Origin: Clostridia bacterium
Lineage (GTDB): Bacteria; Bacillota; Limnochordia; DTU080; RSA5
Assembly (NCBI GenBank): GCA_002919235.1
Contig: PKEX01000028.1
Location: 2,839 to 66,838, forward strand
Length of the DNA stretch: 64,000 nucleotides
Direction of reading: 5' to 3'
Made by a program: the position numbers and the translations under genes. Below, piece after piece: positions 1 to 64,000 of the stretch (positions are counted from its first letter, which is position 1; every line of letters begins with the position of its first letter). Below the pieces are notes generated by a model. The model was not told where the DNA came from and searched no databases. It saw only the letters and a list, made by a program, of their open reading frames with translations.

Positions 1-1644
1 CAATTTGCCCGCTCGTACCTGGGACACGTCTTCGGTTCCAACTCGGTCTACCTATTGCGTAATAGATTATACCAAAAACTGCAATCGTTGTCGTTTTCAT
101 ATTACGACAGGGCCAAGACGGGCGACCTCATGTCCCGCCTCGCCGGGGACGTGGAGATCTTTCGCCAGTTCTTGGCCTTTGGTTTTCTCCACTTGGTGGA
201 CTTCTTTCTCCTCTTCTCGCTGACGCTGGCCCTCATGCTCTACCTGGACTGGCAGCTCACGCTGACCGTCCTGGCGATGATGCCGCTCCTGGCCTTCTTG
301 GCCCTGCGCTTTCACTTCAAAGTGCGCCCGGCCTTCACGGCGCTGCGGGAATCGCTGTCCGAGATGTCCACCACGGTGCAGGAGAACATCACGGGCGTGC
401 GGACCGTAAAATCCTTTGCCCGGGAGCCGCAGCAGATCGCCCTCTTCGGGGCGCGGGTCCGGGCCTACCTGGAACGGCACATGGCGGCGACGTCCATCTG
501 GTCCCGCTACTTTCCCACCATGGAGCTGATGGGCAACATCGGGGTGCTGCTGCTCCTTTGGGTGGGCGGGCGCCGGGTGATGTCGGGCGCCCTCTCCATC
601 GGCGAGCTGACGGCGTTTTTCAGCTACATCTGGTACCTGGTGGTCCCCCTGCAGCAGCTGGGCTACCACATCAACAACCTGACCCAGTCGGTGGCCTCCG
701 GCCAGAGGATCCTGGAGATCCTGGACACGCCCCGGGGCATCCGGGACGCGCCGGACGCGGTGGACCCGGGCCGCATCGAGGGGCACGTGCGGTTTGAAAA
801 CGTCTCTCTCACCTACGACGACGGCACGGTGGCCCTGCGCGACATCACCCTGGACGTGCCCGCCGGCAGCGTCGTGGGGATCCTGGGCCCCACCGGCGCC
901 GGCAAGACGTCCCTGGTCAGCCTGATCCCCCGGTTCTACGATGCGACGGAGGGGCGCGTCCTGGTGGACGGCCGCGACGTGCGCTGGCTCAAGCTGGAGG
1001 CCCTGCGCCGGCAGGTGGCCGTGGTCTTCCAGGAGACCTTTCTGTTTTCCACGTCGATCCGGGAGAACATCGCCTTCGGCCGGCGGGAGGCCAGCATGGA
1101 GGAGATCGTGGCCGCGGCCCGGATGGCGCAGGCGCACGAGTTCATCGAGGAGCTTCCCGACGGGTACGACACGCTGGTGGGCGAGCGGGGCCTGGGGCTT
1201 TCGGGCGGGCAGAAGCAGCGGATCGCCATCGCCCGGGCCATCCTGGCCGATCCCCGCATCGTCATCCTGGACGACGCCACGGCCAGCGTGGACATGGAGA
1301 CGGAACACGCGATCCAGCAGGCGCTGAAGCAGTTGATGAAGGGGAGGACCACCTTCATCATCGCCCACCGGATCTCGTCCGTGAAGGACGCCGACCAGAT
1401 CATCGTGCTGGACGAGGGGCGCATCGTCGAGCGGGGAACCCACGAGGAGCTCCTGGCTCTCGGCGGCCACTACAAGCGCATCTATGACGTCCAGTTCAGG
1501 GATTTGGAGAGCGTGCGGCGGGAGGCGGGCGCGCGGGCCGGCCAAAGCGGCGGCGCGGCCGGCCAGGACGGCGCAGGCCGGCGGGGCGGGACGGGCACCG
1601 CTGCCAAGAGCGCTCTGGACCCGCGGGAGGTGGCGGAGCCGTGA
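1..1644 (+). CDS. ABC exporter half-transporter (fused permease + ATPase), 5' end outside the window
   Basis: Frame 1 is open from base 1 (QFARSYLGHVFG...), so the track start at 55 is internal. The hydrophobic N-terminal half is followed by Walker A GPTGAGKTS, signature LSGGQKQR and Walker B ILDDATAS. The stop overlaps the next start (GTGA at 1641-1644). Confidence 0.9.
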   Translation, partial: QFARSYLGHVFGSNSVYLLRNRLYQKLQSLSFSYYDRAKTGDLMSRLAGDVEIFRQFLAFGFLHLVDFFLLFSLTLALMLYLDWQLTLTVLAMMPLLAFLALRFHFKVRPAFTALRESLSEMSTTVQENITGVRTVKSFAREPQQIALFGARVRAYLERHMAATSIWSRYFPTMELMGNIGVLLLLWVGGRRVMSGALSIGELTAFFSYIWYLVVPLQQLGYHINNLTQSVASGQRILEILDTPRGIRDAPDAVDPGRIEGHVRFENVSLTYDDGTVALRDITLDVPAGSVVGILGPTGAGKTSLVSLIPRFYDATEGRVLVDGRDVRWLKLEALRRQVAVVFQETFLFSTSIRENIAFGRREASMEEIVAAARMAQAHEFIEELPDGYDTLVGERGLGLSGGQKQRIAIARAILADPRIVILDDATASVDMETEHAIQQALKQLMKGRTTFIIAHRISSVKDADQIIVLDEGRIVERGTHEELLALGGHYKRIYDVQFRDLESVRREAGARAGQSGGAAGQDGAGRRGGTGTAAKSALDPREVAEP

Positions 1645-3461
1645 AGGAGCAAGCCGTCCGGGACGTGCGGGAGCGCTTCGTCTACCCCGACGACCGGGCT
1701 ATCGAAAAGCCTTTCGACTGGCGGCAGATGCGCCGCCTGCTGGGGTACATGGCGCCGTACAAGCGGGACGTCGCCCTGGCGATTCTGGTGGCCCTGGCGG
1801 GCACCGTCGCCACGCTGGTGGTGCCGCTTTTCATCAGCCGCGCCATCGACCACGGGATCACGGTGGGCGACGGCGCGGTCCTGGCCCGCATGGCCCTTTA
1901 TCTCGCCCTGTGCTACTTCATCTGGTGGGTGACGGCCGGGGTCCGCATCCAGCTCACCAACTGGGTGGGCCAAAGGGTGCTGCGGGACATGCGGGAGCAG
2001 CTCTTCCGCCACGTGCAGTACCTCTCGTTCAACTTCTTTGACCAGCGCACGGCCGGCTCCATCCTGGTGCGGATCATCAACGACGTCAACGCCCTCCAGG
2101 AGCTGTTCACCAACGGCGTGGTCAACGTCTTCATGGACGTGCTGATCCTGACGGGCATCATCGCCATCATGCTCAGCATCCACCCGGGGCTGGCCCTGGC
2201 CTCCATGGTGGTGCTGCCGTTCATGGTGCTGCTCTCCACCGAGCTCCGGCGAAAGATCCGCAGGGGCTGGCGGGAAGTGCGCATCCGCCTGTCCCGCATC
2301 AACTCGCACCTCAACGAGGCGATCCAGGGCATGCGGGTGACCCAGGCGTTCGTGCAGGAGAAGGAGAACGCCCGCTTCTTCGACCACATCAACGACGACT
2401 ACCGCCGCTGGATGAACCGCTCCACCAAGGTCTCCGACCTCTTCGGGCCCGTGGTGGAATTCACCGGCGCCGTGGGCACCTGCATCGTCTACTGGTACGG
2501 CGCGAGCCTGGTGATCCGGGGGCAGATCACGCTGGGGCTCCTGGTGGCGTTCGTCTACTACCTGGGCCGCTTCTGGGAGCCCATCTCCCGCCTGGGCATG
2601 CTCTACAACCAGGTGCTCCAGGCCATGGCCTCGTCGGAGCGGATCTTTGAGTTCATGGACACCCAGCCCAGCGTCGCCCAGCGGCCCGACGCCATCACCA
2701 TGCCGCCCATCCAGGGCGAGATCCGCTTTGAGAACGTCTATTTCGAGTACAAGGAAGGGCGGCCGGCGTTGCGCGGCGTCGATCTGCACGTCAAGCCCGG
2801 ACAGACCGTGGCGCTGGTGGGGGCGACGGGCTCGGGCAAGACCACGATTGTCAACCTGATCTGCCGCTTTTACGACGTGACGTCGGGCCGGGTGACCATC
2901 GACGGCATCGACGTGCGCGACGTGAAGCTGGACTCGCTGCGTCGGCAGATCAGCATCGTGCTGCAGGACACCTTTCTGTTCTCGGGGACCATCGCGGACA
3001 ACATCCGCTTCGGCCGGCCCGACGCGACCATGGAGGAAGTGCGGGAAGCCTGCCGGGCGGTGGGCGCGGACCGCTTCATCGAGGCGATGCCCGACGGGTA
3101 CGAGACGGTGGTCAGCGAGCGGGGAAGCGGCCTCTCCCTGGGCCAGCGGCAGCTGATCTCGTTCGCCCGGGCGCTGCTGGCCGATCCCAAGATCCTCATC
3201 CTGGACGAGGCGACGGCCAGCGTCGACACGGAGACGGAGCTTCACATCCAGCAGGCCCTCGAGCGGCTCTTGGAGGGCCGGACGGCTATCGTGGTCGCCC
3301 ACCGGCTCTCCACCATCCGCAACGCCGACATGATCGTGGTCATGGACCACGGCCGGGTGGCCGAGCGGGGCACCCACGACGAGCTGATGGCCAAAGGCGG
3401 CATCTACCGCAGCCTGGTGGAGGCGCAGTTCAAGTTCCTCGAGGAGCGGCCCGCCGGCTGA
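1641..3461 (+). CDS. ABC exporter half-transporter (fused permease + ATPase), likely heterodimer partner of the upstream gene
   Basis: 606-aa ORF with a TM-rich N-terminus, Walker A GATGSGKTT, signature LSLGQRQ and Walker B ILDEATAS. Its 4-nt overlap with the upstream gene suggests translational coupling. Confidence 0.9.
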   Translation: MKEQAVRDVRERFVYPDDRAIEKPFDWRQMRRLLGYMAPYKRDVALAILVALAGTVATLVVPLFISRAIDHGITVGDGAVLARMALYLALCYFIWWVTAGVRIQLTNWVGQRVLRDMREQLFRHVQYLSFNFFDQRTAGSILVRIINDVNALQELFTNGVVNVFMDVLILTGIIAIMLSIHPGLALASMVVLPFMVLLSTELRRKIRRGWREVRIRLSRINSHLNEAIQGMRVTQAFVQEKENARFFDHINDDYRRWMNRSTKVSDLFGPVVEFTGAVGTCIVYWYGASLVIRGQITLGLLVAFVYYLGRFWEPISRLGMLYNQVLQAMASSERIFEFMDTQPSVAQRPDAITMPPIQGEIRFENVYFEYKEGRPALRGVDLHVKPGQTVALVGATGSGKTTIVNLICRFYDVTSGRVTIDGIDVRDVKLDSLRRQISIVLQDTFLFSGTIADNIRFGRPDATMEEVREACRAVGADRFIEAMPDGYETVVSERGSGLSLGQRQLISFARALLADPKILILDEATASVDTETELHIQQALERLLEGRTAIVVAHRLSTIRNADMIVVMDHGRVAERGTHDELMAKGGIYRSLVEAQFKFLEERPAG

Positions 3462-3595
3462 CGGGATTGTAAACCTTCTGTTAAATCGGGCCTCCGGTGG
3501 TTGAATCCGGCTCAGGGATGTGTAGACTTAAAGTGGGACGAAAAAGAGCCACGCGGGTCTTGAAATGTCCCGATTATGGGAAGGAGTGAGATCCC

Positions 3596-3751
3596 ATGGA
3601 GCTCTGCAAGGATTGCGGGCACAAGAACATCGGCGCGATCTACTGCGTGAAGTGCGGCAGCGCGCTCTTCCGCCGTAAAGCTCGTCCCGAACGCGAAAGC
3701 GCACTCCTGAGCCTCAGCCGGCTGTGGGCGTTCAATCCCAAGCGCGACTAG
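3596..3751 (+). CDS. small zinc-ribbon-like protein (51 aa), below the ORF-track length cutoff
   Basis: ATG at 3596 lies 8 nt after GGAGTG/AAGGAG (3580-3588). Translation is MELCKDCGHKNIGAIYCVKCGSALFRRKARPERESALLSLSRLWAFNPKRD with two CxxC pairs. TAG is at 3749-3751 and an intrinsic terminator follows at 3784-3828. Confidence 0.6.
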   Translation: MELCKDCGHKNIGAIYCVKCGSALFRRKARPERESALLSLSRLWAFNPKRD

Positions 3752-3783
3752 GCTGGACGCCGGTCTCGTCGTGCTTGTTTCAC

Positions 3784-3828
3784 CGGGCCGCGCATGGCAG
3801 TTATGGGTCGTGCGCGGCTCGCTTTTTT
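3784..3828 (+). terminator. intrinsic terminator after the zinc-ribbon ORF
   Basis: CGGGCCGCGCA (3784-3794) pairs with TGCGCGGCTCG (3811-3821) with one mismatch, followed by C and TTTTTT (3823-3828). Confidence 0.7.
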
Positions 3829-3931
3829 GTTATCATTAGGAGCATTAGATGTCGCGAGCGCGCCCAACGCCGCGGTGGTACGCGCGAGCAGCATTGGACA
3901 AACTAGGAACACCAAGGCAGGAGGGAACAAG

Positions 3932-4540
3932 ATGGCTCGGAACACAGGGCCGAAGCACCGTATGTGCCGCCGGGTCGGGCAGCCCCTCTGCGGCTCGCCT
4001 AAGTGCCCGGCGCTGAAGCGCCCCTATCCTCCGGGACAGCACGGAAACCGCCCCCGCCGCAGGGTGAGCGAGTACGGGAGGCAGCTCCTGGAGAAGCAGA
4101 AGCTCAAGTTCCTCTACGGCGTGCAGGAGCGCCAGCTCCGCCGCTACCTGGACCTTGCCCGCAAGGCGAGGGGCCGCACCGGCGAGCGCCTCTTGCAGAT
4201 CCTGGAGTGCCGCCTCGACAACGTGGTCTACCGCTTGGGCTTCGCGCCGACTCTCCCCGCCGCCCGGCAGCTGGTGAATCACGGGCACATCCAAGTGAAC
4301 GGGCGAAAGGTGGACGTGCCTTCCATGATCCTTCAGGTAGGGGACGAGGTCGCGGTCCGGGAGAAGAGCAGGAACCTGGACATGGTGGTGCAGAGCCTCG
4401 AAGCCCGGGGTGGAAGCGTGCCCCCGTACCTCAGCCTGGACGCCGAGGCGCGGCGCGGCCAGCTGGTGCGGCTTCCGGCGAAAGAAGAGATCCCGGTGCC
4501 GGTCGACGACAACCTGGTCATCGAGTTCTACGCCCGGTAA
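3932..4540 (+). CDS. rpsD: 30S ribosomal protein S4
   Basis: ATG at 3932 follows AGGCAGGAGGG. MARNTGPKHRMCRRVGQPLCGSPKCPALKRPYPPGQHG... and LECRLDNVVYRLGFAPTLPAARQLVNHGHIQVNGRKVDVPS (S4 RNA-binding domain) are unmistakable. The track start at 3794 is an upstream in-frame extension. Confidence 0.95.
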   Translation: MARNTGPKHRMCRRVGQPLCGSPKCPALKRPYPPGQHGNRPRRRVSEYGRQLLEKQKLKFLYGVQERQLRRYLDLARKARGRTGERLLQILECRLDNVVYRLGFAPTLPAARQLVNHGHIQVNGRKVDVPSMILQVGDEVAVREKSRNLDMVVQSLEARGGSVPPYLSLDAEARRGQLVRLPAKEEIPVPVDDNLVIEFYAR

Positions 4541-4644
4541 GCGCCGGGAGTGGACGGAGGCGGACAGAGGCGTACGGGCGAGCTGGGCACGGGTGGGTGA
4601 GCGGGGCCGAAAGGGGACGCGCCGCCGCCTCCTTTCGCGCCGGA

Positions 4645-4752
4645 TTGTGAAAGTGATCACGAGTCATGATCTTGCCCAAACCCGGGCAGGCGAAGGTGTC
4701 GAAGCGCCCGGATTTGGGCAAAGGGACCGGAAAAGCTGCCCACATGTGGGCA
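4645..4752 (+). repeat. modular intergenic repeat, copy A (CRP-like box + 3 phased palindromes)
   Basis: 5' box TTGTGAAAGTGATCACGAGTCAT spans 4645-4667 (TGTGA-N6-TCACG at 4646-4661). Units are TGCCC-aaaccc-GGGCA 4673-4688, CGCCC-ggattt-GGGCA 4705-4720 and TGCCC-acatgt-GGGCA 4737-4752. Unit centres 4680.5, 4712.5 and 4744.5 are exactly 32 bp apart. Confidence 0.9.
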
Positions 4753-5134
4753 GCTTTTCGCGACGGAACGGCAAAGGATGCATGGACGCGGCTCTCGGCG
4801 TGTCCGTCTTGGGCAATGCACATCGCTCCCGGCGCGGGCAGCGTTGGCCCGGCGTCGCTGGTCGAGGGCCGCCGGTCCAGCCGCCAGGCGGCACGGGGTG
4901 AGGAGCCCAGGGCGGCGGGCAGTCGCTGGGGCGCTGGGTGAAGACTCGCCGGCGGTCTTGCAGCGCGACAGCTCGCGGGCTGTCTGGAGCGGGATGGACC
5001 GGCGAAGCAAATCGAGCGAAACACATATGTCGAAACCGTAACACCGCTGAATCACGGGCGAAATAACCCGCCGCTAGACTCCGAAGTGGAAGCGATTCCA
5101 ACATTCCACCTACGAGTCGAAAGGGGTATCGCCC

Positions 5135-6118
5135 GTGAAGCGTCTTTCCGGCCTCGTTCTCCTTCCCTCGCTGCTTGTCGCCGTGCTGCTTGTGGGCGCC
5201 GGCGGCACGGTTCTCGCCGTCGACCCCGAACTCCCTTCCTACCAGCCGGTGAGCGGGGTCTCCGGCACCATCATCTCCGTCGGTTCCGACACCATGAACA
5301 ACATGATGGCCCTCTGGGCCGAGGGGTTTCGCAAGTTCTACCCCAACGTGCGCTTTGAGATCGAGGGCAAGGGTTCCAGCACCGCTCCGCCCGCGCTGAT
5401 CAGCGGCGCCGCGCAGCTTGGGCCCATGTCCCGGGAAATGACCGCCAGCGAGATCGACGCCTTTGAAAACGCATTCGGCTACAAGCCGACCCTGCTTCGT
5501 GTCGGCCTCGACGCCCTGGCCGTCTACGTCCACAGGGACAACCCCATCGAAGGGCTGACGCTGGCCCAAGTGGACGCCATCTTCTCCAAGACCCTCCGCT
5601 GCGGCTACCCTGAGTCCATCGACACGTGGAGCGAGGCAGGCCTCGGCGGCGACTGGGTCAACCGGCCCATCAGCCTGTACGGCCGCAACTCCGCCTCCGG
5701 CACCTACGGCTACTTCAAGGAAAACGCCCTCTGCGGCGGCGACTACAAGGACACCGTCAAGGAGCAGCCCGGCTCCGCTGCGGTGGTGCAGGGCGTCAGC
5801 GTCGACCGCTACGGCATCGGCTACAGCGGCATCGGCTACATCACGTCGGGGGTGCGCGCCGTACCCCTGGCCCGGGCCGAAGGCCAGCCGTTCATCGACA
5901 CCCGCGTGGAGAACGTGGTGAGCGGCGAATACCCGCTGGCCCGCTTCCTCTACGTCTACGTCAACAAGGCGCCTCACCAGCCCCTTCCGCCGCTGGTGGA
6001 GGAGTTCGTCAAGTTCATCTTCTCCCGCGAGGGCCAGGAGGCCGTCGAGCGGGGCGGCTACGTCTCGGTGCCCGCGAGCTTCGCCGCGGAGCAGCTGGCG
6101 CGAGTGGTGGAGGAGTAA
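5135..6118 (+). CDS. pstS: phosphate ABC transporter substrate-binding protein PstS
   Basis: GTG start lies 9 nt after AAAGGGG. A signal-peptide-like N-terminus is followed by GSDTMNNMMALWAEGF...GKGSSTAPPALISGAAQLGPMSREM, typical of the PstS/PBP family. It is the first gene of a pst operon. Confidence 0.9.
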   Translation: MKRLSGLVLLPSLLVAVLLVGAGGTVLAVDPELPSYQPVSGVSGTIISVGSDTMNNMMALWAEGFRKFYPNVRFEIEGKGSSTAPPALISGAAQLGPMSREMTASEIDAFENAFGYKPTLLRVGLDALAVYVHRDNPIEGLTLAQVDAIFSKTLRCGYPESIDTWSEAGLGGDWVNRPISLYGRNSASGTYGYFKENALCGGDYKDTVKEQPGSAAVVQGVSVDRYGIGYSGIGYITSGVRAVPLARAEGQPFIDTRVENVVSGEYPLARFLYVYVNKAPHQPLPPLVEEFVKFIFSREGQEAVERGGYVSVPASFAAEQLARVVEE

Positions 6119-6220
6119 GCGGACCCGAGGCAAGCACGGCCGCGCGTCGTCGCAGGCCGCCGCACGAGCGCCGCGGCGGCGCGCGGCCCTCAACCCCTAC
6201 ACGCGGAAGGTGAATGAAGC

Positions 6221-8773
6221 ATGCGGGCCCCATGGCTGGGCGACTCGCTGCCGGGAGTTTCCACAGGTCCGGACCCCGCCCGGGCGCTGGCCAAGCGCCG
6301 GGCGCGCCGCCTCCTCCTCGACCGGTTGGGACGAGGCCTGGCCGGGCTGGGGGCAGTGATCACGGTGGGCGCCGTCGCCCTGATCGCCGGGTTCCTCATG
6401 AAGGAAATCGTCCCGCTGCTCCAACCCGCCCGGGTGGAGCGGGCGGGCGTCATTTCGCTGCCCCCGGGCGCTCTGGTCCAGGACGGTTCCCTCGCGGCGA
6501 GCGGGACCGTCCATGCGGCCGGCATCGATGAGTTTAAGGAAAGGCTGTTTCTCTTGCGGGAGGACGGGGTGATCCAGCTGCTCGACGCCCGCACGGGCCA
6601 GCTGCTGGAGCAGGTGGCCCTGGCGCAGCGGCCCGAGCCCGTGAGGGAGGGGAGCGGGGCGGCCGCGCCGAGCGTCACCGCGGCCCGCTATGAGCCCCAG
6701 CGGGGCACCGTCGCCCTGGGCTTTTCCGACGGCCGGGTCGGCGCTGCGCGGGTGGCGTTTCCCGTCGCGTTTGAAGGCCAGCGGCGGGTCGTCTCCTTTT
6801 CCATTGAGGAGAAGGAAAACGTCCAGCTCTTGCCGGAGGGGCAGGCTCCGGCGGCCGTGGACTGGGTGGAGACCCGGGATCGGGTGGTGGCGGTCGGCGC
6901 CGGTGCAGACGGGGGACTGTATCTCCTCGTCCGGCAGGCCGGCCGGTCGCTTTTTGGACCGGCGGAGTGGACCGAGCGCCGCTACGACTTGACGGGGCAG
7001 CTCGCGGGCCGGCCGGCGGCGCTGGCCCTCTCGCCGGACGGGAACGCCCTGGTGGTGGGGGATGACGTGGGGCTCTTGTACCAGTGGGACCTCGCGCCGT
7101 CCGCCGGGCCCCGGCTGGTGGCCGCCGTAGTGGCAGCCGGACCGGAGGCGGGCCGGCTCGTAGACCTCGTGGCTGCGGAACGGCCTGCGGATCCGCGGAG
7201 CGCAGCGCAGTTGGTGAATCCTCCCGGGCGGCTTGGGGACCCGGCGCCCAGGGACCCGGACGATAGGGCCCGCTCGCTCCCCGGATCCCGCCTCGCTCAC
7301 CCTGCTCATACTGATCACTCAGCTCACCCGGCGCACGCTGCTCACCCAGCCGACCCAGCTCTCCCTGCTGGCCCCGCCGTCACTGCGCTGCGGTTCCTGA
7401 TCGGCGGCCGGTCGGTGGTGGTGGGGGACGCGGCGGGAGGGGTGGCGACGTGGTTTGCCGTGCCGGCAGAGGGGCGCGGCCAGGTGCTCCAGCCCGTTCA
7501 CCGGCACAGGAGCCACAATGCTCCGGTGACCCAGATCGCCGCCTCGCAGAGAAACCGCACCTTTGCCACCGCCGACGCCGCGGGCGTGCTCATGATGCAC
7601 CACTCCACCTCGGAGCAGACGTTTTTTGCGCTGGAAGCGGCCGGGGCGCCGGCGGAATTGGTGATCGCACCCAAGAGCGACGGGCTGCTGGCCCTCTCCG
7701 GCGAGGCGGTCGAGCTTTGGCGCGTCCACCTTCCGCACCCGGAGATCAGCCTGAAGACCCTCTTCGGCCGGGTGCATTACGAGGGGTACCCCGAGCCCCA
7801 GTGGATGTGGCAGTCCACCGGCGGGAGCAACGCCTTCGAGCCCAAGTTCAGCCTGACGCCCTTGATCTACGGCACGCTGAAAGGGACGGTTTACGCCCTG
7901 ATCTTTGCCCTTCCCCTGGGCGTGCTGGGAGCCGTCTACACCTCGCAGTTTATGACCCCGCGCCTTCAGAACGTGGTCAAGCCGGCCATCGAGATTATGG
8001 CGGGGATTCCCAGCGTGGTGCTGGGCTTTCTCGGGGGGCTGTGGCTTGCGCCCCGGGTGGCGCAAGGGTTTCCGGCGCTGGTGCTGATGGCGGTCTTCGT
8101 GCCCGGTTCCTTCATCATCGCCGCCTGGACCTGGCACCGGCTCACCGGCGGAAAGCGGCAGCTGCCGGCGGGGGCAGAGGTGCTTCTCCTGGCGCCGGTG
8201 ATCGGTCTTTCCGCCTGGGCCGCGCTGGCGCTGGGCCCGTGGCTCGAAGCCGCAGTGATGCGGGGCGACTTCCGCTTTTGGGTCTTTGACGTCTTCGGCC
8301 TTCCCTACGACCAGCGCAACTCGCTGATCGTGGGCATCGCGATGGGCTTCGCGGTGATCCCCGTCGTCTTCAGCATCTCGGAGGACGCCCTCTCCAGCGT
8401 GCCCCGGGACCAGATCGCCGGCGCGCTGGCCTTGGGGGCCACGAGGTGGCAAACGGTGCGCGGGGTGGTGATCCCTGCGGCCATGCCCGGCATCCTCTCC
8501 TCGGTGATGATGGGCGTCGGCCGGGCAGTGGGCGAGACCATGATCGTCCTGATGGCCACCGGCAACACGCCGGTGATGGACTTCAGCATCTTCAACGGCT
8601 TCCGGGCCCTCTCCGCCAACATCGCGGTGGAGATGCCCGAGGCGCCGGTGGGCGGCACGCTCTACCGGGTGCTGTTCGTCGCCGCCTTGCTCCTCTTCGC
8701 GTTCACGTTTCTCCTCAACACCCTGGGCGAGTGGATCCGCGCCACGATGCAAAGGCGGGTGCAGCGGCTGTGA
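6221..8773 (+). CDS. pstC: phosphate ABC transporter permease PstC, long form with a ~540-aa N-terminal extracytoplasmic extension
   Basis: The C-terminal ~300 aa are a PstC-type permease (six TM segments, EAA-like loop GALALGATRWQTVRGVVIPAAMPGI). The N-terminus has one TM (GLGAVITVGAVALIAGFLM) and then ~480 aa of repeated beta-strand-rich segments. The start codon is uncertain. Confidence 0.85.
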   Translation: MRAPWLGDSLPGVSTGPDPARALAKRRARRLLLDRLGRGLAGLGAVITVGAVALIAGFLMKEIVPLLQPARVERAGVISLPPGALVQDGSLAASGTVHAAGIDEFKERLFLLREDGVIQLLDARTGQLLEQVALAQRPEPVREGSGAAAPSVTAARYEPQRGTVALGFSDGRVGAARVAFPVAFEGQRRVVSFSIEEKENVQLLPEGQAPAAVDWVETRDRVVAVGAGADGGLYLLVRQAGRSLFGPAEWTERRYDLTGQLAGRPAALALSPDGNALVVGDDVGLLYQWDLAPSAGPRLVAAVVAAGPEAGRLVDLVAAERPADPRSAAQLVNPPGRLGDPAPRDPDDRARSLPGSRLAHPAHTDHSAHPAHAAHPADPALPAGPAVTALRFLIGGRSVVVGDAAGGVATWFAVPAEGRGQVLQPVHRHRSHNAPVTQIAASQRNRTFATADAAGVLMMHHSTSEQTFFALEAAGAPAELVIAPKSDGLLALSGEAVELWRVHLPHPEISLKTLFGRVHYEGYPEPQWMWQSTGGSNAFEPKFSLTPLIYGTLKGTVYALIFALPLGVLGAVYTSQFMTPRLQNVVKPAIEIMAGIPSVVLGFLGGLWLAPRVAQGFPALVLMAVFVPGSFIIAAWTWHRLTGGKRQLPAGAEVLLLAPVIGLSAWAALALGPWLEAAVMRGDFRFWVFDVFGLPYDQRNSLIVGIAMGFAVIPVVFSISEDALSSVPRDQIAGALALGATRWQTVRGVVIPAAMPGILSSVMMGVGRAVGETMIVLMATGNTPVMDFSIFNGFRALSANIAVEMPEAPVGGTLYRVLFVAALLLFAFTFLLNTLGEWIRATMQRRVQRL

Positions 8774-10443
8774 ACCGCGGGTTTTGGCGCTCGGGCGATC
8801 CGCTGGTCTGGACCGCGGCGGGAGCCCTGGCCCTCTGCTTGATCATGCTCTTCGGCCTGGTGGGCCTCGTTGCGTTCCGGGGACTGGCGTACTTTTGGCC
8901 CGCGGAGCTGGTCCAGCTGGAACTGGCGGACGGGAGCCTTGTGGTGGGCCAGGTGACAGGGAGGGAGCGGATCCCGGCTCCCGGCGGCACCGGAGCGGCG
9001 GCGCGCGGCCGCATCCAGCTCAAAGTGGGCAACCGGGACGTCTACGGCCTCGACTTCCGCTGGATCGAGGAAGACCTGATCACGGGGTGGTCCGCCCCGC
9101 CGGAGCTGGCCGTGGTGGAGCGGCTGGAACAGGGCGACGCCTACGGCGTGCCGGTGCGGCTGCTCCAGGACGGGGAAGTGGCAGCCCAGGGAGACGAGAT
9201 CCTCGAGCGGCTGCCGGCGATGCTGGCCGAGGCGGCGGCCTTGCGGCGGGAGCTGCGCCGGCTCGAGCGGGACGTGGTGGGCGACATCAACCGGCGGATC
9301 GAGGCGGCTCGCCTTGCTCTGGTACGCCTTGAGCGCCAGGCGGGAGGCGGTGCGGCAAGCCTGCAGGGCGTCGACCCGCACCAGGAGGCCGCGGCCCGGG
9401 GCCAGGAGGCCGCTGCGCGGCACCGGGAGGCCATCGCCCGGGCGCAAGCCCAGTACGAGCAGGTGCTCCAGGAGATCGCCGCCCTGCGCCGGCAGCTCTC
9501 GGGCCGCACCCTGGTCCTGGCGTTGGCCGGCGGCAGCGAGCTTTCCGTCGACGTCGCCAGCATCGTCCGGATCTACCGGCCCAACGCGATGTCCCCCGGC
9601 GAAAAGCTGGGATTCTACGCGGCAAAGCTCTGGGAGTTTCTCTCCAGCGAGCCGCGGGAGTCCAACACTGAGGGCGGCATCTTCCCCGCCCTCTTCGGCA
9701 CCGTCTTGCTGGTGCTCATCATGACCGTGGCGGTGGTGCCCATCGGGGTGCTGGCCGCGGTCTACCTCAAAGAGTACGCCCGGGACGGCTGGTTCACCCG
9801 GGCGCTCTGGATCGCCATCCGCAACCTGGCCGGCGTCCCTTCCATCGTCTTCGGCATCTTCGGCCTGGGCTTTTTCATCTACGGGGTGGGCGGCAGCATC
9901 GACCGGGCCTTTTTCCCCGAGCGGCTTCCGGCCCCCACCTTCGGCACCGGGGGGATCCTGTGGGCCTCGTTGACCCTGGCCCTCCTTACCCTGCCCGTGG
10001 TCATCGTCGCGACCGAGGAGGGGCTCGCCGCGGTGCCCCGCGCGGCCCGGGAGGCGTCGTACGCCTTGGGGGCCACCCGGTTTGAGACGGTGTGGAAAGT
10101 GGTGGTCCCCGGCGCCATGCCCGGCATCCTCACCGGCGTGATCCTGGGCATCGCCCGGGCCACCGGCGAAGTGGCGCCGCTGATGATGACCGGCGTCGTC
10201 AAGCTCGCTTCCGAGCTGCCGGTGGACGGCCTCTTTCCCTTCATACACCTTGAGCGCAAGTTCATGCACCTGGGCTTTTTCATCTACGACCTGGGCTTTC
10301 AGTCGCCCAACGTGGAGGCGGCCCGGCCGATGCTCTTTGCGACGGCGTTTACCCTCCTCGCCGTGGTGCTGGTCCTCAACGGGGCGGGCATCGGCCTCCG
10401 AAACCGCATCCGCGCCCGGATCGAGAAGGCGGGGCCGGGATGA
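8770..10443 (+). CDS. pstA: phosphate ABC transporter permease PstA, long form
   Basis: GTG at 8770 overlaps the pstC stop (GTGA). The protein has an N-terminal TM, a ~270-aa insert with an Ala/Arg/Glu-rich coiled-coil-like stretch, and then a PstA permease core ([25 protein letters not shown]). The track start at 8446 lies inside pstC. Confidence 0.85.
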
Positions 10444-10576
10444 CGGTGAAGAGGCGGCAGACGTCCCGGGGACACGGGATCCGGGCGAGCGAGGGACGTC
10501 GATGCGGGAGCGGTTTGGGAGAAGCGTGTGGCAACGGCAGTTTGAGAACGGCGAGTTCTTAGAGGAGGAATGCCAG

Positions 10577-11449
10577 GTGACACCGGTTCCGCTCCGAACA
10601 GCGTCGCTGCGGGTGGTGGGCGGCGGCAGGGAGCACGCCGGCCCGGCGGGCCGCGGGCCGAATGCGCACGCCTCCGTCAACGGCGCGGCCGGCCCCGCCG
10701 GTACCGCCATCGCCGTCGAGGGCCTTTCGGTCCGCTACGGGGAGACCGAGGCGCTGAGCGGCGTGACGATGGAGATCAAAAAGCACCGGGTGACGGCGTT
10801 CATCGGGCCGTCGGGCTGCGGCAAGTCCACGCTGCTTCGCTGCTTCAACCGGATGAACGACCTCATCCCCGGCGCGCAGGTGAGTGGGCGGGTTCTTTTC
10901 GAGGGCCGGGACATCTACGCGCCGGGCGTCGACGTGACGGAGCTTCGCCGCCGGGTGGGGATGGTGTTCCAGCGGCCCAACCCCTTCGCGATGTCCATCT
11001 TTGATAACGTGGCCTACGGCCCTCGCCTTTTGGGTCTCAAGAAGCGGCAGGTGGAGGAGAGAGTTGTCGAAAGCCTGCAAAAAGCGGCGCTTTGGGACGA
11101 GGTGAAAGACCGGCTGCGCGCGCCGGCGCTGGCGCTCTCCGGCGGGCAGCAGCAGCGCCTCTGCATCGCGCGGGCGCTGGCGGTAGGCCCCGAGGTGCTG
11201 CTGATGGATGAGCCGTGCTCGGCGCTGGACCCCATCTCCACCAGCCGGATTGAGGATCTCATTCTCTCGCTTAAAGAGCAGCTCACCATCGTCATCGTCA
11301 CCCATAACCTGCAGCAGGCGGCCCGGATCGCCGACGAGACGGCCTTTTTCCTCGCCGGACGCCTGGTGGAGTTTGAGGAGACGGCGATCCTGTTTGCGCG
11401 GCCTGTCCATCCGGAGACGGAGAGGTACGTCACGGGGCGGTTCGGATGA
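10577..11449 (+). CDS. pstB: phosphate ABC transporter ATP-binding protein PstB
   Basis: Walker [10 protein letters not shown], signature LSGGQQQR and the PstB-typical [10 protein letters not shown] are present. GTG at 10577 lies 8 nt after GAGGAGG (10562-10568). In-frame alternatives are ATG 10502 and the track start 10250. Confidence 0.85.
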
Positions 11450-11620
11450 GACTGGAAAGGCCTGCCGGCGGCAGCTTAGGATCCGGGGCTTCCCGGTCCG
11501 CCGGAAAGCCTGAGAAATGCGGGTGAGATATAATGGAATCGACGTCGTTCGCGAAGGGCTCCGCCGGCGCGAGAAGCGTGCGGCCCGTCCCACACCCGGT
11601 GAAGGAGAGACCTTGAGCGC

Positions 11621-12313
11621 ATGGCCAAGAAGATCCTGGTGGTCGACGACGAGCCGTCCATCGTCGAGCTGATCCTGGTGAACCTGGAGGACGCGGGGTA
11701 CGAAGCAGAGGCCGCCTTTGACGGGGACGAGGCCCTGGCCCGGTTTAGAGAGGAACCGTGGGACCTGGTGATCCTGGACATCATGCTCCCCGGGGTCGAC
11801 GGGATCGAGGTCTGCCGCCGGATCCGCCAGGAGAGCCAGGTACCCATCATCATGCTGACCGCCAGGGCGGACGAGGTCGACCGGGTGCTGGGCCTGGAGA
11901 TGGGGGCGGACGATTACATAACGAAACCCTTCAGCCCGCGGGAGCTCTTGGCCCGGGTGAAAGCGGTCCTCCGGCGGGTCCCGGAGGCGGTGGTGAGCGG
12001 GGAGACCGTCCGCTACGGCCGGCTGGTGCTCAACCTGGAGAAGCGGAGCGCCGAGATCAACGGCCAGCGGCTCTCGCTGACGCCCCGCGAGTTTGACCTG
12101 CTGCACCTTTTGGCCCGCAACCCGGGCCGCATCTTCCAGCGGGACTTTCTCCTCGAAAAGCTCTGGGAGTACGAGTACATGGGCGGCACCCGCACCGTGG
12201 ACGTGCACATCCGCCGGCTCCGCCAAAAGCTCGAAGAGTTTCCCGAGTACGCCGAGGCCATCGAAACCGTGCACGGCCTGGGGTACCGGATGCGGGAGAG
12301 CCCGCCGCAATGA
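11621..12313 (+). CDS. phoP: OmpR/PhoB-family response regulator (Pho regulon type)
   Basis: The receiver domain (VVDDEPSI...DIMLPGVDG) is followed by a winged-helix output (LTPREFDLLHLLARNPGRIF...GTRTVDVHIRRLRQKL). The gene sits directly after pstSCAB and overlaps the kinase gene by 4 nt. Confidence 0.85.
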   Translation: MAKKILVVDDEPSIVELILVNLEDAGYEAEAAFDGDEALARFREEPWDLVILDIMLPGVDGIEVCRRIRQESQVPIIMLTARADEVDRVLGLEMGADDYITKPFSPRELLARVKAVLRRVPEAVVSGETVRYGRLVLNLEKRSAEINGQRLSLTPREFDLLHLLARNPGRIFQRDFLLEKLWEYEYMGGTRTVDVHIRRLRQKLEEFPEYAEAIETVHGLGYRMRESPPQ

Positions 12314-13863
12314 AAGGGTGGCTCAGCAGCCGCCTGGTCCGCCAGGCGCTGGCGACCCACGCCGCCGCCGCCCTGCTGGCCGCCGCGGCGGTGCACCTGT
12401 TTTCAGCGGGCGCCGCGGGCTGGGGGTGGGCCGCGGCCCTGGCCTCCGCCGCGGCCGCGGGGTACGGGATCGCGGCGGCGGCCCGGGTGCCGGCGGTACT
12501 GCGCCTGCTCACGGGGATGGTGCAGCGGCTCGACCGGCACGACTCGGAGAGCTCCGAGGAGAACGGCGCCGCACCGGCGGCCGCCGCCGAGGCGGAACGC
12601 CTCGCGGTAGACGAGGAGGCGCTCCGCCTGGCCGCTGCCCTCCAGCGCTTCAGCGCCCGCCGGCAGAGCCGCTTCGGGCAGCTGGCCCACGAGCGGGCCA
12701 CGGTGGAGGCGGTGCTCGAGAGCCTGGCCGATCCTGTCATCGCGGTCGACCCGTCGCTCTCCATCCTCTTTGCCAACCGCCCTGCCTTGGACGTGTTTCC
12801 CCTCGCGGGGAAGAAGGCGCGAGAGCGGGTGCCGGCCGGGCCCTCCGGAATGCCCGCCGGCGAGGCGGTGGGCCGCGATGTCCGTGAAGTGATCCAGGAC
12901 CAGGAGTGCATCGCTCTGATCCAAAAGGCGGTGGCGGAACGCACGGAAGTCTCGGCCACGCTGCATCTGGGTGCCTCTCCGGCGGAGATGCGCACCTATC
13001 ATGTGGTGATCTCGCCCATCCGCACCCCCGGCGAGGGCGCGGCCGGCGCGGTCTGCGTCTTTCACGACCAGACCGAACTGCTGCGCCTTGAACGGATCCG
13101 CTCCGACTTCGTCGCCAACGTCTCCCACGAGCTGCGCACGCCGCTCACCGCTGTCCACGGGTTTATCGAGACCCTGCAGGACGGTTCCTACCTCAACCCC
13201 GAGCGGACCAAGCGGTACCTGGAAATCATGCACGGGGAGACCACCCGGCTCATCGCGATCATCAACGACCTCCTGCACCTGTCGCGGCTGGAAGGTCCGG
13301 CGGGGGCCCTGGCCCGGGAACCGCTGGACCTGGCTGCCCTGGCCCACGAGGTGACCGAGCTGGTGCGAAAGCGGGCCGAGGCCAAGGGGCTGCGCCTCGC
13401 CGTGGACGCGGTGGAGGGCCGCGAGCTGCCGGAGGTGCTGGGCGACGGGGCTGCGATCCGCCAGGCGCTGCTCAACCTGGTGGACAACGCCGTGAAGTAC
13501 ACGGAGAGCGGGGGCAGCGTCACGGTGACGGTAGAGCCGGCGGCGGACCCGGGGCCCGCCGGGCGGGGAAGCCCGCGCCCGGACGGGGCCGGGGGCCCGG
13601 GCGCGCCCTTGGGCGTGCGGGTCACCGTCGCCGATACCGGCGTCGGAATACCCGAAGACCAGCTGGACCGGATCTTCGAGCGCTTTTACCGCGTGGACAA
13701 AGCCCGCTCGCGCAAAGAGGGCGGGACAGGGCTGGGCCTTTCCATCGTGAAGCACACCATCGAGCGGCACAAGGGCCGGCTGGGCGTCCAAAGCCAGCTG
13801 GGAAAGGGGACGCGCATCTGGTTCTGGCTGCCGGCGGAAGGCGCCGGCCCCGGGCGGGAGTAG
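12310..13863 (+). CDS. phoR: sensor histidine kinase (PhoR-like)
   Basis: It has an Ala-rich TM N-terminus, a PAS-like segment, H-box FVANVSHELRTPL, N-box LLNLVDNAVKYT and G-box GGTGLGLSIVKH. A Pro/Gly-rich insert interrupts the ATPase domain. Confidence 0.85.
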   Translation: MKGWLSSRLVRQALATHAAAALLAAAAVHLFSAGAAGWGWAAALASAAAAGYGIAAAARVPAVLRLLTGMVQRLDRHDSESSEENGAAPAAAAEAERLAVDEEALRLAAALQRFSARRQSRFGQLAHERATVEAVLESLADPVIAVDPSLSILFANRPALDVFPLAGKKARERVPAGPSGMPAGEAVGRDVREVIQDQECIALIQKAVAERTEVSATLHLGASPAEMRTYHVVISPIRTPGEGAAGAVCVFHDQTELLRLERIRSDFVANVSHELRTPLTAVHGFIETLQDGSYLNPERTKRYLEIMHGETTRLIAIINDLLHLSRLEGPAGALAREPLDLAALAHEVTELVRKRAEAKGLRLAVDAVEGRELPEVLGDGAAIRQALLNLVDNAVKYTESGGSVTVTVEPAADPGPAGRGSPRPDGAGGPGAPLGVRVTVADTGVGIPEDQLDRIFERFYRVDKARSRKEGGTGLGLSIVKHTIERHKGRLGVQSQLGKGTRIWFWLPAEGAGPGRE

Positions 13864-14052
13864 CGCGGGTCGCGAGGAGGCCGGGCTGGGCGGGAGCAGC
13901 CCCGGCCGCGCGGGACCCGCGCGGGAAGGGGCCGCCCGGCGCGACGGGGAAGACTCCTCTACTGATACCGTGGACGGCGGCGTGCCGGCCTTCGGGCCGG
14001 GGCATCCCGTGCGCCCTTGCGGGCCAAATCACTGCCGGTGGGGGAACGTCCG

Positions 14053-14736
14053 GTGTGCGGGCGCTTCACGTTGACCCAGACGGGACCAGTGCTCATGGAT
14101 GAGCTGGGGCTCCTCTCCATCCCCGAGGACTACCGCCCTCGCTTCAATATCGCCCCGGGCCAGCTGGTCCTGGCCGCCCGGGACAGCGGCGGCCAGCGGC
14201 GGGCGGCGATGCTCCGCTGGGGCCTGATCCCGCCTTGGGCGAAGGAGATCTCCATCGGGTACAAGATGATCAACGCCCGTTCGGAGAGCGTGAGCCAAAA
14301 GCCTTCGTTTAAGCGGGCGTTTGAACAGCGGCGGTGCATCATCCCCGCCGACGGCTTTTACGAGTGGCGAAAAGAGGGCCGAACCAAGATCCCCATGCGT
14401 TTTCGCCTCCGCGGGGGGCGGGTGTTCGCCTTCGCGGGGCTCTGGGAGAGCAACACCCGGGTGGCGGATGAGCCCCTCTTTACGTGCACCATCCTCACCA
14501 CCACCGCCAACGAGCTGGTGGGGAAGATTCACGACCGCATGCCCGTGATCTTGACGGGAGAGGCCATCGACATGTGGCTGGACCCGGACGTGCCCGGCGA
14601 CGGGGTCCGCCCGCTCCTGCGGCCGTACCCCGCCGGGGAGATGGAGGCGTACGAGGTGAGCCCCCGGGTCAACTCGGCGGCCCACGACGACCCCGAACTG
14701 ATCGAACCGGTGCAAGGAGGGCTTGACTTCGGGTGA
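14053..14736 (+). CDS. SOS response-associated peptidase (SRAP/YedK family, abasic-site DNA-protein crosslink enzyme)
   Basis: The start is placed at GTG 14053 so that the product begins M-CGRFTL, the invariant Cys2 nucleophile context of SRAP proteins. FNIAPGQ, MLRWGLIPPWAK, INARSES and PADGFYEW are present. Confidence 0.85.
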   Translation: MCGRFTLTQTGPVLMDELGLLSIPEDYRPRFNIAPGQLVLAARDSGGQRRAAMLRWGLIPPWAKEISIGYKMINARSESVSQKPSFKRAFEQRRCIIPADGFYEWRKEGRTKIPMRFRLRGGRVFAFAGLWESNTRVADEPLFTCTILTTTANELVGKIHDRMPVILTGEAIDMWLDPDVPGDGVRPLLRPYPAGEMEAYEVSPRVNSAAHDDPELIEPVQGGLDFG

Positions 14737-15377
14737 TTCGCGTCAATCCCCAACACTGGACGGCCGATTTCCGCCTGGCCCGGGCTCTGGCAGAGGCGTA
14801 CACCTCCTCGGGACGGGCGGACGTGTGCTTTTTGTGCACCGGGGACCCGGAGGATCCCGTCGGCCGGCTCGGCCCGCTGGTGGCCGACGAAACCGTCAAG
14901 TACTACCCCAACGTCCTCGGCACCAGCGACCGCCCGGTGACGGCGGAGACCTGGGAGGAGTGCATGGCGGAGCTGGCCCAGCGCTTTCCCGGCTGCTTCG
15001 TCATCGCCTTGGAGGCGGGCCGGGGGCCGGCCCCGCTCTTGGGCTCCATCGAGATCACCGACCGGGGCCTCTCCACTATCCCCGCTGCCCGGGACCGGGC
15101 GGGCGACATCACCGTCAACGTCCTGCTGCGGGTGGACGAAGCGCTTTCCGAGCGGTACCAGGCCGGCCCGGGAGCCGGCGGGGCGCTTTCGGAAGGGCTG
15201 CGCCGGGCCGTGGCGGAAGTGGGTTCGGACGAGCCGGCGGGGTCGCCCTTCGGCCGGGAGCGGTTCGTGCCCCTGCGGCCGGAGAAGATCGACCGCTACC
15301 AGGTGCAGAAGCTGGCCGACACGGTGATCGACGGCTACCTGCGGCTCCTGGCGAAGATCGGCAAGCAGGAGATCTGA
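14733..15377 (+). CDS. YyaC-like (DUF1256, GPR-type spore protease fold) protein, divergent
   Basis: The pattern VCFLCTGDPEDPVGRLGPLV...LGTSDRPV...FVIALEAGRG...GSIEI...GDITVNV parallels B. subtilis YyaC as recalled from memory (CIGTDRSTGDSLGPLVG...FVIAVDACLG...GDIHINGIVNV). The Asp-containing GTDR and DAC positions are replaced. GTGA overlap with the SRAP gene. Confidence 0.5.
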   Translation: MIRVNPQHWTADFRLARALAEAYTSSGRADVCFLCTGDPEDPVGRLGPLVADETVKYYPNVLGTSDRPVTAETWEECMAELAQRFPGCFVIALEAGRGPAPLLGSIEITDRGLSTIPAARDRAGDITVNVLLRVDEALSERYQAGPGAGGALSEGLRRAVAEVGSDEPAGSPFGRERFVPLRPEKIDRYQVQKLADTVIDGYLRLLAKIGKQEI

Positions 15378-15456
15378 GCCCGGCCGGGGCCGCGGCGGAT
15401 GAAACGCCCGGGCCGGGTGGTCTTTGGGCCGCGGCGATGGAGGAGGTGCTTTCCGG

Positions 15457-15861
15457 ATGGCCCGGTGGCTGGTGAAGACGGAACCCGAGGAATATTCCTT
15501 TTATGACCTTCAGCGGGAAGGGCGCGACCGCTGGGACGGCGTGCGGAATTTCGCCGCGCTCAAGCACCTCAGGGCCATGCGGCCCGGAGACGAAGTGATG
15601 GTCTACCACACGGGGAACGTCAAAGCCATCGTCGGCCTGGCCCGGGTGGTCTCGGAGCCGTACCCGGACCCGGAGGCGGGCGATCCCCGCTGGATCGCGG
15701 TGGACCTGGAAGCGGTGCGGCCGCTGCCCAATCCGGTGACCCTGGCCGCCATCAAGGCGGATCCCGCCTTTGCCTCCTGGGAGCTGGTGCGGATCTCGCG
15801 CCTTTCCGTGATGCCCGTGCCGGATCCCTTGTGGGACCGGATCCTGGAGATGTCGGGCTGA
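15457..15861 (+). CDS. EVE (PUA-like) domain protein
   Basis: MARWLVKTEPEEYSFYDLQREGRDRWDGVRNFAALKHLRAMRPGDEVMVYHTG...AIVGLARVVSEPYPDP is the classic EVE/DUF55 signature. The start is placed at the internal ATG 15457. Confidence 0.85.
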   Translation: MARWLVKTEPEEYSFYDLQREGRDRWDGVRNFAALKHLRAMRPGDEVMVYHTGNVKAIVGLARVVSEPYPDPEAGDPRWIAVDLEAVRPLPNPVTLAAIKADPAFASWELVRISRLSVMPVPDPLWDRILEMSG

Positions 15862-16038
15862 GCGCCGAAGACGGGCGAACGCGAAGCGAATCCCAACTTT
15901 TCCGGAGGCGAATCGGCGCGGGCGTCGAAGGTGTAAAGGGCCGCTTTGCCTTACTCCTTCCCCGTGCCAGATCAAGGCATCCCGAACACAGGCGGCGTGC
16001 CTGGATCACGTCAAACTCAACCCTGGAGGTTAGCCACG

Positions 16039-18006
16039 ATGCTGCAGCGAGTTGCCCACACAGTGCGCGCCTTGACGGCGGATGCGGTCGAGGCGGCAAA
16101 GTCAGGACACCCGGGCCTGCCGCTGGGCATGGCCGAGGTCGGCGCGCTCCTCTACGGCAAGATCCTGCGCCACGACCCGGCGTGGCCCGAGTGGCCTGAC
16201 CGCGACCGGGTGGTCCTTTCGGCGGGCCACGGGTCGATGTGGCTCTACAGCTTGCTCCACCTGTCGGGCTACGACCTTTCGCTGGATGAGATCAAGAGGT
16301 TCCGCCAGCTGGGTTCGGCGACGCCCGGCCATCCCGAGCACGGCGAGACGCCGGGGGTAGAGACCACCACCGGACCCCTGGGACAGGGGATCGCCAACGC
16401 CGTGGGCATGGCGCTGGCCGAGCGGATGCTGGCGGCCCGTTTCAACCGGCCGGGGCATGAGATCGTGGGCCACTACACCTACGTCATTGCCAGCGACGGC
16501 GACCTGATGGAAGGCGTCGCCGCTGAAGCCTCGTCTCTCGCAGGCCACCTGGGCCTGGGCCGGCTCATCGTCTTTTACGACGACAACCAGATCACCATCG
16601 AGGGCAAGACGTCCCTGGCCTTCTCCGAGGACGTGGCCAAGCGCTACGAAGCCTACGGCTGGCACGTGCTCTTCGTGGACGGACACGACATGGCGGCGGT
16701 GGAGGAAGCGATCCGCGCCGCTCAGGCCGAGACGGAGCGGCCGAGCCTCATCGTGACCAAGACCACCATCGGCTGGGGCACGCCCATCGCCGGCACCTCC
16801 AAGGTGCACAGCGACCCGCTGGGTGCCGAGAACATCGCCGCGCTCAAGGCGAAGATCGGCTGGCCCGAGGAGCCGTTCTACGTCCCCGCCGAGGTGTACG
16901 AGTTCTTCAACGAGCGCAAGAAGGAGCTGGCCAAGGAGAGCGCCGCGTGGAAGGAGCGCTTTGAAGCCTGGTCCAAGGCGTATCCCGAGCTGAGGGCCGA
17001 GTGGGACAAGGCCTTCGGCCTCGAGCTGCCCGAGGATCTGGAAAGCGCCCTGCCCGAGTTTGCGCCGGGCGAGAAGGTCGCCACCCGGGCCGCGGCGGGC
17101 AAGGTGCTCCAGAAGCTGGCCGAGCGGGTGCCGTACCTGGTGGGCGGCTCGGGCGATCTGCATCCTTCGACCAAGACCTACATTGAAGGCGCCGCCGCGG
17201 TGACCAAGGGCGAGTACGGCGGCCGCAACCTCCACTTCGGCGTGCGGGAGCACGGCATGGGCGCCATGCTCAACGGCATGCAGCTCCACGGCGGCTTCCG
17301 CGTGTACGGGTCCACCTTCCTCACCTTCGCCGACTACATGCGGCCGTCCATCCGCCTCGCAGCGCTGATGAAGCAGCCGGTGATCTTCATCTTCACGCAC
17401 GATTCGGTATACGTCGGCGAGGACGGCCCCACGCACCAGCCGGTGGAGCAGGCCGAATCGCTCCGCATCATCCCCAACGTGGAGGTGTACCGCCCGGCCG
17501 ACGCGGTCGAGGCGGGCCTGGCCTGGATCGAAGCGCTGAAGCGGACGGACGGCCCCACCGTGCTGCTCTTTACCCGGCAGAACGTGCCGGTGCTGGAGCG
17601 GCAGGAGCGCCCGGACCTGAGCCGGGGCGCGTACGTGATCAAGCGGGAGGAGAACGCCCTGGCCGCCGTGATCCTAGCCAGCGGGAGCGAAGTGGCGCTG
17701 GCGCTGGACGCCGCCGCCCAGCTGGAGACGGAAGGCATCGGCGTCCGTGTGGTGTCGGTGCCCAACCGGGAGCTCTTCCTGCGCCAGGACGCCGCCTACC
17801 AGGAGTCGGTCGCGCCGGCCGGCACGCCCAGGCTGGTGGTGGAGGCGGGCGTCGGCCACGGCTGGAGGGGCTTGGCAGGGGAAAACGGCCGGATCCTTTC
17901 TATCGAGCGCTTCGGCGTGAGCGCTCCGGGTGCCCAGGCCGCGGCACACCTTGGCCTCACGGTCGAGCGGGCGGTGGCGCTGGTCAAGGAGATGATTGGC
18001 AAGTAA
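16039..18006 (+). CDS. tkt: transketolase
   Basis: ATG at 16039 lies 8 nt after [50 protein letters not shown] and [10 protein letters not shown] are present over a full-length ~655 aa. Confidence 0.95.
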
Positions 18007-18210
18007 GAAGGCGGCCAGCTTCCAGCCGGGCGGGAGCGGCCCGGCGCAGTGGAGCCGCACGCGTCATGGACCCCGGCAGAGAGGTCCACGAGCCTCTTCG
18101 CCGGGGTCCTCGTCGTTCGCGGGCGAGGCAAGAACGGTCCGGCCGCCCGGCCGAAGGCGCGTGCGGCCTCGCGAGGCTGCGGCGCGGCGAGCCCTGCTTC
18201 CCGTGCCGGC

Positions 18211-18642
18211 TCATTCGGGGGAGGAGGCGGCGCCGGGATGTGCGAAGCGGCGGCGCAGCAAGGTGTAGGCCACGCGCCACGCGATCAGGCAGGCCGCGCC
18301 CAGCAGAAAGGCGACCACGGCAAAAAGCAGCGGCGCGCCGCGCTGGAGCAAGAGGACCCGGAGCTGCATCGCGATGGGAATCGTGAGCAGCCACGCCAGG
18401 GCGGCGCTCCGGACGGCAGGCCCGACGCCCGTCACCGCCCGCTCCCAAAAGACGCCGAGCCAAAGGCCGATGGCCACCCAGGCGATGAGAAAAGGCACTG
18501 CCGTGATCAGCACGGACAGCGCGCCGCGGGCGGTGCCGTGTTCGATCATGCCCAGCAGCGTGAAGATGATGACCACGACGAGGTCCCCCAGAAAGAGCGA
18601 GGGGAGAAAGCGGCCGCGGGTTCCGCCCAAAGCCCGGGTCAA
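18211..18642 (-). CDS. DUF3054-like small membrane protein
   Basis: 143 aa with four hydrophobic segments. LGDLVVVIIFTLLGMIEHG resembles the DUF3054 N-terminal motif. It overlaps the upstream gene by 4 nt. Confidence 0.55.
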   Translation of the reverse strand: MTRALGGTRGRFLPSLFLGDLVVVIIFTLLGMIEHGTARGALSVLITAVPFLIAWVAIGLWLGVFWERAVTGVGPAVRSAALAWLLTIPIAMQLRVLLLQRGAPLLFAVVAFLLGAACLIAWRVAYTLLRRRFAHPGAASSPE

Positions 18643-18947
18643 CGCCCATCGCCTCCTTCGCGAAATTCTTCCGCTTCGCCGTCTCCTTCGACGTAGTCGG
18701 GCTGCGTTCCCGTGTCGGGGGCCGGGATGGGCTCCCCTTGGGGCCAGAGCTTTTCATGGATGCACTCCCAGACACCGTCGTCCAGCTTGACCACCCAGAT
18801 CAAACTTTGCCCGGGGTTGTGGACGAAGGCGTCGCTGTTCAGCAAGAACCATTCGCCCCGGCGGTTGCCGATGGCGGGTTTTCCGTCGAGATAGCCGATG
18901 TGCCAATCGCCGGCGGCTTGCGCTCGTTCGATCACGGTCAACGTCAT
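18639..18947 (-). CDS. hypothetical protein (102 aa), acidic C-terminus
   Basis: The ORF has GC3-rich codon usage, AAAGGGG about 9 nt upstream of the ATG, and translational coupling to the DUF3054 gene. I recognise no family. Confidence 0.5.
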   Translation of the reverse strand: MTLTVIERAQAAGDWHIGYLDGKPAIGNRRGEWFLLNSDAFVHNPGQSLIWVVKLDDGVWECIHEKLWPQGEPIPAPDTGTQPDYVEGDGEAEEFREGGDGR

Positions 18948-19205
18948 GTGCTGCTACCCCTTTCGTCCCGCAGGCGCAGTCCTCATCTTATACTCCATAC
19001 CCACTCATAGACGGCCAATTCCAGAGCGCCGCGCCGGAATCCTTGCCGCGGGAATTGTGGGCGGCCGGCATCTCTACGCGGTCTTCGGGCCGCATAGAGT
19101 AGAGGCAGGCGGACGACCCGTACGGCCGTGGGACATCCGGACGTGAGAGCGGAGCGAGCGCCGGCGGGAAGTGACGTGAAATCCCAGGAAGAGGAGGCAG
19201 AACAG

Positions 19206-19490
19206 ATGATGAGGGAACAACCTCCGGCCCCGCGGGTGCGGATCACGGCGCTGTCCTTGACCAGCAGCCTGGAACTGGCGGTGGCGTTGGTTGCGCTGGC
19301 GGCCTGGCTGGCCATGCAGGAGCTGGCTCCTCTCTTGATCGCCGCCGCCGTGTTGGTGTCGGGACCCTTGGAGGCCCGGGTACGAAAGCTCTGCGGTTCC
19401 CTGCTCTCCCGCTGGGGCGGGGAGGCAGCCGGGCGCCAGGGGCCGAGACTGATCGCCCTCTTGTGCCTGCTCTGGGCGGCCTTGGCCTGA
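19206..19490 (+). CDS. hypothetical small membrane protein (94 aa)
   Basis: ATG at 19206 lies 8 nt after GAGGAGG (19191-19197). Two to three hydrophobic segments (LELAVALVALAAWLA, LLIAAAVLV, LIALLCLLWAALA) are present. A CCCGGCGCCGGG hairpin plus a T-rich tail follows the stop. Confidence 0.45.
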   Translation: MMREQPPAPRVRITALSLTSSLELAVALVALAAWLAMQELAPLLIAAAVLVSGPLEARVRKLCGSLLSRWGGEAAGRQGPRLIALLCLLWAALA

Positions 19491-19652
19491 CCCTCCCGGC
19501 GCCGGGCGGTATTTTCTTATAGGTTCGTGGATAATTTCTAATAGTCTCATGAAGGAATCTCTCGGACGATGACGAAAAGGAATGAACCACCTAAAAGAGG
19601 TGGAATAGGGGACGGTCGACCCTAGGTCGACCCGAAACCAATCGAGAAAAAC

Positions 19653-19780
19653 CAAGACGCAAGACAAGCGAAAAGGGCAAACCCGGCGAAAGCCGGGGAC
19701 GCAAAGCCGTGAGTCTAAGGCATTCGTGCACCGCTTCGGGCACGGGTGCTATGACCGTCAGGTTGCCGCTCGTCGTCTTG
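19653..19780 (+). promoter_or_regulatory. c-di-GMP-I (GEMM-I) riboswitch aptamer
   Basis: GGGCAAACC-CGGC-GAAA-GCCG-GGGACGCAAAGCC (19675-19708) matches the hallmark core of the Vibrio Vc2 aptamer (GGGCAAACC-AUUC-GAAA-GAGU-GGGACGCAAAGCC). The second hairpin carries a GAAA-tetraloop receptor (UCUAAG 19713-19718 opposite UAUGA 19750-19754). A UUGC junction follows. P1 closes as CAAGACG (19653-19659) with CGTCTTG (19774-19780). Confidence 0.85.
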
Positions 19781-19784
19781 ATTT

Positions 19785-19829
19785 GCCTGCGAGTGCCGCG
19801 GGGTGACGAGGGCACGAGCAGGCTTTTTT
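19785..19829 (+). terminator. intrinsic terminator forming the riboswitch expression platform
   Basis: GCCTGCGAGTGCC (19785-19797) pairs with GGCACGAGCAGGC (19811-19823) as 6 bp + a 2x2 internal loop + 5 bp, followed by TTTTTT (19824-19829). It starts 5 nt after the P1 3' strand. Confidence 0.8.
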
Positions 19830-20118
19830 CATCTATACAACTTTTTGCATCGCCCCGGCGCACCGGGAATGCGCCGGGACGGTGCGGCGCCTCTCCGGTG
19901 CACCGGAGGCAGTGAGGTGTGCCGGACGGGTACTCTGGGGTGCGCTGGATGGATGCCCGTCATCCACGGCGTGTTCGGGGGCCTGTGAGAACTCAGCCGC
20001 CGCCGCAAGGGGGGGTGGAAGCTGCGAGGTCGACGCAGCGCTGTCCGGCGGGCGGCGAGCGGAGCGCACGGAGCGCTTTGCTGAACGAGACACGTTCTTG
20101 GTCGGGAGGGCGTGGTCG

Positions 20119-20247
20119 ATGGTGAGGCGTTTCCTGGTCAGACTTCTGGGGAAACTGGGGCTGTTCCGCCCGGCAACCGTCAGCACAGGCCTGACACCTG
20201 AAGAGTATCAGATGCTGCGGGAGCTGGTGGCGGGAAAGAAAGTGTAG
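20119..20247 (+). CDS. candidate small protein (42 aa), untracked as a separate ORF
   Basis: ATG at 20119 lies 8 nt after GGGAGGG (20104-20110). Translation is MVRRFLVRLLGKLGLFRPATVSTGLTPEEYQMLRELVAGKKV. Codon usage is less GC3-biased than in neighbouring genes. It is the first SD-preceded ORF downstream of the riboswitch. Confidence 0.4.
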   Translation: MVRRFLVRLLGKLGLFRPATVSTGLTPEEYQMLRELVAGKKV

Positions 20248-20360
20248 GCTGCGCAGCGACCCCACGGACCTTTGAACCGCTGGCTGCCAGCGACAGCTGC
20301 TCAGTGAATCGTGTGCCGTTTCAATTTTCCTCCACAGCAACTCCATGGTGCACGTCAGGT

Positions 20361-20393
20361 GAACGCCCTGCCTTCGCCCTTGGCAGGGCGTTC
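20361..20393 (+). terminator. strong hairpin, possible terminator between the small ORF and the convergent lacI-family gene
   Basis: GAACGCCCTGCC (20361-20372) pairs with GGCAGGGCGTTC (20382-20393), a 12-bp perfect stem. Only a weak T tract (GCCTTTCC) follows. Confidence 0.35.
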
Positions 20394-20438
20394 GCCTTTC
20401 CGGGGCCACGCGCGGCAGCGGCGCGGTCTTTGCCCCGT

Positions 20439-21524
20439 TCACCGGCGGGCCCTTAACGAAGAAGCGCGAACCACCAGCTGGCCTCTGACTTCGACCACTT
20501 TGGGATGAGATGCCGGGTCGCCCGGCTCCCGGTCTTGGAGGCCCGCCGGCTCCTGGCTGGCCAGGCGCTTGAGCGCCAGCGCGGCAGCCCGGCCCATGGC
20601 CACCGGATCTTGCCGGACGGTGGTGAGCGGGGGTGTGACGTGCTGGGCCAGGGGAAGGTCGTCGAAACCGGCCACGGCCACGTCGTGGGGGACGGAGAGG
20701 CCCAGGTCGGCCAGGGCGCGGAGAGCCCCGGCGGCCATCAGATCGCTGGCGGCGAACACCGCGTCAAAGGGCGCCTCCCGCCAGGCGGCCCGCACGGCGG
20801 CGTACGCTTGCTCCCGGCTGAAGTGGCCGTAGACCACCCGCGCCGCTGCGGCGGGCATCCCGTGCCGGCGCAGGGCGTCGCGATAGCCCTGCTCTCTCGC
20901 GCGGTGCACGGCGGTGTTGGGCTGGCCGCCGACGAAGAGAATCCGGCGGCAGCCTTGCTCTATCAGGTGGCTGGTGACGGCGGCGGCCTGCGCCGTGTTG
21001 TCGGACGTGACCATCACCATCCGCCGGCCGCGAGGTGTGATGTCGATGGTGACGGTGGGAACGCCCAGCCGTTCCAGCTCGTCCAGGTAGGGATGGTCGT
21101 CGGTCAGGCCCATGACGATCAGCCCGGCGATGCGGGTGCCCTTGATGACGGCTTCAATGCGTTCCGGGGCGCTGGGGCTGCCGGGCCGCCGGGCCAGCAG
21201 CAAGACGTGCTGGCCCAGCTCCGCCGCCTGGTCCCGCACGCCGCAGAGGACAGGGAGAAAGAAGGGCTGCTCGGCCAAGGGGATGCCCTGGTCGTCGATG
21301 TACACGCCGACCAGCGTGGGCTCCCTGCGGACCAAGTTCTGCGCGATGAAGTCCGGCGTGTACCCGAGCTGTTGGGCGATCTGCCGGACCCTCGCCCTCG
21401 TTCTCGGGCTGACGTCGGGATAGCCGGCCAGCGCCCGGCTGGCGGTGGTGATGGAGACGTTGGCCGCTTTGGCCACGTCTCTCAGGGTGACCCCTCGCTT
21501 GTCGGACGCCCCGCCGCGGTTCAC
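20439..21524 (-). CDS. LacI-family transcriptional regulator
   Basis: N-terminal HTH VTLRDVAKAANVSITTASRALAG followed by a periplasmic-binding-protein-like sugar-binding core. It sits immediately downstream of the glycosidase gene on the same strand. Confidence 0.9.
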   Translation of the reverse strand: MNRGGASDKRGVTLRDVAKAANVSITTASRALAGYPDVSPRTRARVRQIAQQLGYTPDFIAQNLVRREPTLVGVYIDDQGIPLAEQPFFLPVLCGVRDQAAELGQHVLLLARRPGSPSAPERIEAVIKGTRIAGLIVMGLTDDHPYLDELERLGVPTVTIDITPRGRRMVMVTSDNTAQAAAVTSHLIEQGCRRILFVGGQPNTAVHRAREQGYRDALRRHGMPAAAARVVYGHFSREQAYAAVRAAWREAPFDAVFAASDLMAAGALRALADLGLSVPHDVAVAGFDDLPLAQHVTPPLTTVRQDPVAMGRAAALALKRLASQEPAGLQDREPGDPASHPKVVEVRGQLVVRASSLRARR

Positions 21525-21531
21525 CGGGCCA

Positions 21532-23946
21532 TCACCGGGCTGCGCCCCCTTTTTCGGCGGGCTTCAGCGCGATGTGGTCGCGCCCCCGGCTCCTCCAGTT
21601 GGCCGAGAGAGGGCCGCTCCCGCCGCTGACCCGTACCTCGCCGTTCACCTCCAGGACGTACCGTCCCGCCGGGAGGCCGTACCACGCCGGGGCGATCTCC
21701 ACGTCGACGGTCCAGTCCGGGTCCAGCCCATGAATCTCCACCCGCACTTCGCCTGCCGTGCGGTCCACGGCGACGGCCAGGTCCAGGCGCTGGTCGCCGA
21801 CGCGCACGGCGTCAAGGCGCGCCCAGTCCCAAGCGGCCGGGAGGCAGGGGGAGAGGCGGATCCGCTTTTGGTGCGCCAGGGGTTCAAGCCCCAGGAAGTG
21901 CCGGACGATGGGCACGGCCACGCCGTAGCCGGTCCACGCCTGGACGAAGCAGCCGCCGGCGGGCGACATCTCGCTGGGGGCGCCGGGAAAGCGCAGCAGC
22001 CGGGTGCCGGCGATCTGCCGGATGTACCCCAGCGCCGCGTCCATCCGGCGGTAGCGGGCTTCCGCCACCGCCGCCACGCCGGTGGAGATGGTCATCTGGT
22101 GCGTTTGGCTGTAGCCAGAAAGGTACACCCCGAACAAGCCGGTAAACTCCGAACTCTCCATCCGGCGGAGCGCGCGCTCCGCCCGCTCCCTGCCGGACAG
22201 CCCCACCTCCAGCGGGCAGAAGATCACCCACGTCTTAAAGAGCCACGGCAGTTCTCGGCCGGCGTCGCTCTCCCGGCAGATCCGCTCGATCTCGTCCAGT
22301 CTCTCCGCCATCCCCGGGCTCTGGTAGCCGGGCTCGGCCCGCATCGCCTCGAGCCGCGGGAGCATGATGCGGGGCGGAGCGATCAGGTCGGCGTACAGCC
22401 CCTCCTCCTCGAGCCAGAAGCGGTCGTCGATGGCCCGGGCCAGCCGGTCCGCCAGCCGGCTGGCCTCCTGCTCCGTGGCGGGGTCCTGGAGGACGCGGGC
22501 CATTTCCGCCAGGGCGGCGAGGGCCCGCTGGCCGTAGACGGCGGTGTCGATCAGCTCCCAGTTGAGCCCGGCGATCTCCGTGATGCCGTAGCCTTCGGGA
22601 AGCAGGTCCCCGTCGGAATCCTGCGACCGGAAGAGCCAGTCCAGAACGCCCTGGCGGCAGAGGGGATAGAGCTCGCGCAGGAACTCCAGGTCGCCGGTCC
22701 AGCAGAAAGTCTCCCACACGGCCATGGCAAAGTGGGCGGTCTCCTGCGCGTTGCCCGGGTTGTACACCACGCCGTTGGTGGTCACTTCGTGGACGATGCG
22801 GCCGTCGCCGTTGTGCTCCCGGCTCACCCTCGCCAGCAGCCGCAGCGTGTGCCGGGCCATCTCCAGCCGGCCGACGCACAGGGCGCCGAGGAGGGCGTAG
22901 GTGTTGTCGCAGCCGAACCACCACGGGTACTCGGGCAGGCCGGCGCCGAGGCCCTTGCCCAGCGAAGGCACGTCCCGGTAGAGCTGCTCGTAGCCTACCT
23001 TGATGTCGTCGAAGAGCGCCTGGATCTCCGGGTCCGGGACCTGAAGCCGGCTGTGCGCCAGGAGGCGGCTCATCTCCTCGGCTTTGCGGGCCTGGAGAGC
23101 CCCGGTGTGGGGGGCCACCCGCCGCCAGGTGGCCAGCGCCTCGTCCTCCGTTTGGCACGAGCTGCTCACGACGAAGGTGAGCGAGGCCCGCCCGTCCGGG
23201 GCCAGCGGCAGGCGGGCGAAGAAGGCGATGGAGATGCCCTGGCCGTGGGTCTTTTCCGGTCCCCACAGGTCGTGCCCGATCTCGATGCGCTGCACCGCGG
23301 TTTCATCCTCCGGGACCGGCCCGATGGCGGCGTGAAACGGCATCTCGCTGTCGCGGGCGTGCACCAGCCCGTGCGGCAGGATGAAGGCCTGGTCGGGACC
23401 GTCCGTCCAGCCCAGGCGCTCGCTGAGCCAGACGCCCTGGAGGTCCGTGCGAAAGAGCAGCACGACGGGGAGGGTGCCCCCGGCCCCGGGCGCGGCGTTC
23501 TCCGCGGGCTCTGCCGCCGGCGCCCCTGCGCGCTCCGGCGCCGCCGGGCGCGGGGCTTTGGGGCCGGCCTGCGGGACAGCCCGGCGGAACGTGTACGAAA
23601 TGACCAGCGCCTCCTCGTCGTGCGGCACCCACGTCTCCCGTTCGACGGCAAACCCCGACACCGCGGGATAGATGTGGCGGGCCGAGACCGGCGAGGTCTC
23701 AAACCGCTCGGCGGGCGGGAGCCACCGGGCGCCGGCGAGGCTATCGCCCAGGCCGAGCCAAAAGCCGTCCAGCACCTTGATGGGGTGGCTCCACATGCCG
23801 CCCATCTCGTGCCGGAGGTGGTCTCCCATGTCCGGGAAGCGCCCGTCCTGCGTCCCGATGAGATACGTCCTGCGCCCCGCGACGACGTACGGGTCGTCCA
23901 GGCGGTGCGATTTGCTGTAGCGGAGGGCTGAGGCGCGGTGCGTCAA
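21532..23946 (-). CDS. large six-hairpin glycosidase (amylo-alpha-1,6-glucosidase / glycogen-debranching GDE_C-like family)
   Basis: 804-aa [38 protein letters not shown] and the (alpha/alpha)6-type C-terminal half resemble GDE_C-type enzymes. The exact specificity is unknown. The TTG start at 23946 is uncertain. Confidence 0.65.
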
Positions 23947-23982
23947 CGGTGGTCACCCGGCTCCTGGCAAAGGATTGGAGAA

Positions 23983-24002
23983 GATCCAAAACGTTTTGGA
24001 TC
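23983..24002. promoter_or_regulatory. candidate LacI-family operator (20-bp perfect palindrome)
   Basis: GATCCAAAACGTTTTGGATC has a central CG and sits in the divergent region between the glycosidase-lacI operon (-) and thuA (+). The AANCGNTT core fits LacI/GalR-type operators. Confidence 0.55.
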
Positions 24003-24148
24003 CACGGGAGGAGATTCCCGGCGGTTCAAGGAAATCCTCGCGCGCGAGATTTGCGGCGCGCGAAAAACGCGGGAGGAAGGCCCGCTCCCCGCCGAGCGGG
24101 ACCCGCTTTCCGCATTTCCCGCCCGCAGGGCCCGGAGGAGTCGAAGAG

Positions 24149-24880
24149 ATGCCCAACACCATCCGCGTCACCATCTGGAACGAGTTTCGCCACGAGCAGC
24201 AGGACGAGAGAGTCAAGCGCATCTATCCCGCCGGGATCCACGAGGCCATCGCCGCGCACCTGCGGCCTCATCCCGGCATCGCGGTGCGCACCGCGACGCT
24301 CGACGAGCCGGAGCACGGCCTCACCCAGGAGGTGGTCGACCAGACGGACGTCCTGATCTGGTGGGGCCACATCGCCCACCACGAGGTGGCGGACCACGTG
24401 GTCGACCGGGTGCACAAGGCCGTCCTGGGCGGGATGGGGCTCGTCGTGCTCCACTCGGGGCACTACTCCAAGATCTTCCAGCGGCTGATGGGCACCACGT
24501 GCTCGCTCAAGTGGAGAGAGGCGGGCGAACGGGAGCGGCTCTGGGTGGTCGCGCCGGGACATCCCATCGTCGAGGGAATCGGCGAGGCCATCGAGCTTGA
24601 AGAAGAGGAGATGTACGGCGAGTTCTTCGACATCCCCGAGCCCGACACGCTGGTCTTTGTCAGCTGGTTCACCGGCGGGGAGGTCTTCCGCAGCGGGTGC
24701 TGCTTCTACCGGGGCAAGGGGAAGATCTTCTACTTCCGCCCAGGGCACGAGACCCATCCCACCTACCACAACCCCCAGATCGGGCGGGTGATCCTGAACG
24801 CCGTCCGCTGGGCGGCCCCTGTAAGAGGGCCTGAGATCACGTGGGACAACGTCCCGCCCAGGGAACCGCTGCAGAAGTAG
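24149..24880 (+). CDS. ThuA-domain protein (trehalose-utilisation-like, class I glutamine amidotransferase-like fold)
   Basis: ATG at 24149 lies 8 nt after [19 protein letters not shown]...[14 protein letters not shown]...[10 protein letters not shown]...[13 protein letters not shown] is the typical ThuA pattern. Confidence 0.85.
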
Positions 24881-24937
24881 GCAGGGACGGAAGAGCCCGG
24901 CTCGGCGGGGGACCGAGCCGGGCTTCTTTGATCCGGC

Positions 24938-25846
24938 TCACACCTGCCGCCAGGCGGCCCGCAGCGTCCGCTTGGCGTTGGCGATGACAATTTGGGGCGA
25001 CTCGCCCGGCATCGGCTTCACTTCGAAGGCGACGGTGCGGGTGATCCCCTCGGAAAGGTAGCCGATGTCCCGCAGCACCCGGAGAAACTCGGCCAGCTCT
25101 GCCACGTCGTTCACCCCGCCGGGGGCGCCGAACCGGGGATGGCTGTCGCCGTAGAGCGGGTGCTCCGGGTCGAGGATGCAGTTGCCCACGTGGATGTGGG
25201 TGATGTAATCCTTCGCCAGCGTGAGCGCCTCCCGCGAGCTCTCCCCTTGCAGTGGGAGATGCGACAGGTCCAGCATGAGGCCGAAGTCGGGGAACTGCGG
25301 CCGCAGGCGGGCCGCCACCCGCACGGCGTCCTTGGTGCTCCCGATGACGGCCTTCTTGTCGATCTCCCGGTCGAACACTTCCAGCGCGACGGCCAGGTCA
25401 TACCCGCGGGCGGCTTCGCACACCTGCGCCAGCGAATCGACGAGCCGCTCGATGGCCGCGTCCCGCCCTTCGGGCCCCGGATCCCGCCCGCTGAGGAGCG
25501 CAAACTTGGTGGCGCCCAGCTCCTTGGCCATGGGCAGGTAGCCGATGAGCGTCTCGACGGCCTTTTTCCGCTCGCCTTCGTCCGGGGAGTTGAGGTCGAG
25601 CCCGCCGGAAAGCTGGATGGGCTGGCAGGCGAAACCCACCTCCATCTGGCTTGCGGCGAGGATCTCCGCCACCTTCTTCCGCACCGCCCCGTCGTTGATC
25701 CGGGTGACCTCGATGCTTTCAAAGAACGGGTCGTGGCAGATCTCCTCGATGGCCTCGAGCACCGGCCCGTCGCCGCTGGAAAGCTCGGGAAAGGCCATGA
25801 AGGCGACAATCCCCACGCGCATCATCTGGTGAAGATCGGGCTTCAT
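24938..25846 (-). CDS. sugar phosphate isomerase/epimerase (xylose-isomerase-like TIM barrel)
   Basis: Only the last 302 codons of the 818-aa track ORF look genuine. They run from MKPDLHQMMRVGIVAF, with GGAGG upstream at 25856-25860. FALLSGRDPG, ALEVFDREID and LDLSHLPLQGE are typical of the AP_endonuc_2/TIM family. Confidence 0.8.
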   Translation of the reverse strand: MKPDLHQMMRVGIVAFMAFPELSSGDGPVLEAIEEICHDPFFESIEVTRINDGAVRKKVAEILAASQMEVGFACQPIQLSGGLDLNSPDEGERKKAVETLIGYLPMAKELGATKFALLSGRDPGPEGRDAAIERLVDSLAQVCEAARGYDLAVALEVFDREIDKKAVIGSTKDAVRVAARLRPQFPDFGLMLDLSHLPLQGESSREALTLAKDYITHIHVGNCILDPEHPLYGDSHPRFGAPGGVNDVAELAEFLRVLRDIGYLSEGITRTVAFEVKPMPGESPQIVIANAKRTLRAAWRQV

Positions 25847-26050
25847 CACGTGCAACCTCCTTCTCATCCTCCCGTGCCTTGGCGCGTCCGCCGGTCCGGC
25901 TCGCTGGGGATGCCGGGTGTGCCCCTTTCGCCTATTCGACACCGGCCTCCGAAGTACTGCCCTGCGAGCGGTTTTTCGAGCTAGGCCGCCTTCCGGGTGG
26001 ATAGGGTTTGCCCGCGCCTGAATAGGATGGAAGCGGGAGGCTTGCCGAGC

Positions 26051-27958
26051 ATGGATGACCTCTTTCAGCTCCTCGACGAGCACCGCAGCAGGCAGCGGGC
26101 TGCCCCGTGGGAAGGGACCTTTCGCGACTACCTCCAGCTCGTTGCCGAGAACCCCAAGATCGCGCGGCCGGCTCACGAGAGGCTTTACGACATGATCCGC
26201 AGCGCCGGCGTGGAGTTTGACGAGGAGAACGACCGGGAGCGGTACCTCTTTTTCTCTGAGCACCTCTTCGGCATCGACGACGCGCTGGCCCAGGTGATGG
26301 AGTACTTCAAAGCGGCGGCGTACGGCTCCGACGTGCGCCGGAGGATCCTCCTCCTCTACGGCCCGCCGTCTTCGGGCAAGAGCGAGCTGGTGATCCGGCT
26401 CAAACGGGGCCTTGAGGCGTACAGCCGCACGGACGAGGGCGCGCTCTACGCCATCGCCGACTGCCCGCAGCATGAGGAGCCGCTGCACCTGATCCCCCAT
26501 GAGCTGCGGGAGGCGTTCCGGGAGCGGCTGGGCGTGGCCATCGAAGGGGAGCTTTGCCCCCGCTGCGCCCTGAATCTCAAGGAGCGCTACGACAACGACA
26601 TCTACCGCGTCCCCGTCAAGCGCATTTTCATCTCGGAGAAAGACCGGGTGGGCATCGGCACCTTTGTCCCGTCCGACCCCAAGAGCCAGGACATCGCCGA
26701 GCTGGTGGGCTCCATCGACCTGTCCAAGATCGGCGAGTACGGCGCCGAGTCGGACCCCCGGGCGTACCGCTTCGACGGCGAGCTCAACGTGGCCAACCGG
26801 GGCCTGATGGAGTTCATCGAGATGCTCAAAGCGGACGAGAGGTTCCTCTACGTCCTCCTCACTCTGGCCCAGGAGCGGAACATCAAGACCGGGCGGTTCC
26901 CGCTGATCTACGCCGACGAGTGCATCGTCGCGCACACCAACGAGGCCGAGTTCCGGGAGTTCATGGCCGACCCGCGGTCGGAAGCCCTCAAGGACCGCAT
27001 GATCACGGTGCGCATCCCCTACAACCTCAAGGTGTCGGAGGAGGTGCGCATCTACCGCAAGCTCCTGAGCCACGGCCGCCTGCGGCAGATCCACATCGCC
27101 CCCCACACCCTGGAGGTGGTGGCGATGTTCGCCGTGATGACCCGCCTGGAGGAGCCGGAGCACGCCAACCTCACCCGGGTGAAAAAGATGAAGCTCTACA
27201 ACGGCGAAGACGTGGAGGGCTTCACGCAGAAGGACGTCAAGAAGATCAAGGCCGAAGCCATGCGGGAGGGGATGGACGGCATCTCGCCCCGGTTTATCAT
27301 CAACCGGATCTCGTCGTCGCTGATCCGGGAGGGGGTGAAGTGCATCAACCCCATCGACGCCCTCCGGGCGGTGAAAGAGGGGATCGAGGTCCACCCTTCG
27401 CTGAGCGAAAAGGAGAAAGAGGAGTACATCGGCCTCATCGCCGACGCCCGCAAGGAGTACGACGAAATCGCCCGGGTGGACGTGCAGAAGGCGTTTTTCG
27501 TCTCGTTTGAAGAAGAGGTGGCGACGCTCCTCAGCAACTACCTGGACAACGTCGAAGCCTACCTGGACGACTCGGTGATCATCGACCCCGTCACCGGGGA
27601 GGAGCGCCAGCCCGACGAGCGGCTGATGCGCTCCATCGAGGAAAAGGTGAACGTCTCAGAAAGCGCCAAGGACTCCTTCCGCAACGAGATCCTCCGCAAA
27701 GTGGCCATCGCCAAGCGCCGGGGCGAGGAGTTCGACTACACCACCCACGAGAAGCTCCGGGAAGCCCTTGAGCGCCAGCTCTTCGAAGAGCGGCGGGACA
27801 CCATCAAGTTGACCGTCTCGGCGCGAAACCCCGACGAAGACCAGCTCAAGCGAATCAACCAGGTGATCGACACCCTGATCCGCCGGGAAGGGTACTGCAG
27901 CGACTGCGCCAACGAGCTGCTGAAGTACGTGTCGTCGCTCCTGGCGCGGGAGAAGTAG
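26051..27958 (+). CDS. prkA: PrkA-family serine protein kinase (AAA+ type)
   Basis: ATG at 26051 follows GGGAGG. Walker A YGPPSSGKSEL is present over ~635 aa, and the similarity pattern to B. subtilis PrkA / E. coli YeaG holds throughout (RFPLIYADECIVAHTNEAEF). Confidence 0.9.
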   Translation: MDDLFQLLDEHRSRQRAAPWEGTFRDYLQLVAENPKIARPAHERLYDMIRSAGVEFDEENDRERYLFFSEHLFGIDDALAQVMEYFKAAAYGSDVRRRILLLYGPPSSGKSELVIRLKRGLEAYSRTDEGALYAIADCPQHEEPLHLIPHELREAFRERLGVAIEGELCPRCALNLKERYDNDIYRVPVKRIFISEKDRVGIGTFVPSDPKSQDIAELVGSIDLSKIGEYGAESDPRAYRFDGELNVANRGLMEFIEMLKADERFLYVLLTLAQERNIKTGRFPLIYADECIVAHTNEAEFREFMADPRSEALKDRMITVRIPYNLKVSEEVRIYRKLLSHGRLRQIHIAPHTLEVVAMFAVMTRLEEPEHANLTRVKKMKLYNGEDVEGFTQKDVKKIKAEAMREGMDGISPRFIINRISSSLIREGVKCINPIDALRAVKEGIEVHPSLSEKEKEEYIGLIADARKEYDEIARVDVQKAFFVSFEEEVATLLSNYLDNVEAYLDDSVIIDPVTGEERQPDERLMRSIEEKVNVSESAKDSFRNEILRKVAIAKRRGEEFDYTTHEKLREALERQLFEERRDTIKLTVSARNPDEDQLKRINQVIDTLIRREGYCSDCANELLKYVSSLLAREK

Positions 27959-27990
27959 GGGATCCACCCCGTGCCACGGAGGTGACGTGC

Positions 27991-29145
27991 ATGGTGCGCG
28001 GCGAGATTCCCTGGGACCTGCGGCGCAGGGGTCCCAAAGACGCCCAGCGGCACGAAGCCCGGGTTCGCGAGGCCATCCGCAAGAACCTGCGCCACCTCAT
28101 CGTGGAAGAGACCATCATCTCGTCCCGGGGCGACCGGAAGGTCCGGGTGCCCGTCCGCTACCTCGACCAGTACCGCTTTCGCTACGGGAGGCAGGTGACG
28201 GAAGGCGCCGGGCACGGGCCCGGAGAGCCCGGCGACATCATCGCCCGGCGCGGCGGCCAGGGGAGCGGCGGCTTTGCGCCGGGGGACGCGCCCGGCGAGG
28301 ACGTGTACGAAGCCGAGGTGGAAGTGGACGACCTGGTCGAGCTGATGCTGGAGGACCTCAACCTCCCCCGCCTCGCGCCGGCCGAAGCGGGTGGGATCGA
28401 CGCGGAGGAGATCCGCTTCGACGACGTGCGCCGCCGGGGGCTGATGAACAACCTGGACAAGCGCCGCACCTTGCTGCAGAACGTAAAGCGCCACGCCGCC
28501 AAGGGGGAGGCGAGGATCGGGGCCTTTGACGACTCCGACCTGCGCTTTCGCGTCTGGAACGTGCGGGAACGGCCGCGGGCCCGGGCAGCGGTGTACATGC
28601 TGATGGACCGCAGCGCCTCCATGACGACGGAAAAGCGGTACATCGCCAAGAGCTTCTACTTCTGGCTCACCCGCTTCTTGCGCTGCAAGTACCGGGAGGT
28701 CGACCTGGTCTTCATCTCCCACGACGTCGAAGCCCAGGTCGTCTCGGAGCAGGAGTTTTTCACCGTTTCCAGCAGCGGCGGCACCCGCTGCTCGTCCGCC
28801 TATTGGCTGGCCCTCCGCCACATCCGGGAGTATCACCCGGCCGCCAAGTGGAGCAACTACGCCTTTCATTTTTCGGACGGGGAGAACCTCGCCGCCGACA
28901 ACGAGCGCTGCGGCGAGCTGGTGCGCCAGCTCCTCGACGTCTGCCGCATGGTGGGCTACGGCGAGATCCGCTACGGCGGGTGGGGGAGCTTTTACGGTTC
29001 CGGCGGCAAGGAGCCCCGCCGTCCCCAAAGCGGGCTGCACGCCGCCCTGGCCCGGCTGGAGCACCCCAACCTCCTCTTGGTCTGCATCGATTCCCGGGAC
29101 GAGATCTACAGCGCGCTCCGGGCGTTTCTCGCCCAGGAGCAGTAG
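27991..29145 (+). CDS. yhbH: YhbH/YeaH family protein (DUF444, vWA-like)
   Basis: ATG at 27991 lies 8 nt after GGAGG (27978-27982). A MIDAS-like MLMDRSASM and the conserved position after prkA support the call. Confidence 0.85.
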   Translation: MVRGEIPWDLRRRGPKDAQRHEARVREAIRKNLRHLIVEETIISSRGDRKVRVPVRYLDQYRFRYGRQVTEGAGHGPGEPGDIIARRGGQGSGGFAPGDAPGEDVYEAEVEVDDLVELMLEDLNLPRLAPAEAGGIDAEEIRFDDVRRRGLMNNLDKRRTLLQNVKRHAAKGEARIGAFDDSDLRFRVWNVRERPRARAAVYMLMDRSASMTTEKRYIAKSFYFWLTRFLRCKYREVDLVFISHDVEAQVVSEQEFFTVSSSGGTRCSSAYWLALRHIREYHPAAKWSNYAFHFSDGENLAADNERCGELVRQLLDVCRMVGYGEIRYGGWGSFYGSGGKEPRRPQSGLHAALARLEHPNLLLVCIDSRDEIYSALRAFLAQEQ

Positions 29146-29191
29146 GGCGGCAGAGGCAAGCTCAAGACCCGGCCGCGAGGAGGCGACGGCG

Positions 29192-30619
29192 TTGATCTCA
29201 CCCCGCATCCGGGAGGTTCTCAAGATCGGCCGCGATCTCGGCCTCGACTTCTACGACCTGGTGTTTGAAGTGATCCCGTGGGACGTGATGAACGAGATCG
29301 CCGCGTACGGCCTTCCCATCCGCGCCCATCACTGGTCGTACGGGAGGGTGTACCAGAGGCAGCGGGTCCACGGCCGCATGGGCCTTTCCAAGATCTACGA
29401 GATCGTGCTCAACAACGATCCGGCCTACGCCTTTCTCCTGGACACCAACACCGAGGTGGAAAACCTCTTGATCGTCGCCCACGTCGCCGCCCATGCGGAC
29501 TTCTTCAAGAACAACGCCTGCTTCGAAGGGACCAACCGCAACATGGTCAACGAAGCGGCCGCCCACGCCGTCCGGATCGAGCAGTACAAAGAAGAATACG
29601 GAATCGAACGGGTCGAGCGGCTGATGGACGCCGCCTTCGCCCTGGAGCGGCACGTCGATCCGTACAAGGGCCTGTACCGGGAGGAGTATCCCAAGCGTAC
29701 GGTCGAGGTGCGGGAGGCGGTGGTCGACGAGTACGCCGACCTCACCGTGGAGGGGCGGCCGTTCAGCCAGGTGAAGCAGGTAAAGGGCGGCAAGATCCCC
29801 GCCCACCCCGAGCGGGATCTTTTGTGGTTCTTGGCCCGCTATGCGCCGCTGGACGAATGGGAGCGGGACGTCCTCGAGATCGTGCGGGAGGAGGCGTATT
29901 ACTTTTTCCCGCAGTTCAACAGCAAGATCCTCAACGAAGGCTGGGCCTCCTACTGGCACGCGGAGATCATCAGCCAGTACCCCGGCATGACGCCCCGGGA
30001 GATGATCGATTTCTCCGTGCTGCACGGCAACGTGGTCCAGCCCGGCCATCCCCTGCAGGTGAACCCGTACTACCTGGGCTACAAGATCCTGGTGGACGTC
30101 AAGAAGCGCTGGGACCGGATGCACGCCCGGGGCGAAAGCCGCCTCGACGGGACGGAGAAGCTCTTCGAGATCCGCACCAGCGAAGACGATTTCTCGTTCC
30201 TGCGCAACTACCTCACGCCGGGGCTCGTGAAGGAGCTAGGGCTCTTCGCCTACGGGCCGGCGTGCAGCTGCCCGCCCCACACGCCCCGCCCGTGCCCCCG
30301 CTGCGGGGACGTGGCGATCCGGAGCCGGGACGTCGACGCCGTGGTGGAGGCGATCTTGAAGCCCCGGTACAACTACGGCGCGCCCAAGGTGGTGGTGACG
30401 GACACGGCCGGCGGCGTGCTGCGTCTCGAACACGATGAGCCCGGCACGGTGCTGGACCGGGAGTATGCGGAGAAGACCCTGGCCTACATCCACGAGCTTT
30501 GGAAAGCGCCCGTCCAGCTCATCACCGCCAACGAGCGGGGCGAGCGGATGGAGTACTGGTGCGACGAGAAGGGCGCCCGGGTGACGCTGCGAGCGGGGAC
30601 CGGCGCGCGGAGAGGGTGA
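29192..30619 (+). CDS. spoVR: SpoVR family protein
   Basis: TTG at 29192 lies 8 nt after GAGGAGG. YGLPIRAHHWSYG, AHVAAHADFFKNN and ILNEGWASYWH are SpoVR/YcgB hallmarks. It is the third gene of the conserved prkA-yhbH-spoVR trio. Confidence 0.9.
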   Translation: MISPRIREVLKIGRDLGLDFYDLVFEVIPWDVMNEIAAYGLPIRAHHWSYGRVYQRQRVHGRMGLSKIYEIVLNNDPAYAFLLDTNTEVENLLIVAHVAAHADFFKNNACFEGTNRNMVNEAAAHAVRIEQYKEEYGIERVERLMDAAFALERHVDPYKGLYREEYPKRTVEVREAVVDEYADLTVEGRPFSQVKQVKGGKIPAHPERDLLWFLARYAPLDEWERDVLEIVREEAYYFFPQFNSKILNEGWASYWHAEIISQYPGMTPREMIDFSVLHGNVVQPGHPLQVNPYYLGYKILVDVKKRWDRMHARGESRLDGTEKLFEIRTSEDDFSFLRNYLTPGLVKELGLFAYGPACSCPPHTPRPCPRCGDVAIRSRDVDAVVEAILKPRYNYGAPKVVVTDTAGGVLRLEHDEPGTVLDREYAEKTLAYIHELWKAPVQLITANERGERMEYWCDEKGARVTLRAGTGARRG

Positions 30620-30678
30620 ACAGTGCAAGGCGGGCCGGAGGGGGAGCCGGTAGGTTCGTTCCAGGTTCATAGCGGGCT

Positions 30679-30786
30679 TTGTGAAAGTGCTCACGAGTCA
30701 TCAAGGTGCCCGGTTCTGGGCGGCGAAACGCAGCCGCCTGCCCACCTTTGGGCAGGACCGCGCGCCCGCGCGCTCATAAATGGGCA
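30679..30786 (+). repeat. modular intergenic repeat, copy B
   Basis: 5' box TTGTGAAAGTGCTCACGAGTCAT spans 30679-30701 (22/23 identical to copy A). Units are TGCCC-ggttct-GGGCG 30707-30722, TGCCC-accttt-GGGCA 30739-30754 and CGCTC-ataaat-GGGCA 30771-30786. Centres are 32 bp apart. Confidence 0.9.
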
Positions 30787-31067
30787 GAGCCACGGTCCGG
30801 GTTCGCCGGGTTGCGGCGCACGGCAGGGGATTCGAGACGACGGCGCTGGTGGTCATGGATGGACGGGGGCGCAGAGCCAGTTCAGCCCAAGGATCGGTTG
30901 CGGCGCTGTAGAAGGGAAAGGGTGGGCAATAGCAGAAACGCAGCGCCGGCGAGCTCCGCAAGAGCGAATCCGAACGCAGAACCGGCGCGGAGCAGCGCAG
31001 GCTAAGGGAAGACGGGCAAGGAGCCCGATCCCCCACGGGAGCAGCAACGAACCCGGAGGCGGCACGT

Positions 31068-31151
31068 ATGGAGCGAGACCGGACGAACGTGGAGCAAGAC
31101 CGGACGGCCGTGGAGCGCGACGGGACCACCGTGGAACGAGACCGGACGATC
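31068..31151 (+). repeat. four tandem 21-bp repeats at the 5' end of the flavoprotein gene
   Basis: ATGGAGCGAGACCGGACGAAC / GTGGAGCAAGACCGGACGGCC / GTGGAGCGCGACGGGACCACC / GTGGAACGAGACCGGACGATC. Each unit begins with a potential start codon and encodes (M/V)E(R/Q)D(R/G)Tx. Confidence 0.9.
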
Positions 31152-32210
31152 TACGACGTCGCGGTGATCGGCGCCGGGCCCGCGGGCACGCAGGCGGCCA
31201 TTTCGGCGGCTCACCAGATGCGCCACGTCCTGATTTTAGACGCCGGCGAGGTGAGCCAGCGCAAGGGCCGGGCCTACTGGTCCAAGACCGTTGAAATTCA
31301 GGACGCGCCGGTGTTTGCCGGGGTGACGGGCCCGCAGTTCATCAAGGCCTTGCGGGAGTGGATCGCGGCGCACCCTGTCCGCGAGATCACGATCGCCGGC
31401 GAGCGGCGCCTTACGGGCATCGAGTACCGGGGCGGCATGGTGCTCGAGCTTCATCGCAAAGGGGAGCTCTTCGAGCTGGTCACCTCCGTCCAGCGCCTGC
31501 GGGAGGGCCAGCCTCTCACCATTGAGCGCTTCTTGGCGCGGACGGTGGTGGTGGCTTCGGGCTTTGAGGACAAGTGGCCTGACATCGAGGTGGATGAGAG
31601 CGCCCAGCGCCTTTATGAAAAGTACCGCGTGGTCTTCCGCTACGCGGGGAATGCCCGGGGCTGGCACGTGTGCATCCGCTGCGACGGCCACCTGCACGTG
31701 GACCAGCACTTGGCCATCCTGGGCGTGGGCGACTACGTTTACGGGGCGGCCCTGGGCGCCCAGGACTTCACCGACAAGATCACCATCTTGACCAACGGCA
31801 GGCCCCACGGTATGTCGCCCCCCGTCCTCCGGCAGATTCAAGAGCGGGGCATCGAGATCATCGAGACCAAGATCAAGCGGCACATCGGCCGGGGGACGGA
31901 CCTGCTCGGCCTCGAGCTTGAGGACGGGCGGGAGCTGTTTTTCGACGGGTTCTTGGTGGACGAAGGCCTCGAGCCCAATACCCAGTTCCTGAAGGGCTGG
32001 GACGTGCAGACGGACGAAGAGGGGCTTCTGGTCGTCAACGAGGACGGCCAGGTGTTGGACACCCAAGGGAATCCGGTCCCCGGGCTCTTCGCCGCCGGCG
32101 ACATCGTCTCGGGGACGAGAAACCTCATCGCCACTGCCTTTGCCCTGGGGCAGAACGCCGGGCTTTCGGCCAGCGATTCGCTGCGGAAATGGCGCTGGCC
32201 GGAGGAGTAG
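31068..32210 (+). CDS. FAD-dependent pyridine nucleotide-disulfide oxidoreductase (thioredoxin-reductase-like)
   Basis: GGAGG lies 9 nt before ATG 31068. The heptad repeats are followed by YDVAVIGAGPAGTQAA (FAD Rossmann), a second dinucleotide motif LAILGVGDY and the C-terminal FAAGDIVSG. The true start could be any of the four in-frame repeat starts. Confidence 0.8.
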   Translation: MERDRTNVEQDRTAVERDGTTVERDRTIYDVAVIGAGPAGTQAAISAAHQMRHVLILDAGEVSQRKGRAYWSKTVEIQDAPVFAGVTGPQFIKALREWIAAHPVREITIAGERRLTGIEYRGGMVLELHRKGELFELVTSVQRLREGQPLTIERFLARTVVVASGFEDKWPDIEVDESAQRLYEKYRVVFRYAGNARGWHVCIRCDGHLHVDQHLAILGVGDYVYGAALGAQDFTDKITILTNGRPHGMSPPVLRQIQERGIEIIETKIKRHIGRGTDLLGLELEDGRELFFDGFLVDEGLEPNTQFLKGWDVQTDEEGLLVVNEDGQVLDTQGNPVPGLFAAGDIVSGTRNLIATAFALGQNAGLSASDSLRKWRWPEE

Positions 32211-32345
32211 CGTAAAGGGTATAGTCTAGCGCGCGGCCTGAAGCAGGGCGCGGGAGCCCGCGGTCACGGCGGCTGCCCGCGAGCGTGGGCCAAGCGCCGG
32301 CAGCAGACCGGGAACTCTGACGAGCGCACGAGGAGGTGTCGCCCG

Positions 32346-33146
32346 GTGGCGCGCGACGATTCCGCCTTCCCGTTGCCGCAAAGGGATGCTGCAGTGAAGG
32401 AGAGCCGCAGCGCGCCCGGGGGTGTGCAGGGCGATGTGCCCCCGGGGCGGCTTCACCCGGAGCCGCGGTACCACCCCAAGGACCCGCGGGCCGTCGAGCT
32501 CCAGGTGAGCCGCCTGTACCACGAGGCCAACAAGGTCTTGGAAGAGGCGGTGTCGCCTGAAAAGCTCAAGGACAACCCCTACCGGGGAAAGCCTCTTCGC
32601 TTCGAGGAAAACCCGTTCGAGGGGGACTTGGGCATGGCTCATCGCCTGCTCAAGAACACCGGCCACACGCTGCCCTGGATCGCGACGAAAAAGGAGATCA
32701 TCGACGAGCGCCGGGCCATCGAGCAGGCCATCGACGACCACATCGCGTGGGTGGAGCAGCGGGTGGCGCGATACCTGCAGCTGTCGTCCGGGGAAGCGGA
32801 ACCCCCCGGCCCGGATGCGTCCCCGCAGGCCGAGCCGGCCCGCCGGTTCTCGCTGCGGGCTCTCCTGCCCTGGCGGCGCCGCCCCGGGGCCAAGGCGGGA
32901 GCCGGCCCGGCCCCGCTGGAGGAAAAAGAACGGCTGAGGCGGGACGTGCTGGAGGGGCACTCCCGGTTCGTCGAGCACCTGCGCGAGCGCGTGGCCGGGC
33001 TGCGCAAAGTGATCGAGCGGTACAACCTGGAAGTGCCCCTCTTTGACCAGCAGCTCCCGAACGTGAGGCCGGAGGAGTACGCGGCTCGCGTCGAAGCGCG
33101 GGCCCGGGATCTCCTGGCCCGGCTCGGCGCGGGGGCGGAGCGGTGA
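32346..33146 (+). CDS. DUF1992 (DnaJC28-like) domain protein
   Basis: GTG at 32346 lies 9 nt after AGGAGG (32331-32336). NPYRGKPLRFEENPF...AHRLLKNTGHTLPWI matches the DUF1992 core. Confidence 0.7.
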   Translation: MARDDSAFPLPQRDAAVKESRSAPGGVQGDVPPGRLHPEPRYHPKDPRAVELQVSRLYHEANKVLEEAVSPEKLKDNPYRGKPLRFEENPFEGDLGMAHRLLKNTGHTLPWIATKKEIIDERRAIEQAIDDHIAWVEQRVARYLQLSSGEAEPPGPDASPQAEPARRFSLRALLPWRRRPGAKAGAGPAPLEEKERLRRDVLEGHSRFVEHLRERVAGLRKVIERYNLEVPLFDQQLPNVRPEEYAARVEARARDLLARLGAGAER

Positions 33147-33235
33147 GCCGCTTCCAAAAGGCCCCGCCGTCCCGGTCCATCAGGCCCGCCCCGCGGGCGG
33201 TGAAGGCCCGCCGGTCGCGCTTTGCGCAAACCAAG

Positions 33236-34585
<1,350 letters not shown>

Positions 34586-34636
34586 TCGATGCGGTTGTTG
34601 CGCCGGCCGGTGCGGTGTCGGCTGCACGGGCTCGCG

Positions 34637-35605
34637 CTACGGCGCGAGCAGGATCTTGCCTGCGCTGGCCCGGGATTCGAGGCGGGCGTGCGCCTCGCCG
34701 GCCTTTTCCAGGGGGAAGGTGCTGTCGATCCGCAGCTTTAGCCGCCCCTGGGCGATCCAGGAGAAGAGGTCGCCCGTCCGCTGGAGGAGTTCCTCGCGGT
34801 TCAGGATGTAATGAGCGAGAGACGGGCGCGTGACGAAGAGCGATCCGTGGCTGTTTAGGATCTGCAGGTCCACCGGGGGCACCGGGCCGCTGGACTGGCC
34901 GAAAAGAACCAGGAAGCCCCGGGGTTTGAGGCACTTGAGGCTGTCGAAAAACGTCTCCTTTCCCACGGAGTCGTAGACGCAGTCGACGCCCCGGCCGCCC
35001 GTGATCTCCTTGACTCCTTCCACGAAGCTGGTTTCGGTATAGAGGATCACGTGGTCGGCTCCGGCCTCCCTGGCGAGCTCAGCCTTGGCTTGGGTGGACA
35101 CCGTGCCGATCACCGTCGCTCCCCTCGCCTTCGCCATCTGGACGAGAAGGAGCCCGACCCCGCCCGCGGCCGCGTGCACCAGCACCGTGTGGCCGGGGTG
35201 AATGGGAAAGGTGCTGAAGGTCAGGTAGTGGGCGGTGAGACCCTGGAGCATCGCGGCGGCTCCCGTCTCGAACGAGAGCTCGGCGGGGAGCGGCGCCAGC
35301 ATCCAAGCGGGGACCACGGCGTACTCGGCGTATGCCCCCCGGTGCATGGCGTAGGCCACCCGGTCCCCCGGCTTCACCTCGGTGACCCCTTCGCCGACGG
35401 CCTCGACGACGCCGCTGCCCTCGGAGCCGGGGATGAAGGGGAGAGGGAGCGGGTAGAGGCCGGTGCGGTGGTAGATGTCGATGAAGTTCACCCCGGCGGC
35501 GTGCAGGCGGACCAGCGCTTCCCCGGGACCGGGCTCGGGAAGGGGCACGTCCCGCACGGTGAGGGCCTCGGGGCCGCCCGGGCGTTCCACGACCACTGCT
35601 TTCAT
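34637..35605 (-). CDS. qor: NADPH:quinone oxidoreductase (zinc-independent MDR family)
   Basis: 322 aa. [15 protein letters not shown]...[15 protein letters not shown]...[19 protein letters not shown] is the typical Qor/zeta-crystallin pattern. Confidence 0.85.
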
Positions 35606-35987
35606 GTCGCCTCATTCCTTTCATGCGTATGATCGGTGACGAGGAAAGATGTGCCGCAGCGCACCGGCGAGGTGCGGCGAATGTTCGCGCCTTGTTGCCG
35701 CAAATTGCGCGCAAAATTGTCGGCTATTGTTTGCTAGTTCGCTCGAAGGCGCGCGAACCCTTGCGGTCGCGGCCACCGCGGCGCGTGTTGTGGGCGCGCC
35801 CGGCGCGCCCGGATGGTTCGCCCGCGCCGTTCACCCGGACGGCACTTCCGCACGGCAGGCCCGCGCGGCCCTTTGCCGATGAAATACCGCCGGCGGCCGC
35901 CGGCAAGCTCGCGGGGGAGAGGAATGGCGCGCCAGGACGGGAAGGAATAAAGGGTGTGAACTTCGCCCTCGAGAGGACGGCGTCCCG

Positions 35988-36944
35988 ATGGCCGCGTCAC
36001 CTGTTCAGCCCGGGCAGGTCCGGGCGCGCAAGCCTGACTGGCTCAAGAAGCGAATCCCTGACCCGCAGGCGATGCGCGAAATGCGCGCCCTGCTGGACGA
36101 GCTCAAGCTCAACACCATCTGCGAGGAGGCCGGCTGCCCCAACATCGGCGAATGCTGGGCCCAGCGGACCGCGACCTTTCTCATCCTGGGCGACATCTGC
36201 ACGCGGGCGTGCGGCTTTTGCGACGTCAAGACCGGCCGGCCGGAGCCGGTGAATGTGGCGGAGCCGTATCACGTGGCGAGGGCGGTGAAGCGTCTGGGCC
36301 TCTCCCACGTGGTGATCACGTCGCCGGACCGGGACGACCTGCCGGACAAGGGCTCGGAGCAGTTTGCGGCGACGATCCGGGCGGTGCACCGCCTTTGCCC
36401 CGGCACCACGGTGGAAGTGCTGACGTCCGACTTCGACGGCATCGACGAGCACCTGATCCGGGTGCTGGATGCCGATCCCGAGATCTTCGCCCACAACGTG
36501 GAGACCGTCCCCCGCCTCCACCGCAAGGTGCGGCCCCGCTTCCGCTACGAGCGCTCGCTGAAGGTCCTGGCCCGGGCCAAGGAGCTGCGGCCGGACATCT
36601 ACACCAAGTCCAACATCATGGTGGGCCTGGGCGAGCGCAAGGACGAAGTGATCCAGGTGATGCGGGACATGAGGGACGCCGGCTGCGACTTCCTCACCAT
36701 CGGGCAGTACCTGCAGCCGTCGCCCAAGCACCTGCCCGTCGTCGAGTACGTGCATCCCGACGTGTTTGAAGAGTACCGCGCCGAAGCGCTGGCGCTGGGC
36801 TTCCTTCACGTGGCCTCGGGTCCTTTCGTCCGCTCGTCGTTCGACGCCGCGACGGCGCTGGAGGTCGTGGGGAGAAAGAGGGGAGCAGGAACCGGGGCCG
36901 AGGCTCCGCCCGGCGGCATTTCGGATGAGACGGAAAGGGACTGA
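35988..36944 (+). CDS. lipA: lipoyl synthase
   Basis: The auxiliary cluster motif CEEAGCPNIGEC, the radical-SAM motif CTRACGFCDV and the C-terminal RSSF are present. Confidence 0.95.
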   Translation: MAASPVQPGQVRARKPDWLKKRIPDPQAMREMRALLDELKLNTICEEAGCPNIGECWAQRTATFLILGDICTRACGFCDVKTGRPEPVNVAEPYHVARAVKRLGLSHVVITSPDRDDLPDKGSEQFAATIRAVHRLCPGTTVEVLTSDFDGIDEHLIRVLDADPEIFAHNVETVPRLHRKVRPRFRYERSLKVLARAKELRPDIYTKSNIMVGLGERKDEVIQVMRDMRDAGCDFLTIGQYLQPSPKHLPVVEYVHPDVFEEYRAEALALGFLHVASGPFVRSSFDAATALEVVGRKRGAGTGAEAPPGGISDETERD

Positions 36945-36950
36945 CCGTTC

Positions 36951-37718
36951 ATGGAGATCGACGTCGTCTTCCGCTGGCCGGACCTCCTGCCGGAGGAGGC
37001 CGAAGGGCGGGTCGCCGTGGTCATCGACGTGCTGCGGGCCACCTCGATGATCGCGGCGCTGCTGGCGGCGGGGGCCAGGGAAGTATGGCCCGTGAAGGAA
37101 GTGGACGAGGCGAGACGCCTCGCCTCGGAGCTGGGCGGGGCGCTGCTCGCGGGCGAGCGGGGCGGCCTGCCCCCGGCCGGTTTTGACATGGGCAACTCGC
37201 CGCGGGAAGTGGACGCCAAGGTGCAGGGCAGGCCCGTGGTGCTGACGACCACCAACGGCACGTCGGCCATCCAGCGGGCCGCCCGGGCGGAGGCGCTGGT
37301 GACTGCGGCGTTCGTCAACGCCGGCGCCGTGGTGGCCTCGCTGTTGGCCACCGCACCGGAGCGGGTGCTCATCGTCTGCGCCGGGACCGAAGGCGCGTTT
37401 TCGCTGGACGACGCGCTTTGCGCCGGAGGGATCGTCGCGGGATTGGCCTCGGGAGCCGGCGAGGCTCCGGGCTGCAGCGGGGTCCGCTTGACGGACAGTG
37501 CCGTCGCGGCCCGGCTCCTGTACGAAAGCCAGCAGGACAAGCTCGCCGCGGCGATGCGCAGCTGCCGCCACGGGAGGCGCTTGGAGTCGCTGGGCATGGG
37601 CGGGGACATTGACTGGGCCGCCCGGGAGAGCGTCATCGACCTCGTGCCGGTGAGGGCGCCCGGGCAGGGGCAGAGCCGCCTGGTGGCGGCGCAGGCCGGG
37701 GCGCGGCTTTCGGCGTAA
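36951..37718 (+). CDS. comB: 2-phosphosulfolactate phosphatase family protein (ComB)
   Basis: VIDVLRATSMIAALLAAGA...GERGG...GFDMGNSPRE...TTTNGTSAI is typical of the ComB family. Confidence 0.8.
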   Translation: MEIDVVFRWPDLLPEEAEGRVAVVIDVLRATSMIAALLAAGAREVWPVKEVDEARRLASELGGALLAGERGGLPPAGFDMGNSPREVDAKVQGRPVVLTTTNGTSAIQRAARAEALVTAAFVNAGAVVASLLATAPERVLIVCAGTEGAFSLDDALCAGGIVAGLASGAGEAPGCSGVRLTDSAVAARLLYESQQDKLAAAMRSCRHGRRLESLGMGGDIDWAARESVIDLVPVRAPGQGQSRLVAAQAGARLSA

Positions 37719-37771
37719 ACGCTGGCCAGGGAGAAACGGGGACGAACCAAGCGAAGTAGGAGGCCGGTATC

Positions 37772-39595
37772 GTGAACAAACCGCTCAGCCTCACATGGGA
37801 TCTGGAGCCGTTCTTTCCCGGCGGCGTGGAAGGGGCGCCTTTTAAGCAACTGGTCCAGGAGATCCGGGCTGCCGCGGGCGAGGTGGGCCGCGGGCTGGAC
37901 CAGCTCCTAAGTGCGGAGGAAGGGCTGGCCGGGGCTTCGGGCGAGCCGCTCGAGCGGCTGGCGCAGGCCGTCGAGAAGCTGGTGGAGCTTTCCGCCAAGC
38001 TGCACGAGGCCGCCGCCTACACCGTGTGCGCGACGGCCCAGGACGTCGCCGACGAGAAGGCGCAGGCGGCCCGGGCTACCACCCGGGAGCTCGGGGCGGG
38101 GCTCAACCGCCTGTGGAAGCGGGTCGATGAGGCGTTCCTGGCCATGAGCGACGAAGACTGGCGGGCGTTCCTGGCCCTTCCCGGCATGATCGAGATCGCG
38201 TTCCCGCTGGACGAGCGCCGGCGGCTGGCACGGCGCGCCATGTCTCCCGACAAGGAGGCCCTCGCCGGGGACCTGGCCGTCGACGGCTACCACGCCTGGG
38301 GCGAAATGTACAACCGCATCAGCGGCGCGATGCGGGTGGAGGTGGAGGGGGAAGACGGCGTCCGCGCGCTTTCGGTGGCGCAGGCGCAGAACCAGTGGAG
38401 CCACCATCCCGACCGGGACGTGCGGCGCAAGACCTTCCTCCGCTACGAAGAAGCCTGGCAGCAGCAGGCGGGGTTTCTCGCCGAGTGCCTGAACCACATC
38501 GGGGGCTTTCGCCTGGCGCTCTACCGCAACCGCGGCTGGGACGACATCCTCTTCGAACCCCTGGCTGACAACCGCATGCGGCGGGAGACCTTGGAGGCCA
38601 TGTGGGACGCGGTGGCCGAGGGAGCCGGCGTCGCCGCCCGCTACCTGCGGCGCAAGGCGAAGGTGCTCGGCGCCGGGGCGCCGGCGTACTACGACGTGGA
38701 CGCGCCCGTGGGAGCGGCGGGGCGCTCCCTCGAGTATGACCGCGCGGCGGAGATGATCGTCGATACCTTTGACCGCTTCAGCCCCGCCATGGCCCGCCTG
38801 GCCCGGAAGGCGTTCGAAAACCGGTGGATCGAGGCGGAGGACCGCCCCGGAAAGCGGGCCGGCGGCTTTTGCACCCACTTCCCCTTGAGCCGGCAGTCCC
38901 GCATCTTCCTCACCTACGACAACTCGGCGGGGGGCGCCGCGACCCTCGCCCACGAGCTGGGGCACGCCTTTCACAACCTGGTCCTCAGCGAGCTGCCCTA
39001 CCCGCTGGCCCACGTGCCCATGGGCCTGGCCGAGACCGCCTCGACCCTGGCGGAGAAGCTGGTGACCGACGCCAGCAAGGAGATGGCCGGCAGCAGGGAA
39101 GAGCGGCTCGCCATCGTCGACGACGCGGCCAAGCGCGCCGTGGCGTTCTTGATGAACATCCGGGCCCGTTTCGAGTTTGAGCTGGCCTTTTACCGGGAAC
39201 GCCGCGCGGGCGCCGTCCCCCCGGACCGCCTTTCCGAGCTGATGCTCGAGGCGCAGAAAGAGGCGTATCTGGGGACGCTGGAAGTGTACCACCCGCTGCT
39301 CTGGGCGTCCAAGCTGCACTTTTACCTCACGGGCACGCCCTTTTACAACTTCCCCTACACCTTTGGGTACCTTTTTGGGCACGGCGTGCTGGACTGGGCG
39401 CTCGGCGAAGGGAAGGGGTTTGAAGAACGGTACATCCGGCTCCTTCGGGACACCGGCGCGATGACCGTGGAGGAGCTGGCCCGGCGCCACATGGGCGTCG
39501 ACCTCACCCAGCCCGACTTCTGGCGCCGGGCGGTGGCGGCGGCGGTCCAGGCAGCGGAAGAATTCCTGGAGCTCACGGAGGATCTGGAGGCGTAA
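37772..39595 (+). CDS. pepF: M3B oligoendopeptidase (PepF family)
   Basis: GTG at 37772 lies 8 nt after AGGAGG. The zincin motif HELGHAFH and a downstream E ligand region are present, and the ~607-aa length is typical of PepF/M3B. Confidence 0.85.
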   Translation: MNKPLSLTWDLEPFFPGGVEGAPFKQLVQEIRAAAGEVGRGLDQLLSAEEGLAGASGEPLERLAQAVEKLVELSAKLHEAAAYTVCATAQDVADEKAQAARATTRELGAGLNRLWKRVDEAFLAMSDEDWRAFLALPGMIEIAFPLDERRRLARRAMSPDKEALAGDLAVDGYHAWGEMYNRISGAMRVEVEGEDGVRALSVAQAQNQWSHHPDRDVRRKTFLRYEEAWQQQAGFLAECLNHIGGFRLALYRNRGWDDILFEPLADNRMRRETLEAMWDAVAEGAGVAARYLRRKAKVLGAGAPAYYDVDAPVGAAGRSLEYDRAAEMIVDTFDRFSPAMARLARKAFENRWIEAEDRPGKRAGGFCTHFPLSRQSRIFLTYDNSAGGAATLAHELGHAFHNLVLSELPYPLAHVPMGLAETASTLAEKLVTDASKEMAGSREERLAIVDDAAKRAVAFLMNIRARFEFELAFYRERRAGAVPPDRLSELMLEAQKEAYLGTLEVYHPLLWASKLHFYLTGTPFYNFPYTFGYLFGHGVLDWALGEGKGFEERYIRLLRDTGAMTVEELARRHMGVDLTQPDFWRRAVAAAVQAAEEFLELTEDLEA

Positions 39596-39601
39596 AGCTC
39601 T

Positions 39602-40966
39602 ATGCGCGTGATCGTCGTCGGGGCGGGCAAAGTCGGCTACGACATTGCCCGGCGCCTCTCCGAAGAGGGGCACGACGTGGTCCTCGTGGACAAGTTCGAC
39701 GAAAACTTGCGGGAGGCCGCGTCCCGCCTCGACATCATGACGCTGGACGGCAACGGCGCAAGCCCCGCCGTGCTGGAGCAGGCCGGGGTAGAGCGGGCCG
39801 ACATGCTCATCGCCGTCACCGACATCGACGAGGTGAACATGATCGCCTGCTTCACCGCGAAGCAGTACGGGGTGGGGATCTGCTGCGCCCGGGTGCGCGA
39901 CCCGGATTACACCGAGGCGTTTGCTCGCCGGTCCCACCGGCGGCTGGGCATCGACCGGGTGATCAACCCCGATCACCTGACGGCCCAGGAGATCGTCCGG
40001 CTCTTGGAGATGCCGGAGGCGACCTACGTCGAAACCTTCGCCGAGGGGCGGGTGACGCTGGCCCGGGTGCGGGTGGGAGAGAAGTCGCCCGCGGCGGGGC
40101 GCTCGCTGCGGGAGGCGGATTTCAGCGGCACCCTGGTCGCCGCCGTAGAGAGCGGTGAGAGGCTGTACATCCCCTACGGGGAAAGCGTCCTGCACGCCGG
40201 CGACTACGTCTACCTGCTGGGACAAAGCGGGGGCATGGCGGCCGTCGGAATGGTCGCGAGCCGCCAGCGCCCGCCGGCCAAGAACGTGGTCATCGTCGGC
40301 GGCGGCAACCTGGGCCTGCGGCTCGCGAAGATGCTGAGCGCGAAAGCCCGGCAGGGCGGGCACAAGGTGAAGCTGATCGAAGTGGACGCCGAACGCTGCA
40401 GCGAGCTGGCGGAGCTCTTGCCCAACGTGCTGGTGATCCACGGCGACGGCGAGCAGATCGACCTGCTCCGGGATGAGCTGGTGGGCGAAGGCGACGCCTT
40501 CATCGCCGTGACCGGCCACGACCACACCAACGTGCTGGCCACCATGGTCGCCAAGGAGCTGGGCGTCTCGCAGGCGATCACCAAGATCTCCCGGGAGGAC
40601 TACGCGCTGCTGGCCGAAAAGGCGGGGGCCGACGCGGTGGTGGTACCCCGGCTGATTTCGGCCGGCACCATCCTGCAGATGGTCCGGCGCAGCAGCAACC
40701 TGGTGAAGATCGCCGTCATTGAGGACGGGAAAGGGGAGGTCTTGGAGTTTGACGTCGGCGAAGAGGCTGAGGTGATCGGCCGGCGCCTCGCGGACCTGCC
40801 CCGCCTCGAAGGGGCGCTCATCGGCGCCATCCTGCGGGAGGAGAGCGTGATCATCCCCTCGGGGGAGTCGGTGATCCAGCAAGGCGACCGGGTGATCGTG
40901 GTCGCCCTGCCTGAAGCCGTACCCGCCGTGATGAGGAGGTTTGGCGCTTCAAGCCGCCGGGCATGA
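39602..40966 (+). CDS. trkA: Trk/Ktr potassium uptake regulatory subunit TrkA (two RCK/NAD-binding modules)
   Basis: Two Rossmann motifs (VVGAGKVGY and IVGGGNLGL) are each followed by a TrkA_C-like domain. Confidence 0.9.
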   Translation: MRVIVVGAGKVGYDIARRLSEEGHDVVLVDKFDENLREAASRLDIMTLDGNGASPAVLEQAGVERADMLIAVTDIDEVNMIACFTAKQYGVGICCARVRDPDYTEAFARRSHRRLGIDRVINPDHLTAQEIVRLLEMPEATYVETFAEGRVTLARVRVGEKSPAAGRSLREADFSGTLVAAVESGERLYIPYGESVLHAGDYVYLLGQSGGMAAVGMVASRQRPPAKNVVIVGGGNLGLRLAKMLSAKARQGGHKVKLIEVDAERCSELAELLPNVLVIHGDGEQIDLLRDELVGEGDAFIAVTGHDHTNVLATMVAKELGVSQAITKISREDYALLAEKAGADAVVVPRLISAGTILQMVRRSSNLVKIAVIEDGKGEVLEFDVGEEAEVIGRRLADLPRLEGALIGAILREESVIIPSGESVIQQGDRVIVVALPEAVPAVMRRFGASSRRA

Positions 40967-42480
40967 ACGCCGCCGCCGTCCGCTATCTCATCGGCAGCAT
41001 GATCGCCCTGGTCGGCGCCGCGATGGCGGCGCCTCTCGTGTTCGCGCTGGTGACCGGTGAAGGGGCGGGGGCCGGAACCGCCGCGGGTCCGGCCGCGGGC
41101 CTGGTTCCCGCAGGGATGGCCTGGGGGACTCCCGCCGCTTTCGCCGTGCCGATGGTCGTCGCGCTGGTGCTCGGCCTTCTCCTGCGCCGGGGTGCCCGGG
41201 AGCATCATGCCGACGAGATTGGCATTCACGAGGTGGTCATCGTCGTGGTGGGCGCCTGGTGCGCGGCGGCGCTGATCGGCGCCGCGCCGCTCTGGCTTTC
41301 CGGCGCCTTGCCCGACCCCGTGGACGCTTGGTTCGAGGCCGTCTCAGGCTTTACCACGACCAGCGCTACTGCCTTTTTTGACGTGGAGCGGCAGCCCCGC
41401 TCGATCCTGCTGTGGCGGTCCCTGCTCAACTGGCTGGGAGGCCTCGGGATCGTCGTCCTGTTCGTCAGCGTCTTTCCCCGGCTGGGCGTCGGGGGCAACC
41501 AGCTCTTTCGGACCGAGATGTCCAACGTGGCGGCGGAGAAGCTCCGCCCTCGCATCCGAGAGGCGGCCAAGGCCCTCTGGGGACTCTACACCGGGCTGAC
41601 GGCCGCCGCGGCGCTGCTGCTCTGGGCGGCGGGACTGCCACTCTTCGACGCTGCGCTTCACGCCCTGTCCACGGTCTCGACCGGCGGCTTTTCCACGCGG
41701 AATGCAGGGATCGGGGCCTTCGCGAACCCGCTGGCGGAGAGCGTCACCGCCGTCTTCATGTTCCTGGGCGCCACCAACTTCAGCCTGCTGTACCGGGCCG
41801 TGCGGCGGGGGGAGGTGGGAGCGCTGCTCCAAAGCCGGGAGTTCCGGGCGTACGTGGGCGTCACGCTGGGGGCGGCGCTCCTGGCGGCGGCGAACCTGTG
41901 GGGCACGGGGCTCCTGCCAACCGGGGAAGCGCTCCGGGTCGCGCTGTTCCAGGTGGTGTCCGTCATTTCGACGGCGGGCATCTCCGTGGCGGATCCTGAG
42001 GCGTGGCCCGCCGGCGCGGCTGCGGTGGTGTTTGCGTTGATGTTTGTCAGCGGCATGTCGGGCTCCACCGCCGGCGGGCCCAAGATGATCCGCATCCTCA
42101 TCGCCGCCAAGCACGGGTTTTACGGCCTGCTCAAGCTCCTTCACCCCAGATCGGTCACGCAGATGCGCCTCGGCGAGCTCAAGGTTCCCGACTCCCTGGT
42201 GATGGCGGTAGGGAGCTTTCTCTTTCTTTATTTGCTGGTCTTTCTCATCAGTTTCGTGGTCCTGTCCTTCGCCGGGATGGACATGGTGACGGCGGCCTCC
42301 ACTGCCATCGCCAGCCTGGGAAACACCGGCGCACCGTTGGGCCAGCTTGGACCCTACGGGAGCTACGCCGCCCTGCCGGCCTGGCTCAAGCTCTACCTCA
42401 GCGCCGTCATGCTGGTGGGACGGCTCGAGATTTACGGTGTGCTGCTCCTTTTCCTCCCCTCGTTTTGGTCGCGGAAGTAG
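40963..42480 (+). CDS. trkH: TrkH-family potassium transporter
   Basis: 505-aa polytopic membrane protein with selectivity-filter-like repeats (SGFTTTSAT, STGGFS, STAGIS, GNTGAPLG). It overlaps trkA by 4 nt. Confidence 0.9.
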   Translation: MNAAAVRYLIGSMIALVGAAMAAPLVFALVTGEGAGAGTAAGPAAGLVPAGMAWGTPAAFAVPMVVALVLGLLLRRGAREHHADEIGIHEVVIVVVGAWCAAALIGAAPLWLSGALPDPVDAWFEAVSGFTTTSATAFFDVERQPRSILLWRSLLNWLGGLGIVVLFVSVFPRLGVGGNQLFRTEMSNVAAEKLRPRIREAAKALWGLYTGLTAAAALLLWAAGLPLFDAALHALSTVSTGGFSTRNAGIGAFANPLAESVTAVFMFLGATNFSLLYRAVRRGEVGALLQSREFRAYVGVTLGAALLAAANLWGTGLLPTGEALRVALFQVVSVISTAGISVADPEAWPAGAAAVVFALMFVSGMSGSTAGGPKMIRILIAAKHGFYGLLKLLHPRSVTQMRLGELKVPDSLVMAVGSFLFLYLLVFLISFVVLSFAGMDMVTAASTAIASLGNTGAPLGQLGPYGSYAALPAWLKLYLSAVMLVGRLEIYGVLLLFLPSFWSRK

Positions 42481-42507
42481 GCGGCGCCGGATGAGCCGGA
42501 GCCCGGT

Positions 42508-42615
42508 TTCGTGAACGTCCCCACAATCCCGGCTTTGCCCAAAAGCGGGCACGCGACAAGGCTCAACTGCCCACCAATGGGCGCGCCTCGGCGCTGGCTT
42601 GCCCACCGGTGGGCA
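42508..42615 (+). repeat. modular intergenic repeat, copy C1
   Basis: Box CGTGA-acgtcc-CCACA spans 42510-42525. Units are TGCCC-aaaagc-GGGCA 42536-42551, TGCCC-accaat-GGGCG 42568-42583 and TGCCC-accggt-GGGCA 42600-42615. Centres are 32 bp apart. Confidence 0.85.
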
Positions 42616-42706
42616 CCGGCCGAAGGTTGCCGGATCCAGGCAAGAATTTCCGCTGACCGCGCGCCCCATCATCCCAGCTAGAAACGGTGCGCCCGCCGGG
42701 CCGAGC

Positions 42707-42813
42707 TTGTGATAGATACCGCGATCACCGCTCGGCTCACTCCCGGGCGTCGATCCGCGCATCCTCGCCCACAAATGGGCAGGTGTCGCTGTTCCGGTGC
42801 CCATTTTTGGGCA
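42707..42813 (+). repeat. modular intergenic repeat, copy C2
   Basis: Box TGTGA-tagata-CCGCG spans 42708-42723 (right half degenerate). Units are GGCTC-actccc-GGGCG 42734-42749 (degenerate), CGCCC-acaaat-GGGCA 42766-42781 and TGCCC-attttt-GGGCA 42798-42813. Every sub-feature lies exactly 198 bp after its C1 counterpart. Confidence 0.8.
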
Positions 42814-42901
42814 CGGCGAGGTCGTCCCGGGAACTGAGCCGGGAGGCTCACCGTCGAGGCGCTGCGTTTGCCCAGCTAACGACTTTCCCCAGCACGGGGT
42901 T

Positions 42902-43011
42902 TTGTGGTGAAAGTGATCGCGATCGCAGTTGGGCCCGTTCTTGGGGGTGTTTCGAAGGGTTCCTGCCCACTCGTGGGCAGACGGGCTCTTCCACGCGCCC
43001 ACTTTTGAGCA
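42902..43011 (+). repeat. modular intergenic repeat, copy C3
   Basis: TTTGTGGTGAAAGTGATCGCGATCGCAG carries the box GGTGA-aagtga-TCGCG at 42906-42921. Units are GGCCC-gttctt-GGGGG 42932-42947 (degenerate), TGCCC-actcgt-GGGCA 42964-42979 and CGCCC-actttt-GAGCA 42996-43011. It lies exactly 198 bp after C2. Confidence 0.8.
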
Positions 43012-43315
43012 GGTGGACCGCCGTGACGGGAACCCCGGGACGGGAACCCCGGGGCGGGACCCTTTGACGGGTGCGCCGGGCGCGCCAGGGAGCTTGAATT
43101 GAAGAATGGAAGGCGCCCGGCGCAGCAAAGCGCCTTGTCGCCAGCGGGGTGCGGACAGCGGGAGCGCCGAGGGCAGCGGCGCCGATGGTGAGGAGTGCAG
43201 CGGCGGTCGTTGACATTGCGTCCCGGCTTTGTGTATCGTCAAGGACACAGCCCGCAGTGGAGGCCGTCACCGGCGCGGCCCGCGGGCAGCGCTTGGAGCC
43301 GGGAGGGAGCCACCT

Positions 43316-44224
43316 GTGCACGAGGCTGAGTTCCAAAGGTTTCGCAGCCAGCTTTTTGCCCTCTACGACCAGAAAGCCTACGCGGAGGCGCTGGCCTTAA
43401 TTGACGAAAAGGGCGGGGCGTTCTCGGATTTCGAAAGCGACATCCTGTTTTGGCGCGCCTGCCTGGCCGGGCGTTTGGGCGATCGGGACGGGGCCCTCGC
43501 GGCGCTGCGGAAAGCAGCTGAGAGGGGCTACTGGTACCACGAACGCATGCTGCGGGATCCGGACCTCGACGGGATCCGCGACTCCGAGGAATTGGCCGAG
43601 CTGCAGAACGTGTTTCTCGAGCGGTACCAGCGGGCGCAGGCAGAGGCGAGACCCGACCGGCGGGTGTGGGAGCCCCGGGGCGCGGCGCGCGGCCTGCTGG
43701 TGGCGCTGCACGGTGGGAGCGGCAGTCTAGCCAGCGAGGGCGAGCTCTGGCGGCCGGCGGCGGAGTGGGGATGGCGGGTGGCGGTGCTCCAGTCGTCGCA
43801 GGTGCTTGCGCCCGGGCGGTTTCACTGGTCCGATCGGGGGAAAGCGCTGGAGGAGGTCCGCGCTCACCTGGCGGCGCTGGGTGCGGAAAGAAGTGCCGTC
43901 CTCGCCGGATTCTCGCAAGGAGCGGCCCTTGCGATTCGCTGGGCGCTGAGCCAAGAGGTTCCCGCCCAGGGGTTCCTGGCGGTGGCGCCCAGCTTTCGGA
44001 TGGAGCAGGTGGCGCCGCTGGTGGACGGCGCGCCGCGGGGCCTTAAGGGATATATCGTGATAGGCACTGGGGACTGGTGCTATGCGAGCGCCAAGGAGTT
44101 GGCGGCGGCGCTCGCCAAGGCCGGCCTGGCGTGCTTTGTGGAAGCCCGCGACGGCCTGGGGCACGACTACCCCCCTGCGTTCGAGGAGAGCCTGCGGCGA
44201 GGGTTGGAATTCCTGCAAGCCTAG
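43316..44224 (+). CDS. alpha/beta hydrolase (carboxylesterase/dienelactone-hydrolase-like) with a TPR-like helical N-terminus
   Basis: GTG at 43316 lies 7-8 nt after GGGAGGGA. The nucleophile elbow GFSQGA and a C-terminal GLGHDYP (His) region are present. The track start at 43229 is upstream in frame. Confidence 0.7.
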   Translation: MHEAEFQRFRSQLFALYDQKAYAEALALIDEKGGAFSDFESDILFWRACLAGRLGDRDGALAALRKAAERGYWYHERMLRDPDLDGIRDSEELAELQNVFLERYQRAQAEARPDRRVWEPRGAARGLLVALHGGSGSLASEGELWRPAAEWGWRVAVLQSSQVLAPGRFHWSDRGKALEEVRAHLAALGAERSAVLAGFSQGAALAIRWALSQEVPAQGFLAVAPSFRMEQVAPLVDGAPRGLKGYIVIGTGDWCYASAKELAAALAKAGLACFVEARDGLGHDYPPAFEESLRRGLEFLQA

Positions 44225-44384
44225 GTGGGAGCCAAGAGCGCAAAGACCGGTTGACGCCTGCGGGAAGAGAGTGGCCACGACGGGGGTCTCGCTGTTCAAG
44301 CCACCATGCCTCCGGAGGGTCCCCTCTCGTGGCCACCCGTCCTAAGCATCGCGCTCTTGGTGATTTTTGGCAAGACCTATTTTG

Positions 44385-44432
44385 AAACGAAATGAAACAA
44401 CCTCGCGCCGGCGCCAAGCGGCCGGCGCGAGG
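44385..44432 (-). terminator. intrinsic terminator downstream of hflC
   Basis: CCTCGCGCCGGC (44401-44412) pairs with GCCGGCGCGAGG (44421-44432). On the minus strand the stem is followed by TTGTTTCATTTCGTTT. Confidence 0.65.
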
Positions 44433-44511
44433 CTGCACTCGGGCACGGGGAGATCCGGTCAAACCCCGGGAACGCTCACCCGGGCTCAAGCCGGATTCGT
44501 CACCGCCGGGC

Positions 44512-45381
44512 TCACGGGCCCGCCGGGTGCTCGAGGTGGCGCAGGAGGGCGGAGTCGGATCCCAGGACCAGCGTGGTCTTGGACGGGATGATGTCCTGGT
44601 ACGCCTCCATGCGCCGCAGGAAGGCGTAGAAGTCGGGATCCCGGCTGTACGCTTCGGCGTAGATGCGGGTGGCGCGGGCGTCGCCTTCGCCCCGGATCCG
44701 CTCCGCCTGCTCGTATGCGGCGGCCAGGATGATCTCCCGCTCCTTGTCGGCGCTGGCTCGGATCTCCCGAGCCGCCTCTTCGCCCTCAGCGCGGTACCGC
44801 AGGGCGATGCGGTGCCGTTCGGCCTCCATCCGGGCGAAGACGCTCTCTTGCACCTCCGCCGGAAGGTCCAGGCGCTTGATGCGCACGTCCAGCACTTCGA
44901 TGCCGAACTGCCGGGCCAGCACCTCGGTTTCGTCGGTCACCGCCCGCATGATCTGCTCCCGCTGTTCCCGGATGACCTGGATGAACTCGTGCCGGGCGAT
45001 CTCCTCGCGCAGGCGCGAGCCGATGATCTGGTCCAGGCGGGCGAGCGCGCCGGCCTCCGTCCGTACGGTCTGGTAGAAGGTGAGGGGATCGACGATCCGC
45101 CAGCGGGCGATGTGGTCGACCACGAGCCGCTTCTTGTCCAGCGTGAGGTATTCGTCGGCCCTGCCGTCGGCCATCAGCACGCGGCTTTCGAAATAGTGCA
45201 CGGTCTGGAGGAACGGCAACCGGAAGTGGAGCCCGGGTTCCTTGATGGTGCGGATGTGCTCGCCGAACTGCAGCACGATGGCCTGCTGCCCTTCCTGCAC
45301 CACGAAGACCGACTGGAGCAGCAGCGCTGCGGCGATGACGACGATCAGCGCGGCGATGGGCCACACGGAGACGGGCTTCAC
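44512..45381 (-). CDS. hflC: SPFH/band-7 protease modulator HflC
   Basis: An N-terminal TM is followed by VVQEGQQAIVLQFGE...PGLHFRLPFLQTV and a coiled-coil C-terminus. It overlaps hflK by 4 nt. Confidence 0.85.
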   Translation of the reverse strand: MKPVSVWPIAALIVVIAAALLLQSVFVVQEGQQAIVLQFGEHIRTIKEPGLHFRLPFLQTVHYFESRVLMADGRADEYLTLDKKRLVVDHIARWRIVDPLTFYQTVRTEAGALARLDQIIGSRLREEIARHEFIQVIREQREQIMRAVTDETEVLARQFGIEVLDVRIKRLDLPAEVQESVFARMEAERHRIALRYRAEGEEAAREIRASADKEREIILAAAYEQAERIRGEGDARATRIYAEAYSRDPDFYAFLRRMEAYQDIIPSKTTLVLGSDSALLRHLEHPAGP

Positions 45382-46400
45382 CGGGCGTCACCCCCCGGCG
45401 CGGCGGGTGCCTGCGTGAAGTCGCTCAGCGGCAGCAGGGGCAGGATGTCCGTTCCGGACGAGAGGATCACCTTTTCGGCCTTAGGCAGGATCGCCTCCAT
45501 GGTCTCGAGGTAGATCCGGTCCCGGGTCACCTCGGGCGCGAGCTGGTATTCACCCAGCACCGCCAGGAAGCGGGCCGCCTCGCCCTGGGCCCTCAGCACC
45601 CGGCTCTCGGCGTAGGCTTCCGCTTCCCGGATGATCTGCTGCGCCTCGCCCCGGGCCCGCGGGATGACGTCCTCCCGGTAGCCCTGGGCCTCTTGGATCA
45701 TCCGCTCGCGGTCCTCCCAGGCCCGCACCACGTCGTGGAAGGCGTTGCGCACCTGGTCGGGAGCGTCGACGGCCAGCAGGCGGACTTCCGTCGCGAGAAG
45801 CCCCGTCTCGTATTCATCGAGGAGCGTCTGCAGGTACTGGGCCACCTGGGACTGCACTTCGACGCGGCCTTCGGTCATGGTGTGGTCGATGGTGTTGCGG
45901 CCCACCACGCTGCGGAGGGCGACCTCGGCGGCCGCCGCGAGCGTCGCCTCAGGATCCCGGGCCCGGAAGAGGTACTTGACCGGATCCTGCACGATGTACT
46001 GCACGAACAGCTGCACCTCGACGATGTTCTCATCGCCCGTCAGCATCAGCGCTTCCGCGGGAACCCGCTGCACCACCGTGTTGCCGGAGCGCTGGGTCAC
46101 CGTGCGGTAGCCGATCTCAGCGCTGCGCACGCTGCGGACGTCGACGATGTAATGCGTCTGGATCGGGCTGGGAAGGCGGTAGTTGAGGCCCGGCTGCGCG
46201 ATGGCCACGTGCCGGCCGAACTGGAGGACCACCCCCACCTCTCCCGGACCTACGACGTAGATCCCCGATGCCAGCCAAAGGATGAGCAGCACTGCGATGA
46301 TCGGGATCACGACGCGTTTCGACGTCCAGCGGGAGAGCCGTCGCCTCAGGTCTTCCATCGAGGGTTGAGGGCTGCTCCCGTACTGCTCAAACCCGAACAT
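45378..46400 (-). CDS. hflK: SPFH/band-7 protease modulator HflK
   Basis: The start is placed at ATG 46400 (MFGFEQYG...) with GGAGGG upstream. A TM is followed by IYVVGPGEVGVVLQFGRHV...PGLNYRLP. The track start at 46562 adds an implausible Arg/Ala/Pro-rich extension. Confidence 0.85.
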   Translation of the reverse strand: MFGFEQYGSSPQPSMEDLRRRLSRWTSKRVVIPIIAVLLILWLASGIYVVGPGEVGVVLQFGRHVAIAQPGLNYRLPSPIQTHYIVDVRSVRSAEIGYRTVTQRSGNTVVQRVPAEALMLTGDENIVEVQLFVQYIVQDPVKYLFRARDPEATLAAAAEVALRSVVGRNTIDHTMTEGRVEVQSQVAQYLQTLLDEYETGLLATEVRLLAVDAPDQVRNAFHDVVRAWEDRERMIQEAQGYREDVIPRARGEAQQIIREAEAYAESRVLRAQGEAARFLAVLGEYQLAPEVTRDRIYLETMEAILPKAEKVILSSGTDILPLLPLSDFTQAPAAPGGDAR

Positions 46401-46733
46401 GCCATCCCTCCGTTCTCTTGCGTGTAAGTGGGGCGCGGGGAAGTTCAACGCCAGCCATCGCGCAGGAACGAAGCGCGCACGGCGCGCGGGGAGCACGGCG
46501 ATCGATCCGGCCCCCGGGCGTGCGCCCACGGCCCGGGCCGGCGGCCGGCCGCCACCAGTCATCTCACGGCGGAGAAGTCCCCCGGGAAAGGATTAGGCGC
46601 GATGGCTGCCCGACCCTTTGCTGCGGGAGCGCCCGGGGAATGATTGGAATATTACTCGTGCGGATCTCGGCCGGGGAGCCCCTGAGCCCCGGGGCCCGCC
46701 CGGCCCGGCGCGGCGCCGGTCCTTGCGGGGCGC

Positions 46734-47645
46734 TCAGCTTTCGGACCCTGCATCGTGCGTGGAGCTCTGGACCATCGGCGCTGCGGCCCGCTCCCGGGCG
46801 AGGCGGCGCCACCGCGCCTGGAGCAGGGCCACGGCCAGCGCCGCGGCGGGCCCGGCCAGCATGAGGAAGAAGGGCACTTCGATGCCGAAGGAGCTCAAGA
46901 GCGTGCGGCCGTTGGACAGGAGGATCATGGCGGCCACCGCGATCCCCAGCACCTGCGTGGGCAGCATTCGCACCGCCCAGGCCGCCAGGGGAGCGGCGAA
47001 GATGCCGCCGATGACCAGGGCTAAAGCTCCGGTGGCGTTGATGCCCTGCCAGCCCAAGGAGAGGGTAAACCCGGCGGTGGCCGAGAGCGCCACCAGGAAC
47101 TCGCTGGCGTCGACGGAGCCTATCACCTTGCGGGCGTCGCTCTCCCTGCCGGCCAGCAGCGTCGAAGTGGAGATGGGCCCCCAGCCGCCGCCTCCGGTGG
47201 CGTCGAAAAAGCCGGCGACGAGGCCAAGAAGGGTCAGAAACCGAGGGGAGTACCGCGGCGGCCGGCGGCGGGAGGGGGCCGGGGGCCGGGCGAAGCGGAT
47301 CAGGACGGTGACGCCCAGGGCGAGAAGAAACGCGGAGACGAGAGGGCGGGCCAGCGCCACCGGCAGCGACGAGAGGACGAAGGCGCCGGCGAATGCCCCG
47401 ATCGCGCCCGGAAGGGCCAGGCGCCAGACCACGGCGCGGTCCACGTTGCCGAAGCGCCAGTGGGCGATGCCGGAGACCAGCGTGGTGACCACCTCGCCGG
47501 CGTGCACCGAAGCGGATACGGTGGCCGGCGCGAGGCCGAGGGTGAGGAGCAGCGTGGTCGACGTGACCCCGTACCCCATTCCCAGGGCGCCGTCGATGAG
47601 CTGGGCGACGAATCCGGATACCGCCAGGATCAAGAGCTGACTCAC
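46734..47645 (-). CDS. TauE/SafE (DUF81) family anion exporter
   Basis: GTG at 47645 gives VSQLLILAVSGFVAQLIDGALGMGYGV.... Eight hydrophobic segments with the duplicated G-x-G-G motif (FFDATGGGGWGPI) are present. Confidence 0.8.
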   Translation of the reverse strand: MSQLLILAVSGFVAQLIDGALGMGYGVTSTTLLLTLGLAPATVSASVHAGEVVTTLVSGIAHWRFGNVDRAVVWRLALPGAIGAFAGAFVLSSLPVALARPLVSAFLLALGVTVLIRFARPPAPSRRRPPRYSPRFLTLLGLVAGFFDATGGGGWGPISTSTLLAGRESDARKVIGSVDASEFLVALSATAGFTLSLGWQGINATGALALVIGGIFAAPLAAWAVRMLPTQVLGIAVAAMILLSNGRTLLSSFGIEVPFFLMLAGPAAALAVALLQARWRRLARERAAAPMVQSSTHDAGSES

Positions 47646-47836
47646 GATGCAGGGCCCCCCTCGTCCGTGCGCCGCCGGCCTCCGGCAGGCAAGGCGGGCC
47701 GGGCGGCTGCTCAAGCTACCGTCCACGATATGAGGGGGATTAGCTCCTGGTTCCTGGGCTGGGGGGTGCGTGCGCGCGGAGGAGGGCCCCGGCGCGGGAT
47801 GGCTGGGCTCCCGGGCCGTGCGCACCGCCTTGGGGC

Positions 47837-49045
47837 CTACGGCTGGGCGGTCTCGGCGCTCTTGAGCGCGGCGCCCTGCGCCCGCATGTAGAGCCAGGCG
47901 CCGGCCAGGGTGAGGGCTGAGGTGAGAAACGGCAGGTTGGGGAACAGGTCGTACGCGTAGCCGGCCCAGAGCGGACCGATCACCCTGCCGAGGCTGTCGA
48001 ACGAGCTCTGAACTCCCATGGTGATCCCCTGCGGCAGCTCCGTCACTTTGGAGAGGAGCGACGTGGCGGGCGGCCGGGTGACCGCCATGGAGACGGAGGT
48101 GAGGGCGACGCAGGCCACGGCGAGGACCAGGGCCGGAGACGCCGCAAGGCCCACGTACGCGGCGGCGCCCAGCGCGAGCCCTGCTAGCAGGGTGGGAAAC
48201 TCGCCGAGGCGGGCGGTGATCGGCCCGATGGCGGCGCCTTGAAAGAGCGCGGCGACGACGCCGGTGACGGCGAAGGCCATGCTGACCTGCGACGGACTGG
48301 CGCCAAAGCGGTCGGTGAGCAGGTAGGCCAGGGACGTCATGTGGCTACCTTGCGAGAACATGATGAAAAACGCCAGCAGGTAGTACGGCTTTCCGGGCCC
48401 GGATAGAGCCAGGCGGAGCCTGGAAAGGGCGGACGCCCTAGCGGCGACGCGGGCTCCCGCGGCGCCGGCGTCCGGGGCGCTGCGCCGGGGAGGCTCCTGC
48501 AGCACTCTTACGGAAAGGGCGACCGTGGCAAGGCCCATGGCGCCGCCGGTAAAGAAGGGCACCGAAAAGCCGAGGGGAATGAGCACCCCACTGATCAGCG
48601 GGCCGAAGATGAACCCTGCTCCCAGCGCGGCTCCCATCAAGCCCATGGCCTTGGCCCGGTTGTCGTCATCGCTGAGCTCGGCGGCCATCGCTTGGGCGGT
48701 GGGGATGGCCGCCGAACTCAAGAAGCCCCCGAGCACCCGCGCCGCAAACAGCATCCAGAAGCTGCGGGCAAGTCCCATAAAAAAGAAGGAGAGCGCCAGC
48801 CCGGTGATCCCCAAAAGCAGCACCTTCTTGCGCCCGGTGCGGTCTGAAACCTGGCCCCACACGGGGGCGAAGAGGAACTGGACCGCGGAGTAGCTGGCCG
48901 TCATGAGCCCCAGCATCCCGGCGGAAGCGCCGAACTCCCGGGCGATCAGGGGCAGAATGGGGATGACGAGCCCAAAGCCGACGGAGGTGACGAACAAGAC
49001 GAAGAAAAGGGTCATCAACGGGACGTTCGGCTTGGACCGTGCCAT
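47837..49045 (-). CDS. MFS transporter (drug:H+ antiporter-like)
   Basis: 402 aa with 12 predicted TM segments and the MFS motif-A-like GQVSDRTGRKKVLL between TM2 and TM3. Confidence 0.85.
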   Translation of the reverse strand: MARSKPNVPLMTLFFVLFVTSVGFGLVIPILPLIAREFGASAGMLGLMTASYSAVQFLFAPVWGQVSDRTGRKKVLLLGITGLALSFFFMGLARSFWMLFAARVLGGFLSSAAIPTAQAMAAELSDDDNRAKAMGLMGAALGAGFIFGPLISGVLIPLGFSVPFFTGGAMGLATVALSVRVLQEPPRRSAPDAGAAGARVAARASALSRLRLALSGPGKPYYLLAFFIMFSQGSHMTSLAYLLTDRFGASPSQVSMAFAVTGVVAALFQGAAIGPITARLGEFPTLLAGLALGAAAYVGLAASPALVLAVACVALTSVSMAVTRPPATSLLSKVTELPQGITMGVQSSFDSLGRVIGPLWAGYAYDLFPNLPFLTSALTLAGAWLYMRAQGAALKSAETAQP

Positions 49046-49344
49046 CGCTGCTCGCTCGCTCCTTCACGGGGCTGGCCGGCGCAGAGCCCGAGCCGCTGAA
49101 AGGATTACCCGGACGCCGGCGGGGAAGGCAAGGTGCGCATCCAATCGAACACCAGGATAGCACGAAGGCGCGCAGAAGTCACGGACCCCTCTGCTTCGAA
49201 GACCCGCCGGGGAACCGGCGGGAGATCTGCCACCGGCTAAATTAGGAACCGCAAAATCCACTCTTTCGATTGCGGGACGAATCGAGTACAATAGTGCGTG
49301 CCTGTGGGTGGTATTATGACCTGACGGAGGACGATCGCTGCCAA

Positions 49345-50421
49345 TTGGTCGAGCTGGTGGAGCTGACAAAGCGCTTTGGCGACGTGGTGGCCGTCGACGG
49401 CATCTCGCTCTCGGTGAGGCCGGGAGAGTTCCTGACGCTCCTTGGGCCCAGCGGGTGCGGCAAGACCACCACGCTCCGGATGATTGCGGGATTTGAAAAC
49501 CCGACCAGCGGCGAGATCTACATCGACGGCGTTGAGATGGGCGACAAGCCTCCCTACCTGCGCCCGGTCAACACCGTCTTCCAGCAATACGCGCTCTTTC
49601 CTCATCTAACGGTTTATGATAACATTGCGTTTGGTCTGCGCGTGAAGAAGGTCAAAGAGGCTGAGGTCCGGGCCCGCGTCGAGCGGGTGGTCCGAATGCT
49701 GGGCCTTGAGGGCCTGGAAGGAAGGCGTCCCCGGCAGCTCTCCGGCGGGCAGCAGCAGCGGGTGGCTTTGGCCCGGGCGCTGGTGGTGGAGCCCAAGGTG
49801 CTCCTGCTCGACGAGCCGCTGGGCGCATTGGACCTCAAGCTTCGCCAGCAGATCCAGCTTGAGATCAAGGCGCTGCAGAACGCCTTGGGCATCACGTTTA
49901 TCTACGTCACCCACGACCAGGATGAAGCGCTCACCATGTCCGACCGGATCGTGGTGATGCGCGGCGGCCGCATTGAGCAAGTGGGCACGCCCCGCCAGAT
50001 CTACACGATGCCCGAGACCCGCTTCGTCGCCTCGTTTATCGGCGAAGCCAATATTTTCGACGGCATCGCGGTGGAGGAAGGTGGAACCGGCGGGGCCATC
50101 GAATGGAAGGGTCGCGTTTTGAGAGGCCGGCAGGCCGTGCGCCCCATACCGGAGGGGAGCGCGGCGGCTCTCATCGTCCGGCCGGAGGATGTCTGCTTGT
50201 CGCGCGTTGACGGCGAACCCGAGCCGGCCGGCGATGAGCTCATCGGCCGGGTTGTAGAAGAGATCTATGGAGGGGATCACGTGCGTATCATGGTCCAGCT
50301 GACGGATGGCATGCGGATCCGAGCCCGCGTCGGTAGCGAGCAGGCCGGCCTCTATCCGGTGGGTTCCACGGTGAAAGTGGCCTGGCCCGAGGGAGCACCT
50401 ATCCTGGTGGCGGGCGATTAG
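49345..50421 (+). CDS. potA: spermidine/putrescine ABC transporter ATP-binding protein PotA
   Basis: Walker A GPSGCGKTT, signature LSGGQQQR, Walker B LLLDEPLGALD and a C-terminal TOBE-like domain are present. The start is uncertain: TTG 49345, GTG 49357 or the track start 49270. Confidence 0.85.
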   Translation: MVELVELTKRFGDVVAVDGISLSVRPGEFLTLLGPSGCGKTTTLRMIAGFENPTSGEIYIDGVEMGDKPPYLRPVNTVFQQYALFPHLTVYDNIAFGLRVKKVKEAEVRARVERVVRMLGLEGLEGRRPRQLSGGQQQRVALARALVVEPKVLLLDEPLGALDLKLRQQIQLEIKALQNALGITFIYVTHDQDEALTMSDRIVVMRGGRIEQVGTPRQIYTMPETRFVASFIGEANIFDGIAVEEGGTGGAIEWKGRVLRGRQAVRPIPEGSAAALIVRPEDVCLSRVDGEPEPAGDELIGRVVEEIYGGDHVRIMVQLTDGMRIRARVGSEQAGLYPVGSTVKVAWPEGAPILVAGD

Positions 50422-50425
50422 CGCG

Positions 50426-51325
50426 GTGGCTACGTCCCAGACCCTCGCGCGCCAGGGCGCCCTCAACGTATCCGACGTCCAGCGCCCCAGGTCGGTGGGA
50501 GCCCATCTCCTCTTGCTCCCCGCGTACCTGTGGCTCGGTATCTTCTTCTTGCTCCCGCTCGTCATCATCGTGTACTACAGCCTCACTGTCCGCACGCCCC
50601 TGGGCGGTTCGGAGGCTGTGTTCACGCTTGAGCACTACGCACGGCTTTGGGATCCGCTGTACGCTCGCATCTTCTGGCGGTCGCTGTGGCTCGCGGTGGC
50701 CACCACCGTCATCACCATCCTGATGGCGTATCCCTTCGCCTACGCGCTGGCCCGTACGCCGCAGCGGTGGAAAAACCTCCTGCTCTTGCTCAGCGTCATT
50801 CCCTTCTGGACCAACTTTTTGGTCCGCACGTACGCCTGGATGGTGATCCTCCGCTCCAACGGGCTGGTCAACACGGCCCTGATGAGCCTGGGGCTGATCG
50901 AGCAGCCCCTCCCGCTCCTGTTTACGCCGGGCTCGGTGCTTCTCGGCCTGGTCTACGGCTTTCTGCCGTTCATGATCCTCCCGATTTACGCGGCCATTGA
51001 CCGGCTGGAGCCCAGCCTGCTCGAGGCCGCGGCGGATCTGGGCGCGCGCCCGTGGCAGACGTTCTGGCGCGTCACGCTGCCGCTGACCGCACCGGGGATC
51101 GCCGCCGGCGTCCTGCTGGTCTTCGTGCCGGCGCTGGGCATGTTCATCATCCCCGACCTGATGGGCGGGGCCAAGGTGACCCTCATCGGGAACCTGATTC
51201 AAAACCAGTTCCTGAGCGCCCGGAACTGGCAGTTTGGCTCGGCGGCCAGCGTGGTGCTGATGGCCCTCGTCGTCCTAGGGCTCAGGCTCTACAAACGCTT
51301 TTTCCGTTTGGAAGGGGTGTTCTGA
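50426..51325 (+). CDS. potB: spermidine/putrescine ABC transporter permease PotB
   Basis: Six TM segments and the EAA loop LLEAAADLGARPWQTFWRVTLPLTAPGIAAG. Confidence 0.85.
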   Translation: MATSQTLARQGALNVSDVQRPRSVGAHLLLLPAYLWLGIFFLLPLVIIVYYSLTVRTPLGGSEAVFTLEHYARLWDPLYARIFWRSLWLAVATTVITILMAYPFAYALARTPQRWKNLLLLLSVIPFWTNFLVRTYAWMVILRSNGLVNTALMSLGLIEQPLPLLFTPGSVLLGLVYGFLPFMILPIYAAIDRLEPSLLEAAADLGARPWQTFWRVTLPLTAPGIAAGVLLVFVPALGMFIIPDLMGGAKVTLIGNLIQNQFLSARNWQFGSAASVVLMALVVLGLRLYKRFFRLEGVF

Positions 51326-51327
51326 CC

Positions 51328-52251
51328 GTGGGACGCAGGGGGCTGCGGGTTGCAGCCGGAGCTTACATGGCGCTCATCTTCTTCTTCCTTTACTTCCCCA
51401 TCGGGGTCCTGGTGGTCTTCTCGTTCAACGCGTCGAGGATCAACGCCACGTGGCAGGGCTTTACCCTCGATTGGTACCGCCAGCTTTTCCACGACTTCGC
51501 CATTTGGGCCGCGACCAGCAACAGCCTGATCGTAGGGGTGGCGTCCGCCGCCATCTCGACGGTGATCGGCACCATGGCGGCCTTTGCGCTCCATCGCTAC
51601 TCCTTCCGGGGCAAGGCGGCGTTTGAATCGCTCCTCCAGCTTCCCATCGTCATCCCGGAGATCGTGATGGGCGTCTCCCTGCTGGCGTTCTTCGTCCTCA
51701 TCGAGATGCCGCTGGGCCTGCACACCGTCACCATCGCCCACGTGGCGTTCAACATCTCCTTCGTCACCGTCGTGGTGCGCGCCCGCCTCTACGCCTTCGA
51801 CTTCACGCTGGAGGAGGCGGCGATGGACCTGGGCGCGAACCGGTGGCAGACCTTCTTCAAGGTGACCTTGCCGCTCATCGCGCCCGGCGTGGCCGCAGGC
51901 TTTCTGATCGCGCTCACGCTCTCCTTGGACGATTTCATCATCGCCTTCTTCACCGCCGGGCCGGGCGCCAACACCCTGCCCATGCAGGTCTACTCCATGA
52001 TGCGCTTCGGCGTCACGCCCAAGGTGAATGCCCTGTCCACGCTGATGCTGGCGGTGGTGATCCTCATCGGCGTGGTGGGACAGTTCATCTTCCGGGGCCG
52101 GAAAGAGACGCCGGTTCCGGAAGAGGAAATCCATCCGGTGCCAAGGGGGTTCGAGGTCTATGCGAAAGCTGGCTCTGATCGTGCTCGGGTGCCTGTTGGC
52201 GCTGTCGGCGCCCGCAGCAGCCCAGACGCTCAACATCTACAACTGGGCTGA
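51328..52251 (+). CDS. potC: spermidine/putrescine ABC transporter permease PotC
   Basis: GTG at 51328 lies 2 nt after the potB stop. The EAA loop is LEEAAMDLGANRWQTFFKVTLPLIAPGVAAG. The reading frame stays open ~45 codons past the last TM and overlaps potD by 92 nt. Confidence 0.8.
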   Translation: MGRRGLRVAAGAYMALIFFFLYFPIGVLVVFSFNASRINATWQGFTLDWYRQLFHDFAIWAATSNSLIVGVASAAISTVIGTMAAFALHRYSFRGKAAFESLLQLPIVIPEIVMGVSLLAFFVLIEMPLGLHTVTIAHVAFNISFVTVVVRARLYAFDFTLEEAAMDLGANRWQTFFKVTLPLIAPGVAAGFLIALTLSLDDFIIAFFTAGPGANTLPMQVYSMMRFGVTPKVNALSTLMLAVVILIGVVGQFIFRGRKETPVPEEEIHPVPRGFEVYAKAGSDRARVPVGAVGARSSPDAQHLQLG

Positions 52252-53182
52252 CTACCTGGATGACGCGGTCATCCGGGAGTTTGAGCGGGAATACGGCATC
52301 CGTGTAATCTATAACGTCTATTCCAACAACGAAGAGCTGCACGCGCGCCTTCGGGGCGGCGCGTCGGGGTACGATGTCATCTTCCCCAGCGACTATATGG
52401 CGGAAGTGCTGATCGCCGAGGGCCTGCTGCAGCCCATTCCCCGTGAGGCCGTGCCCAACCTGGCCTACATCGACGAGCGGTTCCTGGATCTGCCGTTCGA
52501 TCCCGGCAACCAGTACACCGTGCCCTACCTTTGGGGCTCCACCGGGATCGGCGTGAACACCCGCTACGTGAAGGAGCCGGTGGACAGCTGGGACATCCTG
52601 TGGGATCCCAAGTACCGGGGCCGCATCGCCATGCTGAACGATCCGCGGGAGGTGTTCGGCGTCGCGCTGAAGCGGCTGGGCTACTCGGCCAACACCCGGG
52701 ATCTTGAAGCGCTGGAGAAGGCGAAGGAGCTCCTGGTTGAGCAAAAGCCGCTGGTCCTCACCTACGACAGCGACAACACGGAGATTCTCCTGGTCTCCGA
52801 AGAGGTGTGGCTGGCTCACGGCTACTCCGGCGACGTGCTCCGGGCGATGGAGGACAACCCCGACATCACGTACGTGGTGCCCAAAGAGGGCGGGCTCCTC
52901 TGGATGGACGTGATGGCGATTCCCAAGACCGCTCGCAACGTGGACGGGGCCCTGAAGTTCATCAACTTCATCCTGCGGCCCGACATCCACGCCCGGCTGG
53001 CGGAGGCGAACCAGTACCCGACGCCCAACCGGGCGGCCTGGGAGTACCACGACGAGGAGTTCCGGCAAAACCCCGCCATCTACGTGCCGGACGACGTGAT
53101 GGAGCGGATGGAGTGGATCGAGGACCTGGGCGACATGGCGACGGTCGTCGACCGCCTCTGGACCGAAGTGAAGGCGGACTGA
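52160..53182 (+). CDS. potD: spermidine/putrescine ABC transporter substrate-binding protein PotD
   Basis: Signal peptide MRKLALIVLGCLLALSAPAAAQ is followed by LNIYNWADYLD...PYLWGSTGIGVN..., a PotD/PotF family pattern. Confidence 0.9.
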   Translation: MRKLALIVLGCLLALSAPAAAQTLNIYNWADYLDDAVIREFEREYGIRVIYNVYSNNEELHARLRGGASGYDVIFPSDYMAEVLIAEGLLQPIPREAVPNLAYIDERFLDLPFDPGNQYTVPYLWGSTGIGVNTRYVKEPVDSWDILWDPKYRGRIAMLNDPREVFGVALKRLGYSANTRDLEALEKAKELLVEQKPLVLTYDSDNTEILLVSEEVWLAHGYSGDVLRAMEDNPDITYVVPKEGGLLWMDVMAIPKTARNVDGALKFINFILRPDIHARLAEANQYPTPNRAAWEYHDEEFRQNPAIYVPDDVMERMEWIEDLGDMATVVDRLWTEVKAD

Positions 53183-53189
53183 GAAAGAC

Positions 53190-53221
53190 AAGGCGCCTTG
53201 CGCAAAGCAAGGCGCCTTTTT
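53190..53221 (+). terminator. intrinsic terminator after potD
   Basis: AAGGCGCCTTGC (53190-53201) pairs with GCAAGGCGCCTT (53207-53218) around a 5-nt loop and runs into TTTTT (53217-53221). Confidence 0.85.
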
Positions 53222-53368
53222 CGTTTGATCTTTGAGGACGCCCGCGGCGGGCACGGCGCAGCCCCTTGCCGAGCCCGCGCGGAACCGGTAGGCGGGCGCT
53301 CCTGCGCGGCGGGGTAAGACGTCCGTGGCGACCGGCGGCGGCGACGGCCTGCACCAGCGCCGGGGGTG

Positions 53369-54754
53369 TTACACCGCGCTGGGGCCCGATGCCTCTTGCG
53401 GAGCAAACGCGGCCAGATGCCGCGCCTCGGTCCGCCGCAGCCGGAGCCAAAGTCCCAAGGCCGCGACGGCGAGGCCGCTGATGAGCCCGATCCAGTAGCC
53501 GTAGGGGCCCAAGCGGGTCCAGTGGGCCAGCGTATACCCCGTGGGCAGCCCCACGCACCAGTGGGCCAGCAGCACCACCGCGAGGACCACGGAGACGTCT
53601 TTGTAGCCCCGGAGCGTTCCTTGGATCGGCGCCCCGACGGCGTCGGAGAGCTGGAAGAAGATCACGTAGCGGAGAAACGACTGCACCAGTGCGAGGAGCT
53701 CCGGATCCCTGGTGTAAAGCCCTGCGATCTGCTTTGAAAAGAGCGAGAGCGAGAGCATGATGACGGCCGCGACCGAGATGGAGGCGGTGAGGCCCAGGCG
53801 GCGGTATTGGATCGCGTCGCGGATCCGGCCGGCGCCCACCTCGAAACCGACGACGATGGTGAGCGCCTGGGCGACGCTCAAGGGGAACATGAAGAGCAGG
53901 GTGCTGAAGCTGAGCGCCGACTGGTGGGCTGCGACCACCAGCGTGCCGAACCCGCTCATCAGCAGCGAGACCAGGGAGAAGATCCCGATTTCCAGAGCGA
54001 TGGTGAGCCCTATGGGAATGCCCACGCGCAGCTGCTCCCCCCATGCCCGGGGCTGGATCTGAAGCGGCTGCCGGAAGACGGCGTACGAGGCGAAAGGCTG
54101 CACCTGGGCGGCGAGGAACAAGGCGATGGCCAGCTCGATCCAGTAGGTCACCGCCGAGGCGTAGCCCGCTCCCACGCCGCCCAGCGCGGGAAAGCCCGCT
54201 TTGCCGAAGATGAGGAGGTAGTTGAAAAGCACATTGACCGGCAGCCCGATCAGGGCGATGGCCATCGTCACCCGGGTGAGGCCCAGGGCGTCGAAGAAGC
54301 AGCGAAGCACATTGTAGGCCAGCGCCGGCACCAAGCCCCACGAGAGCGCGATGAGATAGCGGTGGGCAATGGCGCGGACCTCGGGCTCCAGATCCATCGC
54401 CCCCAGGAGCAGGGGAAGGCCGGTGGCGCCCGCCGCGACCAGCACGCCGCAGAGAACCAGCGAGAGATAAAGCCCTTGCAGGACGGTGGCGGAGACCTCC
54501 TGTTTGCGCCCGGCGCCCAAATGCTGCGCCACGATGGGCGTCACCGCCAGCAGAATGCCCCCGACCCCGTTGACCACCGGCGCCCAGATGTTCCCCCCGA
54601 TGGCCACCCCTGCCAGGTCGCGGGCGCTGAACCGGCCGGACATCATCGCATCGAGCACCTGGATGCCGGCCAGCGCGGCCTGGGTGACGAAGATGGGGAC
54701 AAAGATGACGAACAGCTGCTGTAGCTTCTCGGAGATGGTGTAGGTCTGCTTCAT
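53369..54754 (-). CDS. MATE-family efflux transporter
   Basis: The start is placed at ATG 54754 (MKQTYTISEKLQQLFVIFVPIFVTQAALAGIQVLDAMMSGRFSARDLAGVAIG), the standard MATE/NorM N-terminus. It has 12 TM segments. The track ORF extends a further 92 codons upstream. Confidence 0.85.
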   Translation of the reverse strand: MKQTYTISEKLQQLFVIFVPIFVTQAALAGIQVLDAMMSGRFSARDLAGVAIGGNIWAPVVNGVGGILLAVTPIVAQHLGAGRKQEVSATVLQGLYLSLVLCGVLVAAGATGLPLLLGAMDLEPEVRAIAHRYLIALSWGLVPALAYNVLRCFFDALGLTRVTMAIALIGLPVNVLFNYLLIFGKAGFPALGGVGAGYASAVTYWIELAIALFLAAQVQPFASYAVFRQPLQIQPRAWGEQLRVGIPIGLTIALEIGIFSLVSLLMSGFGTLVVAAHQSALSFSTLLFMFPLSVAQALTIVVGFEVGAGRIRDAIQYRRLGLTASISVAAVIMLSLSLFSKQIAGLYTRDPELLALVQSFLRYVIFFQLSDAVGAPIQGTLRGYKDVSVVLAVVLLAHWCVGLPTGYTLAHWTRLGPYGYWIGLISGLAVAALGLWLRLRRTEARHLAAFAPQEASGPSAV

Positions 54755-54903
54755 CGCAATCCCTTCGCCCAATACTGCCATTATAGCCCCGCGGGCAGAG
54801 GCTGTCATCCCGCGCAGGGTGCCCTGGGCGCAGGGCACGCCGACCAGCAGTCCCTTTTTGCGATGGCGCAAAGACGGGGCGGCCCGCAGCCGGTAGCCTG
54901 GAG

Positions 54904-56136
54904 GTGACGGAGACGCCGCAGGCCGGCTTTCCGCCGGCCGCTGGATCTGCCGGCTGCGGCCGGGACGAGACGTCCAGGCGGCAGCGCTTCGCTGGAGGAG
55001 GGATCGTCGTGGCGGCACGCAGCGCCGCACGGCTCATCCCCGGGGCAGCGGGCATCGTCGCCCTCGCCGCCGGGTTGTGGACGTCGCTGGCGAGGTTGGG
55101 GTTTGAGGTCGAAGGGGTCCAGTCGCTCAACCACGGACCGCTGATGGTGGGCGGGTTCATCGGCACCATCATCGCATTGGAAAGGGCGGTCGCGCTGGGG
55201 CGGCCGTGGGGCTACGCCGGGCCCGCTCTCGGCGCCGTGGCCGCCGTGATGCTGCTCTTTTCCGCACCCTACCAAGCGGCGGCTGTCCCCCTCTTCCTCT
55301 CGTCGCTGGTCCTCCTGGCCACGTTCGCGGTTTTCATCAAGAGAGGCGCCGCGGACTTTACCGTGATCATGGCGGTGGGCGCCCTGGCCTGGACGGTGGG
55401 CAACGGCCTGCTGCTCAGCGGCTGGCTGATCCCCCACGTGGTTCCGTGGTGGGCCGGGTTTCTGATCCTCACCATCGCCGGGGAGCGGATCGAGATGAGC
55501 CGCGTGCGGCCCCGGCCGCCCTGGGCCCGGCGGTTCACGCACACGCTGGTGGGCCTTTACGCCGCGGCGCTCTTTCTCACGCTGGTCGACCACGACCTGG
55601 GCGTGCGCGCCGGCGGCGTGACCCTCATCGCCCTCTGCCTGGCGCTGGCGCACGGGGACGTGGCCCGCTGGACCCGCAGGAGCCAGGGCGTGGCCCGCTA
55701 CGCCGCTTACAGCATCCTTTCGGGATACGCATGGCTCGCGCTGTCCGGCCTGCTCGCCGCAGTGTTTGGCCAGCCCCTGGGCGGGCTGCACTACGACGCC
55801 TGGACGCATTCGGTCTTCGTGGGCTTTGTGATGGTGATGATCATGGCGCATGCGCCGATCATCCTGCCGGCGGTGGCCGGGATCGCCGTGGCGTTCTCCC
55901 GCTGGATGTACGTGCCGGTGATCCTGCTCCAGGCGTCGCTGGTGCTGCGCATCGCCGCCGATCTCATGCTGTGGTGGAGCGGCCGGCAGTGGACGGGCCT
56001 CTTGAACGTGGTGGCCGTGGTGCTGTTCCTGGCAGTGATGGTCCGGGGAGCGCTCAGGGCGCGGCGGGCCGCGGGCGCCGAAGCGCAGCCCCAGCCGGCG
56101 GGATCGCCCGCGACCTTGGTCCCGGTGAAGGAGTGA
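54904..56136 (+). CDS. polytopic membrane protein of unknown function
   Basis: About 10-12 hydrophobic segments. Recurring motifs are HGPLMVGGFIGTIIALERAVAL, LTIAGERIEMSR and MAHAPIILP. The start is uncertain because the N-terminal ~40 aa are non-membrane and Arg/Gly-rich. The stop abuts the DUF59 gene. Confidence 0.6.
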   Translation: MTETPQAGFPPAAGSAGCGRDETSRRQRFAGGGIVVAARSAARLIPGAAGIVALAAGLWTSLARLGFEVEGVQSLNHGPLMVGGFIGTIIALERAVALGRPWGYAGPALGAVAAVMLLFSAPYQAAAVPLFLSSLVLLATFAVFIKRGAADFTVIMAVGALAWTVGNGLLLSGWLIPHVVPWWAGFLILTIAGERIEMSRVRPRPPWARRFTHTLVGLYAAALFLTLVDHDLGVRAGGVTLIALCLALAHGDVARWTRRSQGVARYAAYSILSGYAWLALSGLLAAVFGQPLGGLHYDAWTHSVFVGFVMVMIMAHAPIILPAVAGIAVAFSRWMYVPVILLQASLVLRIAADLMLWWSGRQWTGLLNVVAVVLFLAVMVRGALRARRAAGAEAQPQPAGSPATLVPVKE

Positions 56137-56141
56137 CGGCC

Positions 56142-56450
56142 GTGGAAATCGACACGCAGCGGATCTGGACGGCTCTCAAGAGCGTGCTCGATCCCGAGCT
56201 GGGAGTGAACATCGTCGACCTCGGGCTGGTGTACGACGTGAAAATCGACCACGGCCACGTGGACGTGCGGATGACGATGACCACCCCTGCGTGCCCCCTG
56301 AGCTCGTATTTCCAGCACGTCATTCCCCGGGTGGTTTCAGAGCAGGTGGAGGAAGTGGGCTCCGTCTCGGTGCGGCTGGTCTGGGATCCGCCGTGGAGAC
56401 CCGAGATGATGTCCGACGAAGCCAAGAAAGCCCTGGGCTGGTGGCGCTGA
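56142..56450 (+). CDS. DUF59 (SufT/MIP18-like metal-sulfur cluster assembly factor) protein
   Basis: GTG at 56142 lies 8 nt after AAGGAG (56128-56133). LKSVLDPELGVNIVDLGLVYDV...MTMTTPACPL is the DUF59 signature including the conserved Cys. Confidence 0.85.
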   Translation: MEIDTQRIWTALKSVLDPELGVNIVDLGLVYDVKIDHGHVDVRMTMTTPACPLSSYFQHVIPRVVSEQVEEVGSVSVRLVWDPPWRPEMMSDEAKKALGWWR

Positions 56451-56546
56451 GGCACCAGGGGAGAGGGGCGCGGCGGCCGGGCTGATTCGCCGGCGCCCCG
56501 TCTCGTCTCGCCCGCCGCCGGCGTGAGAACAGGAGGCGGATTCCCC

Positions 56547-56807
56547 GTGGCGGAAGTCACCCGCACCGCTCGAGAGATCATTGTCGACGTCAGGGACGAC
56601 CTGAGGCAGGGGCGCGAGCCCTTCGGCGACATCATGGAAGCCCTGCGTGAGACACCGCCGGGCCACGCTTTCGTCGTGCTGGCGACGTTTCTTCCGGAAC
56701 CGCTCATCGCGCTCCTCCAGGATCAAGGCTTCGAAAGTACGGCAGAGAAGCTGCCCGGCGGAGAGTGGCGGGTGAGCTTTCTGCGGCGACCGCCCGCCCA
56801 GCGATGA
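56547..56807 (+). CDS. DUF2249 domain protein
   Basis: GTG at 56547 lies 10 nt after AGGAGG (56531-56536). IIVDVRDDLRQGREPFGDIMEALRETPPGHAFVVLATFLPEPLIALL matches the DUF2249 pattern (DVR...G..P...I......L..G..l.l...f.P.PL). Confidence 0.75.
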   Translation: MAEVTRTAREIIVDVRDDLRQGREPFGDIMEALRETPPGHAFVVLATFLPEPLIALLQDQGFESTAEKLPGGEWRVSFLRRPPAQR

Positions 56808-56808
56808 G

Positions 56809-56916
56809 TTGTGAACGTGAACACAGGTTGCGAATGTGCCCGGATGTGGGCACGCCGGTACGCCGGAACGCCCAGATGTGGGCAGGCGGGTTCCATCCGC
56901 CGCCCATTTTTGGGCT
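56809..56916 (+). repeat. modular intergenic repeat, copy D
   Basis: Box TGTGA-acgtga-ACACA spans 56810-56825. Units are TGCCC-ggatgt-GGGCA 56837-56852, CGCCC-agatgt-GGGCA 56869-56884 and CGCCC-attttt-GGGCT 56901-56916. Centres 56844.5, 56876.5 and 56908.5 are 32 bp apart. Confidence 0.9.
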
Positions 56917-57021
56917 GCATCCGGCACCCGCCGCGGGGAGGTCGACGGGCGAGCCTGGCGAATCGACGTGCCGTAACCCTGACACAATGCCGCATCTTCG
57001 CGGTGGAAAGGTGGATGGGAG

Positions 57022-57708
57022 ATGCAGTTCTTCCCCATCTTGGCGGGGCTTTTCGTAGCCGTGCTCATGATCAGCCAGGTGACGGCGGTGAAGCCCGTCC
57101 AGTTCGGCGTCATCTCCTTTACCGGTGCCGATGTGATCTTTCCCCTGGCGTACCTGCTGGGCGACGTGCTGACGGAGATCTACGGATTCGCCCGGTCCCG
57201 GTTGGTGATCTGGACGGGCCTTTTCGCCAACATCCTCATGAGCGCCGCCCTGTGGCTCGTGGGCGTCATGCCGGGGGAGCCGGTCTGGCTGGAGCAAGGA
57301 GGGCAGGAGGCGTGGAACATGCTCCTCGGGCTCGCGCCCCGCATCGCGCTCGCCAGCCTTCTCGCCTACTTCGTCGGCGAGTTCGTCAACTCATATGTGC
57401 TCTCTCGCTTGAAGCTGGCGACCCGGGGGAGGTTTCTCTGGCTGCGCACCATCGGGTCCAGCTTGATCGGCCAGGGAGTCGATACCCTGATCTTCTTCCC
57501 CGTGGCGTACGGGGGCGAGTGGCCCTGGACGCTGATCCTCGAATTAATGGCCGTGGCCTACGGGCTCAAGGTGGGGGTCGAAGTGGCGATGACGCCGGTC
57601 ACCTACGCCGTGGTCACGTTCCTCAAGCGCCGGACAGGCATCGACGTGTACGACTACAACACCAGCTTCAATCCCTTCCGCATCCGTCTGGAGGAAGAAG
57701 AGGCGTAA
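57022..57708 (+). CDS. yhhQ: queuosine-precursor transporter (YhhQ/DUF165, VUT family)
   Basis: ISQVTAVKPVQFG...FTGADVIFPLAYLLGDVLTEIYGF and FVGEFVNSYVLSRLK are typical YhhQ motifs. Confidence 0.85.
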   Translation: MQFFPILAGLFVAVLMISQVTAVKPVQFGVISFTGADVIFPLAYLLGDVLTEIYGFARSRLVIWTGLFANILMSAALWLVGVMPGEPVWLEQGGQEAWNMLLGLAPRIALASLLAYFVGEFVNSYVLSRLKLATRGRFLWLRTIGSSLIGQGVDTLIFFPVAYGGEWPWTLILELMAVAYGLKVGVEVAMTPVTYAVVTFLKRRTGIDVYDYNTSFNPFRIRLEEEEA

Positions 57709-57846
57709 GCCAAACGCGCGTTTGGAAAAGAACCCGTGCCGGGCGTGGAAAGATTCGATGTGAAGGAAGCGCCGTGACTGCGACGCGGAGAGGTCCAGGT
57801 CCTGTGAAACGTAGGGACGGACTCGTCAGCACGGGTGGGAGCGCGT

Positions 57847-58209
57847 ATGGCTCACGGCGAGACGTGGCTCTTGAGCCCCTTTAACGATTCAACCTGGCTG
57901 TGGGTGGGCGCGGTGGGCGTCGTCACCGGCTACTGCCGGCATCTCGTGCTCTCCAACGGGAGCCACATCCGCATCCAGCGGACCGAAGACCGCATACATT
58001 GGGGGTGGATCGCGGACATATTCTTTAGCGTGATCGCCGCCTACGTAAACGTCGTCGCCTTTTTCCTGGCAGGTCCGCTCACCATCATCCAGGGGCTTTG
58101 GGCTGCGGCCCTCGGGGGATTGGCCGGTCCGGCGTTTCTGGTACAGCTGATGAAAGAACGTTGGCTTCACGAAGTCGGGCCCCCGTCCGGAGGTGTGGAT
58201 CTCAAGTAA
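57847..58209 (+). CDS. hypothetical small membrane protein (120 aa, ~3 TM)
   Basis: ATG at 57847 follows GGGTGGGAG. Hydrophobic segments are WLWVGAVGVVTGY, IADIFFSVIAAYVNVVAFFLAG and LWAAALGGLAGPAFLV. A/T-ending codons (ATA, TTT, GTA, AAA) are much more frequent than in the flanking genes. Confidence 0.55.
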   Translation: MAHGETWLLSPFNDSTWLWVGAVGVVTGYCRHLVLSNGSHIRIQRTEDRIHWGWIADIFFSVIAAYVNVVAFFLAGPLTIIQGLWAAALGGLAGPAFLVQLMKERWLHEVGPPSGGVDLK

Positions 58210-58404
58210 ATGACGGCGCGAAGCAAGAACCAGCGGGAGACGGCGTCCGGCACGCCCGCCGAAGCCAAGGCCGTGCGCCGCCAGCGGAGGGAGCTCGAGG
58301 CCATCACCGACCAGATCCTGCGGAGCAATTCCATCGTGGAAATATGGCGGCTCAAGCGAAGAGGCCGGCGCATCTTGTGCAGCTTGCAGGAACGGCGGGC
58401 ATGA
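58210..58404 (+). CDS. hypothetical small basic protein (64 aa)
   Basis: The ATG directly abuts the upstream TAA (TAAATG). The sequence is Arg/Lys-rich (AVRRQRRELEAITDQILRSNSIVEIWRLKRRGRR). Its stop is embedded in a canonical terminator. Confidence 0.45.
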   Translation: MTARSKNQRETASGTPAEAKAVRRQRRELEAITDQILRSNSIVEIWRLKRRGRRILCSLQERRA

Positions 58405-58427
58405 CTCCACGGCAGTGGAGTCTTTTT
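58403..58427 (+). terminator. intrinsic terminator ending the two-gene module
   Basis: GACTCCAC (58403-58410), loop GGCA, GTGGAGTC (58415-58422), then TTTTT (58423-58427). Confidence 0.85.
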
Positions 58428-58683
58428 CGTTCATGGGGGTTCCTCAGTCTTTGGGGCTTTTCGAAGACGAACTGGGGGAGGGTTCAGCCGGCCCGCGGGC
58501 AGCGCAGGACGAAGACGGCGGTTCACCGCGGCAGGGATCCCGCGCGGCGGCATCGAAGACCGCGGCGGGCGGCCGGTGCCAAAGGTTCGCCGCGAGGCGC
58601 CGGGAGCGCGCCGGGTGGGCGCCGTGGCTTGGCCTCCTCGCCACGACGGAGCAGTTCAACGGAGTCTGAAAGGAGCATCCCCT

Positions 58684-60504
58684 TTGGACGCACAGGGTGT
58701 GAGCAGGCCTGGGAACAGCGAAGGCCGCGCGGCGGGACAAGCCCCGAAGGCGGCGGCCGGCGCGGCGGGTCTTGCCGGGAACGGCGGCTCTAAGCCCATC
58801 CCGCACCTGAGGTGGCGAGAGGCCGCGGGAGCCCGGGCCGGCCAAAGAACGGCAGAGCTGATCGTGGACGGTGAGCCGTTTCTCATCCTCGGCGGGGAGC
58901 TGGGAAACTCGTCGGCCTCAAGCCTCGAGTACGTCAACGCCGCGTGGCCCCGCCTCCGCGAGCTCCATTTGAACACGGTGCTGGCTCCGGTCTACTGGGA
59001 TCTCATCGAGCCCGAAGAGGGCCGGTTTGATTTCTCCCTGGTCGACGGGTTGATCGCCGGCGCCCGGGAGCACGGCATGCGGCTGGTGCTGCTCTGGTTC
59101 GGCAGCTGGAAGAACTGCATGTCCTGCTACGTGCCGGCGTGGATCAAGACGGACCCGGAGCGGTTTCCCCGAGTCCGCAGCAGCTCGGGCCAGGCCCAAG
59201 AGATGCTCTCCGCCTTTTATGAAGACAACGCTGCAGCGGACGTCAGGGCCTTCGCGGCGCTCATGCGCCATCTCCGGGAGGTGGACGAAGCCCACCGCAC
59301 GGTCATCATGGTCCAGGTGGAAAACGAGATCGGCATGATCCCCGAGCCCCGGGATTACAGCGAGGCGGCCAACCGGGCGTACCGGAGCCCCGTGCCGGCC
59401 GAGCTCATCGCGTACCTGGTGGAGCACCGGGACGAGCTGGCGCCTGAATTGAAGGCGCGCTGGGAAGGCCAGGGCGCAAGGACGGCGGGGACGTGGGAAG
59501 ATGTCTTTGGCCCCGGCGTCGCGACGGAGGAGATCTTCCAGGCGTGGCACTTCGCCGTGTACGTGCAGCGGGTGGCCGCGGCCGGGAAGGCCGAGTACCC
59601 GCTCCCGATGTACGTCAACGCGGCGCTGATCCGTCCCGGCTACACTCCGGGCCGCTACGCCAGCGCCGGTCCCCTGCCCCACTTGATCGACGTCTGGCGG
59701 GCCGGGGCGCCGGCCATCGATTTCCTGGCTCCGGACCTCTATTTTCCCAACGTGGTGGAATGGTTCAAGCGGTACGCCGCGGCGGGGAACCCGCTGTTCG
59801 TGCCGGAAATCCGGAAAGAGCCCAGCAACGCCGCCCACGCCTTCTACGCCGTCGGCGAACTGGGGGCGCTGGGCATCAGCCCGTTCTCGATCGAGACCGC
59901 CGACGAGGCGGCGGACGGCCCCCTGGCCCGGTGCTATCGCCTTTTGGCGGAGCTGGCGCCGGTCATCCTGGAGCACCGGGAGAAGGGCGCCGTGCGGGGC
60001 GCGGCGCCGGAAGTCTCCTACTCCGGCGAGGTGCGGGCCTATTCGGAGGAAGTGTCGCTGGGCGGGTACAGGTTCACGTTCACGTTTGAAGGGGCCGGCG
60101 CGACGGGAATCTTCGGCCCGGCGCAGCCGGCTTCCGGGGGTGGGCAGGCAAGCCGAGGGAGCGCGGGGCCCGGGCCGGCCGGGCAAGGCGGAGCCCAAGC
60201 CCTTCCCGGCGCCGATTTCAGCGCCGGCCAGCGCCAGTGGCCCACGGGGTCCGGCGGCCTGCTGATCGCCCTGGGCGGCGACGAGTTCCTCGTCGCCGGC
60301 ACCGGGATCGTCCTCACGTTTGCGTGCGAGGATTCGCCCGGCGAGACGGCCGGCATCCTGTGGGCGCAGGAAGGCGAGTACGTCGACGGCCGCTGGGTCG
60401 CCGGCCGCTGGCTGAACGGCGACCAGACCCACCAGGGCCGGCACATTCGCATCGCCCCCGGCGAGATAGCAATCCAGCGGTTCCGCTTGTACCGGTACCG
60501 GTAG
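58684..60504 (+). CDS. GH35-like beta-galactosidase-type glycoside hydrolase with a DUF5597-like C-terminal domain
   Basis: TTG at 58684 lies 8 nt after AAAGGAG (58669-58675). LIVDGEPFLILGGELGNSSAS, NTVLAPVYWDLIEPEEGRFDF and IMVQVENEIGM (catalytic Glu context) are present. The track start at 58576 is upstream in frame. Confidence 0.65.
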   Translation: MDAQGVSRPGNSEGRAAGQAPKAAAGAAGLAGNGGSKPIPHLRWREAAGARAGQRTAELIVDGEPFLILGGELGNSSASSLEYVNAAWPRLRELHLNTVLAPVYWDLIEPEEGRFDFSLVDGLIAGAREHGMRLVLLWFGSWKNCMSCYVPAWIKTDPERFPRVRSSSGQAQEMLSAFYEDNAAADVRAFAALMRHLREVDEAHRTVIMVQVENEIGMIPEPRDYSEAANRAYRSPVPAELIAYLVEHRDELAPELKARWEGQGARTAGTWEDVFGPGVATEEIFQAWHFAVYVQRVAAAGKAEYPLPMYVNAALIRPGYTPGRYASAGPLPHLIDVWRAGAPAIDFLAPDLYFPNVVEWFKRYAAAGNPLFVPEIRKEPSNAAHAFYAVGELGALGISPFSIETADEAADGPLARCYRLLAELAPVILEHREKGAVRGAAPEVSYSGEVRAYSEEVSLGGYRFTFTFEGAGATGIFGPAQPASGGGQASRGSAGPGPAGQGGAQALPGADFSAGQRQWPTGSGGLLIALGGDEFLVAGTGIVLTFACEDSPGETAGILWAQEGEYVDGRWVAGRWLNGDQTHQGRHIRIAPGEIAIQRFRLYRYR

Positions 60505-60623
60505 CCTCCCGCCGCGACGGCAGGTGGTCCAGCTGGCGAAGGTGCCCGCGGGGCCGCAGGACAGCCGGACCCGGGCGCGCTGCGGCCCCGGCCCGCCCGG
60601 CGGAGCGAGCGAGGAAAGCCCGC

Positions 60624-60652
60624 TTGACACAAGGCTCCGGCGGTCTTATAAT
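60624..60652 (+). promoter_or_regulatory. consensus sigma-A-type promoter for the leuA leader
   Basis: TTGACA (60624-60629), a 17-nt spacer and TATAAT (60647-60652). Both hexamers are perfect. Confidence 0.8.
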
Positions 60653-60658
60653 CTAGGC

Positions 60659-61068
60659 CAACCAAACCTGGCGTCGCCAGGGGGAAGCGGAATACCCGTT
60701 ACCGCGGCGATGACGGGGAACAGTAGCGGCCGGATTCAATCTAGAGAGCTGCCGGTCGGTGCAAGGCAGTGCGATGAAGGCTCGTGAACTCCCCCCGGAG
60801 CTGTCTTCCGAAATCGAGAGGCGGTGGTCGTCCTCGCTTCTCGAGAGTAGAGAAGGACGGAGCTCCCACCGTTATCCGGGAGACAGTATCGGCGAGACGC
60901 ACAGCGGCCAGGCGTCCGGGGCGCCCCGGGACGGCGGCGCGGCCGGGCGCGGCGCGGTCTTCGCCCGTACTGGCTGAGGGGGCGGCGGCCGTGAGGCGCC
61001 GTCAAGTTTGAGTGGTACCGCGGAAAGGCTTGACCTTTCGTCTCAACGGGTGAGGCGAAAGGTTTTTT
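60659..61068 (+). promoter_or_regulatory. T-box riboswitch leader (probable Leu specifier) with terminator
   Basis: Stem I elements are AGTA (60722-60725), AGAGAG (60743-60748) and the distal-loop GGTGCAA (60758-60764). The specifier region is GAAGGCTCGTGAA with CTC at 60781-60783. The T-box sequence is GAGTGGTACCGCGG (61010-61023). The terminator is CCTTTCG (61034-61040) / CGAAAGG (61056-61062) + TTTTTT. Confidence 0.85.
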
Positions 61069-61105
61069 ATTTTGGCCACCAGATGTGCGAAAGGGGAGCT
61101 GAGGC

Positions 61106-62692
61106 GTGCGCAGGCTTTACGTCTTCGACACCACGCTGCGGGACGGGGAGCAGTCCCTGGGAATCACGCTGAACGCCGACCAAAAGCTGGAGATCGCCCG
61201 GCAGCTGGTCCGCCTGGGCGTGGACGTGATCGAAGCGGGGTTTCCCGCTTCGTCGCCCGGCGATCTCGAAGCGGTGCGGCGCATCGGCGCCGAGGTGAAA
61301 GGCGTGGCCGTCTGCGCCCTCTCGAGGGCGGTGCGGTCGGACATCGACGCCTGCGCCGAGGCGCTGAAGACGGCGGAAAGCCCGCGCATTCACACGGGGA
61401 TCGCCACGTCGCCGATCCACATGGAGCGCAAGCTCCGCAAGACGCCGGAGCAGGTGCTGGAGATGGCCGTCGACGCGGTCCGGTACGCGAAGCGCTTCGT
61501 CTCCGACGTGGAGTTTTATGCGGAGGACGCGTTCCGCTCGGACCGGGAGTTTCTCCGCCGGGTCTTTGCGGAAGTGATCAAGGCGGGAGCCACGGTGATC
61601 AACATCCCCGACACGGTGGGGTACGCCTCGCCGTGGGAGTACGGGGAGCTGATTTCGTGGTGCCTCGAAAACATCGAAGAGATGGACCGCGTCACCATCA
61701 GTGTCCACTGCCACAACGATCTGGGCATGGCGACGGCCAACTCGCTGGCCGGCATCCGGGCCGGGGCGACGCAGGTGGAGGGGACCATCAACGGCATCGG
61801 CGAGCGGGCGGGCAACACCGCCCTCGAGGAAGTGATCATGGCCATCTACTCCCACCGGGAGAGCTACGGGATCGAGATGGGGATCAACATCAAGGAGATC
61901 GCCCGCACCAGCCAGCTGGTTTCCATGGTGACCGGAGTGCCGGTCCCGCCGTTCAAGGCCATCGTGGGGAGCAACGCCTACTCCCATGCCTCGGGAATCC
62001 ACCAGGACGGCGTGCTCAAGGACCGCTCGACGTACGAGATCATCAAACCCGAGGACGTGGGCTTTGCCAGCAACCGCATCGTCCTCACCAACCGTTCGGG
62101 GCGGCACGCCCTCAAGGCCAAGCTGGCCGAGATGGGATACGCCCTCTCGCCGGAAGAGATCGATTCGGTCTATAAGAAATTCCTCGAGGTGGCGGACGCC
62201 AAGAGCCACGTCACCGACGAGGACCTGGCGGCGATCGTTCAGGGCAAGCCGGTCCATGTCAGAGAGGAGCGGGTGAAGCTCAAGAGCCTCCAGGCCAGCA
62301 CCGGCGGGGTGGTCAGCGCCAGCGCGGTGGTGGTGCTGGAAATCGACGGCGCGGCGTACGAGGACGGCGCCACCGGGGCCGGCCCGGTGGACGCCGCGTT
62401 CCGGGCGATCCGGCGCCTCTGCGGCGTGGACGTGGAGCTGGTCGACTACTCGCTGCGGGCCATCACCTCCGGCGCGGATGCCCTGGGCGAAGCGGTGGCG
62501 CGCCTCGCGCCCGGCGGCAGGAACGGATCCGCCGCGGGCGCCGGGGACGTGGTCGGCCGGGGCGTGGACCGCGACGTCATCAAGGCGTCGGCGCTGGCCT
62601 TTGTCGATGCCGTCAACAAGCTGCTCGCGGCGGGCCGGATCGACGTGGCCCCGCCGGCGGCGCAGGCTGAAGCGGCAGGCCGCGGGGTGTGA
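61106..62692 (+). CDS. leuA: 2-isopropylmalate synthase
   Basis: GTG at 61106 follows AAAGGGGAG. TTLRDGEQS, HCHNDLGMATANSLAG and the C-terminal LeuA dimerisation/regulatory domain are present. Confidence 0.95.
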   Translation: MRRLYVFDTTLRDGEQSLGITLNADQKLEIARQLVRLGVDVIEAGFPASSPGDLEAVRRIGAEVKGVAVCALSRAVRSDIDACAEALKTAESPRIHTGIATSPIHMERKLRKTPEQVLEMAVDAVRYAKRFVSDVEFYAEDAFRSDREFLRRVFAEVIKAGATVINIPDTVGYASPWEYGELISWCLENIEEMDRVTISVHCHNDLGMATANSLAGIRAGATQVEGTINGIGERAGNTALEEVIMAIYSHRESYGIEMGINIKEIARTSQLVSMVTGVPVPPFKAIVGSNAYSHASGIHQDGVLKDRSTYEIIKPEDVGFASNRIVLTNRSGRHALKAKLAEMGYALSPEEIDSVYKKFLEVADAKSHVTDEDLAAIVQGKPVHVREERVKLKSLQASTGGVVSASAVVVLEIDGAAYEDGATGAGPVDAAFRAIRRLCGVDVELVDYSLRAITSGADALGEAVARLAPGGRNGSAAGAGDVVGRGVDRDVIKASALAFVDAVNKLLAAGRIDVAPPAAQAEAAGRGV

Positions 62693-62741
62693 GCGAGCCG
62701 CCGCGCCAGCGCGGGAGCCCTCGCGGCGACACCGCCGGAAG

Positions 62742-62777
62742 AAAGCCCTCGGGCGCGGCATGCCGCCCGAGGGCTTT
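62742..62777. terminator. bidirectional hairpin terminator between convergent leuA and ilvD
   Basis: AAAGCCCTCGGGCG (62742-62755) pairs with CGCCCGAGGGCTTT (62764-62777), a 14-bp perfect stem. T-rich tails are present on both strands (TTTG on plus, TTTCTTCC on minus). Confidence 0.75.
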
Positions 62778-62835
62778 GTGCGTCTTGGACCTTTCACTTC
62801 GCCGCGTCTTCGCCGCGCCGCGTCACGTCATCGTC

Positions 62836-64000
62836 TCAATCGAAGACAATGCGCACCGCGCCTTTGGCGGCGCTGGTGGTCATGGCGGCGTAGGCCTTGA
62901 GCGCGTTGCTCACCTGGCGCGGCCGGGGCTTGGCCGGCTTCCAGCCTTTCTTGTCCTGCTCCTCGCGGCGGCGGGCCAGCTCTTCGTCGCTCACGTCCAG
63001 GTGGATCCGGCGGTTGGGGATGTCGATCTTGATGAGGTCGCCGTCCCGCACCAGGCCGATGGTGCCGCCTTCGGCCGCTTCAGGGGAGATGTGGCCGATG
63101 GAAAGCCCCGATGTCCCGCCGGAGAACCGGCCGTCGGTGATCAGGGCGCACAATTTGCCGAGGCCTTTCGACTTGAGGTAGCTGGTGGGATAGAGCATCT
63201 CCTGCATGCCCGGGCCGCCCCGCGGGCCTTCGTAGCGGACAACGACCACGTCGCCGGGCTTCACTTCGCCGCCCAGGATGCCCGTGACGGCGTCCTCCTG
63301 GCTCTCGTAGACCCGGGCCGGGCCTTCAAAGACGAGGATCGACTCGTCGACGCCCGCCGTCTTGACGATGCAGCCGTCCTCCGCGAGGTTGCCGTAGAGC
63401 ACGGCGAGGCCCCCGTCCCTGGAGTAGGCGTGCTCCACGTCCCGGATGACGCCCTTTTCCCGGTCCAGGTCCAGGCTGTCCCACCGGCGGTCCTGGCTGA
63501 ACGGCTCGGTGGTGAGCACGCCGCCCGGGGCCGCGCGGTAGAACTCGTGCACCGCCGGGTCGTTGGTCCGCCGCACGTCCCACTTCTCCAGGGCCTCGGC
63601 CAGCGTCCGGGAGTGGACCGTCCGCACGGAGGTGTCGATCAGCCCGGCCCGGTCCAGCTCGCCCAGGATGGCCATGACGCCCCCGGCCCGGTGAACGTCT
63701 TCCATGTGGATGTCGGGAACGGAGGGCGCCACCTTGCACAGGACCGGCACCCGCCGGGAGAGCCGGTCGATGTCGGCCATGGTGAAGTTCACCCCGGCCT
63801 CGTGGGCCGCGGCCAAAAGGTGCAGCACCGTGTTGGTGGAGCCGCCCATCGCGATGTCGAGGGACATGGCGTTCTCGAAGGCGGCAAACGTGGCGATGGA
63901 GCGGGGCAGGACGCTGTCGTCGTCCTCTTCGTAGTACCGCTTGGCCAGCTCCACGATGAGCCGGCCCGCCTCCAGGAAGAGGCGCTTGCGGTCGGCGTGG
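62836..64000 (-). CDS. ilvD: dihydroxy-acid dehydratase, N-terminal part outside the window
   Basis: The C-terminal ~388 aa of IlvD are present ([47 protein letters not shown]). The frame remains open through 64000 (...[15 protein letters not shown]), so the track start at 63954 is internal. Confidence 0.95.

Follow-up and report, generated by a model that had tools for sequence, protein, structure and literature searches.

An intergenic module of a 5' box and three palindromes in 32-bp register, restricted to one lineage of Bacillota

The window, a 64,000-nucleotide stretch of DNA from a Clostridia bacterium, contains six copies of an intergenic module of ~110 bp. Each copy begins with a 5' box (consensus TTGTGAAAGTGAyCACGA) that is followed by three 16-bp palindromes, or units, of the form TGCCCA-N4-TGGGCA. 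An earlier note on this DNA had reported six copies and 18 units in an exact 32-bp register, and the same copies, units and register are recovered by reading the four loci directly and by a scan of the window. The flanking genes that it had named agree with their Pfam matches, which are S4 and PBP_like_2 (PstS-like) around copy A, SpoVR and Pyr_redox_2 around copy B, TrkH and an alpha/beta hydrolase around the copies at locus C, and DUF2249 and Vut_1/YhhQ around copy D. The modules are confined to intergenic DNA, and all six copies are on the plus strand.

Copy A (4645-4752) is identified by direct reading and by nhmmer (E 9e-23), and lies 105 nt past the rpsD stop and 382 nt ahead of the PstS-like gene. 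Its box, TTGTGAAAGTGATCACGA, occupies positions 4645-4662, and its units occupy positions 4673-4688 (TGCCCAAACCCGGGCA), 4705-4720 and 4737-4752. The third unit and its flanks form a perfect palindrome with 14-bp arms, followed by TTTT. This copy is immediately flanked on either side by a 12-nt direct repeat (TTTCGCGcCGGA / TTTCGCGaCGGA) with 11/12 nt identical (p ~0.02, uncorrected). Copy B (30679-30786), which like the remaining copies in the window is identified by direct reading and nhmmer, lies between the SpoVR gene and a TrxR-like flavoprotein gene. It has a box at 30679-30696 (TTGTGAAAGTGCTCACGA) and units at 30707-30722, 30739-30754 and 30771-30786, the last with GCTC for GCCC. The boxes of copies A and B both read TGTGA-N6-TCACG and, as previously noted, 22 of 23 nt are common to them.

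Locus C contains three copies in tandem. Copy C1 (42508-42615) starts 28 nt past the TrkH stop and contains a box at 42508-42525 (TTCGTGAACGTCCCCACA) and units at 42536-42551, 42568-42583 and 42600-42615. Copy C2 (42707-42813) contains a degenerate box at 42707-42724 (TTGTGATAGATACCGCGA) and units at 42734-42749 (GCTC), 42766-42781 and 42798-42813. In copy C3 (42905-43011), the box lies at 42905-42922 (TGGTGAAAGTGATCGCGA) and the units at 42932-42947 (degenerate), 42964-42979 and 42996-43011 (TGAGCA). The first units of C1 and C2 are exactly 198 bp apart, as are those of C2 and C3. The 90-bp tails between the tandem copies have no homology except for a short CCCAGCTA motif that is common to C1 and C2. 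A sigma-A-like promoter (TTGACA-18-TATCGT, 43210-43239) is located ~200 bp past copy C3, ahead of the hydrolase gene. Copy D (56809-56916) starts 2 nt past the stop of the DUF2249 gene (56807), and yhhQ begins 105 nt after the end of the copy. Its box, TTGTGAACGTGAACACAG, is at 56809-56826 and its units are at 56837-56852, 56869-56884 and 56901-56916.

A fifth locus, with two extra copies (E1 and E2), is found on a different contig of this genome, which is NCBI MAG GCA_017577385.1 and carries the label Clostridia/Bacillota bacterium. The data set is eight copies at five loci in ~94 kb of one species. Locus E is in a divergent intergenic region, and its end lies ~70 bp upstream of a sigma-A-type promoter (TTGACA-17-TATCGT). 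The same promoter is conserved in a relative that does not contain the element, so the element at locus E is placed upstream of a conserved promoter of the operon at which it points. A gene of the Crp/Fnr family is found ~8 kb from this locus.

The geometry of the module is uniform across the eight copies. All 16 unit-to-unit intervals are exactly 32 bp, the spacer between units is 16 bp in each of these intervals, and the number of units per copy is always three. The interval between tandem copies is exactly 198 bp in both clusters, C and E (3/3 intervals). When the window is scanned with the pattern GCCC-N6-GGGC and at most one mismatch, 174 matches are found, and just 18 of these are chained at 32 bp, in six triplets. 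The G of the GCCC in unit 1 falls at 4674, 30708, 42537, 42735, 42933 and 56838, with the further units at +32 and +64. In a shuffle control, the window contains 23 exact units compared with 9.8 +/- 3.5 in shuffled sequence, and none of 100 shuffles reaches 23. Since 14 of the 23 exact units lie inside the arrays, the remaining exact units are at chance level. A scan for 4-bp arms with a gap of 2-10 and a period of 18-49 finds no other periodic palindrome arrays in the window. The box is never seen without the three palindromes.

Conservation is limited to the arms, the box and the geometry. Arm identity between copies is ~84% (0.84), whereas identity in the spacers (0.31 vs 0.29 expected) and in the palindrome centres (0.30 vs 0.27 expected) is at the random level. 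Within a unit, 12 of the 16 positions are held. Arms and geometry are thus kept while the intervening sequence is randomised, which indicates purifying selection on the sequence of the arms and on the geometry. Four of the 18 window units depart from the half-site pattern given in the earlier note, YGCCC-N6-GGGCR; the third unit of B, the first unit of C2 and the first and third units of C3 have a single mismatch in GCCC/GGGC. The centres are ~60% A+T in a genome that is 68% G+C, and are slightly T-rich on the plus strand (36% T vs 24% A). The spacers show a bias towards G at position 10 (12/16) and position 2 (10/16) and no clear AT periodicity.

The three units are not equivalent. Units 2 and 3 have A..T at the inner arm positions in 15/16 cases, and unit 1 has either A..C (four copies) or G..T (four copies) in all eight. 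The sequence TGCCCA-N4-CGGGCA is the reverse complement of TGCCCG-N4-TGGGCA, so that in duplex form they are a single site, present in either orientation. As RNA they differ, with a G-U wobble in one and an A-C mismatch in the other. The unit 1 variants are equivalent only as duplex DNA, which argues for recognition of double-stranded DNA. Deviations from the consensus average ~2.4 in unit 1, ~0.9 in unit 2 and ~0.75 in unit 3. Such a gradation is typical of cooperative operators and would correspond to a graded-affinity array.

The box is less uniform than the palindromes. It had been described as TGTGA-N6-TCACR in each copy, and the palindrome TGTGA-N6-TCAC is good only in copies A, B and D, and the other copies retain mainly GTGAAAG on the left and a CAC. 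The box is invariant only at GTGA, G, C and C. Compared with TGTGA-N6-TCACA, the CRP/FNR consensus, the box matches at 9/10 positions in A, B and D and at 6-8/10 in the other five copies. The box is a possible CRP/FNR operator, but its right half is poorly kept in 5/8 copies and there is no -10 element at the class II activation distance from it. Its left half, TTGTGAA, is the same as the half-site of Rex, whose consensus is TTGTGAA-N4-TTCACAA. A sigma-70 promoter inside the element was rejected, since none of the copies has a -10 element 16-18 nt away from TTGTGA and promoter scans are empty.

Four of the five loci have a position that could also suit a function in RNA. Copies A-D are located 2-105 nt past the stop of a co-directional gene and could be co-transcribed with it, every copy is oriented with the flanking transcription, and the centres contain somewhat more T than A on the plus strand. 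In copy A, unit 3 is a 14-bp stem followed by TTTT, and copies A and D fold better than shuffled sequences (z = -5.3 and -4.3). The hairpins and box could bind an RNA-binding protein or endoribonuclease, stabilise 3' ends or resemble terminators. We consider this unlikely. Folds of the minus strand are equally good or better (copy A z = -8.5), and the predicted structures differ between copies, with frequent pairing of neighbouring units. The units show no enrichment of stable tetraloops, independent hairpins need no strict 32-nt register, and only in duplex DNA are the two forms of unit 1 equivalent. In its divergent region, locus E is upstream of a conserved promoter. Intrinsic terminators are not indicated, as a T-run is found solely after unit 3 of copy A and terminator scans reveal no site that recurs consistently at the units.

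Covariation is also absent, in agreement with the earlier claim that the half-sites are conserved and the spacers vary freely without it. Over 23 units, the covariation score is 0.104 compared with a shuffled mean of 0.132, and 483/500 shuffles score at least as high; a two-sided change occurs in a single cell across the 23 units and six pairs, and most arm pairs never vary, so this test is weak and does not speak against pairing. The RNAalifold covariation term is 0.06. Arms that do not vary are silent on RNA pairing, and sequence-specific recognition of a hairpin is compatible with them as well. The protein-DNA recognition and three-turn phasing that had been proposed are supported by every test run. 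The earlier interpretation as a whole is only partly borne out, since a role in RNA is less likely but compatible with the sequence, the CRP-like palindrome of the box is well formed in three of the eight copies, and the rule of co-directional flanking genes fails at locus E. No Rfam family matches the elements, either in a gathering-threshold scan of the window or in permissive E-value scans at A, C1 and E1/E2. The sole window match in the gathering-threshold scan is a c-di-GMP-I-GGC riboswitch at 19667-19771.

The module has the same orientation as the downstream gene at 5/5 loci. The earlier note had placed every copy between co-directional genes; this is the case in the window and not at the divergent locus E, and orientation relative to the downstream gene is the rule that is kept. 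GC skew is positive across the window (15/16 bins) and negative around locus E (5/6 bins). As the skew is opposite at the two places and the orientation rule is the same, orientation is independent of replication. The distance to the downstream start codon is 105-511 nt and the distance to the two recognisable promoters is ~70 and ~200 bp, so there is no fixed promoter geometry. The five downstream operons, which encode phosphate uptake, a flavoprotein, a hydrolase, YhhQ and a rhodanese/YeeE/TusA set, have no obvious common theme.

The density of the arrays is roughly one locus per 15-20 kb (five loci in ~94 kb). Such dispersed arrays could mark sites of chromosome organisation that are not gene-specific, such as sites for a segregation or anchoring protein like RacA, ParB or Noc, or topological barriers. 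The 16-bp GC-rich inverted repeats are centromere-like in style, in the manner of RacA ram and parS sites, and the organism contains sporulation-type genes (SpoVR, DUF1256/YyaC-like and Spo0E-like). However, the known sites of the RacA/ParB/Noc type are single palindromes with no polar box and no orientation rule. Orientation here tracks the downstream gene instead of the replication strand, the location is exclusively intergenic, and isolated units are at chance level. A role in chromosome organisation is very unlikely on this evidence.

The element is restricted to one lineage. A wider scan, as had been suggested, yields the two further copies at locus E in the same genome and none in the closest relatives, which lack the element at each of three orthologous loci and over ~100 kb. 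The relatives that lack it include JGI 3300000208 and ERZ27254879. In relatives with an 87-91% identical flavoprotein, the intergenic gap that corresponds to copy B is 84-160 nt and does not contain the element. No diverged versions are found in relatives with a pattern of at most two mismatches per unit, a generic periodic-palindrome scan or nhmmer --max (best E ~1.2). The exact three-unit pattern retrieves 49 loci from the GTDB representative genomes, none of which resembles the element; these are plain tandem repeats with a period of 16 or 32, except for two alphaproteobacterial arrays of a different palindrome. In JGI metagenomes, four of the 17 loci from the scan are genuine, and all four are from this species. 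Two scans of viral contigs and BLAST searches of plasmids and phages give no match. No paper matches the motif strings and none is found for the assembly accession. The module, which the earlier note could not assign to any known repeat or Rfam family, is previously undescribed, with no match in Rfam, the literature, plasmids, phages, viral contigs or GTDB.

Other assemblies of the species are GCA_047459375.1, GCA_017577665.2 and ERZ27256727, and its contigs occur in metagenome runs such as SRR32607925, SRR29457791 and SRR24044317. Strains of the species show no presence/absence polymorphism and no indels at the elements. Within the species, 0/288 arm positions and 3/256 spacer positions vary; the direction fits selection on the arms and the counts are too small for significance.

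As the element is missing at three orthologous loci in the nearest relatives, the copies were gained by insertion or duplication. This raises a selfish origin, in which the module is a mobile repeat of the REP/REPIN or MITE type without host function and its arms are read by a transposase (RAYT/HUH-like), for example as single-stranded hairpins. The intergenic, one-lineage distribution and the tandem clusters (C x3 and E x2) are consistent with such a repeat, and the 12-nt direct repeat that flanks copy A might represent a duplicated target site. Flanking direct repeats at the other four loci, however, are at chance level (p = 0.56-0.72). Terminal inverted repeats, which a MITE would have together with a target-site duplication at each copy, are absent. 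The ~94 kb read contains no transposase gene and no RAYT, strains do not differ in the presence of the elements or by indels, and orientation relative to the downstream gene is the same throughout. Apart from the arms and box, every copy has a sequence of its own. The random-level identity of the spacers indicates no recent copying between copies, and the persistence of arms, register and 198-bp spacing requires selection at each locus. A purely selfish repeat is improbable.

Several known families have traits in common with the module. REP/BIME, BOX, ERIC and Staphylococcus aureus STAR elements are short, GC-rich, palindromic, intergenic and lineage-specific, occur in many copies and are sometimes clustered and modular. 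The module has these general traits. In those families the whole unit is conserved, including loop and linker, or recent subfamilies are present, whereas the module keeps arms and box only. REP/BIME palindromes are imperfect, ~20-40 nt long and conserved throughout, and within clusters they alternate in orientation and have conserved linkers. By comparison, the palindromes of the module are shorter (16 bp), its centres are variable, its linkers are at random identity and there is no alternating orientation; the orientation of a unit is definable only via the box, which is always on the same side. CRISPR arrays have repeats of at least ~23 nt that are identical including the centre, spacers of at least ~26 nt and a variable number of repeats. 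A CRISPR array was rejected, as the module has 16-bp units with free centres, 16-bp spacers and a fixed count of three. The sigma-54 activators NorR and NtrC use three palindromic sites at a variable distance far upstream, where three dimers nucleate a hexamer. The module likewise has three palindromic sites, but the two promoters that can be recognised downstream of it belong to the sigma-A type. A sigma-54 enhancer was rejected because TGGCAC-N5-TTGCW (-24/-12) is not found at >=10/11 matches in the five intergenic regions or the window.

The closest likenesses are to two families of DNA-binding regulators. Lrp-type regulators bind clusters of imperfect palindromes on one helix face with centres two or three turns apart, and the boxes have centres of weak base pairs and graded site strength (PMC2995911, PMC1802622). 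In Sulfolobus solfataricus, three dimers of Ss-LrpB on three boxes wrap ~100 bp (PMC2995911, PMC1802622). The module also has imperfect palindromes on one face at such a spacing, as three graded 16-bp palindromes at 32 bp over 80 bp with ~60% A+T centres. Its half-site, TGCCCA, is GC-rich, unlike the 15-bp Lrp consensus boxes (e.g. TTGCAAAATTTGCAA), and the module adds a polar 5' box and repeats at unrelated genes and in tandem at 198 bp. NrdR binds two partially palindromic 16-bp boxes separated by a linker of 15-16 bp that is free in sequence and strongly conserved in length (PMC13584703; bioRxiv 10.1101/2024.05.27.596032). The resulting period is 31-32 bp, and the module has the same geometry, with 16 + 16 bp in 16/16 intervals. 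However, NrdR boxes occur in pairs and not triplets, their AT-rich consensus is unrelated to TGCCCA/TGGGCA, and they are found at the promoters of ribonucleotide reductase operons, whereas 0/5 downstream operons here are nrd.

The way in which the module is conserved favours a platform on which a cooperative DNA-binding protein would dock over an RNA fold or a plain selfish repeat. Anatomy, selective conservation, orientation and restriction to one lineage are observed, whereas protein binding, the oligomeric state and any regulatory output are inferred. There is about an even chance that the module is a ~110-bp double-stranded DNA site where a protein complex assembles, in the form of a phased operator array. 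We infer that a dimeric, sequence-specific protein recognises each TGCCCA-N4-TGGGCA palindrome, with half-site centres 10 bp (one helical turn) apart and an AT-rich centre that would be free to vary. The 32-bp register, or three turns, would place three dimers on one helix face, where they may bind cooperatively as a hexamer or a wrapped complex. Unit 1 would be a deliberately weaker, asymmetric site in a graded-affinity array. The box, 25-26 bp (~2.5 turns) upstream of unit 1, would give the module its polarity and may either belong to the same complex or bind another protein, for example a dimer of the CRP/FNR or Rex type. In the weakest step, the module may act in cis on transcription of the gene at which it points. 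It would most likely serve as a distal operator or as an architectural element, or else separate transcription units as a roadblock or insulator. The three tandem copies ahead of one hydrolase gene are unusual for an operator and count against this reading, as do the variable distances to start codons and promoters, the lack of a common theme among the downstream operons, the possible co-transcription of copies A-D with the gene before them and the small sample of eight copies from one species.

A more specific form of the phased operator array is a tentative possibility only. The module could be a portable cis-regulatory cassette, an enhancer- or insulator-like array of one box and three phased operators (~198 bp) that spread by insertion and tandem duplication, is kept by host selection and wires unrelated operons to one oligomeric DNA-binding protein. 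If so, it would be a bacterial counterpart of the arrays of transcription-factor sites that are borne by transposable elements, and the operons wired in this way would be those for phosphate uptake, sulfur transfer, YhhQ, the flavoprotein and the hydrolase. If the reading as a phased operator array is right, the same module has been set ahead of several unrelated operons within a single lineage, and would exemplify how new genes can recruit whole operator arrays and not single sites. The module would also be an unusually clean natural case of selection on geometry (32-bp register and 198-bp tandem spacing), and a probe with which to look for a global regulator or an architectural protein in this lineage of high-GC Bacillota, which is uncultured and associated with compost. 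Repeats with randomised spacers escape ordinary repeat finders and BLAST, and are found only by a periodic-motif scan.

The intergenic element is present in the window as the earlier note described it, and direct reading confirms four loci. Each copy spans about 110 bp and consists of a 5' box followed by three 16-bp palindromes (units 1–3). Exact protein matches assign the window to contig PITZ01000005.1 of the MAG GCA_017577385.1, whose proteins carry the NCBI labels Clostridia bacterium or Bacillota bacterium. All six copies are on the plus strand: A (4645–4752) between rpsD and a PstS-like gene, B (30679–30786) between SpoVR and a flavoprotein gene, C1, C2 and C3 (42508–42615, 42707–42813 and 42905–43011) between TrkH and a hydrolase gene, and D (56809–56916) between DUF2249 and YhhQ. 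Pfam agrees with these gene names. In a scan of the 64-kb window, GCCC-N6-GGGC with at most one mismatch has 174 matches, among which only the 18 reported units have a neighbor at 32 bp. The triplets have unit-1 starts at 4674, 30708, 42537, 42735, 42933 and 56838. Exact units exceed those in dinucleotide-preserving shuffles (23 vs. 9.8 ± 3.5), none of which reaches 23. Because 14 of the 23 are inside arrays, isolated units are at chance level. No other periodic palindrome triplets appear in a generic scan of the window (4-bp arms, gap 2–10, period 18–49).

When the three-unit pattern is searched in JGI metagenomes, copies A, C1 and D are recovered together with one new locus, on contig PITZ01000007.1 of the MAG GCA_017577385.1 (same genome). 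This locus, E, contains two full copies, E1 and E2. The density is 8 copies at 5 loci in approximately 94 kb of the genome examined, where nhmmer --max finds no degenerate extra copies. Further assemblies from NCBI, ENA, JGI and Logan also contain the species. Between its strains there are no indels or presence/absence differences of the element; three SNPs fall in spacers and one in a box, and the arms have none. In the closest relatives compared (flavoprotein 87–91% identical, TrkH 69–73%, rhodanese 81%), the element is absent from the orthologous B, C and E loci and throughout approximately 100 kb. The gap between SpoVR and the flavoprotein gene is 470 nt here vs. 84–160 nt in these relatives. 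The closest named TrkH homologues, from Limnochordales and Firmicutes MAGs, are approximately 49% identical. Nothing similar to the element is found in GTDB representative genomes, viral contigs, plasmids or phages.

The unit consensus is TGCCCA-N4-TGGGCA, which places the half-site centers 10 bp apart. The box consensus is TTGTGAAAGTGAyCACGA, with only GTGA, one G and two C invariant, and its core lies 25 or 26 nt before unit 1. A TGTGA-type palindrome had been reported in every copy; a good, CRP-like one is present in A, B and D and not in the other copies. Between copies, identity is 84% in the arms, 31% in the 16-nt spacers (29% expected from composition) and 30% in the N4 centers (27% expected). 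Despite saturated spacers, the unit-to-unit interval in the eight copies is exactly 32 bp in 16 of 16 cases. Tandem copies are exactly 198 bp apart (C1–C2, C2–C3 and E1–E2; 3/3), and no sequence conservation was found in the approximately 90-bp tails that separate them. Arms, register and tandem phase are retained at every locus whereas the remainder is randomized, which shows purifying selection, locus by locus. This pattern is not expected of a purely selfish repeat without recent copying, and a selfish mobile repeat is quite unlikely. At copy A, a 12-nt direct repeat (TTTCGCGcCGGA / TTTCGCGaCGGA; 4634–4645 and 4757–4768) touches both ends and could be a target-site duplication. The other four loci have no comparable flanking direct repeat.

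The three units differ in strength of conservation, with mean deviations from consensus of approximately 2.4, 0.9 and 0.75 for units 1, 2 and 3. In units 2 and 3 the inner arm positions are A..T in 15 of 16. In unit 1 they are A..C in four copies and G..T in the other four, without exception. The resulting variants, TGCCCA-N4-CGGGCA and TGCCCG-N4-TGGGCA, are reverse complements of each other and, as duplex DNA, read as one asymmetric site in either orientation, which would be equivalent for a symmetric dimer. Read as RNA, one has an A-C mismatch and the other a G-U wobble. The palindrome centers are approximately 60% A+T in a genome of 68% G+C. The spacers of all eight copies (e.g., 4689–4704) have a weak, strand-specific G bias without a mirror-image counterpart (position 10 in 12/16, position 2 in 10/16).

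Action at the RNA level is unlikely. The arm pairs mostly never vary, which is compatible with an RNA hairpin read sequence-specifically. Against an RNA role, conservation without covariation, as first proposed, is borne out in 23 aligned units (score 0.104 vs. a shuffled mean of 0.132; 483 of 500 shuffles at least as high). On eight cores, the RNAalifold covariation term is 0.06, and the favored structure joins units 1 and 2 instead of forming the individual hairpins. Single-sequence folds vary among copies, the minus strand folds equally well or better, and an Rfam search finds no family matching the element. Stable tetraloops are not enriched at the element, and a T-run follows unit A3 only. 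Together with the unit-1 flip, the one-turn half-sites, the AT-rich free center and the three-turn register, the lack of covariation, Rfam and terminator signals favors recognition of the element as double-stranded DNA. As a class the element lacks the hallmarks of an intrinsic terminator. Unit 3 of copy A and its flanks form a perfect palindrome, AAAAGCTGCCCACATGTGGGCAGCTTTT (4731–4758), that resembles a bidirectional intrinsic terminator downstream of rpsD.

Every window copy lies between co-directional genes, as the earlier note stated, 2–105 nt past the upstream stop and 105–382 nt ahead of the next start. This does not extend to locus E, which lies within a divergent region of 1.2 kb: on one side an oligopeptide-type binding-protein operon occupies the other strand, and on the other side a rhodanese/YeeE-like/TusA/rhodanese operon shares the element's orientation. 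GC skew is positive in 15/16 bins of the window and negative around E when read in the element's orientation (5/6 bins); at the five loci, element polarity therefore tracks the downstream gene rather than the strand of replication. That the copies are chromosome-organization sites is very unlikely. E2 ends approximately 70 bp upstream of the rhodanese operon promoter, TTGACA-17-TATCGT, which is kept with approximately 40 nt around it in a relative without the element (L087, this species, 9558–10001; L090, the relative, 9850–10001). A similar promoter lies approximately 200 bp downstream of C3. Element-to-promoter distances are variable, and no common theme is evident among the five downstream operons. 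The rhodanese operon leader is approximately 400 nt in this species, with CACCATCG-type short repeats, and approximately 330 nt of it are absent in the relative.

The element is classed here as an interspersed intergenic repeat that appears to behave as a phased operator array. It does not match the features tested for a CRISPR array, REP/BIME, MITE or sigma-54 enhancer. NrdR boxes, 16-bp partial palindromes with 15–16 bp linkers (PMC13584703), share its geometry but differ in sequence and gene context. Lrp-type arrays consist of imperfect palindromes at a spacing of 2 or 3 turns, and approximately 100 bp are wrapped by three Ss-LrpB dimers (PMC2995911, PMC1802622). The proposed mechanism is alike, but this is likeness and not membership, since the half-sites are unrelated in sequence and no protein has been tied to the element. 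Only three copies have a box that resembles a CRP/FNR or Rex operator. A Crp/Fnr-family regulator gene (cNMP_binding + HTH_Crp_2; L087 17876–18571, minus strand), adjoining thioredoxin/glutaredoxin-like genes approximately 8 kb from locus E, encodes a candidate binder of the TGTGA-type box, linked by proximity alone.

Judged from sequence, there is about an even chance that each module is an assembly platform for a nucleoprotein complex. In this model, one helix face would carry three dimers of a sequence-specific protein, the first site being deliberately weak, and a second factor, or a different part of that complex, would bind the polar box. At the weakest step, the output, the module might serve as an architectural element or distal operator, or might separate transcription units as a roadblock or insulator.

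Several other sequences lie near the copies or elsewhere in the window. Directly 3' of C3 is a 14-bp tandem repeat, CCGGGACGGGAACC (2.8 copies, 43021–43059), and C2 and A, too, are followed by CGGGAAC-like motifs. The longest flavoprotein ORF has a 21-bp tandem repeat (3.9 copies, 31069–31149) at its 5' end. In the relatives the flavoproteins are approximately 17 residues shorter and do not contain the repeated stretch, so translation probably starts farther downstream, or else the N-terminus bears a repeat expansion. An 850-aa protein of the pst cluster (6221–8773, plus strand) combines a C-terminal ABC permease domain (BPD_transp_1) with a long N-terminal region that has weak beta-propeller-like matches only, an uncommon makeup for a PstC/PstA-type permease. 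At 19667–19771 (plus strand) is a c-di-GMP-I-GGC riboswitch aptamer (RF03167, 68.2 bits, E = 5e-14), upstream of a 121-aa ORF (19882–20247) without a Pfam match. In alphaproteobacterial MAG and metagenome contigs, a different 14–16-bp palindrome, GCCCGGATCCGGGC, occurs in four copies (L026 3309–3440, L032 6390–6520, L063 4180–4310), also 32 bp apart with non-identical spacers. These arrays are apparently inside, or between the halves of, a membrane-protein ORF and may be another phased-palindrome repeat family.

Follow-up and report, generated by a model that had tools for sequence, protein, structure and literature searches.

A c-di-GMP-I riboswitch linked to a conserved micro-protein gene in a Clostridia bacterium

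A riboswitch with no recognizable gene behind it raises the question of what it could regulate. One such element lies in the 64,000-nt stretch of Clostridia bacterium DNA analysed here (hereafter, the window), in which cmscan located a single riboswitch, at 19667–19771 on the forward strand. A preliminary description presented it as an orphan without a conventional downstream gene, listing control of a 42-codon open reading frame (micro-ORF) alongside that headline as one possibility. As far as sequence comparison can tell, the riboswitch is not an orphan, and the same-strand micro-ORF at 20119–20247 is its predicted target gene, an aptamer–ORF pairing found in at least eight lineages. We regard it as probable that a canonical c-di-GMP-I riboswitch makes up the 5′ portion of a compact micro-protein transcription unit that is self-contained and for which an OFF mechanism is proposed. 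The unit would consist, in order, of an AT-rich promoter with a sigma-H-like motif, the aptamer, a terminator, a variable leader, a Shine–Dalgarno hairpin, and the 42-codon gene. The features of the locus, with the basis for each, are as follows.

19510–19605, forward strand: likely promoter region, the lowest-GC stretch (composition scan in 96-nt windows)
19553–19576, forward strand: two-part motif AGGAATC-N11-GACGAA (positional conservation)
19587–19632, forward strand: 5′ leader hairpins (read from the sequence)
19653–19780, forward strand: predicted c-di-GMP-I aptamer with extended P1 (Rfam core 19667–19771; minimum free energy (MFE) fold)
19785–19829, forward strand: intrinsic terminator (folding; hairpin 19785–19823, U6 19824–19829)
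19805–19815, forward strand: GACGAG-GGCAC box, candidate antiterminator partner (complementarity, conservation)
19830–20090, forward strand: variable GC-rich structured leader (alignment and inspection across lineages)
20091–20114, forward strand: near-invariant Shine–Dalgarno block CACGTTCTTGGTCGGGAGGGCGTG (conservation across eight lineages, folding)
20119–20247, forward strand: predicted micro-protein gene of 42 codons, MVRRFLVRLLGKLGLFRPATVSTGLTPEEYQMLRELVAGKKV (homologues, dN/dS)
20357–20397, no strand assigned: strong hairpin separating the micro-ORF from the lacI stop codon (folding)
20439–21524, reverse strand: convergent LacI-family gene, the next gene after the micro-ORF

The top-scoring Rfam model for the aptamer was RF03167 of the c-di-GMP-I clan CL00126 (68.2 bits, gathering score 59; E-value, 5.2e-14), and a second model of the clan, which we infer to be RF01051, also reached its own gathering score but was masked in the cmscan output. 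In an Rfam search of 19450–20480 the aptamer was found with an E-value of 8e-16, and at E ≤ 10 neither the leader nor the spacer further downstream gave anything credible. Both core strings quoted in the preliminary description, GGGCAAACC and GGGACGCAAAGCC, are present, together with a GAAA tetraloop (19688–19691) and both halves of an 11-nt-type tetraloop receptor (UCUAAG, 19714–19719; UAUGA, 19750–19754), into which the tetraloop would dock. The MFE fold of 19650–19835 (z = −3.95) contains two helices and a junction closed by P1, which extends out to 19653–58/19775–80. The outer end of this extended P1 coincides with the start coordinate, 19653, of the preliminary description, whose account of the c-di-GMP-I type, of a tetraloop with its receptor, and of P1 as the closing helix is borne out by the Rfam score, the motifs, and the fold. 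The element thus shares with RF01051 members such as Vibrio cholerae Vc2 the two-helix aptamer, the GAAA tetraloop with its receptor, the core strings, the bases at positions G20, A47, and C92, the 5′ UTR position, and the terminator-type expression platform. It differs from RF01051 and Vc2 in having an additional distal hairpin in the second helix (~19720–19749) and an unusually long P1. Since the aptamer core is almost invariant across lineages, covariation lends little support beyond the Rfam score; RNAalifold on six aptamers gave only one compensatory pair.

The best-scoring model is that of the GGC variant. We take "GGC" in the variant name to refer to the positions G20, A47, and C92 in Vc2 numbering, which are the ligand-contact nucleotides of the c-di-GMP-I riboswitch and which, by our mapping, correspond to G19676, A19703, and C19766/67 of the window. 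In the Rfam alignment columns, G occupies the G20 position in the window and an A stands opposite the G of the GGC-variant consensus; all three bases are canonical, C92 by our own reading. The RF03167 consensus, GACGCGAA, would require G at the A47 position. The window and every orthologue instead carry GACGCAAA, in common with the RF01051 consensus; therefore, the base apparently defining the GGC variant is absent, and we rejected this assignment. The c-AMP-GMP (GEMM-Ib) riboswitch, which we understand to carry A in place of G at position 20, was likewise rejected, because in the window and every orthologue the base ahead of the first-helix GC pair is G and not A. The orthologous aptamers score 68–81 bits with the Rfam models (58.1 bits for the 5′-truncated one of lineage L021), the best model alternating between RF03167 and RF01051; that of lineage L015 reached 80.1 bits with RF01051 against a gathering score of 35. 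Aptamers with the canonical A47 can therefore receive the GGC-variant label in Rfam, a pitfall of some general relevance. Because the ligand-contact bases are canonical despite the top model, the element is best regarded as an ordinary sensor and a genuine canonical c-di-GMP-I (GEMM-I) riboswitch, its family membership being assigned by covariance model and c-di-GMP being the predicted ligand. The existence of ligand variants among GEMM-I riboswitches has been noted previously (PMC7266159).

The layout downstream had been correctly described: 289 nt separate the U tract from the ATG at 20119, and the 42-codon ORF is followed by the convergent lacI gene. On comparative grounds, this ORF is a conserved protein-coding gene. 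A search with the 42-aa protein alone returned same-species matches only, owing to the word index limit, and a metagenome scan with a two-sequence protein alignment gave no match. The ORF was nevertheless not dismissed as spurious, since the relative L007 also has it, and profile searches then recovered a family of very basic proteins of 40–46 aa in seven further lineages (eight in total), one of which is named Limnochordia in NCBI. All ORFs of the family have 40–46 codons with no internal stop, and the proteins are 50–65% identical to that of the window; dN/dS for divergent pairs is 0.07–0.49, with changes at third codon positions in excess. Among 1.84 billion representative proteins searched by profile, only a handful of lineages contained the family, and Pfam, NCBIfam, and PDB sequence searches with the micro-protein gave no relative. 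The exact window protein occurs on 92 public contigs, the micro-ORF being left without annotation in 3 of the 6 same-species contigs examined, and the family is single-copy in the window. The 42-aa protein has a net charge of +5; its AlphaFold2 model shows helices at residues 2–12 and 27–40 with a pLDDT of 66.5, too low to justify a fold search, and its function, discussed below, is conjectural.

The linkage between aptamer and micro-ORF is conserved. The aptamer lies 5′ of the ORF in the window and in L007/L008/L010, L015, L019, L020, L021, and L023, and the L022 contig starts within the 3′ half of the aptamer with the micro-ORF present downstream. When JGI metagenomes were scanned with a DNA pattern for this subclade of riboswitches, three loci emerged, each with the micro-ORF following. 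The surrounding genes vary by lineage, including glpD–glpP with an ABC transporter, amtB–glnB with a convergent Na/H exchanger, an alpha-amylase gene, and the convergent lacI; because these flanks differ, riboswitch and micro-ORF form a self-contained unit. The convergent lacI is not a conserved neighbour. The orphan headline of the preliminary description does not survive, the ORF being a conserved gene that stands behind this riboswitch in all related lineages that were examined; its alternative, control of the micro-ORF, is the part that gains from the conservation and coding character of the ORF. The predicted target is a 42-aa micro-protein, unlike the GGDEF/EAL, motility, pilus, or adhesin genes of RF01051 riboswitches; a GGDEF motif scan of the window gave a single match, a GH42/GH35-like glycosidase, which we discarded as a false positive.

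The convergent orientation of lacI (20439–21524, reverse strand) suggests another role, in which read-through from the riboswitch would lower lacI expression and so couple c-di-GMP to a LacI-controlled glycoside hydrolase locus. In a genome survey, c-di-GMP riboswitches were the family most enriched in antisense arrangements, including those opposite transcription-factor genes (PMC9943018); a convergent gene is likewise present in L022, and past it lies a LacI gene. The window resembles such antisense-acting riboswitches in that the next annotated gene is convergent, but it differs in that a conserved sense ORF and a strong hairpin lie between and the convergent gene is not conserved: elsewhere the neighbour is either an ABC operon in the same direction, set off by a clean terminator, or the convergent Na/H exchanger. 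The hairpin at 20357–20397 has a folding energy of −33.9 kcal/mol on the forward strand and −30.3 kcal/mol on the reverse strand, with a poor U tract on both, and probably ends one or both of the convergent transcripts. Moreover, the lacI stop codon is ~610 nt past the U tract of the terminator, beyond the 500 nt used in the survey (PMC9943018). We consider antisense control of lacI highly improbable.

The intrinsic terminator that had been placed directly after the aptamer was recognized by folding. Its stem, GCCUGC-GA-GUGCC / GGCAC-GA-GCAGGC, consists of 6 bp, a tandem G–A, and 5 bp, closed by a 13-nt apical loop, with an energy of −26.5 kcal/mol (z = −2.8) and U6 immediately 3′; thus 19785–19829 shows the GC-rich hairpin and subsequent U run of a rho-independent terminator. 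A terminator/promoter scanner made no call in the region, since the apical loop exceeds its 8-nt limit, and we gave this miss no weight against the terminator in view of the folding. Although a MAFFT alignment made the terminator appear to be a window-specific insertion, inspection and per-lineage folding revealed a hairpin at the same position in all eight lineages (−23.9 to −30.3 kcal/mol), followed by a U-rich tract in five; in L010, L015, and L023 a CU tract replaces the U run, so termination may not be the mechanism common to all lineages.

Within the terminator loop and 3′ arm lies the GACGAG-GGCAC box, which complements the P1 3′ strand and junction (UGCC-g-CUCGUC, 19764–19774). The alternative pairing of CTCGTC (19769–19774) with GACGAG (19805–19810), proposed earlier, is correct in position and complementarity, and a GACGRGGGC box is kept in all five lineages with a U tract (the window, L019, L020, L021, and L022). 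The MFE fold holds P1 and the terminator together, their arms not overlapping, and the alternative folds, when forced, cost an additional 3.0 and 8.4 kcal/mol. In a shuffle test, the energies of the antiterminator duplexes were no better than those of shuffled controls. The probability of the terminator outer stem at equilibrium without ligand is 0.98–0.99 (37, 50, and 60 °C), and hence either any switching is kinetic or most transcripts of the element terminate by default.

Since formation of P1 is compatible with that of the terminator, a transcriptional OFF switch is the most natural reading, as had been suggested before, and we infer it to be the most likely mechanism. Binding of c-di-GMP would lock the junction and P1 and make the 3′ strand UGCC-g-CUCGUC unavailable, whereupon the terminator hairpin would form, transcription would stop at the U6 tract, and no micro-protein would be made. 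Without ligand, this strand may, during transcription, pair with the terminator in its apical and 3′ portion (GACGAG-GGCA, with a second register at ACGAGC), allowing part of the polymerases to reach the micro-ORF. The sign of regulation is thus presumably negative.

The high probability of the terminator stem without ligand also means that a terminated RNA of ~180–250 nt could dominate and accumulate as a c-di-GMP sponge or trans-acting sRNA, free-standing or dual-function, with the micro-ORF secondary. A published precedent is the merRNA of Bdellovibrio, which is massively expressed and for which, given the lack of a conserved ORF behind it, a free-standing role was proposed (PMC3627812). 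The window resembles merRNA in having a c-di-GMP-I aptamer in a transcript annotated without a conventional gene. In contrast to merRNA, the element of the window has a conserved ORF downstream. The ORF, under purifying selection at the dN/dS values given above, follows in all eight lineages, which removes the ground for the free-standing sRNA that had been proposed by analogy with Bdellovibrio; the three lineages without a U tract after the hairpin also speak against a terminated product. A sponge or sRNA of this kind therefore appears unlikely as the main role of the element.

Between the terminator and the gene, the leader at 19830–20090 is conserved in neither sequence nor length, being ~170 nt shorter in five lineages. 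A pseudogene remnant at 19830–20118 was considered and rejected, since the 121-aa extended ORF has no Pfam match and the region is unconserved in sequence and length. The near-invariant block that follows is predicted to form a 9-bp hairpin (20091–20099/20106–20114; −14.3 kcal/mol in the window, z = −2.6), and the Shine–Dalgarno sequence GGGAGGG (20104–20110), 9 nt 5′ of the micro-ORF ATG, lies in its loop and 3′ arm; the same stem was found in 4 of the 5 lineages folded. This hairpin may further tune translation. Its conservation, and the three lineages without a U run, would also suit an ON or translational switch, in which the ligand raises micro-protein expression by freeing the Shine–Dalgarno sequence or preventing termination, and plasmid reporters of analogous Clostridioides difficile riboswitches rose ~2-fold at high c-di-GMP (bioRxiv 10.64898/2026.06.10.731418). 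Against such a switch, the non-overlapping arms of P1 and the terminator, which coexist in the MFE fold, represent an OFF architecture, no pairing between the aptamer and the Shine–Dalgarno block conserved across lineages was found, and in C. difficile the chromosomal reporters, RNA-seq, and immunoblots all indicate repression (same preprint). We judge positive control by the ligand to be improbable, and retain the OFF switch as the working mechanism.

Upstream of the aptamer, 19510–19605 has the lowest GC content of any 96-mer in the window, 37.5% compared with 67.9% for the whole, in agreement with the AT-rich stretch pointed out in the preliminary description, and is the likely promoter region of the unit. 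The motif AGGAATC-N11-GACGAA occurs there once in the window and had no match in 100 shuffles, a statistic that is circular, the pattern having been derived from the same sequences; the real evidence is its positional conservation, once per locus and always 5′ of the aptamer in all 21 loci with enough upstream DNA. The sigma-H promoter consensus comprises RNAGGAWWW at −35 and RNNGAATWW at −10 (PMC8510167). This strict consensus has no match in the window, where GAAA replaces GAAT, but the motif resembles a sigma-H promoter and may be one. The predicted transcription start is at about 19583–19590. The 5′ leader hairpins, namely CCACCT/AGGTGG (19587–19603) and the duplicated palindrome GGTCGACC-CTA-GGTCGACC (19614–19632), are window-specific and absent from L010, L015, and L019.

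The closest counterpart of this arrangement is found in C. difficile, where small proteins of the CD1980.2/CD2309 family are associated with the class-I riboswitches Cdi1_6 and Cdi1_8 to Cdi1_11 (bioRxiv 10.64898/2026.06.10.731418, June 2026). There, c-di-GMP represses the genes for these proteins, an effect read by the authors as premature termination, and some riboswitches of the set formerly had no annotated downstream gene. The C. difficile proteins are multicopy, 58 aa long, and predicted to adopt a four-helix fold; their C-terminal helix is hydrophobic, they have a conserved Cys, and homologues from other species were not reported (same preprint). The two cases are alike in having a c-di-GMP-I riboswitch before a very small protein gene in Bacillota; the window family, by contrast, is 40–46 aa long and lacks Cys, with two helices predicted and a charged, K/R-rich C-terminus. 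In the profile search described above, covering 1.84 billion proteins, no 58-aa relatives of the micro-protein family appeared. Set apart by this search and by description, the two families are apparently unrelated; the riboswitch/small-protein logic was already known from C. difficile, and what is new is an apparently unrelated family in the same arrangement.

As a tentative and rather doubtful extension, the basic two-helix protein could be a dedicated c-di-GMP output effector, expressed from a sigma-H-type promoter and shut off by c-di-GMP, which would have evolved independently of the CD1980.2 proteins to do the same job in high-GC Bacillota related to Limnochordia. A sigma-H-type promoter in this setting would be one of stationary phase or early sporulation. 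A bolder version would have the terminated aptamer RNA buffer c-di-GMP as well. If the effector proposal were true, riboswitch-gated micro-proteins would be a recurrent link in Bacillota between c-di-GMP and development.

Altogether, an orphan-looking riboswitch can conceal a real micro-protein gene that annotation has left out. The unit described here would add a second small-protein family under the control of c-di-GMP-I riboswitches, in a Bacillota group different from that of C. difficile, and suggests that small proteins recur among the outputs of c-di-GMP, as a class that is under-counted. It is also a compact, testable entry point to c-di-GMP signalling in bacteria of a group that has been little studied.

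The sole match at gathering threshold in the window, in a cmscan search of its whole length against Rfam 15, was an aptamer at 19667–19771 (+), assigned to the c-di-GMP-I-GGC variant model (RF03167; clan CL00126; 68.2 bits; E-value, 5.2e-14; gathering score, 59). A second CL00126 member also reached its own threshold, its display being suppressed by the tool, and a permissive Rfam rerun of 19450–20480 gave nothing credible besides the aptamer. The minimum free energy (MFE) fold of 19650–19835 (−84.9 kcal/mol; z = −3.95 against shuffles) contains the aptamer, a long closing helix P1 extending out to 19653–58/19775–80, and a separate hairpin at 19785–19823 followed by six U. The core strings, tetraloop and receptor pair quoted in the preliminary description are present in the sequence, P1 closes the aptamer and reaches the region where that description placed its start, and the terminator reported directly after P1 was recovered by folding. 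The upstream stretch, described as the most AT-rich, contains the lowest-GC 96-mer of the window (19510–19605; 37.5% GC versus 67.9% overall). With the Rfam match, fold and AT-rich stretch all in place, the riboswitch and terminator described at 19653–19829 are confirmed.

Features of the riboswitch locus in the window (coordinates, strand, description)
19553–19576, +, two-part motif AGGAATC-N11-GACGAA at a conserved upstream position
19688–91, +, GAAA tetraloop, read from the sequence
19714–19 and 19750–54, +, 11-nt-type receptor halves UCUAAG and UAUGA, read from the sequence
19785–19823, +, terminator hairpin, then U6; folds alone at −26.5 kcal/mol
289 nt between the U tract and the ATG at 20119, +, GC-rich leader
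20104–10, +, Shine-Dalgarno sequence GGGAGGG
20119–20247, +, micro-ORF of 42 codons
20357–20397, strand unassigned, strong hairpin between micro-ORF and lacI (−33.9 kcal/mol)
20439–21524, −, convergent LacI-family gene

Judged by its sequence, the element is a canonical c-di-GMP-I aptamer. Identity as a GGC variant was rejected, as the RF03167 consensus has GACGCGAA where the window has GACGCAAA, which is the consensus of the c-di-GMP-I model RF01051. Moreover, the top model alternates among orthologues with nearly identical cores between RF03167 (68–71 bits) and RF01051 (80.1 bits; gathering score, 35), for example between window 19667–19771 and 3734–3825 of the related locus L015, with A, the canonical base, at the diagnostic position in all; the GGC label is thus a product of the choice between close models. 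The base just 5′ of the first helix (G20 in the numbering of the Vibrio cholerae aptamer Vc2) is G, where c-AMP-GMP variants have A; the mapping onto Vc2 numbering is our own reading, as is the meaning given to “GGC”. Pipelines retaining only the best clan member may mislabel canonical aptamers as the GGC variant.

The preliminary description regarded the riboswitch as an orphan lacking a conventional downstream gene, a view contradicted by a conserved micro-ORF that follows the aptamer in all lineages with available DNA. The same locus occurs on six public contigs, which are >99.7% identical and hence uninformative for comparison; the micro-ORF gene is annotated in only three of them. The 42-aa protein as sole query matched the same species only. 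Through the neighbouring DUF3054 gene we reached L007 (63% identity), a locus with an orthologous aptamer (70.9 bits) and, ~175 nt downstream of the aptamer, the same Shine-Dalgarno block and an ORF of 42 codons; its product aligns with that of the window without gaps at 52% identity. A match to the group II intron model RF00029 (48.9 bits) adjoins the DUF3054 gene, at L007 8476–8550 (−). Profile searches extended the family to homologues of 40–46 aa (P0002, P0003, P0004, P0005, P0006, P0009, and P0010), P0003 being named “Limnochordia bacterium” by NCBI. The family is narrow, since 1.84 billion representative proteins, searched exhaustively with the profile, yielded only three representative clusters and two spurious repeat proteins.

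The aptamer lies upstream of the ORF in every locus with enough upstream DNA (L008, L010, L015, L019, L020, L021, and L023), L021 being 5′-cut; the L022 contig begins within the 3′ half of the aptamer. A riboswitch-subclade DNA pattern matched three contigs in JGI metagenomes, all three of which then carry the ORF. The flanks vary: in one arrangement the unit follows glpD-glpP and precedes an ABC transporter, in another it lies between upstream amtB-glnB and a convergent Na/H exchanger, and elsewhere the downstream neighbour is an alpha-amylase, or a convergent gene with lacI beyond. The micro-ORF is the sole element always accompanying the riboswitch across the lineages examined. A free-standing sRNA of the merRNA type had also been proposed; the merRNA model presupposes that no conserved ORF follows (PMC3627812), whereas a conserved micro-ORF lies downstream here, which speaks against it. 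Relatives share a backbone of transketolase, DUF3054, and a ~100-aa ORF through to ThuA (window 18211–18947 and 15946–18006), in which the genes beside the unit are swapped: glpD-glpP and the ABC transporter in relatives, and a 94-aa ORF, lacI, and a glycoside-hydrolase-like gene in the window. L023 is identical to L010 over 1–190 (glpP end, promoter motif, and first part of the aptamer) and then diverges, with an ORF closer to P0004, suggesting either recombination at this locus or a chimeric contig built from short reads. Elsewhere in the window, a 699-aa ORF with a literal GGDEF string (58405–60501, +) was rejected as a diguanylate cyclase, being a GH42/GH35-like glycosidase with DUF5597.

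The micro-ORF frame is open and conserved in length across eight lineages, and changes cluster at third codon positions (9, 7, and 24 at positions 1, 2, and 3 for the window versus L021). Nei–Gojobori dN/dS is 0.07–0.49 for every divergent pair, dS being close to saturation, and eight residues are invariant. The protein lacks Cys and carries a net charge of +5 to +7, and no relative was found in Pfam, NCBIfam, or the PDB. An AlphaFold2 model (pLDDT, 66.5; confidence low to moderate) places helices at residues 2–12 and 27–40; we speculate that the protein is a small helical hairpin that has a regulatory role or binds membranes or nucleic acids. Upstream, a 24-nt Shine-Dalgarno block, CACGTTCTTGGTCGGGAGGGCGTG (20091–20114), is nearly invariant, while the remaining leader is not alignable. 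Folding predicts that the block makes a U-G-rich hairpin of 9 bp holding the Shine-Dalgarno sequence (window, −14.3 kcal/mol; z = −2.6), a stem recurring in four of the five lineages folded. Conservation of the block exceeds the needs of a ribosome-binding site, and it may provide an additional layer of translational control or a site for protein binding.

In lineages with upstream DNA, each locus has a single copy of the two-part motif, AGGAWWY-N11-GACGAA, always upstream of the aptamer. It resembles the Bacillus sigma-H promoter consensus (RNAGGAWWW/RNNGAATWW; PMC8510167) and, as a hypothesis, may be a promoter of that type; L010 matches the consensus almost perfectly (GAAGGATTT-N11-GACGAAT), the window less well (GAAA). 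Two hairpins that relatives lack separate the putative promoter from the aptamer in the window (19587–19632): CCACCT/AGGTGG and a palindrome in two copies, GGTCGACC-CTA-GGTCGACC.

A stable hairpin stands directly 3′ of P1 in all eight lineages (−23.9 to −30.3 kcal/mol), followed by a U-rich tract in five (the window, L019, L020, L021, and L022) and a CU tract in three (L010, L015, and L023); its presence at the same position throughout ruled out a window-only insertion, as suggested by an early MAFFT alignment. A simple terminator scanner made no call on the 19785–19823 hairpin, whose apical loop exceeds its 8-nt limit. The terminator arms do not overlap P1 and both coexist in one MFE fold, an arrangement that established riboswitch logic assigns to OFF switches; on balance, we infer that the riboswitch is probably of this type. 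The P1 3′ strand has two alternative pairings in the window: the one first put forward, CUCGUC with GACGAG, lies 8.4 kcal/mol above the minimum, and GCUCGU (19768–73)/ACGAGC (19814–19) 3.0 kcal/mol above. The partner box of the former is kept as GACGRGGGC in the five U-tract lineages and the pairing extends (UGCC-g-CUCGUC with GACGRG-GGCR), overlapping the inner 3′ arm of the terminator, but the alternative duplexes were no better than shuffled controls in energy. In the equilibrium ensemble, the terminator probability is 0.98–0.99 even without ligand at 37–60 °C, so that control would have to act kinetically, unless termination largely prevails by default.

Antisense control of the convergent lacI by the riboswitch is conceivable because convergent arrangements are over-represented among c-di-GMP riboswitches (PMC9943018), but such control is not supported by conservation, and the strong hairpin sits between the micro-ORF and lacI. 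In L006 (GCA_047459575.1; same species), ~132 bp equivalent to window 20300–20431, including this hairpin, are missing at ~2060–2064; either a natural deletion or an error of assembly may account for this.

The closest precedent is the set of small proteins of C. difficile in a June 2026 preprint (10.64898/2026.06.10.731418), which follow the same riboswitch/small-protein logic but differ from the present family in length, Cys content, and hydrophobic C-terminal helix. A profile search gave no link between the two, and by these descriptions and that search the families appear unrelated. Altogether, the riboswitch stands at the start of a self-contained unit whose product is a conserved micro-protein not characterised before, present in a few lineages related to the NCBI-named Limnochordia bacterium.
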